A program made the translations under genes and the position numbers. A stretch of DNA of 64,000 nt, taken from Chiloscyllium plagiosum. Taxonomy: Eukaryota. The notes below the pieces were generated by a model. The model saw only the letters and a list, made by a program, of their open reading frames with translations, was not told the DNA's origin and did not search any database. Shown here one piece after another: positions 1-64,000 of the stretch. Position 1 is the first letter of the stretch; every line of letters begins with the position of its first letter. The DNA lies in assembly GCF_004010195.1 (NCBI RefSeq), contig NC_057718.1, positions 66,990,732 through 67,054,731 of the forward strand, read 5' to 3'.

Positions 1-168
1 TAAGAAGGAGTTGGATAGAGCTCTCAAAGATAGTGGAATCAAGGGTTATGGAGATAAGGCAGGAACAGGATACTGATTAGGAATGATCAGCCATGATTAT
101 ATTGAATGGCGGTGCAGGCTCGAAGGGCTGAATGGCCTACTCCTGCACCTATTGTCTATTGTCTATTG
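1..168 (+). mobile_element. CR1 LINE 3' end with microsatellite tail
   Basis: End of ORF2 (..KKELDRALKDSGIKGYGDKAGTGY*), 3' UTR ggctcgaagggctgaatggcctactcctgc, then (tattgtc)n tail. Confidence 0.9.
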
Positions 169-954
169 ACAATGGAAATAAATCAGCAAGTAACCTGAAA
201 AATGTTGAACCTTTTATTTGGCTAGTGCAGGCTTTATAGAGGGCATTAGCTGGAGCATTGATATTGACTACTGTAGTCAAAACAGCATTACACTCTGATT
301 ATTTTCGCAATCTACCTGCTTTGCATTCTTCTGGCACATACTCTTACTTTTCATGCAAGCTCTCTTACAAAAATAGACTTAAGCATGCTTGATACTAGAA
401 ACATAAGTACATGGTACAAACAAAGTATTGTACTCAAAATGACAGCTGCAAGTCAAATAAACAGAAACTACAGAGTTATTTTTTGTGGCCTAATTCTACT
501 AAAGCTCGTTCATCTATTTAGACTTCATCTCTAGCTGCCTTATTGTCATCTATGGAGTACATGAAGGACATCTTTCTTATGCTAGGTTTCATCTTTCATT
601 ATTCTGCCTACTTACATGTTTTTTCCAACTCATAATGCAATTTCTCGGCTGTTTCCTCTGATTTAGCTGCCAATTCTTGTTTAATATCATCTGTCAAATT
701 TAATCAATTAACATTGTATTTCTGAGTCTAAGTCAGTGCATGTGTATTGCTGTGCCTAAACTGGAAAGACAGCAGCACCGGAAGAGAGAATCTGCACAGC
801 CACTAAGTCTGCCATAGAGGGAGCTAGTGTAGTGTCAAGCACCAAGTGGAGGAATGGAGATAACGAGTGTGGATTTAAGCATTTTTATTTATTCATTCAT
901 GAAATGTACATATCACTGACAACTCTGGCAGTTACAAGTTATCTCTAATTAAGA

Positions 955-1860
955 GTAACATTTGCACCACATAAATGCCAGGCAATGGCCACCTCCAATG
1001 TTCAGCACTATTTGTGACTCTTCAGATACTGAAACAGACCATGTTCAAATGCAACAAGACCTGTACAATATCCAAGCTTGTGCTGAAAAGTGGCAAGTAC
1101 CATTTGTGCCATACAAATGCCATTCAATGACCTTCCAATAAGAGACAATCTAACCATCCCCTCTTGAATTCATTGGCATTACCATTGCTGAATCCCCCAC
1201 TGTCAACGTCCTTGCAGTTACCATTGACCTGTATTTATATGGCTCGACTAGACTAGCCATATAAATACAATAGCTACAAGAGCAGGTTGAAGACTAGGAA
1301 TGCTGCGGCAAGTAACTCACTTCCTGACTCCCTAAAGCCTGCCCACCATCTGCAAAGTGCAGATCAGGAATGTGATGAAATACTCCCCACTTGTATGGAT
1401 GAGTGTAATTCCAACAATATTCAAGAAGCTTGACACTATCGAGGATAAAGCAGCTCACCTGATTAGCACCATATCCACTCCCTCCACCTTTGACTTTGAG
1501 TAACAGCTGTGTGTACTATCTACAAGATGCACTTCAGGAATTTACCAAAGATCTTTGGACAGCACCTTCAAAGCCCATGACCATTTCCACCTAGAAAGAG
1601 AAATGCAGCAGATACATAGGAACACCACCACCCACCCAAGTTCCTTCCATGCCAATCAACATCCTTACCTGGAAATATATCACCATTACTTCGCTATCAC
1701 TGGGTCAAAATCCTGGAACTACCTCCCCAACAGCACTGTGCGTCTGCACAATGACTGCAACAGTTCAAGAAGGCTGCTCACCGCCACCTTTAAGGGCAAC
1801 TAGGGATGGGCAATAAATGCTGACCAGAAAGTGACAGCCGTGTCCTATAACTGAATACAT
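955..1860 (+). mobile_element. Decayed 3' part of a second CR1/L2-group LINE family
   Basis: RT C-terminal remnant (gcaacaagacctgtacaatatccaagcttgtgctgaaaagtggcaagta = QQDLYNIQACAEKWQV) and 3' end aagggcaactagggatgggcaataaatgctg; the same family recurs at 43215-43750 and 48045-50990. Confidence 0.75.
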
Positions 1861-2335
1861 TTTTTAGAAAATTACCCTTGAAGAATTGGGAATTAATGAT
1901 GGTGTGCAGTATGAGGAGGGTGGTGGTTAGATTGAATGGAATAGGACAAAGGCCTGGTTAGAACAAGGAAATGAGCCTCTTTAGGTGATCAATGCAGGTT
2001 TGTTCTGTTTTAGGAAAGTAGGTGTTTACATTTCAGGCTAGGGTCGGATAATTTTTTTCAATAGTTGCCACTCTGATGAATAAACTTTAATGGGTAGCTT
2101 TATAATTATTTTCTCTTGTCTTCTTTCAATACTGCAAAAAATGGCGAGGAATGTGTAACAGTCCAAATCACCGTGAACTAGGTGGCGACTGCAGTAAGTC
2201 AGCATCATTGTGCAGCCTACTAGGATGGAGTGTGCAGCATTCAGAATCACAATGAAGCAGACTGGGAGTAGCCAGTTATCATATCTGTGAAGCAGGGTGA
2301 GAGGAGTGTGCAGCTAACAATATAAAGCGTGAAAA

Positions 2336-2640
2336 TCATAGAATCTCTACTGTGCAGAAATAAGCCCTTTGGCCCAACAACCCTCCGAAGAATAACCCAC
2401 CAAGATCTATTCCCCTATCCTATTAACTAATATACCTAATCTACACATCCCTGAACACTATCGGCAATTTAGCATGGCCAATTCACTTAACCTGCAGATC
2501 TTTGGATTGTGGGAGGATACCCATGCGAACACAGGGAGAATGTGCAAACTCTACACAGACAGTTGCCTGAGCCTGGAATCGAACCCAGGTCCCTGGTGCT
2601 GTGAGGCAGCAGTGCTAACCATTGAGCCACCATGCCACCC
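2336..2640 (-). mobile_element. HE1-type tRNA-derived SINE
   Basis: Reverse complement begins gggtggcatggtggctcaatggttagcactgctgcctcacagc with B box ggttcgattcc; central tggccatgctaaattgcc; CR1-like tail. Confidence 0.9.
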
Positions 2641-2644
2641 CAAT

Positions 2645-2969
2645 GAGCTCCTTAAATTAGTGCAAGAGGAGAATGCTGGACCTGGTCTGAAGCATCACAA
2701 GATGGAAATGATGAACTTGGTATAAAGCAATGTATGAGAATAGTGATGAACCCAGTATAAAAGAGTGCAAGTGAAGAACAGTGAATTTGATATAAAGTAG
2801 CGTGTGATAAAATTGGTGAACCCCATATAAAATAGTACAAGAGAAAAGTAGTGAGCCTGGTATGGAGCAGTAGAAAAGGAAAGTGTTGAACTCGTGTACA
2901 GCAGCTCATGAGAAGAATGATGAACTTGGTCTAAAACAGCACATGAGAACAGTGAAGCCAGTAAAAGCC
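2645..2969. repeat. Degenerate ~35-bp minisatellite, about 8-9 units
   Basis: Successive units such as atgaacttggtataaagcaatgtatgagaatagtg / atgaacccagtataaaagagtgcaagtgaagaaca / gtgaatttgatataaagtagcgtgtgataaaattg / gtgaaccccatataaaatagtacaagagaaaagta. Confidence 0.75.
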
Positions 2970-3615
2970 ATGATTTGGAGGAACCGGTGTTGGACTGGGG
3001 TGGACAAAGTTAAAAATCACACAATACCAGATGATAGTCCAACAGGTTTATTTGGAAGCACTAGCTTTCAAAGCACTGCTTCTTCATCAGGTGGTTGTGA
3101 AGCAGGACCATAAGACACATAATTTATAGCTAAAGATTACAGTGTCATGCAGCTGAAATGATATATCGAACAAACCTAGATTGTTAAGTCTTTCATCTTT
3201 TAGAGTGGGTTTGCTGGTTTCGGTTCTTTAATATGTAAATCCCAGAACTTCATTTAAATCACATTCTCAAGATAATTTAAGGTTTTATAACAAAAGGAGA
3301 CATCTCAGCTCAGACAATACCTTCAAATTGTGAGTGTAGAGCCTGTCTGTATCCCAGTCTTGAGTCAGATTGGCTCTATTTCCAAAGTGGAATTTACAAA
3401 ATATTACATGAATTGACGGCCTGCAGGTTCTGCATTTTTTGAGCAAAATAGAATGTATCTGCAAATATAATTCTGCAAATACAAATTCAACCCATAAACT
3501 TATATGTATGTGCACGTGCAGGAGAGAGAGAGAGACAAAGTGAGTGTGTGCAAGCGAAAGATGACTTTGTTGGGATTGTCTATAAATGCTCATACAGTAG
3601 TGGAGATATAAGGGA
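2970..3615 (-). mobile_element. Penelope-like element 3' UTR/pseudo-LTR fragment (family A)
   Basis: Starts atgatttggaggaaccggtgttggactggggtggacaaagt, homologous to inserts at 27610 and 28107; carries a hammerhead core on the minus strand. Confidence 0.7.
3059..3093 (-). ncRNA. Minimal type I hammerhead ribozyme motif (core intact)
   Basis: Minus strand: cac-CUGAUGA-a-gaagc-agu-gcuuu-GAAA-gc-UA-gug. Stem I cac/gug, 5-bp stem II, palindromic AGCU in place of stem III. Confidence 0.7.
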
Positions 3616-5885
3616 TAGCATTAAAGGGGATTAGAGATGCATGCAATAAAGTTACAGCTTTAACCATGTGTGACTTTAATCTACACATAGTTTGGACAAA
3701 TGAAACTAGCAATAATACTGTGGAGGATTTCTAGGATAGATGTCTGATTTTTTTTAGACTAACACATTGAGGAACCAACTAGAAAATAGTTATCCTAGAC
3801 TGGGTGTTGTGCAATGGAAACAAATTCATTAACAATCTTGTTGCACAGAGTTCATTGGGGAAGAGCGACCATAAAAGACTGGAATTATTCATTAAGTTTG
3901 AGAGTGAAATGTAATCCAAAACTAGTGTCCTGAATCCAAAATAAAGGAATTCTGAGGGAATGAACTATGAGTTGGCAAAATGTATTGGGGAACCTTATTA
4001 ATAAGTTGACGGTGGGTAGCCAATAGCTAATATTTAAGGAATGTAGGTATAAATTACAATAGTCATTCATTCCTATTTGGTTCAAAAATAAAACAGGAAT
4101 GTTGCTCAACCATGGATTGCAAAAGCAATTAGGGATAATATTAGATTTGAAGAGGAGACATATAACATTGCCAGAAAAAGCATCAAGCCTTTGGACTGGA
4201 AACAGCTTAGAACTTAGCAAAAGAGGACAAAGAGGTTAAGAGGGGCAAAATAGAATATGGGAATAAACTTACAGGGGCATTAAAAATGACTGTTTAAGAT
4301 TCTATTAATATATAAAGATAAACACTCAAGTGAAGACAAATGTAAGTCCTTCATGGTCAGAAGTGGGGAAGTAGATGATCAGAACCAAAGAAATGGCAGT
4401 GATTTGAATACATATTTTGATTCTGTCATCACAAAAGAGGACACAACTAATTTCAAAATTTCCAGTGAAAAAGAGGAATTGATGAGTATTGGTATTACTA
4501 AAATGGATGTGAAAGAAATTAATGGTGTTAAAAGCTGACAAATCCTCAGGTCCTTATAATCTAAATCCCAGAGCATCAAAGGAATTGGTCCTAGAAATTT
4601 TGGATACATTGGTGGTCATCTTCTAAAATTGTATAAATTCTGGAGCAGTTCCTAGCAATGTAACTCTACTATTTAAAAAGGAAGGAGAGAAAAAAACTAC
4701 AGATCAGTTAGCGTAGCTTCAGCAGCGGGGAAAATATTAGAACTTATTATAAAAGATATGATAACAGAATATTAGGAAAGCATTAATGGGTTGGACAAAG
4801 TCAGCATGGGTTCATGAAAGGGAAGTTATGTTCAAATAATCTACTGGAGTTTTTTTGAGGATGTAATTAGGAAAATAGATAAGGGAGTATCAGTGAATAT
4901 ATTGTATTTGGATTTCGAAAGACCTTTGAAAAAATCCCACATAAAAGGCTGGTCGGCAAAATTAAAGTACACAGGATTGGGGTCAATATTAGCATGGATT
5001 GAGAATTGATTAACTGCTTGGAAACATAATTTATGTATAATATACAAAAGACTTGAATGAAGGAACCCAATGCAATGTTTCAAACTTGTTGATACCACAA
5101 AACTAGATGGGACTGAGTTGTGATGAGGATGCAAGGAAACTTCAGGATGATCCAGACAAATTGAGTATGTAGGCAACTCATGGCAGATATGGTATAATAT
5201 GGAAAATGTGGAATTATACACTTTGATATGAAAAACAGAAAGATGTAGAATTATTTAATTTGTGATATATTAGAAAATGTGATTTCACAAAGGGATCTCA
5301 GTATCCAGGCAGGTACAGCAAGCAGTTTAGGAAAGGAAATGGTATGTTGGCCTTCATTGCAAAGTGGTTTAATTCAGAAGTAGGGATTTCTTACTACAAT
5401 TATTCTGGTGCTTGGAGACAGTACTTTTGCAATATTGTGTGCAGTTTTGATACCCCTACCTAAGAGAGGTTATAGTTGTCATAGATGGAGTTCAGTACAG
5501 GTTCATTAAGCTGATACTGCAAGTGGCAGGACATGCACCACAATTAGTTTGACTGGGCTTGTGTTAATTAGCATTTAGAAAAATGGGAGGGCATCTGATT
5601 GAAACATTTAAAATTTCAACATGGCTAAACAGACTAAATGCAGGGAGGATGTTTCCCTTGGTTCAGGAGTTTCGAACCAATGGCCCCAGTCTTAAAATAG
5701 GCCAATTAAAACTGTGATGTGGAAATATTTCTTCATTCAGAGGATGGTCAATTTGAGGTATTTACCCCCACAGACGTCTATGGAAGCACTGAGTATATTT
5801 AAGAAAGATATTGATACATTTTTAGTTATTAAAGGCATCAAGGGGTATGGAAATAAAGTGGGGTATGGCATTGCGATGAAGATCA
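3616..5885 (+). mobile_element. Old, heavily mutated CR1 LINE (ORF2 endonuclease-RT to 3' end)
   Basis: Remnants such as agtcagcatgggttcatgaaagggaag (SQHGFMKG), tatttggatttcgaaagacctttga (YLDF..AFD) and terminal IKGIKGYG; many stops and frameshifts. Confidence 0.85.
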
Positions 5886-6755
5886 TGGAGAGCTATGGTG
5901 ATACAAAATTCAATTGTCAGGGAGCTGACAAGTGGTTTTTTGGCAGCAAATGAGAATCTCAAGTGGTATGTTTCCTCCCTGATGCCAGGATCAGGGATGT
6001 CTCAGAGCAGCTACAGGGTGTTCTGAAGGGATAGAGTGAACTGCAAGCAGTTGTGGTGCATGTCGGTACCAATGACATCATTTTAAAAAAAGAAATGAGG
6101 TCCTCCAGCAAGGGTTTAGAGAGTTAGGTAATACATTAAAGAAGAAGACTATTAAAATTGTAATCTCTGGATTACTTCCAGTTCCACATGCTACTGATTA
6201 TAGGAATGGGAAAATAGATCAGATGAGCATGTATCTAAAAGGGTGATGTAGGAGGAAAGCCTTTCAATTTCTGGATCACTGGGACAGCTGCTGGGATAGA
6301 TGGGACCTGTACAAGCTGGACCAGTTTTACCTGATCTGATGTGGGTCCAGTATCCTTGCTGGGAGGTTTGCTGGTACACCTGGGGAGGTTTTAAGCTGAT
6401 TTAGCAGGGAGCAGAGCAGATGTAAAGTCAGCAGCAAGATCCAATCAAATATAGAAAGACTAGCATGACAATCGACGAGGTGGAGAAGGAATTGGCAGAA
6501 TAGTGCACAGGGAGGTTCCGGAAAGCTAAAATGTATCCATTTAATGCAAGGAACTTAGCTGAGAAGGCCGATGAACTTAGATATTGATCAGCATGTGGGA
6601 GTATGATATTGTTGCAATTGCTGAGATATGGTTGAAGGAAGAACAGGACTGACTGCTCATCATTCCTAGTATCGAAGTTTCTGGCGGGATGAGAAAGAAG
6701 TAAGACAAGTGGAGCTTTGCATTATTGATAAAGGAAATGGTCACTGCAGTAATGA
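5886..6755 (+). mobile_element. CR1 ORF1 (esterase) remnant and start of ORF2; probable host element continuing at ~10435, 11228-12918 and 15800-16350
   Basis: catgtcggtaccaatgac (HVGTND), gtaatctctggattacttcca (VISGLLP), then gatattgttgcaattgctgagatatggttg (DIVAIAEIWL). Confidence 0.75.
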
Positions 6756-6779
6756 CCTTGCTGGTCACCAGGAGATAGA

Positions 6780-9700
6780 CGACCAGATATATAAGCCAAT
6801 CACAGGGAGGTAGTAACACCTCAGGTACAAGAAAAAGGCAGTTGGGTTACAGTCAGGGGATGGAAAGGGAACCAGCAGGCAGTGCAGGGAACCCCTGCGG
6901 ACATTCCCCTCAATAACAAGTATATCTTTTTGGATACTGTTTGGGGGGAAAAATTATCAGGGTTAAGCCAAAGGATAAATGGTCTCTGGCACAGGGTCTA
7001 TCCCGGTTGTTGAGAAGGGAAGGGGAGAGATGAGCAGAGCAGTAATCATTGGGGACTTCATAGTTAGGGGGACAGATAGGCGGTTCTATGGGAACAAGGG
7101 AGCCCCATGGTTAGTGTGTTTTCTCCCAGGTGCCAGGGGTCGTGATGTCCCAGATTGTGTTTTCAGGATCCTTGCAGAGGAGGGGGAGCAGCTCCAAGTC
7201 ATGGCCCACATAGGCACTAACGTCATAGGTAGGAAAAGGATTGGGGACTTAAGGCAGAACTTCAGGGAGCTAGGGTGGAAGCTTAGTGCTAGAACAAACA
7301 GAGTTGTTATCTCTGGTTTGTTGCCCGTGCCACGTGCTAGTGAGGCAAGGAATAGGGAGCGAGAGGAGTTGGAGTTGAATACATGGCTACTGGGATGGTG
7401 CAGGAGGGAGGGTTTCGGATTCTTGGATAATTGGGGCTCATTCTGGGGTAGGTGGGACCTCTACAAAGAGGATGGTCTACACCTGAATCGGGGGGGGGGG
7501 ATTTGCTAATGCTCTTCAGGAAGGTTTAAACAACTCAGTAGAGGGATGGGGATCTACATTGTAGTTCCAGTATCGAGGAGGTTGAGAGTAGTGAGGTTAG
7601 AAATGAGATTTCAAGATCGCAAGTGTTCACCGGCAAGCAGGAAGGTGATTTGAAATGTGTCTGTTTCAATGCCAGGAGTATCTAGAATAAGATGAGTGAA
7701 CTTGCACCTGGGACTTCGATGTTGTGACCATTTTGGAGACATGGATGGAGCAGGGACATGAATGGTTGTTGCATGTTCCGGGATTTAGATGTTTCATTAA
7801 GAACAGAGAAAATGATAATAGAGGGGGAAGTGTGCCATTGTTAGTCAAGGCCAGTATTATGGTAGCAGAAAGGACATTTGATGAGGACTTATCTACTGAT
7901 GTAGTATGGGCTGAGGTTAGAAACAGGAAGGGAGAGGTCACCCTGAGGGGAGTTTTCTATAGGCTTCCAAATAGTTCCAGAGATGGAGAGGAAAGGATAG
8001 CAAAGATAATTCTGGATAGGAGTGAGAGTAACAGGATAGTTGTTATGGGGTCTTTAACTTTCCAAATGTTGACTGGAAATACTATAGTTTGAGTACTTTA
8101 GATGGGTAGTTTTTGACCAATGTGTCGGATGGTTTCCTGACATAATACATAGACAAGCCAAGAAGGAGTGAGGCCACATTGGATTTGGTATTGGGCAAAG
8201 AACCTGGCCAGGTGTTAGATTTAGAGGTAGGTGAGCACTTTGGTGATAGTGACCACAAATTGGTTATGTTTACTTTAGCGATGGAAAGGGATATGGATAT
8301 ACCACAGGGCAAGAGTGATTGCTCAGGGAAAGGCAATTAGGCAAGATTTAGGATGCATAGGATGGGAAAGGAAATGCTCAAGATGGGCACAATTGAAATG
8401 TGAAGCATATTCAAGGAACAGCTACTGGGGGTCCTTGATAAGTATGTACCTGTCAGGCCGGGAGGAAGTTGTCGAGCAAGGGAGCTATGATGTACTAAAG
8501 AAGTTGAATCTCTTGTCAAGGGGAAGATGAAGGCTTATGTTAGGATGAGACATGAAGGGTCAATTAGGGTGCTTGAGATTTACATGTTCGCCAGGCAAGA
8601 CCTAAAGAGAGAGCTAAGAAGAGCCAGGAGGGGACATGAGAAGTTGTTGGCAGATAGGATCAAGAAAAACCCTAAAGCTTTCTATAGATATATCAGGAAT
8701 AAAAGAATGACTAGAGTAAGATTAGAGCCAATCAATGATAGTAATTGAAAGTTGTGCATGGAATCCAAGGAGATGCGGGAAGCACTAAATGAATACTTTT
8801 CGTCAGTATTCACATTGAAAAAGACAATGCTGTCAAAAATACTAAGATAAGGGCTACTAGACTAGATAGGATTGAAATTCACAAGGAGGAGGTGTTTGCA
8901 ATTATGGAAGGTGTGAAAATAGGTAAGTCCCCTGGGCCGGATGGGATTTATCCTCAGATTCTTTGGGAAGCCACGGAGGAGATTGCAGTGCCTTTGGCTT
9001 TGATTTTATGTTGTCATTGTCTACAGGAATAGTGCCAGAAGACTGGAGGATAGCAAATGTTGTCCCCTTGTTCAAGAAAGGGAGTAGCGACAAACCTGAT
9101 AATTATAGACCAGTGAGCTTTACTTTGGTTGTAGGTAAAATGTTGGAAAAGATTATAAGAGATAGGATTTATAATCATCTAGAGAGGAATAAGTTGATTA
9201 AGGATAGTCAACACAGTTTTGTGAAGGGTAGGTCATGCCTCATAAACCTTATTGAGTTCTTTGAGAAGGTGACCGAACAGATGGATGAGGGTAAAGCAGT
9301 TGATGTGGTGTGTATGGATTTCAGTAAGGCATTTGATAAGGTTTGGAACATGAGATTGAGGGTGATTTAGTGGTTTCGATCAGAAATTGGCTAGATAAAA
9401 GAAGACAGAGTGATTGATGGGAAATGTTCATCCTGGAGTTCAGTTAACAGTGGTCTACCGCAAGGATCTGTTTTGGGGCCACTGCTGTTTCTCATTTTTA
9501 TAAATGACCTTGATGAGGGTGTAGAAGGATGGGTTAGTACATTTGTGGATGATACAAAGGTTGGTGGAGTTGTGGATAGTGCTGAAGGATGTTGCAGGTT
9601 GCAGAGGGGCATAGATAGCTGCAGAGCTGGGCTGAGAGGTGGCAAATGGAGTTTAATGCAGAAAAATGTGAGGTGATTCACTTTGGAAGGAGCAACAAGA

Positions 9701-10432
9701 ATAAAGAGTACTGGGCTAATGGTAAGATTCTTGGCAGTGTAGATGAACAGAGAGATCTCGGTGTCCATGTAAATAGATCCCTGCAAGTCGCCACCCAGGT
9801 TGTTAGGGTTCTGAAGAAGGCATATGGTGTATAGGTTTTACTGGTAGATGGATTGAGTTTTGGAGCCACGAGTTCACGCTGCAGCTGTACAGAACTCTGG
9901 TGCGGCTGATTTTGGAGTATTGCGTACACTTCTGGTCACTGCATTATAGGAAGGATGTGCAAGCTTTGGAAAGGATGCAGAGGAGATTTACTAGGATGTT
10001 GCCTCGTATAGAGTGAAGGTCTTATGAGGAAAGGCTGAGGGACTTGAGGCTTTTTGTTCGAGAGAAGGTTGAAAGGTGACTTAATTGAGGCATATAAGAT
10101 AATCAAAGAGTTAGATAGGGTGGACAGTGAGACCCTTTTTACCTTACATAGTGATGACTTGCACAAGGGGACATAGCTTTAAATTGAGGGGTGATTGATA
10201 AAGGACAGATGTCAGAGGTAGTTTATTTACTCAGAGAGTAGTAGGGGCATAGAATGCACTGCCTGCAATAATAGTAGACTTGCCAAGGGCATTTAAGTGG
10301 TCATTGGATAAACATATGGATGAAAATGGGATAGTGTAGGATAGATAGGCTTCAGATTAGTTCCACAGGTCGGCGCAACATCGAGGGCTGAAGGGCCTGT
10401 ACTCCGCTGTCATGTTCTATGCTATGTGTTCT
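6780..10432 (+). mobile_element. Near full-length CR1/HER1-type LINE, inactivated
   Basis: ORF1 esterase followed by ORF2 pieces in several frames: ETW endonuclease motif, PEDWRIANVVPLFKKG, SQHSFVKGRSCL, DFSKAFDKV, GLPQGSVLGP, FVDDTK; tail gagggctgaagggcctgtac...gttctatg. Confidence 0.93.
6979..7509 (+). pseudogene. CR1 ORF1 SGNH/GDSL esterase-like domain (catalytic motifs mutated)
   Basis: RAVIIGDFIVRG (GDS changed to GDF), HIGTNV (GTND changed), VVISGLLP, DGLHLN; the ORF ends at a G run near 7490. Confidence 0.85.
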
Positions 10433-10511
10433 AAGTGTGAGAGAGGGTTATAGCATAAGGGATTTCAACTTTGCTAACATTAACTGGAATCTTATTGTAA
10501 AATGATCAGAT

Positions 10512-11225
10512 AGAGTCATAGAGATGTACAACATGGAAACAGACCCTTCGGTCCAACCCGTCCATGCCGACCAGATATCCCAACCCAATCTAGTCCCACC
10601 TGCCAGCACCCAGCCCATATCCCTCCAAACCCTTCCTATTCATATACCCATCCAAATGCCTCTTGAATGTTGCAATTGAACCAGACTCCACCACTTCCTC
10701 TGGCAGCTCATTCCATATCCGTACCACCCTCTGTGTGAAAAAGTTGCCCCTTAGGTCTCTTTTATGTCTTTCCCCTCTCACCCTAAACCTATGCCCTCTA
10801 GTTCTGGACTCCCCGATCCCAGGGAAAAGACTTCGCCTATTTACCCGATCCATGCCCCTCATCATTTTGCAAACCTTTATAAGATCACCCCTCAGCCTCC
10901 GATGCTCCTGGGAAAACAGCCTCAACCTGTTCAGCCTTTCCCCATAGCTCAAATCCTCCAATCCTGGCAACATCCTGGTAAATCTTTTCTGAACCCTTTC
11001 AAATTTCACAACATCTTTTTGTTAGGAAGGAGACCAGAATTGCACGCAATATTCCAACAGTAGCCTAACCAATGTCCTGTACAGCCACAACATGACCTCC
11101 CAATTCCTGTACTCAATACTCTGATCAATAAAAGAAAACATACCAAATGCCTTCTTCACTATCCTATCTACCTGCAACTCCACTTTCAAGGAGCTATGAA
11201 CCTGCACTCCAAGTTCTCTTTGTTC
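10512..11225 (-). mobile_element. 5'-truncated CR1 3' fragment, inserted antisense
   Basis: ORFs 11022-11207 (LVRLLLEYCVQFWSP) and 10590-11009 (ERVQKRFTRMLPGLE...GRWD*); tail (tctatgac)-type at ~10512. Confidence 0.92.
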
Positions 11226-11227
11226 AT

Positions 11228-12918
11228 TCAGGAGAGCTTTTTGTTCCAGTATGTAGATTGTCCTACCAGAGATGGCGCAGTGCTACTTCTCATCTGAGGG
11301 AATATGCTGGTCAAGTGGTTGAAGTTTCAGTGGGCGAGCATTTTGGGGATAGTGACCATAACTCTGCAAGTTCTTATGGAAAGAGATAAGAATAATGCAG
11401 AAATTAAGTTCTGGGGGAAGGCCGATGTGAATACCATTAGACAGGATCTGGCTAACATAGTCTGGGAGCAGCTACTTGCTGTTTAGCCCACATTTAGAAA
11501 ATAGGAGTCTTTTAAAAATAGTATTGTGAGAATTCAGGGCCGGCATGTTCCTCTAAAAATGAAGGGCAAATGCAGCAGGTCAAGGGAACACTGCACATCA
11601 AGGGATAATGAAATTTTGTCAAGGAAAGAAAGGAAGCATATGTCAGGCACAGTGCATTAGGGCCAGGGACAGCCCTTCAAAATTATAGAGTATAGGAGGC
11701 AAAGAGGAACCACATTTAACCATCTTTGGCAGATTGGATCAAGAAAAACCCCAGGGCTTTTTATAAGTACATTAAGAGTAAGAGGATAATCAGGGGAAGG
11801 GTGGGACCTATTAGAGACCAAAGGGCAAGGATCCTGAGAACATGGATGAGGATTTTAAATCATCTGTATTCATAGAGGAGACAGACTCTGTAGCTGGGAA
11901 TTTCAGTTGGATTGGCGGGGTTCCAGAACATGTAAAGATTAATAAGGAGGAGGTATTAGATGTTTTAGCAGGCATACAGGTTTGCAAATTCCCAGGGCCT
12001 GATGAGATGTATCCCAGGCTGCTATGGGAGGCAAGGGAGGAGATTGCTGAGACCTTGGCGGAGACATTTAATACTTTGCTGGCCACAAGGTGAAGTGCCA
12101 GATGACTGGAGGATGGCTAATGTGGTTCCTTTGTTCAAGAAGGACAGCAGGGGTAGGCTAGGTAATTACAAACCAGTTAGTTTGATGTCAGTGTTTGGGA
12201 AATTATTGGAAAAAATTCTGAAGGTCAGGATTAATCAATACTTGAAGAGGCATGGATTGATTAGAGATAGTAAGCACAGATTTGTTAGAGGGAGATACTG
12301 TCTGATGAACTCAATTGAGTTTTTGTAAAGGTAACTAAATATATTGATGAGGATAGTGTACATGATGTGGTCCGCATAGATTTCAGTAAGGTCTTAGCCA
12401 AGGTCCTACATGGAAGGCTAATCCAAAAGGTAAGAGCCCATGGGATCCAGGGCAAGTTGGCAAAATTTGGTTACAAATCAGAGACAAATGGTGATGGTGG
12501 AGCATTATTTTTGTAATTGGATGCCTGTGCCCAGTGGTGTACCACAGTCTTCAGGGCTTGGACTGTTACTATTTGTTATGTACATTAATGTTTTGGATGT
12601 GGTATAATTAGTAAGTTTGCAGATGACATAAACATTGGTGGTATTGTTTATAGTTAGGAAGATGTTTCAGGCTACAGCCAGATATTGATCAGCTAAAAAG
12701 ATTGAATGGCAGGTGAATTTAATCCCATTTAGTGTAAGGTGATGCATTTGGTAAGTCTAATAAGGAAAGGACATGAACAATGCACAGTAGGTCTGTAGGG
12801 AGCACTGAGGAACAAAGGGATCTTGGTGTACAAGTCCACAGATTCCTGAATGTGTCAGCACATGTAATTAAGTTGGTGAAGAAGGCATACAGGATGCTTG
12901 CCTTCATTAGCCAGAGAG
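11228..12918 (+). mobile_element. CR1 ORF2 middle part (interrupted by a PLE at ~12920; resumes at 15800)
   Basis: GEHFGDSDHN, PGPDEMYPRLL, PDDWRMANVVPLFKK, FADD, KKAYRMLAFISQ. Confidence 0.88.
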
Positions 12919-14883
12919 TGGACCTTACTACATATTTACTAATCCCCCCACCTCCAGACTTCAAACTTCTTTGACAAAACTCCCAACCTCTCTCTGAGGA
13001 CCCCTTCTCCCACCTCCAGTCTTCCTCCTCCATTTGGTCACCTTCCCACCAGCCTTGTACCTGCCCCAGACCTCTTCATTGTAGATTGCCAATGTGAGAT
13101 CGGATGCCTCAAATTCTCCACACCCCTCACCCATTCCAAACTCACCTCCTCTGAACATGCAGCACTCCACTCGTTCCGTACCAACCCTCGATTCACCATC
13201 AAACCCGCTGACAAAGGCGGGGGGGTGGTAGTCTGGAGAATGGACCTCTATGTCGCAGAGGCCAAACGCCAACTTTCCAACATCACATCCTACCTTCCCC
13301 TTACCCGCGACCCAACCATAACTCATCATGCCCTGTTAATGCCGTCATTACCTCCCGTGATTCCTTCCTCCACTGCATAGTCTCCTAGCCCCGCATTACC
13401 CAGTTCTACCTGCTCCCTAAGATCCGCAAACCCAACTACCCAGCCAACCCATTGTCACGGCCTGCTCCTGCTCCACTGAACTCATCTCATTCTACCTCGA
13501 CTCTATCCTCTCCCCCTTAGTTCAGGCACTTCCCATCTACATCTGTGACACCAAACACGCCCTCCATCTCTTCAGTAACTTCCAGTTCCCCGGCCCCAGT
13601 GCTTTATTTTCATTATGGTTGTGCATTCCTTATATATATCCATACCCCACAAGGATGGCTTCCAGACCCTCCACTTCTTCCTCTCCATCCAGTCCCCCTC
13701 CACCAATGCCATCCTCTCCCTCACCGTACTGATCCTCACCCTCAACAACTTTTTCTTTAACTTGTCGCATTTCCTCCAAATCCAGGGGGTAGCCATGGGC
13801 ACCCGGATGGGTCCCAGATATGTGTGCCTCTTTGTTGGCTATGTTGAACAGTCCGCCTTCAGTATCTACACAGGCACCCTGCCCCAACTCTTCTGCCATT
13901 ACATTACGCTGCAGCAGTGCAGTGTCCTGCACCCAGGCTGAACTGGAGCAGTTTGTCGACTTCACCCACAACTTCCACCCCACCCTCAAGTTTACTTGGT
14001 CCATCTCGGACACCTCCCTCCCCTTTCTTGACCTCTCTATTTCCATGTCTGGTGACAGTCTCCAGACAGAAATTTACTACAAACCCACAGACTCTCATAA
14101 CTACCTGGACTGCACCTCTTCCCACCCAGCATCCTGCGAGAACTCCATCCCATTCTCCCAATTCCTCTGCCTCCGCCGCAACTGCTCACATGAGGAGACA
14201 TTCTACTCGCAAGCCTCCCAAATGTTCACCTATTTCGAACAAGAGCTTTTCCTCCCTTTGTCATCTAGACATCCCTCCACCGTACCACCTCCATTCCCCG
14301 TTCCACTGCTCTAAACCCCTCTCCCAATACAATAAAGACAGAGTCCCCCTTGTTCTCACCTACCACCCCACTGGTTTCCACATCCAGTGCACCATCGTTA
14401 AACACTTCTGCCAACTCCAACTAGACCCTACCACCAAGTACATCTTCCCCTCCCCATCCATCTCTCCTTCTGCAAGGATCGTTCCCTTTGACAGTCCTTG
14501 GTTTGCACCACCCTCCACACCAATCCCCCCTGAACTCCCAGGTACCTTTCTTTGTAACTGCAAAAGATGAAAAACCTGCTGGTACACCACCCCCTTCAAC
14601 TCATTCAGGGTTCCAAACAGTCCTTTCAGGTGCCTCTCTTCCAACCTAGTTTACTGCGTCAGGTGCTCCCGATGTGGTCTTCTCTACATCAGGGAGACCA
14701 AACGTAAACTTAAGGAATGGTTCACTGAGCATCCCAGCCAAGCCTGCAGGAGCCGACTGGACCTTCCAGTCACCGCCCATTTTAATTCCCCTTCCCACTC
14801 CCTTTCTGACATGACCATTCTTGGTCTCCTCCATAGTCACAACAAACACCACACTGCAAATTGGAGGAGCAACACCTCACCTT

Positions 14884-15475
14884 TAGTAGAGGGATCAAGT
14901 TTTGGAACCATGAGGTCATGCTGCAGCTGTACAAAACTCTGATGTGGCCGCACTTGGCGTATTGCATGCAGGTCTGTTCACCACAGTATAGGAATGATGT
15001 GGAAGCTTTGGAAAGGGTTCAGAGGAGATTTACAAGGATGTTGCCTGGCATGGAGGGAAAATCTTATGAGGAAAGATTGAGTGTCTTGAGGCTGTTTTCA
15101 TTAAGGTTGAGAGGTGACTTAATTGAGACATATCAGATAATCGGAGGGTTAGCTTGGATACACAGTGAGAGTCTTTTTCCTCAGATGGTGACGGCTAGAA
15201 CGAGGAGGCATAGCTTCAAATTGAGGGGTGATAGGTATAAGACAGATGTCAGAGGTAATTTCTTTACTGAGAGAATAGTAGGGGCATAGAATGCACTGCC
15301 TGCAACAGTTGTAGACTCGCCAATTTTACAGGCATTTAAATTGTCATTGGATAGGCATATGGATGAGAATGGAATAGTGTAGATTAGATAGGATTCAGAT
15401 TGGTTTCACAGGGTGGCACAACAGCGAGGGCTGAAAGGCCTGTACTGCGCTGTAATGTTCTATGTTCTATGTTCT
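14884..15475 (+). mobile_element. CR1 3' fragment inserted into the PLE
   Basis: ORF 14861-15289 (LYKTLMWPHLAYC..ERVQRRFTRMLPG), (gttctat)n tail; acctt on both sides (14879-14883, 15476-15480) as a possible short TSD. Confidence 0.9.
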
Positions 15476-15706
15476 ACCTTCCTCCTGGGCAGCCTACAGC
15501 CTGGAGGACTCAATTTCGAGTTCTCTAATTTCAAATAACTTCCCTTCCCAGCCCCTCCCCCTCCCTTCCACTCCTCCCTGCCACCAACCGGATTCATTCC
15601 CCATTGATCAACCAGGTCGTATCCTCTACCTGTGTTCACCTATCCCCACTTCACCATGCTGCCCCCGTCACCCCCTTTATCTATAGCTCCCCCTACACCC
15701 ATCCCC

Positions 15707-15741
15707 AGTCCTGAAGAAGAGTAACACCCAAAACATCGACG
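15707..15741 (+). ncRNA. Degenerate hammerhead motif in the PLE terminal repeat
   Basis: gtc-CTGAAGA-a-gagtaacaccc-AAAA-catc-gac; G of GAAA and the ACGT palindrome lost, consistent with CpG decay; stem I gtc/gac retained. Confidence 0.5.
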
Positions 15742-15799
15742 TCTCTGCTTCCTGATGCTGTCTGGCTTGCTTTATTCTTCCAACCTCCTGCCTGTCTGC

Positions 15800-16350
15800 T
15801 AGAACAGAATACAGAAGCAAGGAAGTCTTGTTGCAACTTTGTTAAACATCGGTTAGGCCACAGATGGAATACTGTGAGCAGTTCTGGTTGCCATACTATT
15901 AGAGGGACATAATTGCATTGGAGAACGTGCAGAGGAGATTAATCAAGATGTTGTCTGGGAGACAAGTCTCAGTTATGAAGAGAGTCTGGATAGATTGGGT
16001 TTGTTTTCCTTGGAGCAGAAGAGGCTGAGGAGGGATCTGATTGAGGTATACATACTTATGAGAGGTACAGACAGAGTAGATTGTGTGAATCTTTTCCCCA
16101 TGGCAAGCTCATCTAAAACCAGTGTGTATAAATTTAAGGTGAGGGACCAATAATTTAGAGGAAATCTGAGACAGAAGTTTCTCGTCTAGAGCATGTTACT
16201 AAAATATGGAATATGCTGTCTGTGAGGTTGGTGGTGACAGATACTCTTGCAACATTTAGGAAGCATTTAGTTGAGTACTTAAAATGTCAGGACATACCAG
16301 GCTATGGACCAAATAGACATAATGGGCTGAAAGGCCTGTTTCTATGCTGT
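15800..16350 (+). mobile_element. CR1 3' part (continuation of 11228-12918)
   Basis: gaatacagaagcaaggaagtc (EYRSKEV) continues the frame broken at AFISQ; ends gggctgaaaggcctgtttctatgctg. Confidence 0.85.
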
Positions 16351-17404
16351 GTGGATACTCAACATGGATATCAATTATAGGTATGGATCAACTACCATCA
16401 TTTTAAATGGAAAAGCAGGATCAAAGAGCCAGTGGTCTACTTCAGTGCTTAGTTTCTGTATTCCTGTTTTTCTGTGCAAGGAGGGCACAATGCACAGACT
16501 CCATTGCTAAGTAGAAATGATAACTGCATTGCTCATAATTGTTCATTGAAGCAAAATTTTGTGTAGAGGTCACATATTCATTTGCATGAAATTTAGATTG
16601 CTATGATCTTTTCAGACAAAGCCAGTTGCAGTCAACACATTGTCCATGAACCACATTTACAGTTCCTGGCAGAAGTAGGAATGGATGCAAGCGCCACTTG
16701 AAAACCATATTTGTGCAGGTTGATACTGGATCCCATTGCTTCCAGAACAGAATCCAATCTTCAATGGGAGGGAACAAGCGAATTATCTGGAATTGCCACA
16801 CCACTAATTAAGTGCCACTTAAGATACTGATGTACTTAAAAGACGTCTCTCGAGTTGTTAGGGATTTCAGTCAGCAGGCAGAGGGAACATGCAGTGTGCA
16901 TAACATGTCAGGGTGAAATTGATGTGCCAATAGTGAGGAGCCATCAGGTCTATTGAAGGTAGTGATCAACTCATATCAAAAATGGGCAGTCACACTCTGC
17001 TGCTCAGCCATGGGCACAGAGTTGTCATGAGTCATGTTGAGAGTTGTTCATTTCTCACTAGCAAGTGATTAGATTCCAGAAAAGGGCATCAGGCAGCTCT
17101 CTTCACCTGGGTAGCAAAAGTTGACAGAGGAAACCCTGGTGTATATACCTCGAGTGGCTTGGAGACCGGATTGAGATGGTAGTAAGATATTCTGATGTCA
17201 GCCTCAGTAGAGGCAACATCCTGGTCAGGAGAAAAGAGGAGAATAGAGAGAATCTTATGAAGAAGTGATACCTATTAATTGGATGTACTGATCCAATCAC
17301 CTTAGCTGACAGAACTCCAGTATTGGAGAAAACAGTACCTATCTGAGCACATGTTGTTGGAGATTTGCACTACGGTGCACAGTGACCTGATACCTTGCAT
17401 AGTA

Positions 17405-17975
17405 GACAGAGTGTGGCAGCAGAAAAAACATAGCAAGTCAGGCAGCATCAGAAGAGCAGGAGAATCAACATTTCGGGCAGGACCCTTCATCAGGACTGGA
17501 GAACGGAAAGGGGGCTGAGAAATAAATAGGGGGAGGGAGAGGGGCTGGCAGAAAGGTCATTGGCATGGCAATAGGTGGATGCATGAAGAAGGTGATTGTG
17601 ATAGGTCGATGGGTAGGATGGAGCGGATAGGTAGGAAGGACTATGAACAGATAGGCCAGGTCAAGAGGGTGATGTTGAGTCGGCTGGGTTTGGCTGTGTG
17701 GTTGTAGTCTCCCGAGGCAGGAGATGAGATGTTCTTCCTCCACTTTGCGAGTGGACTTGTTTACGTTGTGGAGGAGGCCCAGATAGACATATCATCGGGG
17801 AGTTGAAATGGATGGCCACCATGGTGGGGTTGGTGGTGCATATGGACTAGAGATGTTTTCTGAAGGTTGCGCTCAATCGCTCCAATGTAGATGAGGCCAC
17901 ATTCAGAGCAACAGATGCAGTAAAAGAGGTTCGAAGATATACAAGTAATATTCTGCCGGTCAATCCAGTCTCTGA
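17405..17975 (-). mobile_element. Penelope-like element 3' fragment (GIY-YIG + terminal repeat, family B)
   Basis: ORF 17761-18003 TCISSNLFYCICCSECGLIYIG; MEEEHLISCLGRLQP; terminal repeat with hammerhead at 17464-17497. Confidence 0.88.
17464..17497 (-). ncRNA. Hammerhead motif, CpG-decayed stem III
   Basis: Minus strand agtc-CTGATGA-a-ggg-tcctg-ccc-GAAA-tg-tt-gat; consensus would be GAAAcgUC. Confidence 0.55.
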
Positions 17976-18999
17976 GATTTACGTGCATATTTTCAAACTT
18001 CATTTACAACAGTAAACTTACAACAGCCTGTTTTGATGTTCTTTAGTGTTATCTTGACCAGTCAGGTGGTGCTATCCAGTAAGTGCCAACCAGGGTACCC
18101 TGTTTTGTAGTCAGCTATAGCACATGTTACAAAAATGTGTATATGTGTGAAGATGATAATGAACAAGGCCCTGCAGAGGAGTCCAGTAACTATGCATTGA
18201 AGAGAAACTGCTGATACCATCTGAAGTGTCATGGGCATGCTAACTTAATCAAGGACTTAACTGAGTGGCTCCTGGCACTCTGAACTTGAACCACTAATAC
18301 ATGAGGTGGTACTTAATGAAGGTGATATGTGTCTCACCTGCTGACTGGAGAGCTGACGAGAGTCCAATGTCAAGACCCGAAAGCTAATGCCTGCCACATT
18401 TAAGTGCTGTGCTTTACTGGATAGTGGTTGATATTTCCCAAAGTGAAGGAGCCCCAGGGGTGAAATCCCACCTACTGACAGCTTCAGCTTCTCTGAGTCT
18501 GGTAGCTCTTTATTGACTGGAGTACCACTGGGGATGTCTATGGACTCAAGCACAGGTGAGTGATGGGAAAAGGTGGGTGATGGGACAGAGGTAGGTTGGA
18601 GGGTCTATCCCAGCAAGAGCAAGGGCTCAAATTCAGAAAAGTGCTCCCTTTCTTCCTGAAGCTTATTTCCTTGATCAAATTCTGAATGCCTTTGAATGAG
18701 GAATCTCCAATCGCCCTCTACTGCAAGAAGTGGACTAATGTTTGCTTTTCAGGGTTTACGATGAGTTAACTGCCCAATGCTAGGAGAATACCAGTGACAA
18801 CATAATGAAGTCCTTAAATAGATATAAGTTGCTCATTTAAGGACCTCAATTGACTTTTATAGTTGCAGCTTTGGTCTTTTTAGCCCCTTTGGCAATTTTG
18901 ATTCCTTGTTAATGTTAAGCCTTGTGCACCTCAGGATTCTAAGTCCTCTTAGTCATAACCTCAGCAAGAGAGACATCAGTAATAGCTTGTTGAAAATTC

Positions 19000-19564
19000 A
19001 CTACATGGCGGGAGGGCTCTCTCTGCATCTCTTCAGTTAGCTTCTTTTTGCACTTGTGCCTGTCCAAATCAGTTCAGTTGATCTTAGAGACGAATGCTGC
19101 TTCAGATTTTGTATTCAGAAACTGGAAAGCCTTCCCACCAAAGCAGTTCCAGAAATATCTTGTATCTACTAAAACTCCAGTTTGATCTTCATGTTGATGG
19201 TTACATGGGACATTTGCTGGATGCAGTTGAGTAAGTTTGGAGCTCAGGAAAAATCCATGAGCAGAATTAACTTGGTGAATTTTAGCTGTGGGTGAAGATT
19301 TGGAGTTATGCTTATGAGTGAATATTGTAGTGCAATTTCATACTCCAGGAAAGCAGAGATCCATGAAAGGAGGTGATTAACCAAAACAGGAGCAGTTGTT
19401 GACACAAGGTTTTATTGTTGTTTGTTCATGACAATGGAATCTTGTGACTTTATTCTCTTGTCAAGTCCCTTGTATTTCTCCTTTCATCTATTTTAAAAAT
19501 AAAAGTTATTGCTCCCTAGTCACTTTAAACCATAAATTTGGCAATCTGGCATGGGATTGTAACA
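19000..19564 (+). mobile_element. Possible solo-LTR remnant
   Basis: AATAAA near 19498 followed ~60 bp later by an LTR-like end gggattgtaaca (..CA); no 5' TG end or TSD identified. Confidence 0.3.
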
Positions 19565-21212
19565 GTTTCTAGCATTACCATCACTGCATCTCACAAACAT
19601 TGCACCTCAACACGTTCTTTTGCCATTTAGCTTTCAAACCAATCCCCACCACAATACATCAATACACAGAAATCTGAGCAAAACCATCACACAAAACTTC
19701 TGTAACTACATAAATCAAATAAAAAGGCAAACCAACTGACCCTTGAAGTGAAACTAATGTTGTGGCACCTTTTACTGATGCCCATTTCTACACAGTCCTC
19801 CAATTGTGGCTAAGGATAAGGTGAAGGAAGCCTGCATCCAGCTGTGATGGCTCATGGCTTTTGTCTTCATTTTTGATGTGCCTGTGGGGTCTTCTCCCAA
19901 AGGCATATGTCATGGCACAGGCCAGCTTTATCACAGGGTCTTCAGGCAGGAATAATTGCTGAAACAAGGCTGATTTTGGTGACTTTTTCCCGGGAGGTTG
20001 CCAAGCAGCCTCCCCTTTGACTACACAAGCTCTTTCATGGTATCACTGATGGCTGGATGAGACTACCAGCTGGACAGAGCTGGGTCACACTGCAAGAATC
20101 CCTGTACCATTAGTGGCACTGACCATTCCATGCGCCATTTTCTGTGCATCTTAGTGCACTGCTCTTTATTTAATGTTATGATACTTGATTTTTAAAAAAA
20201 TCTCAGATTAATATACATACAACTGAGAGCAGCCAGTCAGTAAACTTTAGGAATGACAATAACGTTTATTGAAAAATGTTAAAGCACATATTTTGTTCCT
20301 TGTTGAGGCATGTGCCCCTGAGATGAACAAATGTCTGCATTTTGGCAGCTCTCTGCAACTTTGCTGCACTGCTCTATACCCACACAAAGTGTTGCCCATA
20401 TGATTGTCCATGAGGTTGACCTCTCTTTGAATGGTGAACTCATGTGCTGAAATCCCTGACTCATAACAGAGCTCAAGTGTTGGATGTCTCTACTGACAAC
20501 CCATGGCTCCACAATTTGTCTTAGAGACCCAACAATTTAGAACTCCCTAGATGCTCCAGACAAACCATCCTTGTCAATAATACCCGAGGTTCAATAAAAC
20601 ATAGCTCTATGAGTCCTCTCATCCTCTGAAGAGGACTCCCACAACTAACACTGTTTCACATTCCTCCTTGTGTTCACTCATGATCAGATATTCCCCAATG
20701 CACATTTTGCTCCTTTGCTGTGATCCAAACTCCAGATCCTGTAGAAAAAAAAGATAAAGAACCCATTGACTAGAACTTGCACAACTGTCAACTGCTGCAT
20801 CATGACAACCAATCCCATAGATGACAGCAGACAATGAACTCAAGGTAGTTTTTGGCAGCTGTTTCCTCCATATCCTCCACCTGAAGGTAGGGCTTCCAGT
20901 CCCTACTTTGTAAATAGCCTACCATAATAGCATTTATGCAATGTCCAGCACCCTTCCTCTTTAATCCATAATTGAAAATCCAGCCCTGCAAATTGGAACA
21001 AGATTTGACACATTGAATAATGAATAATCAAGCTAATATTTCTAGTTTTGCATCTCCATTCATGTGGGTGTTGGAGTTGAGGCTGAAGATCCACTGTAAT
21101 TTTGTTGAATGGCAGAACTGGCAGGAAGGCACAAATATCTAATTCTAGCTCGAATTTATAATGTTCTTAATAGCTCACTCCATATTGGGATGGTTACCAC
21201 AGACTGGAAGGA

Positions 21213-21545
21213 AGAAAATCTTGCATTTATATGGAACATTTCACGACTCACAGTTAGAAGTACTTTACAGACAATGAATTTCTGGTACTGTTATAATGAT
21301 AAAAACCTGGCAGCCAATTGCATTCAGCAAACTCAAATCAATTACAATGTGATACTTAATCTGGTAACCTATTTTTGTGATATTAAATGGAGAATAAACA
21401 TTGGCTGGAACACCAGAGATAATTTGCCTACTCTTCTGAAGAATAATTCCATTACGTCTTTTACAACTGTCTGAGAGTTTTGACAGTACCTTGGAAAAAC
21501 AGCTCTCCAAAAACTGCACTTTCAACAATGCAGCACTCACTTGGG
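21213..21545 (-). mobile_element. Deu-domain SINE (SacSINE1/AmnSINE1-related), old
   Basis: cttgcatttatatggaacatttcacgac...ggcagccaattg...ttggctggaacaccag...ctcttctgaagaata...caatgcagcactc follows the order of the Deu-SINE reverse complement as I recall it. Confidence 0.65.
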
Positions 21546-21879
21546 TGAAGTATCTTGGATAACTATTTGACCCTGACTCACCATTACCCCTACCTCCCCC
21601 CCTTACACCTCTTTCCTCAACGCCCACTCCACCTGACATCTAGTTTCAACCTAACACTGCTGGTGGTCTGACCTTCCCAACTTTTGCTCGAACCTTCCCA
21701 ACTCCTGCAAAAATGAAGTGATAACCCAAGATGACAAAAGAGATAGAATCATAATCCCAAAGGAGACGTGTAAGGGAATTGAGACTATCCTGAGGAAGGC
21801 AAGAGAAGTGCTCTAATGGTCAAACATGAGCAATTAGATTCAGGATCACATCAGTCAGGGCAATGTTGTAATGAGTACC

Positions 21880-23270
21880 AAGTGGGAAATCATGTCTCAC
21901 AAACTTGATTGAGTTTTTTGAAGAAGTAACAAAGAAGATTGATGAGGGCAGAGCAGTAGATGTGATCTATATGGACTTCAGTAAGACGTTCGACAAGGTT
22001 CCCAATGGAGACTGATTAGCAAGGTTAGATCTCATGGAATACAGGGAGAACTAGCCATTTGGATACAGAACTGGCTCAAAGGTAGAAGACAGAGGGTGGT
22101 GGTGGAGGGTTGTTTTTCAGACTGGAGGCCTGTGACTAGTGGAGTGCCACAGGATCTGTGCTGGGCCCTCTATTTTTTTGTCATTTACATAAATGATTTG
22201 GATGCGAGCATAAGAGGTACAGTTAGTAAGTTTGCAGATGACACCAAAATTGGAGGTGTAGTGGACAGCGAAGAGGGTTACCTCAGATTACAACAGGATC
22301 TTGACCAGATGAGCCAATGGGCTNNNNNNNNNNNNNNNNNNNNNNNNNNNNNNNNNNNNNNNNNNNNNNNNNNNNNNNNNNNNNNNNNNNNNNNNNNNNN
22401 NNNNNNNNNNNNNNNNNNNNNNNNNNNNNNNNNNNNNNNNNNNNNNNNNNNNNNNNNNNNNNNNNNNNNNNNNNNNNNNNNNNNNNNNNNNNNNNNNNNN
22501 NNNNNNNNNNNNNNNNNNNNNNNNNNNNNNNNNNNNNNNNNNNNNNNNNNNNNNNNNNNNNNNNNNNNNNNNNNNNNNNNNNNNNNNNNNNNNNNNNNNN
22601 NNNNNNNNNNNNNNNNNNNNNNNNNNNNNNNNNNNNNNNNNNNNNNNNNNNNNNNNNNNNNNNNNNNNNNNNNNNNNNNNNNNNNNNNNNNNNNNNNNNN
22701 NNNNNNNNNNNNNNNNNNNNNNNNNNNNNNNNNNNNNNNNNNNNNNNNNNNNNNNNNNNNNNNNNNNNNNNNNNNNNNNNNNNNNNNNNNNNNNNNNNNN
22801 NNNNNNNNNNNNNNNNNNNNNNNNNNNNNNNNNNNNNNNNNNNNNNNNNNNNNNNNNNNNNNNNNNNNNNNNNNNNNNNNNNNNNNNNNNNNNNNNNNNN
22901 NNNNNNNNNNNNNNNNNNNNNNNNNNNNNNNNNNNNNNNNNNNNNNNNNNNNNNNNNNNNNNNNNNNNNNNNNNNNNNNNNNNNNNNNNNNNNNNNNNNN
23001 NNNNNNNNNNNNNNNNNNNNNNNNNNNNNNNNNNNNNNNNNNNNNNNNNNNNNNNNNNNNNNNNNNNCTTTTCACGCAGACGGTGGTACGTGTATGGAAT
23101 GAGCTGCCAGAGGATGTGGTGGAGGCTGGTACAATTGCAATATTTAAGAGGCATTTGGATGAGTATATGAATAGGAAAGGTTTGGAGGGATATGGTCCGG
23201 GTGCTGGCAGGTGGGACTAGATTGGGTTGGGATATCTGGTCAGCATGGACGAGTTGGACCGAAGGGTCCT
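21880..23270 (+). mobile_element. Relatively young CR1 3' half spanning an assembly gap
   Basis: YMDFSKTFDKVP, WRPVTSGVPQ, FADDTKIGG before the gap; FTQTVVRVWNELP...GRWD* and 3' UTR after it. Confidence 0.92.
22324..23067. other. Assembly gap (744 N)
   Basis: Continuous N run inside a CR1 copy. Confidence 0.99.
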
Positions 23271-23284
23271 GGACCACCCTAGCA

Positions 23285-24450
23285 TGATGCACCTTGTCAA
23301 AATGCTTTATTAAGGTTTATGTAGACAACATCCATGACCCTACCCTCATCAATCATCTTCATCACTTCCTCAAAAACCTCAACCAAGATTGTGAGACAAG
23401 ACCTCTCCCACATAAAGCCATGCTGACCATCCCTAATAAGTGCATTTTTTCCCAAATGCAAGTAAATCCTGGGTCCTTGGAATCTTCTCCAATAATTTCC
23501 CTACTATTGATGGAAGGCTCACCAGCCTATAATTTCCTGAATTATCCCAGTTGACTTTCTTGAACAAAAAAGAAAACATTGTTTATTCTGGGATGTCATC
23601 TGTGGCTAAAAAGGATACAAAGATCTCAGCCTAGTAATCTCCTCCCTTGTTTACTTTGATATCCTGGGATAGATCCCATCAGGCCCTGGGGACTAATCTA
23701 CTTTAATCTACTTTTTCAAGACAACCAATACCTCCTACTCTTTAATATCAACATGCCCAAGAATATCAACATACCCCTCCCTAATCTTACCATCATGTAT
23801 GCCCTTCTCCTTAGTGACTACCAATACAAAGTACTTCTTAAGACCTCATCCACTTCTTCTGGCTTCATGCATAAATTACCTCCTTTGTCCTTGAGTAGAC
23901 CAATCCTTTCCTTAGTTACCCTCTTGCTCCTAATATATGTGTAAAATGCCTTGGGATTCTCCATAGTTATACCTGCAAAGGGAATTTCATTATCCCTTCT
24001 AACCCTGCTAGTTTATTGTTTACGTTCTTTTCTGCTTCCTTTGTATTCCTCTAGGACCTTGTTTGATCTCCATTTCCTAAAACTTACATATGCTCCCTTT
24101 TCCTTTTTGACTAAACTTTAAATATTTGTTTATCATCCCAGGGTACTGAATCTTGCTATCCTTATCTTTCATCCTCACAGGAACATGCTGGTCCTAAACC
24201 ATGATCTCCTGGCCTTTAAATAATTCTCACATGTCAGATGTGGATTTATCCTCAAACAGCTGCCCCAATCTACTTTCTTCAGTTGCTGTCTAGGACTGTT
24301 TTAATTAGCTTTCCCCCCAATTTAGCACTTGCACCCGAGGACTAGTCTTATCTTTCTCCAAAGCTATCTTAAAACTTACAGAATTATGATGACTTCCCAA
24401 AATGCTCCCCCACTGAAACTTCTAGCACATATCCAGACAATCCTACCAAT
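23285..24450 (-). mobile_element. CR1 ORF2 fragment
   Basis: Minus strand VSVGEHFGKSS, ENPKAFY, PGPDGIYPR, SQHGF and AFDKV remnants. Confidence 0.85.
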
Positions 24451-25029
24451 GAACTTCTAAAATAGGCGGGAGATGGAGACTTGTTTACTTCTTTCAAGTG
24501 AAAGCAGGACCTGTTTTTTGGGTTAGCTGAAGCGGCACAGTAAAATTTCTCGTATATTCCACCACGTCCCTTGGAGATAGCTGCTCCCTCACATTGTTTC
24601 CTCTGACAACTTCTCCCCCACTTTAACAGCTCCTCTGCAGGTTCTTCCCTATTTTGCCTCTCTCCAGTTACAGCTTTTTGTACACTATATCTGTTCTTTG
24701 AATCCTCCATTATTTGCCACCTCTCCCCAGCTGAAGCTGCTCCCTCTTCCCCATGACCCTGGCAGACACAGTTCCTTCCTCGCCATCTCTTCTCCATTAT
24801 AACTGTTTTTTACAGACTCTACTGCCTCACTTTGCATATGTTACTGCCAATGTTTGGGTCCGTAGGCAACTCTAGCTGATTGTTGCTACTGATTTTCCCA
24901 CTAATTACTGCTCCTCCAATTACAAACTGTTTCTCTCCCGCATTCGGTGCTGAGCATGAAACTTTCAGCTTCTGACTCTTGAACAGCTCTTTACAGATTT
25001 GGCCACGTCAACTTGCTTGATCTTACATG

Positions 25030-25540
25030 TGTTTTGAACAATGGTTACCCGGATGGATAGTGACACTAACCCCATATTTGGACAATTGTGTCATAGACTT
25101 GTTTTAATCACCAAGCTATGTTGGGAGAAGAAATTGCCTGAATATTTTCTAATTGATGAAGGTTTTTACAGTCGGTTCTGCTATAAAGCAATAGTTCCTT
25201 TCTTCTGCAAGCTCGCGATATAAGAAAATCGTGCAATAGCAGCACCATGTAAACTAATAGGACCGAATCATGTTATAACCAATACATGCTTTAAAAGTTC
25301 GCGCTTTAGAAACAGTGTACCCAATTCGTCAATCGTTTTACAATGAATTTGCACTAACTAAATGCACGTAATAGCAAAATAACCTGTTTCAGGGTTTTGC
25401 TTCTCCCAAGAGATCATATGGATTTCAGGTGAGCAGGATATTACATTTAAGAAATTACTGCATTTGTGTGGAACAGGTTGGATGAACCTGAAAGTCTTTA
25501 CTTGTTTATCATTGTTTGTATGCTTATATATTCGTATCTA
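25030..25540 (+). mobile_element. Old LINE 3' UTR remnant interrupted by a MITE
   Basis: ttttgcttctcccaagagatcatatgg...ggatgaacctgaaagtcttt...tttgtatgcttatatattcgtat resembles a CR1-type tail. Confidence 0.4.
25169..25386. mobile_element. Tc1/mariner Tigger-like MITE
   Basis: ta|cagtcggttctgctata ... aatagcaaaataacctg|tt imperfect TIRs with CAG..CTG ends and a TA on the left; a related copy lies at 58092-58292. Confidence 0.7.
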
Positions 25541-25739
25541 AAAATGCAAAAGCGATATATGTAATAGGATAGTGTATGAATTGAATAGTTTGTAGAAATA
25601 ATAACTATTGTATTCTCATACCTTTGAAAAAAAGCAAGTCAGATATTTCTTTTAACAGTGAATGCTAATTTCAAATCCACATCACACTTTATTTCTAACC
25701 CTATATTGAATTATTTACACCTTCAAGGCAGTTGATTGA

Positions 25740-26170
25740 ACTGAGGCATCAGTCAATTAGCAAATCCAAAATTTGTATGATTCCAATTTGCCATGGAATT
25801 CTTTGCTCCCCTTTTGCTTTAGATTTTCACCCTGACATTGACAAATTACTTCTGTGCTGGCTGAGATTGGAAATTAAAAGCATTTAGAGCTGCTCATGCA
25901 TTTATGCTAATGAGGACTTCTGATATAATTTGCATGCCAAGCAGGACAATCTGAAACCTCATCAGTTTCAAAGCATTTCTGTTTGATATGCAAATATGTT
26001 TCTTAAGGAAAAATGCTATATTGGAAACAATGTAGAGTACAGAATTTTGTCTTCCGATGCATTTTTCAATTTGGTATTTTTTTTCAAAGCTCCATGTTAA
26101 GTCAGCTGTTCATGATTTCAAGGATGAAGCCTTTGTTCATTAGCATCTTAGATGTTTATCAAAGCAATGA
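25740..26170. promoter_or_regulatory. Candidate POU/Sox enhancer (octamer cluster)
   Basis: ATGCTAAT 25904, ATTTGCAT 25928, ATGCAAAT 25988, CTTTGTT-c-ATTAGCAT 26131-26146 in repeat-poor DNA. Confidence 0.35.
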
Positions 26171-27094
26171 ATGATCCACTATCTGCCATGCAGCATTACA
26201 GTTTAGCTTAATTTTAAATTCACTAGAAAAGAACCTGAGGACAGATGACTGGAGAGAAGTGTGTCCTGACAGCATGCTCTACAGACATACTCAAATTAAT
26301 TCAATCCATACAGAAAAGAATTAATCAGTCTAGATGACTACAGATATACAGCTAGGACCTTGTTACCACATTTTATCTTGATTTAAAGCAGCACACATTG
26401 TTTTAACTGCTAATTTAGATCAAATTGATATGGCCACTGTAGAATGTACTGGTATGAAAAGGAAAAAAAAAGTCATTATATTTTGTAATTTAAACAGATA
26501 TTTATAAGATGTGATACAGTCCAAGGTTTAATTTATGTAATGTTCTTATTTAATTGACTAAAACTACCCTTATTTTAATCTCTAGAGTGATTCAGAATGG
26601 TTTGAAATGGTAACTTTGTTCGCTTGAATTTGCTTTTTTATTATTAAAGTTTAATTCTAATCCTGCACTAAAACAAAGCATTTTTGAAGATAAAATTGCT
26701 GCCCTGTGTTGAAAAATACGGTAATGCTTTTCCAAAAGGTTCATCAATGCTATTTCCAGAGCATGTTGCTGTAGACAAAAGTTGATTAATTTCTGTGTCA
26801 GTGTTTATAAATTTTGCAGTTATTATTTACATTTTTGATAAAATGAGCAATAAGAAGATATTGTTCTTAATTTTGTTACACTTCACATATTACTAGTAAG
26901 GTACAATAGTAAGAAACTTAAATGGAAACCTCAACATTTTTAATTATGGATATAAACTGTTTTGCATAGTCGGGTCAAGGGCTAATCTGGAATGCCATAA
27001 AGCTTCAGACACTCAAGGATTTAAACTGTGTATGAGTCCTTCATGGATGTGTTTGTTGACTGGATGAGCTGCTGCAGGCATCCTGACCATATCA

Positions 27095-27230
27095 GGTTCC
27101 TCCTCCTCATTGTAGGGTATGGAACAATCACCACCTTCCTCTTCTTGCAGCATTATGCCTCTCTGTAAAACAATTTGTGCAAAGCACAGCAGACTACCAT
27201 TCTCAACACCCTTGCTACTGCTTATTCAAC
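27095..27230 (-). pseudogene. Second HARBI1-like transposase C-terminal fossil
   Basis: Minus strand E*AVARVLRMVVCCALHK, then after a frameshift LQRGIMLQEEEGG; matches the RV.RIVV.CCALHN..LQRG + acidic tail pattern. Confidence 0.65.
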
Positions 27231-27446
27231 CAAGAAACTTTCGCCTTCCCCTTAGTATTAAAATTTTGTTCAAGGTGTTTGTAGCTGGCCTTCTGCTCAA
27301 TGTGATTGTGGATGATATTTTGTGATTTCATGAATGGTTCTCAATGACTATACAAGTGAAATGCTGAATACAGAATAAACAATGCATTGTTATCACTTAA
27401 GCACATGTTGTACTGTCATATAATCAATGTATATCTTTCTCCAGAA

Positions 27447-27560
27447 GGGCTCTTAAGGCACAGTGATAGTGTCCCTTCCTCTGAGTCAGGCAGTTCAATT
27501 TCCACCTACCTCGCTGATGTATAAGACCATTGCAGAACATATTAATTATAAAATATCCAT
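27447..27560 (+). mobile_element. Short tRNA-derived SINE remnant
   Basis: gggctcttaaggcacagtgatagtgtcccttcctctgagtcaggcagttcaatttccacc (A/B-box like); similar antisense remnant at ~55155-55262. Confidence 0.5.
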
Positions 27561-27609
27561 ATCTCTATCCAGAATGTCCATTTACTAGTGAACAAGGCTC
27601 TTATAATCT

Positions 27610-27801
27610 ATGATTTGGGGATGCCGGTGTTGTACTGGGGTGTACAAAGTTACAAATCACACAACACCAGGTTATAGCATATAAATTCTGTGTCTTACAA
27701 TTGTGTCCTCCACAACCACCTGATGAAGGAGTGACGCTCCAAAATATAGTGCTTCCAATTAAACCTGTTGGACTATAACCTGGTGTTGTGTGATTTGTAA
27801 C
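27610..27801. mobile_element. Hairpin-shaped PLE-derived mini-element (family A) with TSD
   Basis: Perfect 29-bp inverted repeat 27649-27677 / 27773-27801; direct repeat cttataatctatga at 27600-27613 and 27802-27815; hammerhead remnant 27717-27751. Confidence 0.85.
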
Positions 27802-28106
27802 CTTATAATCTATGAATTTATACTGATGATGCATCACAGTTATGGTCTCAATGGAAATCTGATTGAAAGTTAATGGCACCGTCTCCCTAATGAGCCCTCC
27901 CACTGACTATATATTCCAGCATTGGTCCCATCAAGATCATTGTATTGGCAATGTGACATTTATCACAAGATCACACCTGTACTTGACACCCTCCTCCTCT
28001 TGCACTTTCTCTTCATTTGTGTGTCTTAACTTGTTCCAAACCTGTTAGAAGACTTTGAGGTGTACTTTAATTGTAAGACTTAAATCAATTACAATCATTG
28101 ACTGAT

Positions 28107-28361
28107 GTGGAGATGTCAGTGTTGGACTGGGGTGGACAATGTCAGAAGTCGCACAACATCAGCCTGTAGTGTAACAGAATTTGACCTGATGAAGGAATAG
28201 CACCCTGAAGGCTTGAGATTTCAAATGAACTGTATATTGATGTTTTGTGACTTCTGGATTATAGTGGTGCTGGAAAAGCACAGCAGTTCAGGCAGCATCC
28301 GAGGAGCAGGAAAATCGACGTTTCGGGCAAAAGTCCTTCATCAGAAGTCTTGTGACTTCTG
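28107..28361. mobile_element. Family-A-like hairpin mini-element containing a nested family-B mini-element (28257-28349, minus strand)
   Basis: Outer direct repeat acaat(c/t)attgactgat 28091-28106 / 28362-28377; inner direct repeat ttgtgacttctg 28245-28256 / 28350-28361. Confidence 0.8.
28313..28348 (-). ncRNA. Hammerhead motif with intact CUGAUGA/GAAAC/GUC core
   Basis: Minus strand actt-CTGATGA-a-ggac-tttt-gccc-GAAA-cg-TC-gatt; one stem II mismatch and a weak stem I. Confidence 0.6.
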
Positions 28362-29061
28362 ACAATTATTGACTGATTTAACAGAACCATTCTAAACTAT
28401 CACTTGTCTTGATTAGCTGCAAGATCTGTTCAGAGGACAAATACATTTTCACAATTTTGTACAATTTGTTAGGTTTATTATCATAAGTTCAAAATAAATA
28501 ATAAACAGTTACTATATTGGTTTCAGTTGCTGTACATCAAGACACCATCACACAACCCCCACCTGACTAATCACAGACTCCTTGGTTTTTGTTTTGCCTG
28601 ATATCCCTCTGTCTTTGGTCTTCTTATTTTAGCAAACCACTAAGAATCACTGTGCTTTAACCCTTGCTAGTCATTACCGCTGAGCACCCTGAGGCATCCT
28701 GAACTAGTAGACTTGCCAATCATGGACATCAATCTCGGATTGGCTAAATAACACATGCCCAATTCTCAATCAGCTTCTATACAAATGATGGCCGTCTTAC
28801 TATTATCTCTTCCCATTAATCTCTGATTAATGCTTGAAATGCCAATCACATCCTTTTTATGACAGCTTATTCCTTTTAGCTTACTAATTTCAGAGACAAT
28901 TATGAAGATAACAAATCTCTGTAGAACTGTTTGAGAGTATGTAGTGTTACTCCTTAACATTTTAATATAATATTGCCCCAAATACATAATTGATACACCT
29001 AAGTACTCTGGAAAATTCTAAAACCTATAAATATTAAAAGAAATATTGGTGAATCAAAATA

Positions 29062-29188
29062 ACTGATGAAGGACTTTTGCCCAAAACATCAATTTTCCTG
29101 CTCCTGGGATGCTGCCTAACCTGCTGTGCTTTTCCAGCACTACACTCTTGGCTCTAATCTCCAACATCTGCAGTACTACATTCACCTA
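29062..29188 (+). mobile_element. Family-B PLE terminal-repeat mini-insert starting at the hammerhead
   Basis: ctgatgaaggacttttgcccaaaacatcaattttcctgctcctgggatgctgcc...ctccaacatctgcag. Confidence 0.75.
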
Positions 29189-29314
29189 CTGTCTCCCAAA
29201 ACAAGCCAAAGCTATATTTAAAAAAAAAGAAAGGCCTGTTATATACCTTAAGCTACACATCCAAATAATTTTTAAATATATCTGTGTCTTTGACTAAAAA
29301 TCTTTTACCTCAAA

Positions 29315-30563
29315 GCTTTATCACAAAAAATTGGTAGTACTATTGATAGTGAGATGGATGGTCTCAGGCTACAGTCTGATACTTATAGCTGGAAAATTGG
29401 GCAATTGTAGATGGAATTTAATCCTGATAAGTATGAGATGGTGCATTTTGGAAGGTCTAAAAAGGGAAGAATATACACAGTGAATGGTATATCCCTAGGG
29501 AGTACTGAGGAACAAAGGGACCTTGGGTAACAAGTCAATAGATCCTTGAAAGTGTCGGCATAAGTGGAGAGGCTGGTGAAGATTGTGTATAGGAGGGTGT
29601 AGAAAATGGGAGCAAGGAAGTCTTGCTACAATTTTATAAGACATTGGTTGATCCACAGATAGAATACAGTGTGCAGTTCTAGTCATCCATTCCATCAGGA
29701 GGACATGATTGCACTGGAGAAGGTGAGGAGGACATTCACTGAAATCATAGAATTCCTGCAGTGCAGCAGAAAACCATTCAGCCCATTGGGTCCATAAATT
29801 CTCTTCAAAGAGCATCCCACCCACACCCCTTCTTTATTGCAGTAACCCCATATTTACCATGACTAATCCACCTAGCCTACATATCCATGAACACTATGGA
29901 CAATTTTTTTTAGCATGGCCAATTTATCTAAGCTGCACATCTTTGGACTGTGGGAGGAAACCAGAGCACCCAGCAGAAACCCATATAGACACAGGGAAAA
30001 CATGCCAACTCTACACAGACACTCACCCAAGGCTAGAATTGAACCCAGGTCACTGGCACTGTGAGGCAGTAGTGCTAACCACTGAGCCACCGTGCCACCC
30101 ACGATGTTGCCTGGGATGGAAAGTCTCAGTTTTGAGGAGAGACTGGATAAGTTGTGTTGTTTTGCTTGGGCTAGAAGAGGTTGAGGGGGAATCTGATTGA
30201 GGTATACAAAACTGTGAGAAGTATAGACAGAGTAGACCATGAAAACCTTTTCTCAATGGTAAATGTATCTAAGACTAGAGGGCATAAGTTTAAGATGAGG
30301 AGTAAGTGGTTTTGAGGGGATCTGAGGAAACATTTTTTCACCCAGAGGGTGGCAAAAATATGGAAAGTGCTGCCTGAGAGGGTGGTGGAGGCAGATACTC
30401 TTGCAACATTTTAAGAAACTTCTGATGAACACTGAAAGCACTGGGCATAGTAGGCTTTGAACCAAGTCCAGTTAAATGGGATTAGTATAGTTTGGTGTTT
30501 GTTGATTGACATTGACATAGTGGGCTGAAAGGCCTATTTCTATGCTGCATGACGCTATGACTT
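29315..30563 (+). mobile_element. CR1 3' fragment interrupted by HE1
   Basis: MEFNPDK.E..HFG, QRDLG, FFTQRV..IW and tail gggctgaaaggcctatttctatgctgcatgacgctatgac. Confidence 0.85.
29745..30100 (-). mobile_element. HE1-type SINE
   Basis: Ends gtgctaaccactgagccaccgtgccaccc; contains tttggactgtgggaggaaaccagagcaccc. Confidence 0.9.
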
Positions 30564-31639
30564 TTAAATCCAGTTGCAGCAAGTCCCTTCCATTGCAAGG
30601 AGTTTGCAGTCAAAACTGCAAGGGGCTGAGTTTCTGTGTAACTCTTAAAAACTAAGATGTCATTTGGAGTTGAGACTCACTGTGGAGACAGCTCCTTCTT
30701 CCCTGGATCATTTGTTATGCTGAATGAGATAAAGTGACAGCATACAAATTGGTGTAATTGAGACCTGCCTGAGGGAATTGGAGACAAAAACATAAATTAT
30801 ATGCTGATGATTAGAATTTTAAGCAAATAGCTTCGTTGGGCCTCTTCCATGGAGGTTGAAAGTGACATGACCACTGCCTGAAGGGTAAATCTGGGCAGAA
30901 ATTCCGCTCACCCCCTCACAATTCCACCACACCAATGCCCCCACATTTATGTAGCATAACCATCAAATGCCTCAAAGCACTTTATTACCAGAAAAGACTT
31001 TTGAACTGTGGTGTCATGCATAGAGAGAAATGAATTGATTAGTTTCACAGTCCTTCTCTTCTGTCTGTAACAGAAGTGGTTTTCAGTCGTTTTTCTTATT
31101 TTCTTTTCCCCATTGAATTATGCCATGGTGCGTTTCCCCAGTTCTTAACTGTGAATTACTTTTTAAAAATACCCCACAACAAGTTCTTTGTTGTCAAAAC
31201 AAGTTGTGTTCATTCACGTATTCATGTGCGGTGTGATGGTTTTTCTCACAACACAACACACAAACAACATCAAAAATAAAGCTAATGTATAAGAAAGAAG
31301 TTACAACTATACGTTACTTAAAATTCAAAGACATTTGCATTAATTCACATTAATTACACTCCAATGAGTCAATGTCCAGTGAAGTTTTGCAGTTGCTTGG
31401 TCTTAAAGAATTCCTTTCTATAAAGCTCAGATGCAGGTGTATTGCAGTTGAAGGCACAACAATATAATTCTTGTTAGCCAGGAAATTAGTTCATTTTTCC
31501 AGTGAAATACAGCTGCTTGAGGAAGAACACTGCAGGGCCCTAGCACTCAGAGGACTGTCAGAGGCCAGCACGTGCTCAGCCTCAGGCAGAAGACATGGAA
31601 CATAAAACACTTCAGCACTGATCATGATGTCATTCTAAC

Positions 31640-31832
31640 CTAAATTTTGCTAATGTGCCAGCTTTTACCATCTCCCCTGGCAGTGCATTCAAAGTATTTG
31701 TGTAAAAAAACTTTCCTTGCCCATCTCCCTTAAACTCATTCCCTCTCACCTTGAAACTTTTTCCCCTAGTGTTTGACATTTCCACCTAAAAAGACTCTGA
31801 CTATCCATTCCATTCATGCCTCTCATAATTTT
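31640..31832 (-). mobile_element. Short CR1 3' fragment
   Basis: Minus strand KIMRGMNGMDSQSLF. Confidence 0.65.
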
Positions 31833-33085
31833 ACAAGAGATCTTGATGAGTATAGAGAAAGTAGGAAGGAACTTAAACTTGAAATTAGGAAGGCCAAAAG
31901 AGGCCAAAAGGGGCCATGAAATGTCTTTAGCAAACGGGATCAAAGAGAATTTCAAGGCTTTTTATACATATATTAAAAGAAAGAGTAGCAAGAGAAAGAG
32001 TAGGCTCACTCAAGGACAAAGGAGTGAAATTATGCATGGAGTTACTGGAAATGGGAGAGATCCTTAATGAATACTTTGTATCGGTATTCACCTAGGAAAA
32101 GGACATGACTGGTGTTGAGGTCAGGAATGAGTGTGTGAATACTCTAGAGAATGTCAATATATTGAAGGAGGAAGTTTGGATATCCTAAATTGAATTAAAG
32201 TAGAGACTTTCCCAGGGCCAGCTGGGATCTATTCCAGGTTGCTACAAGAGGCAAGGGAAGAAATAACTGGGGCATTAGCAGATATCTTCACATCCTCTTT
32301 AATCACAGTTGAGGTTTCAGCAAACTAGAGGTGAGCCAATGTTGTTCCCTTATTTTAAAAAGGCTGCCGGGATAATCCAAGAAATTATAGGCTGGTGAGC
32401 CTGATGTCTATGGTGTGGAACATCTTGGAGAAGATATATGTACATTTGGAAGAAAATGGGCTAGTTAGTGACAGGCAGTGTGACTTTGTATGGGGAAGGT
32501 CATGTCTCACCAATCAGATTGAATTGTTTGAAGAGGTGACAAGGGAAAGGATGAGGGAAAGGCTGTGGATGTAACTTATGTGGACCTTAAGTTAGGAATT
32601 TGATAAAGTCCAACATAGCAGATTTGTACAAGAACTAAAATCTCATGGGATTCGTGATAGGCTGGCTAGATAGATACAAAGTTGGCTTGATCATAGAACA
32701 CAGAGGGTAGTAGTAGAAGGGTGTTTTCCAGATGGAGACTGGTAACTAGTGGTGTTCCACAGGGTTCAGTCTCGGGTCCTCTGTTGTTTGTAATATATAT
32801 AAATGATCTGGAGAAAAATGTGAGTGGGCTGATTAGTAAGTTTGCAGATGACATGAAGATTAGTGGAGTTGGTGAAAATGCCAACAATTGTGAAAGGATG
32901 CAACAAGATATAGATAGATTGGTGACTTGGGCACAGAAATGGCAGACAGAGTTTAATCCAGACAAATGTGAGGTGATGCATTTTGAAGGATTGAATTTAG
33001 GTGTGAATTATACTGTAAATGGCAGAATTCTTAGGAACGTTAATATACATTGGATCTGGGCATAGTTCCCTAAATGTGGCAACAC

Positions 33086-33228
33086 AATTGGCCATGCTAA
33101 ATTGCCCGTAGTGTTAGGTGAAGGGGTAAGTGTAGAGGTATGGGTGGGTTGTGCTTCGGCGGGTCGGTGTGGACTTGTTGGGCCGAAGGGCCTGTTTCCA
33201 CACTGTAGGTAATCTAATCTAATCTAAT
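33086..33228 (+). mobile_element. 5'-truncated young HE1 SINE
   Basis: aattggccatgctaaattgcccgtagtg...gggccgaagggcctgtttccacactgta + (aatct)n. Confidence 0.9.
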
Positions 33229-33874
33229 TACAAGTGTCCAATGTGATTAAGAAGGCATATGGCATGATTGCCTTCATCGGCTGAGGCATGGAGTACAAAA
33301 GTTGACAAACCATGTTGCAGCTACATAAAACCCTTGTTAGGCTGCATTTGAAGTATTGTGTGCAGTTTTGTTCGCCCCACTACCAGAAGGAAATGGTAGT
33401 TTTGGAGAGAGTGCAGAGAAGGTTTACTAGGCTGTTGCCTGATCTTGAGGGTGTTGGCTATGAAGAATGGTTAAAAGACTGGGATTGTTTTCCCTGGAAA
33501 GACGATGGCTGAGAGACTTGATAGAGCTCCACAAAACTTTGATTGGCATAGATAGGGTAGATAGTCAGAGGGTTTATCCCAGGGCTGAAGCTTCCTTTAA
33601 AAGTGGTACAGGTTCAAGACGAGAATGGGAAAGTTTAAAGAAGATGTGTGAGGGAAACTTTTCACGTAGAGTGTGGGAGGAACCTGGAACACACTGCCAG
33701 AAGAAGTGATGGAAACAGAGATATTGGCAACATTTAAGAGACATCTGGAAGCTTACATGAATAGGGAGGGAATAGAGGGATACCGAATGAATAAGGGCAG
33801 AAGTTTTGGTTTTAAGTTTAGTTAGGGCGTGATGATCAGCACAGTCTTGGAGAGCTGAAGGGCTTGGTCCTGTT

Positions 33875-34185
33875 TAGATTAGATTAGATTACAGTGTGGA
33901 AACAGGCCCTTCGGCCCAACAAGTCCACACCGACCCGCCGAAGCGCAACCCACCCATACCCCTACATTTACCCCTTACCTAACACTACGGGCAATTTAGC
34001 ACGGCCAATTCACCTGACCTGCACATCTTTGGACTGTGGGAGGAAACCGGAGCACCCGGAGGAAACCCACGCAGACACGGGGAGAACGTGCAAACTCCAC
34101 ACAGTCAGTTGCCTGAGTCAGGAATTGAACCTGGGTCTCTGGCGCTGTGAGGCAGCAGTGCTAACCACTGTGCCACCGTGCCGCC
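33875..34185 (-). mobile_element. Full-length young HE1 SINE
   Basis: (agatt)n tail, CpG-rich body, head ending ...ccactgtgccaccgtgccgcc; inserted in a CR1 3' UTR. Confidence 0.95.
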
Positions 34186-35223
34186 AAGTACCGTGTTCTG
34201 TACTTCTCTTTGTTCTTTGTTCTTATATGCTTCTGTCAGTTCACTCCTCAGCCTCTAACAAACTAGCAAAAACAATCCAAGTTTGTCCAACCTCTCCTTA
34301 ACGCTAATACACTCAAAGCCACACATCTTTTGCATTCTCCCCAAAACACCCAGATCCTCCCCATAGGATAGTGACCAGAACTGCATACAATACTCCAAAT
34401 GTGGCCTAACTAAAGTCTTATACAGCTGAAACATGACTTGCCAAATTGTATACTCAATGCCCTGGCTGATGAAAACAAACATGCATCTTCTTTTTCACCT
34501 TATTAACTGTGTTGCCACTTTCAGGGAGCTATGGACTTGAACCTCAAGACCCCTCCATATATCAATATTTATAAGGATCCTGTCATTAACTATACACTTT
34601 CATCTTGTAGTTAATCTCCCAAGATGGATCAACTCACACTTGTCCAGATTAAGCTCCACCTTCTATTTCTCTGCCCAAATTTTCAGCTGATCTATACCTG
34701 CTATATCCTTTGATAACCTTTATTTATTATCGACAACTCTACCAATCATTATGTTGCTTGCAAATTTTCTAATCAGACTATTTACATTTTCATCTAAATC
34801 ATTTATATATATTATAAATAGTAGAAGTCTCAGCATTGATTCTTGTGGAATACTACTGGTCACAAGCCTCCAGTTAGAAAAACACCCCTCCGCAACTACC
34901 CTCCGCCTTCTATGATCCATAATTTTATATCCAATTTATCACTTTACGATTTATCCTATGCAACTTATCTTCTGGATCAGCTTACCATGAGAGATCTGTG
35001 AAATGCTTTTGTAAAGTCCATGTAGACAACATCTATGTCTACCTTCATCAATCATCTGTGTCATATCCTCAAGAAACTCAAACAAGTCTGTGAGGTAGGA
35101 TCTCTCCCATATAAAGTCATGCTGAGAATCCATAATAAATCCATTCTTTTCCAAATGCCAGTAAGTCCTGTCACTAGGAATCTTTGCCAGTAATTTCCCT
35201 ACCAATAGGGCTATCAATGGTCG

Positions 35224-35572
35224 TAGAGTCATAGAGATGTACAACATGGAAACATACCCTTTGGTCCAACTCGCCCATATCCAGATATCCTCCTCTAATC
35301 TAGTCCCATTTGCCAGCACTTGGCCCAGATTCCCTCTAAACCCTTCCTATCCAGATACACATCCAGATGCCTTTTAAATGTTATAGTTGTAACAGCCTTC
35401 ATCACTTCCTCAAACAGCTTAATCCATACACGCGTCACCCTATGTGTGAAAAAGTTGCCCCTTAGGTGCCTTTTATATCTTTTTTCTCTCACCCTAAGCC
35501 TTTGCCCTCTACTTCTGGACTCCCCCACCCCAGGGAAAAAACCTTGTCTATTTACCCTATCCATGCCTCGTA
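35224..35572 (-). mobile_element. Short CR1 3' end
   Basis: RGMDRVNRQGFFPGVGESR...; tail tagagtcatagagatgtac; same subfamily as 10512-11225 and 53400-54040. Confidence 0.9.
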
Positions 35573-36002
35573 ATCTTCTTAAGCAAAGGAACAATATTGG
35601 TTATTCTCCAGTCTTCTAGAACCTTTCCTGTGGCTAAACAGAGTACATATATGTCGGTCAAATCCCCAGAGGTCTCCTCCCTTGCCTCATTCAGTATCCT
35701 GGGATAGATCCCATCAGGCTGTGGGGACTTATCTACCTTGATATTTTTCAAGACACCAGATACCTTCTCCTTCTTAATAACCAAATGTCCCAGAATATCA
35801 ACATGCCTTTCCTAATCTTACCATCATCAATGTCCTTCTCCTTAGTGAATACCAATGTGAGGTACTCGTTAAAGTCCTCACGCACTTCCTCTGGATCCAT
35901 GCATAAATTCTGTTGTTTGACTTTGAATGGACTTACACTTTACCTCGTTACCCTCTTGCTCCTAATATATATGTAAAATAATTTGGGATTCTCCTTAATC
36001 TT

Positions 36003-37975
36003 ACGTGTAGCCAAGAGGGAAAGGGAAGCGTACATAAGGTCGAGGCAGCTAGGAACAGAACAGGCCCTTGAGGAATATCGGAAGAGTAGGACAAGTCTTA
36101 AACGAGGAATCAGGCGGGCTAAAAGGGGGCATGAAATAGCTTTGGTGAGTAGAATTAAGGAGAATCCCAAAGCATTTTATTCTTATATAAGAAGCAAGCG
36201 GGTAACTAGGGAAAGGACTGGTCCACTAAAAGATAATGAAGGAAGGCTGTGTGTTGAACCTGAGAGACTGGTTGAGATTCTGAATGATTACTTTGCAACA
36301 GTGTTCACTGAGGAGAGAACCATGATGCATCTTCAGATTAAAGATAGAAGTTTGATTAGTCTGCATCACATTGACATAAGTAGGGAAGATGTGTCGTGTG
36401 GGCGAGAGGTTATTGAGGTAGACAAATTCCCAGACCCAGATGGAATCTATCCCAGGTTGCTGAGGAAGGTGAGGGAACCTGTCAGATATCTTTGTGGCAT
36501 CCTTAAATACAGGTGAGGTGCCAGAGGACTGGAAGGTTGCTCATGTTGTCCCCTTGTACAAGAAGGGCAGTAGGGATATTCTGGATAACTATAGACCAGT
36601 GAGCCTGACGTTGGTGGTGCGAAAGTTGCTGGAGAGAGTACTGAGCATTAGGATCTATTTATATTTAGAAAAGAATGGGCTTATCAGTGATACGCAACAT
36701 GGTTTTGTGCGGGGGAGATTGTGCCTTACCAACTTAATAGAGTTCTTTGAGGAAGTGACTAAGTTGATAGATGAAGGAAGTGCTGTCCATATACAAGGAC
36801 TTGAATAAGGCGTTTGATAAGGTTCCTCATGGTAGACTAATGGAGAAAGTGAAGTCATATGATATGCAGGGTATTCTAGCTAGGTGGATAAAGAACTGGC
36901 TGAGCAGCAGGAGACAGAGAGTAGTAGTTGAAGGGAGTTTCTCGAAATGGAGAAAGGTGACCAGTGGTGTTCCACAGGGGTCAGTGTTGGGGTCACTGTT
37001 GTTTGTAATATACATAAATGATCTGGAAGAGGGCACTGTTGGTATGATCAGCAAGTTTGCAGATGACACGAAGATTGGTGGAGTAGCAGAAAGCATAAGG
37101 GACTGTCAAAGAATACAGGAAGATATAGATAGACTGGAGAGTTGGGTGGAAAAGTGGCAGATGGATTTTAATCCAGACAAATGTGAGGTGATGCATTTAG
37201 GCAAGACTAATTCTACAGCGAATTATACAATGACCAGAAGAGCCTTGGGAAAAGTTGATTGGCAGAGAGATCTGGGAGTACAGGTCCATTGTATTCTGAA
37301 AGTTGCTGCACAGTTGGATAGAGTGGTCAAGAAGGCATATAGTATGCTTGCCTTCATTGGACGGGGTATTGAGTATAAGAAGTGGCAAGTCATGTTAAAA
37401 TTATACAAGACATTGGTTCAGCCGCATTTAGAATACTGTTCTGCTCGCCACTTTACCAAAAGGATGTGGACACTTTAGAGAGGTTGCAGAGAAGGTTTAC
37501 GAAGATGTTGCCTGGTATGGAAGGTGCTAGCTATGAAGAGAGGTTGAGTAGGTTAGGTTTCTTTTCATTCGAAAAAAGGAGATTGAGGGGGGACCTGATT
37601 GATGTTTACAAAATCATTAAGGGTATCGACAGGTCGATTAGAGACAAGCTTTTTTCCAGGGTGGAGGATTCAATAACGAGAGGTCACAGTTTCAAGGTGA
37701 GAGTTGGAAAGTTTAAGGGGGATACACGCAGCAAGTACTTCACACCGATGGTGGTGGACATCTGGAACGTGTTGCCAGCAGAGGTGGTAAAGGCAGGCAC
37801 GGTAGATTCATTTAAGATACATCTGGACAGATGCATGAGTATGTGGGGAGCAGAGGGATACAGATGTTTAGGAATTGGGTGACAGGTTTAGACAGTAGAT
37901 TTGGATCGGCTCAGGCTTGAAGGGCCGAAGGGCCTGTTCCTGGACTGTAAATTTTCTTTGTTCTTCTTTGTTCTT
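36003..37975 (+). mobile_element. CR1 5'-truncated copy with long ORF2 pieces
   Basis: ORFs 35983-36516, 36494-36808, 36771-37478 (GVPQGSVLG, FADDTK), 37382-37882; tail (ttctttg)n. Confidence 0.93.
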
Positions 37976-38116
37976 TATTCTTACTTGCCAAGAACATCTC
38001 ATGGCCCCTTTTAGCCCTCCTAATCTATTGTTTAAGTTCTTTTCTGCTTCCTTTGAATTCCTCAAGGGCCTTGTTTGATCTCAGTTTTCTAAATTCTTAC
38101 TTAAACATTCCCCTAT

Positions 38117-38410
38117 GGGTGGCACGGTGGCTCATTGGTTAGGACAGCTGCCACACAAAGCCAGGGACCCGGGTTCGATTCCAGCCTCGGAGTTTACACA
38201 TTCTACCCACGTCTGCACGGGTTTCCTCAGCGTGCTCCGGTTTCCTCCCACATTCCTCCAAAGATGTATAGGTCAGGTGAATTGGCCATGATAAATTGCC
38301 CATAGTGACCGGTGCATTAGTCAGGGGTAAATATCAGGGAATGGGTCTGGGTGGGTTATTCCTCAGAGGGTTGGTGTGTACTTGTTGGGCCGAAGGAAAT
38401 CTAATCAAAT
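38117..38410 (+). mobile_element. HE1-type SINE
   Basis: gggtggcacggtggctcattggttagg...gggttcgattcc...ttggccatgataaattgccc...gggccgaagg. Confidence 0.9.
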
Positions 38411-39249
38411 CTTGGCCAGTAATGACTTAGTCAATGTACAGAGACAGGTGCAGGAATATTAGGCAGTTTTGCCAGATGCTGTAAACTGGAATGAAAGATG
38501 GAGAAGTTTGCACCAACATTCTCAGTACTGTGCTGGATCATGCATGCATGCTTCCGCTTGCCTCGATAGACAGGTTGGTAACTGCCATGGAAACTCAGGT
38601 CCAGCAGCATGCTCAGTGTTCGCTAGATATTTGCCCCCCATTACTTCACCGATTTATATTCAAAATTAATGGCAAGGTGACTGGAGCCTCACTCCAGGTG
38701 CCCCTTTTTCAGGAAGGCAGAATATTGCCACTAAGCACCATGAGGGAGAAGAATGACATACATATTCCACTCACCCCACCCCAGGAGCTTCTTCCCAAAA
38801 TATTCCAGAAGTGCTTCCCCTTCCCCTTCACTCTGCATGAGATCTGAATGATATATGTGAAGTGTAAATTGAAGACAGATAGGTAGAACTACTTCATCGG
38901 CGGAGGCATGATTACTATAATATTCATAGCAGGGGCCTCAAAATCCAACATTACAATCCTGCTCCTGAAGCAAAAACAACTCATTCCACCAACTTTGCAT
39001 GTGACAGCAGTCATTTTTTGAAGTTAATACACACTTGACCTTTGATCTGGCATGATGAGGTTCTAACTTTATATTAGTGTGAGTGACTTGTAGATTCCAT
39101 CTGTGATCCACAAATTTCTCCCCATTAGATTCATTGAGGCATAGAGCTGCACAGCACGGAAACAGCCCCTTTGGTCTAACTCATCTGTGCTGACCAGATA
39201 TCCTAAATAAACCTAGTCCCATTTGCCAGCATTCAGCCCATACTCTAGG

Positions 39250-42200
39250 GAAAGTAGCCCCAACCTGCCAGTGACCATAGTTGTATTAATTTTAAAGTGG
39301 TTATGGAGAGGGACAAAACTAGTCCACAGATTCAAGTTCTAAATTGGGGCAAGGCAAATTTTGATGGAATTAGACAGGAGCTTGCAGGGGGTGATTGGTG
39401 CAGTTTGTTTGCAGGCAAAGGCATCTCTGCCAAGTGGGAGGGCTTTAAATGTGAGATAGCGAGAGTTCAAGGTTGATATGTTCCTGTGAGGGTGAAAGGC
39501 AAGAAATAAGGAACTCTGGACGACAGAGATATTGATGCTTTGACCAGACAAAAGAAGGAACCGTGGCTCAGGCACAGACAGCTGGGATCAAGGAAATCTC
39601 TGGAGGTATGCAAGGACACAGGAGTTTACTGAGGAAGTAAATCAGGAGGGCGAAGAGGGGCCATGAATTAGCCATGGCTGAGAAGATTAGAGTGAATCCA
39701 AAGAGGTACTTTAAGTATACTAAAGGAAAAAGAATAACTAGCGAGAGAATAAGGCTCCTAAGGACCAAAGTGGACATATATGTGTGGAACTACAGGAGAT
39801 TGGGGAGGTCCTCAATGAATATTTCTCCTCCGTGTTTACTGTGGAGAAAGACATGAAGACTTGGGAACTTGGGCAAGTTAGTGGTGATTTCTTAGGGGCA
39901 CCCATATCACTATAGAGGAGGTGTTGGATGTAATAGAATGTATGAAAGTGGATAAATATCCTGGTCCTGAGCAAATATATGCTAGAACTCTGCAAGAGGC
40001 TACAGAAGAAATTGTATGAGCCCTGGCTGATATATTTGCATCATCAATAGCCACGGGTGAGATCCTGGAGGTTTGGAGGGTAGCGAATGTTGTGCTACTA
40101 TCAAGAAGGACTACAAACAAAAAAAACTGGGAACAATTGGCCAGTAAGCTTAACGTCTATGATCTACTTGAGAAGATCCTGAGAGGTAAGATATACATGC
40201 TTTTGGAAAGACAAGGTTTGATTAGGGGTGGTTAGTATGGCTTTGTGAGTGGGAGATCTTGCCTCACAAATTTGTTAGAGTTCATTGATGAAGTAACCAG
40301 GAAGGTTGATGAGGGGAAGGTGATAGACATAGTCTATGTGGATTTCATTAAGGCTTTTGATAAAGTTCCACGTGTTAGGCTGTTCTGGAAGGTTAGATTG
40401 CATGGAATCCAGGGCAAGCTGGCAAATTAGATACAAAATTGACTTCACGTAGGAAACAGAGGGTAATAGTGGAAGGACACTTGCCAGACTGGAGGCCGTG
40501 ACTAGTGGTGTACCTCAGGGTTTGGTGCTGTGCCCTTTGCTGTTTGTTATCTATATCAATGATTTAGTTGAGAATGTACAAGGCATGATTAATAAGTTTG
40601 CTGATGACCGTAAAATAGATGAAATCATGGAGAGTGAGGAAGGTTCTCAGAAATTGCAGCAAGACCTTGATCAGCTAGAGAAGTGGACAAAGAAATGGAA
40701 ACTGGAGTTTAATATTGATAAGTGTGAGGTTTGCATTTTGGAAAGTCAAATCAAGGTAGGAGCTTTGTGGTGAATGGTAGGGCCTTAAAGAGTGTAGAGT
40801 GTGGTGCTGGAAAAGCACAGCCGGTCAGGCAGCATCCACGGAGCAGGAGAATCAATGTTTGAGGCATAAGCCCTTAATCAGGAATGAGGCTTGTGGGCCA
40901 AGGGGGCTAAGAGATAAATGGGAGGAGGATTGGGCTGTAGGGAAGGTAGCTGGGAATGCGATAGATGAAAGTGGAGGTGAAAGTGATAGTTCAGAGAGGA
41001 AGGTGAAGCAGATAGGTGGGAAAGAAGATGGACAGGTAGGACCGTTCAAGAGGGCAGTGCTAAGTTGGAAGGTTGGAACTGGGATAAGGTAGAAGGAGGG
41101 GAAATGGGGAAATTGGTAAAATCCACATTGATCCCATGTGGTTGGAGGTTCCCAAGATGGAAGTGATGGAGGAGGCCCAGGACCTACATGTCCTTGGCGG
41201 AGTGGGAGGGGGAGTTAAAGTGTTCAGCCACAGGGCAGTGGGGTTGGTTAGTGCAGATGTCCCAGAGATGTTTTCTAAAATGATCCTCAAGTTGGCATCC
41301 TGTCTCCCCAATGTAGAGAAAATCAAATCGGGTGCAACGAGTATAGTAGATGACATGTGTGAAAGGATCCTTTGGGGCCTTGGATGGAGGTGAGGGGGGG
41401 GGGGGGGCGGGAGGTGCGGGTATAGGTTTTACACTTCTTGCGGTGACAGGGGAAGGTGCCAGGAAGGGAGGCTGGGTCAATGGGGGGCTGTGGACCTGAC
41501 AAGGGAGTTGCAAAGGGAATGGTCTCTCTGAAACCCTGATAGAGGTGGGGAGGGAAAAATATCCCTAGTGGTAGCGTCTGTATTAGGTGGTGGAAATAGT
41601 GGAGGATGATGCGATATATCCGAAGTTTGATGGATTGGAAGGTGAGGACCGGAGGCTTCTGTCCTTGTTGCAATTGGAGGGGTGGGGTTCAAGGGTAGAG
41701 GTGGGGGAAGTGGAGGAGTTGTGCTGGAAGGCATCATCAAGCATGTGGGGGGGAAATTGCAGTTTTTGAAGAAGGAGGCCATCTGGGATATTCTATGGTG
41801 GAATTGGTCCTCCTGGAATAGATGCGGTGATGGTGGAGGAATTGGAAATAACGGATAGCACTTTTACAGGAGGCAGTGTGCGAATGAGGATAATTTAATG
41901 AGAAATTAAGATAATTTAAATAGTCAGAAAGTGGATGCTTGACTGCTAAAGATCCAACTCTGATCTCACTGTGAAAGTCTCCAGCATCTGCAGTCCTCTT
42001 TCACCTTAAAGAGTGTAAATGGATTCACGGGTAGACAGGGCAGTGAAGAAGGCTTTTGGCACACTGGCCTACATCAGTCAGGGCATTGAGTATAGAAGTT
42101 GCAAAATTGTGTTACAGTTGTACAGGGTGTTGGTAAGGCTGCACTTGGAGTATTGTGTTCCGTTTTGGTCACTTGTTATAGGAAGAATGTTATTAAACTG

Positions 42201-42597
42201 GAAATAATACAGGAAAAATTTACAAGGATGTTGCCTGGACTCAAGGGACTGAGTTATAGTGAGAGATTGGACAAGCTAGGACTTTTTTTCTTTAGAGGGT
42301 AGGGGACAGAGGAGGGACCTTATAGAGGTCAAGATCATGAGAGGCATGTTAGGGTGAATGCACTCAGTCTTTCTCCCAGGGTTGAGGATCAAGGACTCGA
42401 GGGCATCAGTTTAAGGTTAGAGGAGAAAGAATAAAAGGGAAGCTGAGGGGCAACTTCTTTACACAGAGGGTGATGTGTATATAGAATGAACTGCCAGCAG
42501 AAGTAGTTGAAGCGGGTACATTAACAACATCTAAAAGACATTTGGACAAATACATGGGTCAGAAAGGTTTAGAAGGACATGGGCTAAGTGCAGAGAA
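39250..42597 (+). mobile_element. CR1 ORF2 to 3' end, interrupted by a PLE (40797-42003); a short antisense CR1 tail precedes it at ~39130-39245
   Basis: GRSCLTNLLEF, DFIKAFDKVP, TSGVPQG..FADD, then KKAFGTLAYISQGIEYRS after the PLE. Confidence 0.9.
40797..42003 (-). mobile_element. 5'-truncated PLE (family B) with an inverted terminal-repeat piece and 14-bp TSD
   Basis: VIYYTRCTRFDFLYIGETG (GIY-YIG), GTFPCHRKKCKT; ccttaaagagtgta at 40783-40796 and 42004-42017; inverted repeat piece ctccagcatctgcagtcctc near 41980. Confidence 0.9.
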
Positions 42598-42979
42598 TGT
42601 ACTTAGGGTGCTAAGTGCACCCTACTGTCTATCATTGCTCCCTACCACAGTGACCATTCCTTCAAAGATCCAATTACAATTACTGATGAGCTCCCTGCTG
42701 ATTATTGACCAAAGCCCCCTGACTAACCATTGCTTGCCCCTGGATAGCTCCATCTGACCAAATCCCACCCCACCTGATGTCTCAACAGCACTCCAACTAA
42801 TATCCCTGTAATCCCCAGACTATTTGCATTTGACTTTCTGGACTAACTATAGCCAAATTGTTGGATTAGAAGAACCAGATCCCCAGAATCTGGTAAAACT
42901 AAGTGTCTGACTGACTATGGCCAACCCCCTGTAGTGTAATCAATAAGCTCTTTGATTGACTCGAGCAGTGAATTCTGAC

Positions 42980-43750
42980 TGACTTTTTCTTATTCATTCA
43001 TGAGATATTGATATTACTAGTTAGGACAGCGTTTATTACCCATCCCTAGTTATTCTTGAGAAGGTGATGGTGAGCTGCCTGAGTCTACCTTCCTGAACCA
43101 CTACTGTCTGTGTCTTGTAGGTAGACCCACAATGTCATCATTCAGGGAACTATAGAAATGTCAGTCAAAGCACAGGGCCATTTTCAGTCGCAGATATCCT
43201 CACAAGTTCCACACTCGACTCACCACATAAACACAAATGTTACAAGAGCAGGTCAGAGGCTAGGAGTACTGCAGCGAGTAATTCACCTCCTGACTCCGCA
43301 AAGCCTGTCCATCATCTACAAGGACAAGTCAGGAGTGTGATGGAATACTCCCCACTTGCCCAGGTGGGTGCAGCCCCAAAAACACTCAAGAAGCTTGACA
43401 CCATCCCAGACAAAGCAGCCTACTTGATTGCTATTACATCCACAAAAATCCACTCCCTCCACCAATGACACTGAGTCGCAGCTATGTGTACTATTTCCAA
43501 GATGCACTGCAGAAATTCACCAAAGTTCCTCAGACAGCACCTTCCAAACCCATGACTAGACCATCTAGAAGGACAAGGGCAGCAGATGCATGGGGACACT
43601 ACCACCTTCAACTTTCTCTCCAAGCCACTCACCATCCTGACTTGGAAATATATCGCGGTTTCTTCATTATCACTGCATCAAAATCCTGATATTCCTTCTC
43701 TAAGGGTTTTGTGGATCAACCCACAGCAGGTGGACTGCATCAGTTCAAGA
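42980..43750. mobile_element. Fragments of the second CR1/L2-group LINE family (minus tail ~42980-43150; plus 3' part 43215-43750)
   Basis: RAGQRLGVLQRVIHLLTPQSLSIIYK, agcttgacaccatcccagacaaagcagcc; homologous to 955-1860. Confidence 0.75.
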
Positions 43751-45059
43751 ATTTCCAGTTTTATCTCCTTTTCATACCTTCACTTTTACATCTCTATTTG
43801 TTCTTTATCACCATTATCACACCCTCACAATCTATTCAATTTGTTCCTTCTCCCCTCTGCCAACAGCAAGAAAGCCACTATTTCCCACCTCCTTTCAGAC
43901 TCAAAATGTTAACTGTTTCTTTCTCCACAGATTCTGCCAGACCTTCTGAGTTTCTCCACAATTTTCTTATTCCTATTTCAGATTTCAGCATCCACAGTAT
44001 TTTGTCTTTCTTCATTATTTCTTTCTTTATTCTTCCTTTTGCGCATTAAAAGTAATCATAATTAACTATTGAACACTTTAATATCTGCTTCTCCCACACT
44101 CAGGAATGATAACATTGTCTGTTTCTATTAGATGTTAAAAAAAGTAGTGTTCATTCAGAAAGAGTTCAAACATCACATGGTGCTGTGTAAAATTAGCTTC
44201 TGAGGCTTTCTTCACAGTCAGGAATTAATGAGAACTGTGCAATTAGTTCTGCTATAGTCATTATTAATCCGAGAGGCATCCTGACCCAAACCTTTTTTAC
44301 CTAACTATCATTTTTCAGGGTCACTTGGTCCAAAATGTTGACTCTGATTTCTCTCCACCTGCAGAGCTTTTCCAGCAAATTACATTTTTGTTGCTGATTT
44401 ACAGCATCTGCAGTTCTTTCGGTCTTGACACAGTTGAGACTTCAGCATCTGGAATTTCATATACGCTGCTAAATGAGTATGTGATGCTTTAGTAAGCTTC
44501 ACCACAATTAAATTTTGGTAGTTTGCAGTGACTCTGTGCCACTCTGTGCATTCACAAATGAAATAGCTGAGGCCATACAATTATCCTTAATCCTTTGGTG
44601 CCAGCAACAGTGATGTGCTCATCAGATGTGCTACTTTGTCAAAGCGGGATGGAGTACCAAGGTGAAAGTATCGGAACTGGTGAAGGGTGCAGGAGAAAGC
44701 CTTATCAGTGCATTCTCTGAGGGATTTGTGCTTTTTTCCTCAGAGGAGAGGAGATGGCCTTGGCTGGAGGAGCTGACTTCTTAAGCGTGTAATTAGCTGC
44801 TGGACCCTGGAGAAGAGAAGAATGGGAATCAGTTGTGGAATAGGGATAGAAATATGAGTAAGTTATGTATATGTTCACAACGTTGATAAGTTGAGGACAG
44901 TGAAATACCTCCCATTGAAGCTACCTTAGTTGCCTAAATATGAAGGTCTCAGAATCTCCACATCAGTGGTATTGATCTTCTGCTAATACAAGGTTTTAAT
45001 CCTCATACAGGGTGAATGATGAATTTCAGTCACCTTGCCAGCCATCTTTGCCTTTTAAG

Positions 45060-46472
45060 AACTATTATTGGATTGAAAAACTGCTAATGTGACAGCCCTA
45101 TTGAAAAAGAGAGGGAGGCAAAACACAAGTTAAATAACATAGGTCGAATATCCTAACATCCATTGTTGGAAATGTATTGGAATCAATCATTAAGCAGCGC
45201 ATTTGGAAAATCATAATCTAATCTAACAGAGTCAACATACTTCTTGAAAGGGTCTAATTAATAAAGTTTGTCGAGGAAGTCTTAACTTGAAAGGATAGAG
45301 TGAAACCAGTAACTGTGTCATATTTTGGACTTCCAGAAGGTGTTCGACACGGTACCTCAAAAAGGTTAAGTCATAAGATAATAACTAATGGTGTTGGAGG
45401 TGGTATATTGGCATAGATATAGAATTGGCTAATGGGTAGGAAACAGTGAATGGAGATGAAGGTTTCTTTTCAGGTTGGCAACCTGAAAGCAGTAGGTTTC
45501 CACAGAGATCAGTGATGGGGCTGCAACTGTTTACAATATATATTGAAGACTTGGAGGAAAGAAACCACTATACTGTAGCCAAATTTGCAGACAACACAAA
45601 AATAAGTGGAAAGACAGGTTGACAGAGGGATACAAACAGCTTACTGAGAGATACAGATAAGTGGAAAAAAACATAATCTGGGAAAATGTGAAAATATTCA
45701 TTTTGGAAGGGAGAACAAAAGGGCAGTATTATTTAAGTGGAGTATGACTTAAATGGAGAGAAACTACAGATACCTGCAACACAAAGGACTTGGAGATATT
45801 TGTGCATGAAACACAAAGCTAGCACACAAGCACAGCAGGTATTCAGAAAGGCTAGTGGAATGTTGGCACTTATTTCAAGGGGTTTGGAGTAAAAGAGTAG
45901 GGATGTCTTACTGCAACAGTACAAAGCACAGGTGAGACCACTGCTGGAGTACTATAAGCAGATTTTGTTCCTTATTTAAGGAAAGGTGTCATTTCATTAG
46001 AGGCGGTTCAGAGAAGAGTCATGAAGATGATTCCTGGTATGCAGGAATTGTCTTTTGAGCAAAGGCTGAACAGGTTGGGACTCACTAGAGTTTGGAAGAA
46101 TGAGAGGTAATCTCATTGAAAATTACAGGACTCTTAAGGGGCTTGATACGGTAAAGATGATGCTTTCCCCATGGAGAGTCTAGGACCAGAGGGCATAGTC
46201 TCAGAATAAAGGGGCAATAATCTAAGGCTGCGGTGAGGAGGAATTTCTTCTCTCAGAGAGTTGTGAGTCTTTGGAACTCCTTGGCAAGAGAGCTGTGGGA
46301 GTTGTGTATGTTTAAGGCCGAGCTCAATCAGTAGGGGAGTCAAAGGTTATGGGAAAAACACAGGAAAGTGGATATGAGGAATGTCAGATCAGCCACAATC
46401 CTGTTGAATGGTGGAGTAGGCTTGCAGTCCAAATAGCCCATTCCCGTTCCTACTTCTTATATACTTATAATC
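45060..46472 (+). mobile_element. Older CR1 3' half
   Basis: ANVTALLKK, YLDFQKVFD-like, VAKFADNTK, tail cctacttcttatatacttata. Confidence 0.85.
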
Positions 46473-47219
46473 TTAGTAACTGGCAGAGGATTTATGACTG
46501 GGATATATAGGGAAATAATAGTGGTGTTGTACGACAAGGGCCAAAAGTATTGCCATTTATTTGCCTTGTTCCTCCTGCTTCTAGATGATGCAGAAGCTTT
46601 TAGCGTGGACGTCAATCCAAGGTATTGTGTTTGTGGCCACTAATTTACATCTTATTCTGGAACAATGGCATTCAGGATGCACAGAAAGATAAAACAACCA
46701 CATGTAAAGTGAAAGCAGTGACATTTTTTAAAAATGCAAAATAACATGTGTATGTTATTAAGGTCACTTTGTATAACCAAAGTGACCTTCATAGGCTTTC
46801 TTTATTCTCTCCCTCCAACTATGATTTAGTGCAGTCCTTGGTTTTGCAGTTAGGCTGGAGGGCACCTACTTAGCAGTAGAGCCAATGGCCTGAAAGTTAG
46901 GTCGGGGCAGCCTCAGGATACCTGTGTTTTGAGATATCAGAAAAGCTCAGTACCTTCTTGCCAAATGTAAGTTGATCCTTTTCGGTGTGAACTTCTAAGG
47001 GTCAAAGAGGATTAGGGAGGGTGGAAGTGGATGGCCTAACCATCTCTGGAGATTTCTATGTTGGCTGCATGTAGTTCTGCCTCCAGCAGGTTGCCTCCTG
47101 CATCGCCCTGAATCTTTGTAAAGAAAAGGCAGATGAGAGCTCCTAGATTGCATATCAGGTTCCCTGTCCCCTTGTTGCCATGCTTTCAGTCCTAAAACAC
47201 AATGGCTGAGGTGATGGAG

Positions 47220-47333
47220 GGCTCAGGCCCGAAACATCAATTTTCCTACTCCTCAGATGCTGCCTGACCTGCTGTGCTTTTCCAGCAACACACTCTCAAC
47301 TCTGATCTCCTGCATCTGCAGACCTCACTGTCT
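47220..47333 (+). mobile_element. Family-B PLE mini-insert with a 15-bp TSD
   Basis: gggctcaggcccgaaacatcaattttcctactcctcagatgctgcc...ctcctgcatctgcagacctcac flanked by gctgaggtgatggag at 47205-47219 and 47334-47348. Confidence 0.85.
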
Positions 47334-49249
47334 GCTGAGGTGATGGAGATGTGTGCACTTCTTTAGCAGACCCTGAGAGTGATGGACCTGGCTCCACCAA
47401 CTTGTGCATGCAGGCAGCAAGGTATAGAATGACTTGTTGCTGCACCTTCTGGGGAGTAAGGGCCATTACATCTCCATACTCATCTGCCCATTCCCATACC
47501 CATTTCCTGTTCCTTCCTGTTCAAATGGACAAAATCCCGGACTGTTGACACCACAGGCTACTCTCCTCTGAGCAGATGCCTGGTCTGGCAGCTCTCTGAG
47601 TGCCAGAGACCTGGAGCTTTTCTTCCTTGTCCAGCTGTGGAGTTGTCATAATGTGGTTCTCACTGGATTGTGATCCCATAATTTCTAAGCCTAACATTCC
47701 CACCGCAGTTTTAATATCTGACCTTGTGGGGTGTTCAGGAGGCAACTTTGTTGATGTTTCCTCTGAAAGCCTTGGTACTCTCATTCTCAGAGTTCAAGAA
47801 GGTTGCTTCTGTGGTCTTTTCACTGCTGAAACAGTAGACATGCTGGGTGGTACCTGCAAGACCCATGAAAGAGAAAGCATTGTGGTCAATGATTAGAAGT
47901 GGTGTACAATGAATGACATTCTCTGACTGTTACTGTGAGAGTTGCAGTGGAATAGAGGTTGGTACTCAGCTGACAGGACATCTATACTTCAGAATCTCCC
48001 TAGGAGCAATCCTGGACTACTCCTGAAAATTCTATAATTCTGTTTTTTTTAGTTCACTCATGGAATAACAGTGTTGCTCTTGAGAAGGTGATGATGCACT
48101 GCCTTCATTTGTCACAGTCCATGTGAAGTAGGTATAGATCCACAATGCCCTTAAAGAGGGAGTTCCAGGATCTTGACCCAACAACAGTGAAGGAACAGCA
48201 ATTATCAGGATGGTGAATAACTTAGATGGAAACTTGCAAATGGCAGCATTCCAATATATGTGCTGTCCTTGTCCTTCTAGCTGGAAGTGGTTGTGAGTTT
48301 GGAAGGAGCTGTCTAAGAATATTTAGCAACTTTCTGTAGTTTATTTTGTGAATGGTGCACACTGCAGCTGCTTAGCATTGGTGGTGGAGTGTCTGAATGT
48401 TTGTGGATTTGACCTCAATCAAGTGGGCTGCTTTGTCCTGGATACTGTAAAGCTTATTGACTGTTGTTGGAACTTCAGTTATCTCAGCAAATGAACTGTA
48501 TTCCATCACATTCTTGATTGTGCCTTGTAAATGATGGACAGGCTTTAGGGAGTTAAGAGGTGCGTAATTCATTGCAGTATTCCTAGCCTCTTAGTGGCTC
48601 TTGTAGCTACATTATTTCTGTGGTTGGTCCAGTTGAGTTTCTGGTCAATGGTAACCCCAAGATGTAGATAGTGGTGTATTCAGTAATGGTAATGCTATTG
48701 AATGTCCCGGTAGTGATCAGGTCATCTCTTATTGGAGATGGTAATTGCCTGGCCTGTGCGTGGTGTGAATGTTGCCTCACCTCTAGAATTGATCTCCTTT
48801 GGTCATATTTGAGCATAGATTCTAATGAGGTAAAGAGCTAAGTTGCTATTGCAGAGGTCAAACTGGATGTCAGTGGGCAGGTTATTGGTTGAGCAGGGGT
48901 TGCTTGACACCTTCGATTACTTTGCTGATGATTGAGGGTAGACTGATTGGATAGTAATTGGCCAGGTCGGATTTGTCCTGCTTTTTGTGTACAGAATATA
49001 CTTGGCCATTTTGTTGGGTAGATACCAGTGTTGTATGTGGCAAGGGGTGCAGCTCAATGTAGAGCACAAGACTAAGCACTATTACTGGAATGTTGTCAGG
49101 GCCTACAACTGTTGCAGTATCCAGTGCTTTCAACCATTTCTTGATATCACTTGGAGTGAATGAAAAAGCTGAAGACTGACATCTGTGATGCTTGTAGTCT
49201 CTGAAGGAGCCTGAGATATATCATATATTCACCTTCAAAAACAAAACCT

Positions 49250-50462
49250 ATGGACAAACCAATGGAACACCATGGGATTTCCGCTATTAGGATTATTAGC
49301 AGAGGCAGTAATGCAGAGACTCGAACAACAGCTCTGACTACCATCCAACCCAAACTTTTGGTCTGCTACATGGATGATACCTTTGTCAAACAAAACAAAT
49401 TAGAGGAAACCTTCAAGACCATCAACAATACCTTTACTGGCATAAAATTCACTAAAGTGGAGGAAAACAACAACACACTGCCATTCCTAGATGTCACATT
49501 AGAGTGAACAGCCAATGGGGAACTTCAAATCAGCATCTACAGGAAAACAACACATACGGACCAAATACTGAATTCCGGAAGCAATCATCCCAACATTCAC
49601 AAATTAAGCTGCATTAGAACATTATTTCAACGAGCCACCACACAGTCCAGCACAGAGGAACTACGGAGAGCAGAGGAAAATCACCTATACAGTGTATTCA
49701 AAAAGAACTGGTACCCAATGAACACAGCCTGCCAATTTCTCAGCAACAAACCCAAACAAGCAGACAAAATGCATCCAGAAACCCTGGCCACTCTCCCCTA
49801 CATCAAAGACATCTTGGAAATGACTGCCAGACTACTCAGACCTCTTGGCATCATCATAGTCTACAAATCCACTAACACACTAAAACAGCAGCTAATGAAC
49901 TTGAAAGACCCTATACAGACAACAAGCAAAACTAATGTCATTTACAAAATACCTTGTAAGAACTGTAACAAACACTACATTGGAGAAACAGGTAAAAAAC
50001 TCGCCACCAGAATACATGAACATCAACTAGCCACAACAAGACCTGATCCACTCTCACTAGTATTTTTACAAATAGATGAGGAAGGACATCACTTCGACTG
50101 GGACAACGCATCCATCCTAGTACAAGCCAAACAGAGACAGGCATGAGAATTCCTACAAGCATGGCATTCCAACCAGAACTCTACCAACAAGCACATTGAC
50201 TCGGATCCCATTTACCATCCCCTGAGAAAAAGAACCGGAAATGACAACACCACAGGAAATGACATCACCACAGGAAATGAATTCAACCCAAGGAAACCTA
50301 GACACATAAATAAAAAGCGGGCCATACCAACACTGCTTCACCGTAGGCTCACTGATGATGTTGTCTAGTATGGTGATGAAATGTCTGAAAACAAACCTTC
50401 CAACTCAATGAGCAAACTTACATCCAGAACAACAATCTGAGCTACAAATCTCCTCAAAACTT
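49250..50462 (+). mobile_element. Penelope-like element (Poseidon/Penelope-type), 5'-truncated
   Basis: PMEHHGISA, CYMDDTFV..IKFTKVEENNNTLPFLDV (RT), TLPYIK, NVIYKIPCKNCNKHYIGETGKKLATRIHEH (GIY-YIG); no Cys linker. Confidence 0.92.
50349..50388 (+). ncRNA. Hammerhead motif in the PLE 3' repeat
   Basis: tca-CTGATGA-t-gttgtc-tagtat-ggtgat-GAAA-tg-TC-tga; stem I tca/tga; stem II degenerate. Confidence 0.6.
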
Positions 50463-51377
50463 GATAACCTTATGGAGTGCAGAGTCAATATTGAGGATTC
50501 CCTGGGCAACTCCTTCCCAAATGTATATCACTGTGCTGCCACCTCTGCTGAGTCTGTCCTGCTGATGGGACAAGACATATACAGGGGTGGGATGATAGGA
50601 AATTGTCTGTAAGTTATGATTCCATGACTATGACTGTTTACTTGACTATTCAGTGAGGTAGCTCTCCCAATTTTGGGACTAATCCCCAAACGTTAGTGAT
50701 GAGGATTTTGCAGAGTCAACAGTGCTGAGTTTTCCATTGTCAGTTCTGGTGCTTAGGTCAATGCCAGGTGTCCGGTCCGGTTTCATTCTTTTTTGAGACC
50801 TTCTTGTGATTGATACAACTGATATAACTTGCTAGGCCATCTGAGAGGGGAGTTGAGAGTCAACCGCATTGCTATGGGTCTGTATTTATATTTAGGCTAA
50901 CCAGGTAGGATGGCAGATTTACTTCCCTGAAGGACATTTCTGAACACTAATAGATAGTTTTTTTCTGACAATCAGCATGTATTTCATGTTCATAATTAGA
51001 CTCTCACTCTCTCTGAGAGTGAGAAATATAATTTTGGGCACCTCCCTACTCCTGTATAGGTTTTCTCTAATCTGCTATAGGCTGTCTTCTGTAATGAGCG
51101 AAAGGGAGGAATTGAGTGAGGTGAAAGTGGGCGGCACAGCTGTTAGCTGTGATGCAGATGAACACAAGGTGGTTAGGTGTTTCTAGGAAATGACCAAACC
51201 GTATAGACTGCATGAAGGGCTAGAAGGATGGGAGGTTCTTGGAGGGATGAGAGCAGGTGAGAAAGGATGTTGCAGACAGCAGCAGGAGTAGCAGAGCATG
51301 AGCCTTATTGGGACGTGGGTACAGTAGCAGAGATAGAGTAAGTGTGTAGCAGAGAGAAGAATGTGGCACTTAACCTG

Positions 51378-51590
51378 GAATGACAGAGTAGGTAATTGGC
51401 CTTCTTACAGCATTGCTGGCTATTCCCCTGAACGATTGAGACACCAACGTGGGTGGCAATCTCTGACTCGACTGCCTGGGTCTGGTAGTGTGGCCTCCTT
51501 TGTCGATCCTCCTGCATTACCCCCTCAACCAAGTCCTCCAGGTCCCTGTCGGAGATTCCCAGCACCATCTTTCCCTTCTCTGTCATCTTC
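51378..51590 (-). pseudogene. Myb/SANT-like DNA-binding domain of a PIF/Harbinger element (fossil)
   Basis: MTEKGKMVLGISDRDLEDLVEGV..EDRQRRPH..SEIATHVGVSIVQGNSQQCCKKANYLLCHSR fits the MSANTD/NAIF1-type pattern (FS..E.LV..V..W..IA..V...R...QC.KK..DL), with the conserved W lost. Confidence 0.75.
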
Positions 51591-53399
51591 TGCAAAGGTC
51601 CTTGACTGAGCAGGGTAGATCCAGAATGTCAGTGCACAATGGCCTTTTAAACGTGACACGAGCACAAGAGATACCTATCTTTTGGTGGCAAGTTTGTGTC
51701 AGAACAGTATGTGATCTTATCTGCAGTTTCCTTATAAAATAGAAGACAATGTAAGAGTTTAAAAAAATATTTACCTGAACAATTATTTTTCAATATTCGG
51801 CTTCAGAAGTCACACAACTAGATATTCCCAGCTATTTCTAGTACCGGAGGTTTGAATGAAGAACTCAGCTTGAAAAGCAACCTGTAAAATTTGGACATAT
51901 TTCCCTCATAATGCCCATTAAATGTTTCGCCCTTCCTTTGAAATGAGTATTAGAACTAATTTTTAAATTATTTTAATTATTTAAGTTAACTTTCTTGTGA
52001 AATAAGTTAAATTTTAATTACAAGCGTTCAGAAGGTTCATTTTGCACGGACAATAGCAAATCTGTTTTCACTCAGCAGTTTTTGAAATCAAGGTTTCCCT
52101 AAATTTTATAATTTCAATACTTACTCAGCAACTAAATCAATAAATAAATAGTGTTGCATGAAATGGGTACCATTTTGCTAAATGAAACAATGAATTTTAA
52201 ATATCTGGAAAGACACTGATTGCAGCAATTTTTCATATATTTCATTAAATGTAATAATCATGCTCTACCACACTTGGCTACCCAATGTGACACACAAATT
52301 GGGTGAATGTGACATAACCAGATATAATAATGCATTTGAATAAAGCTGGGAAAGAAAATTAAAATCTGAAAACTGGAAATGCATATTTTTTCTTCTTCCC
52401 AAAGGGTTGAAAGAGTTCCAAGTATCCATAATCCTTTGCAATATTATTTCTCTCAAAGGTTACTCATATGCCACAGCATTGCAAAATATAATTACCCTTG
52501 CTTGTCCCCTAACTCTGTTACTTTTACTTGGAATTTTTCAGTTTGAGTTCTTTGCTTTAGTGACCTGTGATTTTATTCAAAACTTGATTGATAGTCTAAG
52601 GAAGAATTGTTGTGAATGAAATTCATCCAGGTATTCCTTGTAAAACTTCCTTCTCCTGACATCATCAGCATGCCCAGGTACTTTTACTGTCAACTATACC
52701 TGATGACTGCCAGTCAGCTGCTCACCTGAAAAGTTATGGAAAGAGGTCACAGCAGGCAAAAAGTAAACAGTTGCCAGGAAAAAGATAAGCCATTGACAAG
52801 TAGCTTTGAGGGAATGGTCTCATGGTTGGGAAGGTGTGCAGCGAAGGCTTAACATTGCAACTGTTTGGATTTACAAAGGAGTGGCACTTATCTTAAAAAT
52901 CATATTGGAGAAATTGCAAGATCTGTCAGGAGACTTGCTACTAATGTGCACCTTGACCTAGGCAAATTGAAAACAGTGACTATAGCGTTAATGTCCACAC
53001 TGCCCCAGGTTTTCAAGTGACATTCAATTTCTTCAATTTTGCATATGAGAAAATTTGCTCATCCATAAATGTTGCTAAAATCATTTATGAACCCAGACCT
53101 AGTCAATCAATATTCTATCTTCAACTTATCACCTCTCTCAATTAATCACTATTGCTCAGAAATCCGACACTGGATCAATTGCACCAGTTCAACCTCACAC
53201 AAACTACAATGGTGAGTGTTTGACAACAAAGACATCCATAAGTCCCAGTGCCAGAGATAGAACACATTTCAAAATCTAAACCCAAACTTTTCAATGGATT
53301 TTTTACTGTAGTTAAATGTTAAAAAGTAGCAAAAGTAGCTAAGCATTCTTACTAACCCCTATTTGATAGCTCAGAAATTTGTATTAGCATTTGAACTAG

Positions 53400-54040
53400 T
53401 ATGCTCTCCTTTATTGGTCAGAGCATTGAGTACAGGAGCTGGAAGTTCATGTTACAGCTGCACAAGACATTGGTCAGACCACTTTTGGAATATTGCATGC
53501 AATTCTGGTCTCTTTCCGATCGGAAGGATATTGTGAAACTTGAAAGGGTTCAGAAAAGATTTACAAGGACGTTGCCAGAGTTGGATGGTTTGAGCTGTAG
53601 GGAGAGGCTGAATAGGCTGGGGCTGTTTTCTCTGGAGCGTTGGAGGCTGAGGGGTGATCTTATATAGAGGTTTATAAAATCATGAGGGGCATGGATAGGA
53701 TAAATAGACAAAGTCTTTTCCCTGGGGTAGGGGAGTTCAGAACTAGAGGGCATAGGTTCAGGGTGAGAGGAGAAAGATATAAAAGAGACCAAAGAGGCAA
53801 CTTTTTCAAGCAGAAGATAGTGCGCGTGTATGGAAAGAACTGCCAGAGGAAGTGGTGGAGGCTGGTACAATTACAGCATTTAAAAGGCATCTGGAAGGGT
53901 ATATGAATAGGAAGGGTTTGGAGGGATATGGGCCAAGTGCTGGCAAATGGGACTAGATTAGGTTAGGATATCTTGTCAGCATGGACGAGTTGGACCAAAG
54001 GGTCTGTTTCTGTGTTGTACGTCTCTATGACACTATGACT
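53400..54040 (+). mobile_element. CR1 3' fragment
   Basis: MLSFIGQSIEYRSW..ERVQKRFTR; tail ctctatgacactatgac. Confidence 0.92.
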
Positions 54041-55289
54041 GACATCAGGAAGTGTTGCAACAGCAAGGTATTCTAAGCTATTATAATTGCGTAAAGAAGA
54101 AGCACATCACATGCTATGGTAGAGTTGTGAAAAATAAGAAGATCTGATTTCTGGCCTAAGGTGGGCAAGCTTGGTCTGAATGTTCATCTAGGTGGCACTT
54201 TAGTGTCTTTGCTCAGAAATGAATTACCAGTGTCTTACTTGTGATTGCCTTCAACTGAATGAGTACATGTGGATGTCAGAGCTGAGCTTTGTATCAGTGT
54301 ATCCATTGTTAGGTGCTGCTATACATTTTAAAGTTTTGAGGTGTAAAACTGAAGTCTTAATTTGATGCAATTAAATTCTCTGTCATGCTGACTTAACAAA
54401 GTACAAACAACCAATATTTATGAATCAAGTAGAATTTATTAAGCAAGATTTCACAAATATTTAATAAAAAAAAGTGGTGAAGGTAACACATGGATGTTAG
54501 TTAAACCTCAAAGCCCAGGATCCTTTGAATGTTGGACGATCAACCATGATCGTGATGAATGACGGAATAGGCTCGAAGGGCTGAATGGCCTCCTCCTGCT
54601 CCCATCTTCAATGTTTCTATATTTCTATGTTGTCAGCCATTGGATATCTTCCTTTATCTCTGTAGAGATGTTAATGTTGAAGTATGTCTCGAATATATAG
54701 TAAATTGTTCCAATAAAGACTCTTGTTGGAGAGGCAGAAAATGCATTCCAGCCACTGAGGTGCTCATTTCCCTCTAAAAGCTTCCAAGGTGCTGTTAGAT
54801 GTATTCCTTCTCCAAGGACATTCAGGCCAGAATGTAACTGTAGAAGGGAAATAGCTCTTTTCTTTAAACTAACCCCACCACCAATTAAACTAAACACCCA
54901 ACTAACAAATTACAGCCAACACTGGGACAGTATAACAATAACAAAAAAGCAAAAAGGTAGGGAAACAAGGGAGGGAACTAAATCTAAATAACAGTTGAGG
55001 GGTCAGTAATGCGTTCTAATACCCGCAGAACCTACCTGTCTCTCAAAGTTGCAAGGGTGCTGGTAGGCATGATAAATTCCCATTCCAAAGATACCTGTGC
55101 ACGGATGTAGCCACAGACATGAGTAGGAATCCAGCCTTTTCTTTTAATCAAGGGTAATATTTCTCATTTCTTGTAAATGTTTTAATCATACTATTCAGAC
55201 ATGTTATTGTGGCTGGTGGGACATGAGCTTGGGCCTCCTGACTCAGAGAGTACACCACAAGAATCCAGTCTCGTATTTTGCATCAACTT

Positions 55290-55560
55290 AGGACAGCATG
55301 GTGGTTCATTGGTTAGCACTGCTGCCTCACAACGCCGGGGACCAGGTTTGATTCCACCCTCGGGGACCTATCTGTGTATAGTTTGCATATTCTCCCTGTG
55401 TCTGTGTGGATTTCCTCCGAATTTCCTCCCACAGTCCAAAGATTTGCAGGTTTAGTGGATTGGTCATGCTAAATTGTCCAGGCTAGGTAGATTAACTATG
55501 GGAAATGCAGGGTTACAGGGATAGGGTAGGGAGGTTAGCTCTGGGTGGGAGGCTCTTCAG
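55290..55560 (+). mobile_element. HE1-type SINE (older)
   Basis: ggacagcatggtggttcattggttagcactgctgcctcac...ttggtcatgctaaattg. Confidence 0.85.
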
Positions 55561-55561
55561 A

Positions 55562-56240
55562 ACTCACCCACCTGGACAAAAGGACACCTATGTCAGATTA
55601 CTGTTCATACACTTCAATTTTGCGTTTAACACTTATCGCAAACAAAGCCCACCTAGCTGGATGGCAGTGTCTGGAACTCTGTCACTAAGTCATGTTTCCA
55701 CGAAAACGAGGACATAGCAGTCTCTGAACTCATACTGAGAAACCTGCTGCAGTCGGATGCAGTCCAACTTATTGTCCAGGGAGTAGACATTGGAGGGCAG
55801 AATGGACGGAAGAGCTGGCTGGCTAGGTTTTGTTTTTAGCCTAGCATGAACTTCTGCCCACTTATCATGTTTCTGTCTCCTTGCACATTGCTTCATGGTG
55901 GGATGGGTTGTTGTTGATGTTGGCAGCCTTTCCATGGCAACAAGCCATATAAGTGGAGTCCATGGATGGAAGGTTGGTTTCATGATTGTCTGGGCTGGGC
56001 ACACAGCTTTCAATAGTTTCGTATGGTCCTGGGCACATTAGTTGCCATACCAGGCTGTTATGCACCTGGACAGTATGCTTTCAATGGTGCATCTGTAAAG
56101 GTTGGTGAGGGTCCTATGGGCATGCCAAATTTCCTGAGCTGCCGGAGGAAGAAGAGGCATTATTATGTCTTCTTGACTGTTGTATCTATGTGGAAAGTCT
56201 AGGACAGGTTGATGGCAATCATCACTCCTAGGAACCTCAG
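55562..56240. mobile_element. Rex1/Babar LINE fragments in mixed orientation
   Basis: Plus 55562-55635 HLDK/KDTYVRLLFIHFNFAFNT (RT); minus [30 protein letters not shown] (endonuclease N-term); minus LTNLYRCTIESILSRCITAWYGN (C-term). Confidence 0.85.
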
Positions 56241-56449
56241 TTAATTCCAGCAATAATGATATTTATACCATTCCAGCTTATCACTATTGCATTAAAAGTA
56301 CAACCTCTGGGAGTTCAATATGAAAGTACTGGATCTCCTCATTTATATATAGTTTCAGTACCTTTCTGAAGAATTGCCAGGTGTCCTGGAAGAAAGCTGC
56401 AGGCTCAATCTGAAGATTGGATTTAAATTGGATTTGAAATCATGTGACA

Positions 56450-57750
56450 TTGACACCAGTACTGGAGGAGAACGGATCTGTTTCAATGGGACAGTCTTCA
56501 TCTGAACTGTGCTGGAACCAGAGTGCTAGCGAATTGCATAACTAGAGCTGTAGACAGGGCTTTAAACTAAATGGGAGGTGGGAGTCGGGGGGGAGTTGGG
56601 GAGGATATGGGAGGGAGGTCCCTTATAGGGGAAATTAGAAAACCCAAATTAAAGCAGAAGGTAAGAATGCAGAACTCAGAAGACTTTATTAAACTCTCCA
56701 GCACAAACACAAATAGGACAGAGTGTATGGAAAGGGTTAGCAATCAAACTTCAAGTACACTGGACAAACAAATGACAATGTGAAGAGGGACAGTTAATAC
56801 AGGACTGAAGGTGTTATATCTGGAAGCAAGCAGTATACTGGAATAAGGTAAATTAGTTTGTGGCACAGATTGAAATTGGCCAGTATGACATAGTGGGCAT
56901 CACTGGGACGTGGCTGTAAGAAGATCAGATTTGGGAGCTGAATATTCAATTGACTGAATAGGTGGGCAGAGGGGGTGAGGTTGCCTTATTAGTAAGAAAT
57001 TAAATTAAATCAATAGTAAGAAATAAAGTAGGTCGGATGATGTAGAATCTGTGGGTAGAATTGAGGAACCGCAAAGGTGAAAAACCATGTTGGAGTTATA
57101 TACAAGTCTCCAAACAGTAGTCAAGAGCAAGGGCACAAGATGCACCATGAGATAGAAAGATGTGTAGGAAAGGCAAAGTTACAGTGACCATGGGGGATTT
57201 CAATATGCAGGTGGACTGGGAAAATCAGGTTGGTAGTGGATCGCAACAAAAGGGATTTATGGAATGTCTACGAGATGGCTTTTTGGAGCAGCTTGTAGCA
57301 GGAACAGGCAAGACTGGATTTAGTGCTGTGCAATGAGGCAGACTTGATAAGGGAGCTTAAGGTGAAGGATTCTTTGGAGGCAGTGATCATAATATTCTTG
57401 AATTTACTCTGCAATTTGAGAGGGAGAAGATAGAATCAGAGGTAACCGCATTACAGCAGAGAAAAGGCAAGTACAGCGGCATGAGGGAGGAGCTGGGTAG
57501 AATTGAGTGGGAGATGAGCCTAGCGGGAAAGACAGTGGAACAGCAATGGCAGGAGTTTCTGGCAGTAATTCAGGAGACACAGCAGAAATTCATCCCAAGG
57601 AAAAAGAAGCATGACACAGGGAGGATGAGGCAACCATGGCTGACTAAAGAAATCAGGGACAGCATAAAAGCAAAAGAGAAAATATATAATATGGTGAAGG
57701 GCAGTGGGAAACCACAGGATTAGGAAGCTTACAAAGACCAACAGAGGGCA
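56450..57750 (+). mobile_element. CR1 ORF1 end + ORF2 endonuclease, 3'-truncated
   Basis: DSLHLN, YDIVGITGTWL, MGDFN, SDHN, WQEFL..QQKFIPRKKK..QPWLT. Confidence 0.85.
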
Positions 57751-57751
57751 A

Positions 57752-59220
57752 CCATGGTTGCCTCATTCTCTGCTGAGTATGTTTCCTCTTCCTTGGGATG
57801 AATTTCTGAAATGCCTCCCATATTACCCCCAAAAACTCCTGCCATTGCTGCTCTACCATCTTCCTTGCTAGGCTTCCCTTCCAATTAATTCTGGTCTGGC
57901 CCTCCCTCATATCGTTGTAGTTACTTTTACTCAATCGTATTAGCGTTGCATTAGATTCCAGCTTTTCCCTCTGAAACTGTTGGGTGAATTATCATATTAT
58001 GGTCAGTGCCCACTGATGTATATCCTTGGATATTTACTTCCCAGCATTGGTACACTTGAAGCCACATCTGTGATATCCACAGCATTGCATCGATCATTCT
58101 GCTATAATACTCATTTCGTTAATGCGAATTCGCTGTAACGTGATTGGTGAATTGGGGGCACTGTTTTGAAAGTGTGAACTTTTAAAACGTGTGTTGGCTG
58201 TAATGTGATTACATCACCAACACTTCAAACACTGTTTCTAAAGTGTGAATTTTCTACAATGCAGGGTTGCATAAGAAAGCAACCGTTGTGTTACCTGACA
58301 ATTTCAATCTGCAATACAAGTACATTTACCTTGTTTTGTATACTATGTGTGTTTAAATACAATGCCCTCAAACCTGCATTGATTGCCCTTTCCCATGGTT
58401 GTACCCTTATCTGCTGTGTTTGTTGACCCTTTCCGTACTCTTTGTCCTGTTACTTGCTCTTGAAATTTGGATAACCTCTATTTAGCCCTCCCTCCACTTT
58501 AACTTTTTCCATAATGTTCCATGCAACTGAACCCCTTTCCCCCAAATATTTAATTTAAAGCCCAATCCACAGCCCAGTTTAGGAAATTTACCAGGACTTT
58601 GATCCCAGCATGATTCAGGTGGAGTCTGTCCCATCAGAACAACTTCCTCCATCCCCAATACTGATGCCAATGTTCCATGAATTCAAACCTGTTTCTCCTA
58701 CACCAATCATGGAGTTATATGCTTACCTCTTTAATCATGTTAATCCTGTGCCAATTTGCTCATGGCTCAGGTAGTAATCCAAAGAACTTTTTTGGTTCTG
58801 CTTTTTAATTTAGCCCCTAGCTGCTCACATTCCCTCCGCAGAACCTCTTTCCTCTCTCAATGTATATTGCTGGCACCTATCTGGACCACAACAATTGAAT
58901 CTTTCCCATCCGACTCCAAGTTCCTCTGCAACCCTGAATGCAGAACCCAAACATCCTTTGGGACTCCAGAGAACAGTCTATATTCCCCCGACCATACTAT
59001 CCCTAATTACAACTATTATTCTGATTACTCCCCCCTCTTGAATGTCTCCCTGTACCACAATGCTATGGTCAGTTTGCTCATCCTCCCTATAGGCCCTGCT
59101 CTCAACTGCACAGAGAGCAACAACCTCAAACCTGCTAGACCAGCTCCAGACTGAGGGTCCTTCAGCACTGCCTTCCAGATCCCTCAACTGCCTCACTGGC
59201 CATCACACCCTCTTGTACCT
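57752..59220 (-). mobile_element. CR1 of the same family in opposite orientation, 3'-truncated
   Basis: Minus strand EQQWQEFLGVIWEAFQKFIPRKRKHTQQRMRQPW and ORF1 IVVIRDSMVGG. Confidence 0.85.
58092..58292. mobile_element. Tigger-like MITE related to 25169-25386 (opposite orientation)
   Basis: gatcattctgctataatac...gcgaattcgctgtaacgtgattggtgaattggg...cactgtttctaaagtgtgaa. Confidence 0.65.
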
Positions 59221-59229
59221 GAACACTGA

Positions 59230-59300
59230 TTCCTGAAGAAGGGCTTATGTTCCCTGGATGCTGCCTGACCTGCTGCGCTGTTCCAGCAACACATTTTCAG
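59230..59300 (+). mobile_element. Internally deleted family-B PLE mini-insert
   Basis: ttcctgaagaagggcttatg|ttccctggatgctgcctgacctgctgcgctgttccagc; cactga on both sides (59224-59229, 59301-59306). Confidence 0.7.
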
Positions 59301-59434
59301 CACTGACCATAATGTATGCTTTCTTGCACTTTGCTTCATGGTAGTATTCATTAATTTTTGCTATAAATTATAGCATTGTCAGCATAGTGGATATTGTTGA
59401 TTATTTTCACTTTTACATTTCTAGCATCTCCCTC

Positions 59435-60400
59435 TTCAGTTCCTCTTAGAATGCAAAAATTGTGAAGGGAGGAACATATGTTGAGAGATCATAGCTTTAC
59501 CTGACCCGTCTTTTAATTGCTTTCTAATCACTGAGTTTATTCTCGTATTTGATTCCTGAAGAATCAAAGATCTTTCCCATTGATGTTAATGTCTTCCTGC
59601 ATTTTCATGAAATGATTTTATGAGGATTAATGCAGATTACATTCAGTCAAAAGAGGCACAAAAAGACTTGAAAAGACTAATTGAGGAAGCGGTACTAATA
59701 CATTTAATTTGTTACGACATATAGAAAATTGGTAGATTTAGTTAACTTTTGAGAAAACTATTACTCTCCACGCAGGGTACTGACCATTCAAGGTGGAATC
59801 AGTAATATAATGACATGAATTAATTGTTTAAGCATTGTGCAATAGTAGGGTCTGGACAGAACAAGTCTCTTCTGTTACAATGCATGCCTTACAGTGTTTT
59901 ATGTTAGAAATATAACAAAACCTTTAAAAGATTACTATACTTTCTCCCTTTTTTCTAAATAAAAACTTTTCCCCCTCAAATAGATAAATCGTTAACCATA
60001 TGCAAGTCAACAACAATAATAGTAAATAAATATACATGCTACTAAACTGCAACAGAAACATGTAGACTGATTAGATTCAATAACATAAAAATTAGATTCA
60101 ATAACATTCAGTTCCTCTTAGAATGCAAAAATTGTGAAGGGAGGAACGTATGTTGAGAGATCATAGCTTTACCTGACCCGTCTTTTAATTGCTTTCTAAT
60201 CACTGAGTTTATTCTCGTATTTGATTCCTGAAGAATCAAAGATCTTTCCCATTGATGTTAATGTCTTCCTGCATTTTCATGAAATGATTTTATGAGGATT
60301 AATGCAGATTACATTCAGTCAAAAGAGGCACAAAAAGACTTGAAAAGACTAATTGAGGAAGCGGTACTAATACATTTAATTTGTTACGACATATAGAAAA
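59435..60400. repeat. 294-bp near-identical direct duplication (59435-59728 and 60107-60400)
   Basis: Copies match by eye except aacatatg/aacgtatg; 378-bp spacer; a 17-bp tandem attagattcaataacat (60070-60086, 60091-60107) lies at the junction. Confidence 0.95.
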
Positions 60401-61308
60401 ATGGTTCAACCAGTTGATCTGATTTAGAAACAGGATAACAGTTCCTGGGAGCTGAAACAGATCTGCATGAATTCCTCACTGTGGAAGTATAATGTTTTGT
60501 TTCTATGAGAAATCTGGTTACTGTGACTGTGACTGTCGTAGTGTGCTGTACATTGATTTTATCTCTTTGGCACCTTCTGACATTCCAGTTCCTTTTCTTC
60601 AAGCTGACTTTCTAAATGCCTCAAGCATTCTTGTTTCGTGCCATGCCCCTTGCACTTTGCTAAGCATGGTGATCATTCTTGCACTTCTACTACAAATCAA
60701 AAGCATAACCATTTGATGAGATAGAAAAAGTTGGGTTGATAATGACCATAGCAGAGAGTCATAGAGCCATACAGCATGGAAACAAACCCTTCAGTCCAAC
60801 CAGTCCATCCCGAACATAATCGCAAACTATACTAGTCCCATCTGCCTGCTCCTGGCTTATAACCCTCCAAATCTTTCCTATTCATGTATCTATCCAAATG
60901 TTTTTCAAACATTACATCCACCACCTTCTCAGAACATTCATTCCACATGTGAACAACCCTCTGTGTAAAAAACCTAACTGTTATGTCTTTTTAAAATCTC
61001 TCTCCTCTCATCTTAAAAATGTGCCCCCTAGTCTTGAAGCTCCCCCCATCCTAGGGAAATGACAATTGCCATTAACTCTATCTATACCTCTCATTATTTT
61101 ATAAACTTCTTTCAGATCATCTCTCAACATCCTCCGGTTCCAGTGAAAAAATTCCCAGCCTATCCAGCCTTTCTTTATAACTCAAGCCCTCCATACCCAG
61201 CACCATCCTGGTAAATCTCTTCTGCACCCTCTCCAGCTTGATATTATCTTTCCTATAACTGGACAACCAGAACTGGACATAGTTTTCCAGAAGAGGCCTC
61301 AGCAATGT

Positions 61309-61637
61309 GGGCGGCACGGTGGCACAGTGGTTAGCACTGCTGCCTCACAGCGCCTGAGACCCCGGTTCAATTCCCGCCTCAGGCGACTGACTGTGTGGAG
61401 TTTGCACGTTCTCCCCGTGTCTGCGTGGGTTTCCTCCGGGTGCTCCGGTTTCCTCCCACAGTCCAAAAAGATATGCAGGATCAGGTGAATTGGCCATGCT
61501 AAATTGCCCGTAGTGTTAGGTAAGGGGTAAATGTAGGGGTATGGGTGGGTTTCGCTTCGGCGGGTCGGTGTGGACTTGTTGGGCCGAAGGGCCTGTTTCT
61601 ACACTGTAATGTAATCTAATCTAATCTAATCTAATCT
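61309..61637 (+). mobile_element. Full-length young HE1 SINE with TSD
   Basis: gggcggcacggtggcacagtggttagcactgctgcctcacagcg... (aatct)n tail; aatgt at 61304-61308 and 61638-61642. Confidence 0.95.
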
Positions 61638-62116
61638 AATGTCCTGTACAACCTCAGCATGACTTTCCAACTCCTATATTCAGAGAACTGAGCAATGAAG
61701 GCAAGCATGCCTGTTTTTATGTGATGCAAACACCAAAGAATTATGTACCTCCACTCCAAGGTCCCTCTGAATGACAACACATCCCAAGGCCCTACCATTA
61801 ACTGTATAAGGCCTACCCTTGTTTGTTGTATCAAAATGGAATTTCCTGCATTTATCCAGATTGAACTCCATCTGCCATTTTCAGCCAATTTATCAGTTTG
61901 ATCGAGATCCCTTTGTAATCTTAGAAAATCTTTTTCACTGTCTATAATGCCATCAATTTTGATGATGTCCACAAACTTACTAACCATGCCTTTTAGTGAA
62001 GCGATCCCTGTGGAACATCACTGGTGACAGACTTCCAGACTGAGAAGCAACTCTCCACCATTACTCTCTGTCTCCTGCCATTAAGTGTATCCAATTGGCA
62101 AGCTCACCCTGAATCT

Positions 62117-62161
62117 TTCAGTTTCAACTTTGATCTCCAGCATCTGCAGACCTCACTTTCT
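62117..62161 (+). mobile_element. 45-bp family-B PLE terminal fragment with 9-bp TSD
   Basis: caactttgatctccagcatctgcagacctcactttct flanked by cctgaatct at 62108-62116 and 62162-62170. Confidence 0.75.
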
Positions 62162-64000
62162 CCTGAATCTCATGAAACCTAACTTTACCAATTAGTCTAC
62201 GATGTGGAACCTTGCCAAAGGCTTTACTAAAATCCAAATTAATGTCTACTGCTATCCCATCAGCAATCTTTTTGGTTACTTGCTCAAAAAACTCAATCGA
62301 GTTTGTGAGACATGGTTTTCTTCACACAAAACCATGCTGACTACCCTTACTCAATTTTTGTCGCTGTGTAAATATCCATAAATCCTATCTCGTATAATCA
62401 CCTCCAACAGTTTACCCACAACTGAAGTCAGAATCACAGGTCTTTGGTTTCCCAGTTTCTCCTTACAAACTTTGTTAAACAAAGGCACAACATTAGCCAC
62501 CCTCCAGTCATCAGGCACCTCACTCATGGTTATAGATAATGCAAATATTTCTGCAAGGAGTCTTGTAATTTCCTCTCTGGGATACATTAGATCAGGTCCA
62601 GGAGATTTACCCACCTTCATATTCTCTCAGACCTCCCGAACTTCCTCTTCTATAATGTGAACTGTTTTTAAAACATCAATGTTTAGTTCTCTGCATTCAT
62701 TAGATTCCATTTCTTTCTCCACAGTAAAAACTGACGCAAAATATTCAATTAGTATTTCTCCCATCTCCTGGGGTTCAACATAAATATGACCTCCTTGATC
62801 TTTCAGAGGCCCTACCCTCTCTCTAGTTACCCTCTTGCTCTTAATGTATTTGTAGAGTCCCTTTGGATTATCCTTAACCTTATCTGCCACAGCTATCTCA
62901 TATTCCCTCTTTGCCTTCCTGATTTCTCTCTTAAGAATGCACCTACACTCTTCATATTGATTAAGAGATTCGACAAAACCAAGCTGTCTATCCTAAAATA
63001 AAATTCTTTTATGCTTGACTAGAACCTCAATACCTCTATTCATCCATTGTTCCTTAATCTTACAATCCTTACCTTTCAGTCTAACAGGAAGACAATGCCT
63101 CTGAACTCTCATCATCACACTCTTGAATGCCTCCCATTTGTCAGATGTCCTTTTACCTGCAACAGTGTAATCAAATCAACTTCTGAAAGTTTCTGTCATC
63201 TGATTAAAACTTTAACTTTTTTGAAAGGCTTATCCTTTTCCATAAGCATTTTGAAACGAATAGAATTATGATTGCTAGACCCAAAGTGCTCCCCCACTTT
63301 TACTTCAGTCACCTGCACTGCCTTATTGCCCAAAAGAAGGTCTAATTTGCTCCTTCTCTAGTGAGAGCATTCACATATCATATTGATAAAGAAATTTTTC
63401 TTGAGCATATTTGACAAATCCTTCACCATCCAAACCTTTGACACTATGGTAGCTCCAGTCAATGTTTGGAAAATTAAAATCCCCCATTATTACAACCTTT
63501 TTATGCTTACACACATCTGAGATCTCCCTACATATTTGTTTGTCAATTTCCCTCTTACTACTGGGGGACCTTTTGTATAATCCCATCAAAATGATCTTTC
63601 CTTTCTTATTTGTAATTTCTACCCATGTATTTTCACTGGATGATTTTTCAGAAATATTTTCCCAAGTTATATCAGTAATGTATTCCTTAATCAAAAAAGC
63701 CATCCCCCATCTTTTCTTGCCTTCTTTTCTGTCCTTCCTATAGCATATAAAACCTGGAATGTGGAGCTGCCAGTCTTGTCCATCTCTCAGCCAGGTTTCT
63801 GTAATAGCTATGACGTCCCAATCCCATGTTCTTAAACATGCCCTGAGTTCATCAGCCTTATCTGTAAGATCCCTTGCATTGAAATAAATGCAGTTTAGCT
63901 TTTCAGAGTTACTACGTACTCTGACTCTCTCTTGTCCTTCTTTTCTAATTGATGGGCTTTCCTCACGTCAGAATCTTCTCCATCAATCCTTCTGTTTACA

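Follow-up and report, generated by a model that had tools for sequence, protein, structure and literature searches.

Probable fossil minimal hammerhead motifs of PLE pseudo-LTRs in a 64-kb window of the Chiloscyllium plagiosum genome

The stretch of Chiloscyllium plagiosum DNA analyzed here (64,000 nucleotides of NC_057718.1, positions 66,990,732 to 67,054,731; "the window") carries 11 minimal type I hammerhead sites, which we interpret, with a probability of about 0.86, as fossils from the pseudo-LTRs (pLTRs) of Penelope-like elements (PLEs) that persist as solo and mostly dead passengers. The class has been known since 2014, when minimal hammerheads were described in the pLTRs of metazoan PLEs (Cervera & De la Pena 2014, PMC4209133), and it is now found in another vertebrate genome; the accessible part of that paper names no cartilaginous fish. 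As found, the copies are of little consequence, and motif counts overstate the ribozyme load.

An earlier note on this DNA had claimed these 11 sites as minimal hammerheads of the PLE type in several families, and both the sites and their class were borne out, with three families (A, B, and C) distinguished. Their C3 positions (sign denotes strand) are 3090-, 15711+, 17493-, 27720+, 28186+, 28344-, 29063+, 40881-, 47211+, 50352+, and 59233+. The segments follow type I order around the core typical of PLE minimal hammerheads (C3 U4 G5 A6 G8 A9, G12 A13 A14 A15.1, U16.1 H17), and all 11 invariant core positions together with H17 are kept in 4 of the 11 sites (3090-, 17493-, 28344-, and 50352+), such that complete cores are represented in all three families. 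The other seven are broken: G12A, at a CpG, is the core lesion at 15711, 27720, and 29063; 28186 has A15.1G and a broken stem II; 40881 has G8U and G12C; and 59233 has lost the 3' strand of stem II, GAAA, and UH. At 47220 the CUGANGA-like letters (C3 at 47211) belong to a duplicated target site (15-bp TSD), so that copy starts inside stem II. An extra nucleotide between 9 and 10.1 is present in all 10 copies dissected, and the closing pair of stem II, G10.1-C11.1, is G-C in six of them and G-U or G-T, a CpG-decay product, in the other four (3090, 28186, 40881, and 50352). Stem III consists of the palindrome 15.1-16.1, which reads AGCU at 3090 and ACGU at 28344 and has elsewhere decayed to AUGU or ACAU; among genomic contigs, GC is the family A majority here (95 to 96% of X1 depth at 27745-27746). 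Two additional partial relics absent from the earlier note lie on the plus strand at 43895-43990 (a related subfamily that starts inside stem II; nhmmer E 0.002 at ~43897) and at 44317-44417 (a weak match, E 0.13, that starts right after CUGANGA).

The three families have only the core in common. Their stem I pairs (CAC/GUG, GUC/GAU or GAC, and UCA/UGA) differ yet all pair fully, and stem II is unlike among A, B, and C; this compensatory change was read position by position, the families being out of register in MAFFT.

Most of the sites belong to family B, whose structure is clearest where a coding relic is retained. A putative Neptune-type PLE relic at 13200-15800 (+) has a DKG motif at 13204, RT pieces, a decayed Cys linker, a GIY-YIG motif at 14646, and a pLTR at its end; it is split by a CR1 fragment (14882-15361), matches Atlas PF26215 clusters (0.96), and carries a dead hammerhead at 15707-15741 (+) with G12A, a stem II mismatch, and a lost palindrome. 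A putative Neptune-type 3' fragment with pLTR at 17407-18003 (-), with a GIY-YIG motif at 17928, shares 44% identity over 36 aa with the 15711 element (E 3e-7), and its hammerhead at 17464-17497 (-; H17 at 17467) has a complete core, 4 bp in each of stems I and II, a GUU triplet, and AUGU in place of the palindrome. The third putative Neptune-type relic (40797-42003, -), whose GIY-YIG frame spans 41187-41564, resembles the 15711 element over 65 aa (46% identity, E 2e-17). Its 5' end carries an inverted tail, a 14-bp TSD flanks the relic (40783 and 42004), and its hammerhead at 40851-40884 is dead. The remaining family B copies are solo fragments. That at 28257-28349 (-) interrupts the tail of the 28186 copy and has a 12-bp TSD (28245 and 28350), and its hammerhead (28313-28348) has a complete core, ACGU, GUC, and an A-C mismatch in stem II, the 5' strand of stem I having been lost through truncation; position 28334 is C in 94% of depth. 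The fragment at 29063-29195 (+) begins at C3 and is dead, with no stem I; that at 47220-47333 (+) has its TSD at 47205 and 47334 and no CUGANGA of its own; and that at 59230-59300 (+), in which an internal deletion removed GAAA and UH, has a possible 6-bp TSD.

Family C is represented by a putative Penelope/Poseidon-type PLE relic at 49205-50450 (+) with YMDD at 49367, a thumb, a GIY-YIG motif at 49937, no Cys linker, and a pLTR behind these. It matches Atlas PF26215 and PF01541 clusters (0.96), and its PF01541 match, the sole Pfam GIY-YIG match, lies below the gathering score (E 8e-4). The hammerhead at 50349-50388 (+; H17 at 50385) has a complete core, a stem I of 3 bp, a stem II of 6 bp including four G-U pairs, AUGU, and GUC.

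In family A, a pLTR fragment at 2986-3160 (-) encloses the hammerhead at 3059-3093 (-; H17 at 3062), which has a complete core, a 3-bp stem I, a 5-bp stem II including G10.1-U11.1, palindromic AGCU, and a CUA triplet; the fragment also has AATAAA (3052-3047), a GU-rich downstream element, and a tail, and its upstream letters resemble the family consensus from loose ends in the sequencing data. An insertion at 27614-27801 (+) combines an inverted tail (~27614-27677) with a direct pLTR piece from 27680, a dead hammerhead (27717-27751, G12A), ATTAAA at 27758-27763, and a 14-bp TSD (27600 and 27802), and a subfamily copy at 28103-28256 (+) has an inverted tail and a dead hammerhead at 28183-28217.

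The earlier note had placed every motif in PLE repeats. This stands for the four sites of families B and C that lie directly downstream of RT/GIY-YIG relics on the same strand, all of them broken, and for four more that are short, 5'-truncated homologues; the three family A sites are provisionally assigned to PLEs by architecture only, and no RT plus GIY-YIG ORF for this family was found in the window or near the 2986-3160 fragment. A CX2-5CxxC linker precedes GIY-YIG in Neptune PLEs and is missing in Poseidon; decayed Cys linkers are present in the 15711 and 40881 elements and absent from the 50352 element, and the clade assignments are tentative. TSDs of 12 to 15 bp surround four copies and inverted 5' tails are present in three, which is the published PLE layout; no TSD of at least 8 bp was found at 3090, 43897, 44317, or 59233, and 29063 has only an A-rich 8-mer. 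None of the five tandem-repeat rows in the window spans a hammerhead, and we rejected a non-LTR retrozyme reading, which calls for tandem units that each carry one.

Within family B the core is conserved no better than its flanks, an outcome that the earlier note had named as one that would refute its reading. Across six copies, mismatches number 3/55 in the core and 21/271 in the flanks (Fisher p 0.78), or 1/50 and 10/222 outside CpGs (p 0.70), in a comparison of few copies and low power in which the core has the nominally lower rate (5.5% versus 7.7%). Equal decay points to neutral change after insertion rather than to something other than a hammerhead, and the informative conservation is that between families. 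Copies would seem to decay neutrally once inserted, fastest at CpGs, which are C11.1-G12 and also the stem III CG of families B and C. This pattern is seen in the window, and with these CpGs a copy loses its general base or the palindrome for dimer pairing.

Folding predictions, made with nearest-neighbor models, which take no account of core and tertiary contacts and cannot be relied on for hammerheads, suggest that no copy folds credibly in context. With 40 to 100 nt of flanks, P(stem II) does not exceed 0.08 in any of the four core-complete copies. Their best folder, 17464-17497, reaches 0.82 to 0.94 for stems I and II only in isolation, falling to at most 0.01 with flanks, and 50349-50388 has a P(stem II) of 0.01. 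The copy that the earlier note called best, 3059-3093, appears to be a poor one: in addition to its G10.1-U11.1 wobble and CUA triplet, it is predicted to prefer an alternative hairpin, with P(stem II) of 0.02 alone and 0.00 with flanks, and its palindrome matches that of no other core-complete copy on the minus strand. In each of the 10 pairings, double-hammerhead folds lie 9 to 28 kcal/mol above the minimum for the dimer, and 10,851 nt separate the sole compatible same-strand pair.

About 120,000 contigs match the 2.4 kb at 26.9-29.3 kb of the window, which supports at least 10^4 family copies genome-wide; contig depths were not summed into a copy number. The very large ribozyme load proposed earlier therefore holds for the abundance of the families but is a load of motifs rather than of working ribozymes, since core residues are lost in 7 of the 11 sites. 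With at least 10^4 copies, pairing in trans between separate transcripts is possible. RNA was assessed in run X21, the single informative library, read to 2% and over 26.9-29.3 kb only. No reads came from the unique DNA of this interval, and no start or end pile-up was found at its cut sites, with 19 of 30 bins having no depth.

The motifs might be chance look-alikes in repeats other than PLEs, a reading that we consider almost certainly wrong. A Rfam covariance-model search of the window gave five matches at E<=10, none of them a hammerhead, although we infer that this failure is expected because the motifs lack a stem III; fold z-scores (-1.3 to +1.1) do not stand out, and the window shows no family A ORF. 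However, a strict descriptor, modelled on the published one but composed after the motifs had been seen, gave three matches versus a mean of 0.0 and a maximum of 0 in 30 dinucleotide shuffles. Allowing one stem II mismatch and a stem I of at least 2 bp gave four (shuffle mean, 0.07), one core and one stem II mismatch gave six (mean, 0.1), and two core mismatches gave eight (mean, 3.75 in 8 shuffles). One of the six, 60479+, was not in the earlier list and is probably chance. One core in three otherwise unrelated families, with compensatory stems and in the expected place behind GIY-YIG frames, already contradicts chance for families B and C. Other candidate matches were set aside: an Rfam match to SNORD19 sits within a TSD-bounded PLE copy and was therefore rejected, the sole match in a PDB sequence search (E 0.11) was dismissed as chance, and seven metagenome matches were 21- to 25-nt chance hits without family homology. 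No copies were found in viral contigs or prokaryote genomes.

That intact copies, 3059-3093 above all, work as ribozymes and cut transcripts running through this locus, as the earlier note suggested, we regard as highly improbable. Four complete cores, the fold of 17493- in isolation, and the AGCU of 3090-, which on paper allows a trans homodimer (stem III 4 bp, stem I 3+3 bp), speak for it, but the misfolding predicted above, the lack of RNA depth over unique DNA at 26.9-29.3 kb, and the inactivity of published monomers leave it unsupported, as does the finding of no host-gene Pfam domain in 195 open frames (192 non-CR1 frames of at least 60 aa and 3 CR1 controls), a scan blind to exons shorter than 60-aa frames. 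We would expect no measurable cutting of host RNA by the copies at this locus. Distinctly unlikely is a different role, in which the pLTRs of family A serve as scattered 3'-end cassettes and occasional cleavage, through a trans-dimer or PLE protein, would detach the poly(A) tail. The hexamer lies 10 nt past the scissile bond, which means that a transcript that ends there includes the hammerhead, and a hexamer with a GU-rich element is present in two of the three family A copies of the window. In X21, family A RNAs from other loci are polyadenylated ~30 nt beyond an uncut hammerhead: among the loose ends listed, 534 reads with poly(A) lie behind 27775 and 694 behind 27778, reads in the family A bin favor one strand (1498 versus 235), and depth holds at 1389 to 1571 over 27732-27746. 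Against this, 99% of the reads continue into unlike sequence, and the reads may stem from transcripts of the elements or from a handful of genes, the poly(A) ends among those listed may partly be genomic A-tails at some copies, the hammerhead is uncut in these reads, and there is no sign of selection or regulation. The uncut reads are no measure of the cut fraction, because poly(A)-primed reads miss 30-nt 3' cleavage products. Very unlikely in turn is the broader proposal that this high-copy repeat serves as a trans-activated RNA decay switch, removing tails at many transcript ends with the help of a second copy or PLE protein. If family A ends were cleavable it would matter, since an abundant retroelement would control host RNA stability; the one lead worth pursuing is the family A poly(A) signal, not cleavage.

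The fossil reading agrees closely with what the accessible text of the 2014 report describes (PMC4209133): type I order with a CUGANGA and GAAA-NN-UH core and an extra nucleotide between 9 and 10.1, a G10.1-C11.1 pair (unmutated), a palindromic 15.2-16.2, a short stem I, a pLTR position behind Neptune- and Poseidon-type ORFs, mostly solo copies in several families per genome, and opposite-strand neighbors a few hundred bases apart (here 28186+ and 28344-). In contrast to the 7 to 8 bp given there for Schistosoma families, stem II is 4 to 6 bp here, and abundance seems above the ~4,000 motifs of coelacanth and 9,000 of Xenopus (PMC4209133, same text). Minimal monomers are inactive and dimers weak in the literature, with one of nine Xenopus dimers cleaving. 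In Anolis carolinensis, the Poseidon_Ac hammerhead is inactive without protein and RNA-seq ends are absent from its cut site (Frangieh et al. 2024, PMC11167929); our copies resemble it in that absence, in lying near a pLTR/ORF junction, and in having a downstream tail where reverse transcription starts, but Poseidon_Ac is intact and was assayed for protein-assisted cleavage, whereas the copies here are broken relics known from sequence. Animal non-LTR retrozymes, reported in one chondrichthyan genome (bioRxiv 10.64898/2026.07.22.740005), are likewise pLTR-derived with type I hammerheads, but they form tandem arrays with a hammerhead per unit. The mammalian Clec2 3'UTR hammerhead (PMC6765202) offers a precedent for the cassette arrangement in geometry only: in family A RNAs, too, a poly(A) signal in use follows the scissile bond. 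The Clec2 ribozyme is split, confined to a single locus, and assayed, whereas the family A hammerhead is minimal, belongs to a repeat of high copy number, and is seen uncut.

Judging from other PLEs, the motif in active source elements would have been under selection and most likely acted as a dimer, joined through the 4-nt palindrome A15.1-N-N-U16.1, that cleaved tandem element transcripts; PLE protein may have assisted besides or instead of dimer pairing. Reverse transcription would start in the tail ~80 to 110 nt downstream, with priming as in the literature, and would usually stop early, so that short pieces with the hammerhead are the most frequent insertions. Truncation, TSDs, and inverted tails are seen directly in the window, and the short copies that start inside the hammerhead could bear on the in vivo role of PLE hammerheads. 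The four insertions at 27.6-29.2 kb are all shared with a relative that is ~4% diverged.

All 11 minimal type I hammerhead motifs listed by the earlier note are present in the window, and two further partial relics lie at about 43897 and 44317 (+). A minimal-hammerhead descriptor, composed after the motifs had been seen, returned three strict matches (3090-, 17493-, and 50352+, each named by the window position of C3 and the strand), whereas 30 dinucleotide shuffles gave none. With a single mismatch tolerated in stem II there were four matches, adding 28344-, versus a shuffle mean of 0.07, while two core mismatches yielded eight versus a mean of 3.75 across eight shuffles, where chance dominates. 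An Rfam search of the window recovered no hammerhead match. Read position by position, the whole core is kept in 4 of the 11 sites; the defects include G12A (three sites), A15.1G (one site), and G8U together with G12C (one site), and the accessible text of PMC6155905 describes G12 as the general base and G8 as the general acid. The 59233+ copy has lost GAAA and UH, and the 47220+ copy has no CUGANGA of its own, those letters belonging to the duplicated target. The target-site duplication (TSD) there, within 47205-47228 (+), resembles the missing 5' core sequence, which suggests microhomology at the 5' junction.

The motifs fall into family A (3090-, 27720+, and 28186+), family B (15711+, 17493-, 28344-, 29063+, 40881-, 47220+, and 59233+), and family C (50352+). 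BLAST searches with the seeds of one family retrieve no copies of the others, and between-family profile matches are weak and limited to the core. The letters of stems I and II differ from family to family yet pair within each, the pattern that selection acting on the source elements leaves behind. Families B and C are linked to Penelope-like elements (PLEs), with same-strand PLE frames upstream of four sites: 13200-14880 (+) before 15711+, with DKG, RT pieces, GIY-YIG, and Atlas clusters of PF26215 (0.96), in an element that also holds an inserted CR1 piece (14882-15361); 17764-18003 (-) before 17493-; 41063-41863 (-) before 40881-; and 49205-50146 (+) before 50352+, with a Pfam GIY-YIG hit under the gathering score (E 8e-4) and both PF26215 and PF01541 in its Atlas clusters (0.96). 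Because the three family B relics match one another (E to 2e-17) and two of them carry a decayed Cys linker, family B elements appear Neptune-like, and family C, whose relic has no linker, appears Poseidon-like; this is a tree-free assignment by the linker criterion (bioRxiv 10.1101/2021.04.23.441226, accessible part). No open reading frame was found for family A in the window, and its layout, with a TSD-bounded insertion and inverted 5' tails, argues that it too is a PLE. In both long family A copies, TATAAAT lies about 40 nt upstream of C3 (27680-27686 [+] and about 3128-3122 [-]) and could be the promoter of the pseudo-LTR (pLTR).

The copies are truncated insertions, bounded by TSDs of 14 bp (family A, 27614-27801), 12 bp (family B, 28257-28349), 14 bp (family B, 40797-42003), and 15 bp (family B, 47220-47333); the other five of the nine copies searched had no convincing TSD. 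Inverted 5' tails, described for PLE insertions in the available portion of PMC3846280, occur at 27614, 28103, and about 41955. An Rfam SNORD19 match at 41900-41976 (+) (36.5 bits versus a gathering score of 35, with a broken C box) is probably spurious, as it lies within the 40797-42003 copy and overlaps its inverted tail. At 28103-28361 the insertions are nested, a family A copy having received a family B fragment in its tail; the two motifs are 158 nt apart on opposite strands and thus cannot share one RNA. All six short B-type copies (28349-, 29063+, 47220+, 59230+, ~43897+, and ~44317+) start between about -5 and +17 nt relative to C3 and none at the cut site or in the upstream pLTR, while the three remaining copies extend into the ORF. 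In this small sample from the window, the clustering possibly marks a point where reverse transcriptase stalls on stem II or where an RNA begins. A pyrimidine tract with AG ends 2 nt (15708+ and 17496-), 5 nt (50346+), or 8 nt (40890-) before C3, resembling, by sequence alone, the 3' end of the D. virilis Penelope intron at helix I (PMC4209133, accessible part).

The proposal that intact copies could cut transcripts running through this locus finds no support. Among the four core-complete copies, only 17493- adopts the hammerhead fold with 6-nt flanks (P 0.82 to 0.94), and it unfolds once the flanks reach 40 to 100 nt; its triplet is GUU, a poor NUH triplet, and its AUGU is non-palindromic. 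The 3090- copy (3059-3093), singled out by the earlier note as the best, does not hold that rank: in its minimum fold the 5' strand of stem II pairs with the 3' flank (P[stem II] 0.02), and neither it nor 50352+ (P[stem II] 0.01) has a same-strand partner with compatible palindrome and stem I among the core-complete copies. The 28344- copy has lost stem I, and its P(stem II) does not exceed 0.09. The sole compatible same-strand pair, 17493-/28344-, is 10,851 nt apart, and folding as a double hammerhead costs 9 to 28 kcal/mol relative to the dimer minimum in each of the 10 pairings. Core and tertiary contacts are left out of these energies, which serve only as a guide. In the accessible parts of published work, a minimal hammerhead from Schistosoma did not cleave as a monomer and cleaved at a low level as a dimer (PMC4209133); the Poseidon motif of Anolis required the PLE protein for cleavage, was not needed for insertion in vitro, and had no RNA-seq reads ending at its site (PMC11167929); and one of nine Xenopus dimers cleaved (bioRxiv 10.64898/2026.07.22.740005). 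From this literature, cleavage in source elements would need a dimer or the PLE protein, and reverse transcription would prime in the tail.

After insertion the copies would be neutral and inactive, with decay led by CpG, a pattern evident in these copies; the window is vertebrate-type DNA with a CpG observed/expected ratio of 0.21. Across six of the seven family B copies (15711+ was omitted as a divergent subfamily), mismatches affect 3 of 55 core and 21 of 271 tail positions (p 0.78), or 1 of 50 and 10 of 222 outside CpG columns (p 0.70). The comparison, proposed in the earlier note as a potential refutation of the hammerhead reading, bears on decay after insertion and gives no sign of constraint within family B, with low power, a nominally lower core rate, and a tail count inflated by 17493-, which belongs to another subfamily.

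The predicted genome-wide load held in number more than in integrity. At 80% likeness, 119,782 contigs from a genomic run (X1) and 126,047 from a relative (X19) matched 26901-29300; depth was about 5 in unique bins, reached as much as 5.0 million on family B and 1.5 million on family A, and is not equivalent to copy number. Allowing for up to 31-fold overcounting from unitig overlap, we infer some 3x10^4 family B copies or more; together with more than 1,200 contigs that depart at a single position into dissimilar flanks, this supports at least 10^4 motifs, although 7 of the 11 cores in the window are incomplete. Extrapolating from 13 relics per 64 kb gives a higher load, from a selected window. 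In the relative, orthologous contigs (80 differences over 2,037 bases) extend into each of the four insertions within 26901-29300, so these arose before the two lineages, now about 4% diverged, had split.

RNA evidence came from 2% of one run (X21) compared with 26901-29300, a segment that excludes 3059-3093. Every one of the 5,899 matching reads fell on a bin that touches a repeat copy, depth was zero in 19 of 30 bins, and 99% of reads continued into unlike sequence; we therefore find no evidence in this run of transcription of the segment, and read starts or ends pile up nowhere along it. In family A, a poly(A) hexamer lies 10 nt past the scissile bond and is accompanied by a GU-rich element (27758-27778 [+] and 3052-3032 [-]). 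Poly(A) follows 27775 in 534 reads and 27778 in 694 (1,228 in total), 12 to 15 nt past the hexamer (27758-27763) and 27 to 30 nt past the scissile position (27748). With a strand bias of 1498 versus 235 and depth unbroken across the hammerhead (1389 at 27732 and 1571 at 27745), these ends indicate that family A copies elsewhere terminate polyadenylated RNAs holding an uncut motif; genomic A-tails may contribute, and poly(A)-ending reads are blind to cut 3' pieces. Since 3090- retains AATAAA and the GU-rich element, a minus-strand transcript through it would more likely be prematurely polyadenylated than cleaved. The partly accessible literature, including PMC2377424 and PMC3846280, gave no account of pLTR poly(A) signals beside a PLE hammerhead; subscription papers were mostly outside the search, so novelty is unproven. 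Only two leads emerge, this putative poly(A) cassette and the clustering of 5' junctions.

Elsewhere in the window, which has a single N gap (22324-23067), its own CR1-type frames match about 21 kb (RVT_1, endonuclease, and esterase domains). A frame at 6979-7509 (+) with an esterase-like Lipase_GDSL_2 domain (E 3e-6) probably corresponds to ORF1 in a long relic of CR1. A 299-nt direct duplication (59435-59733 and 60107-60405; 99% identity, 672-nt spacing) is either a recent event or an assembly artifact, and another repeat family with RT-like fragments occurs at 1243-1355, 43213-43552, and 48294-48637.
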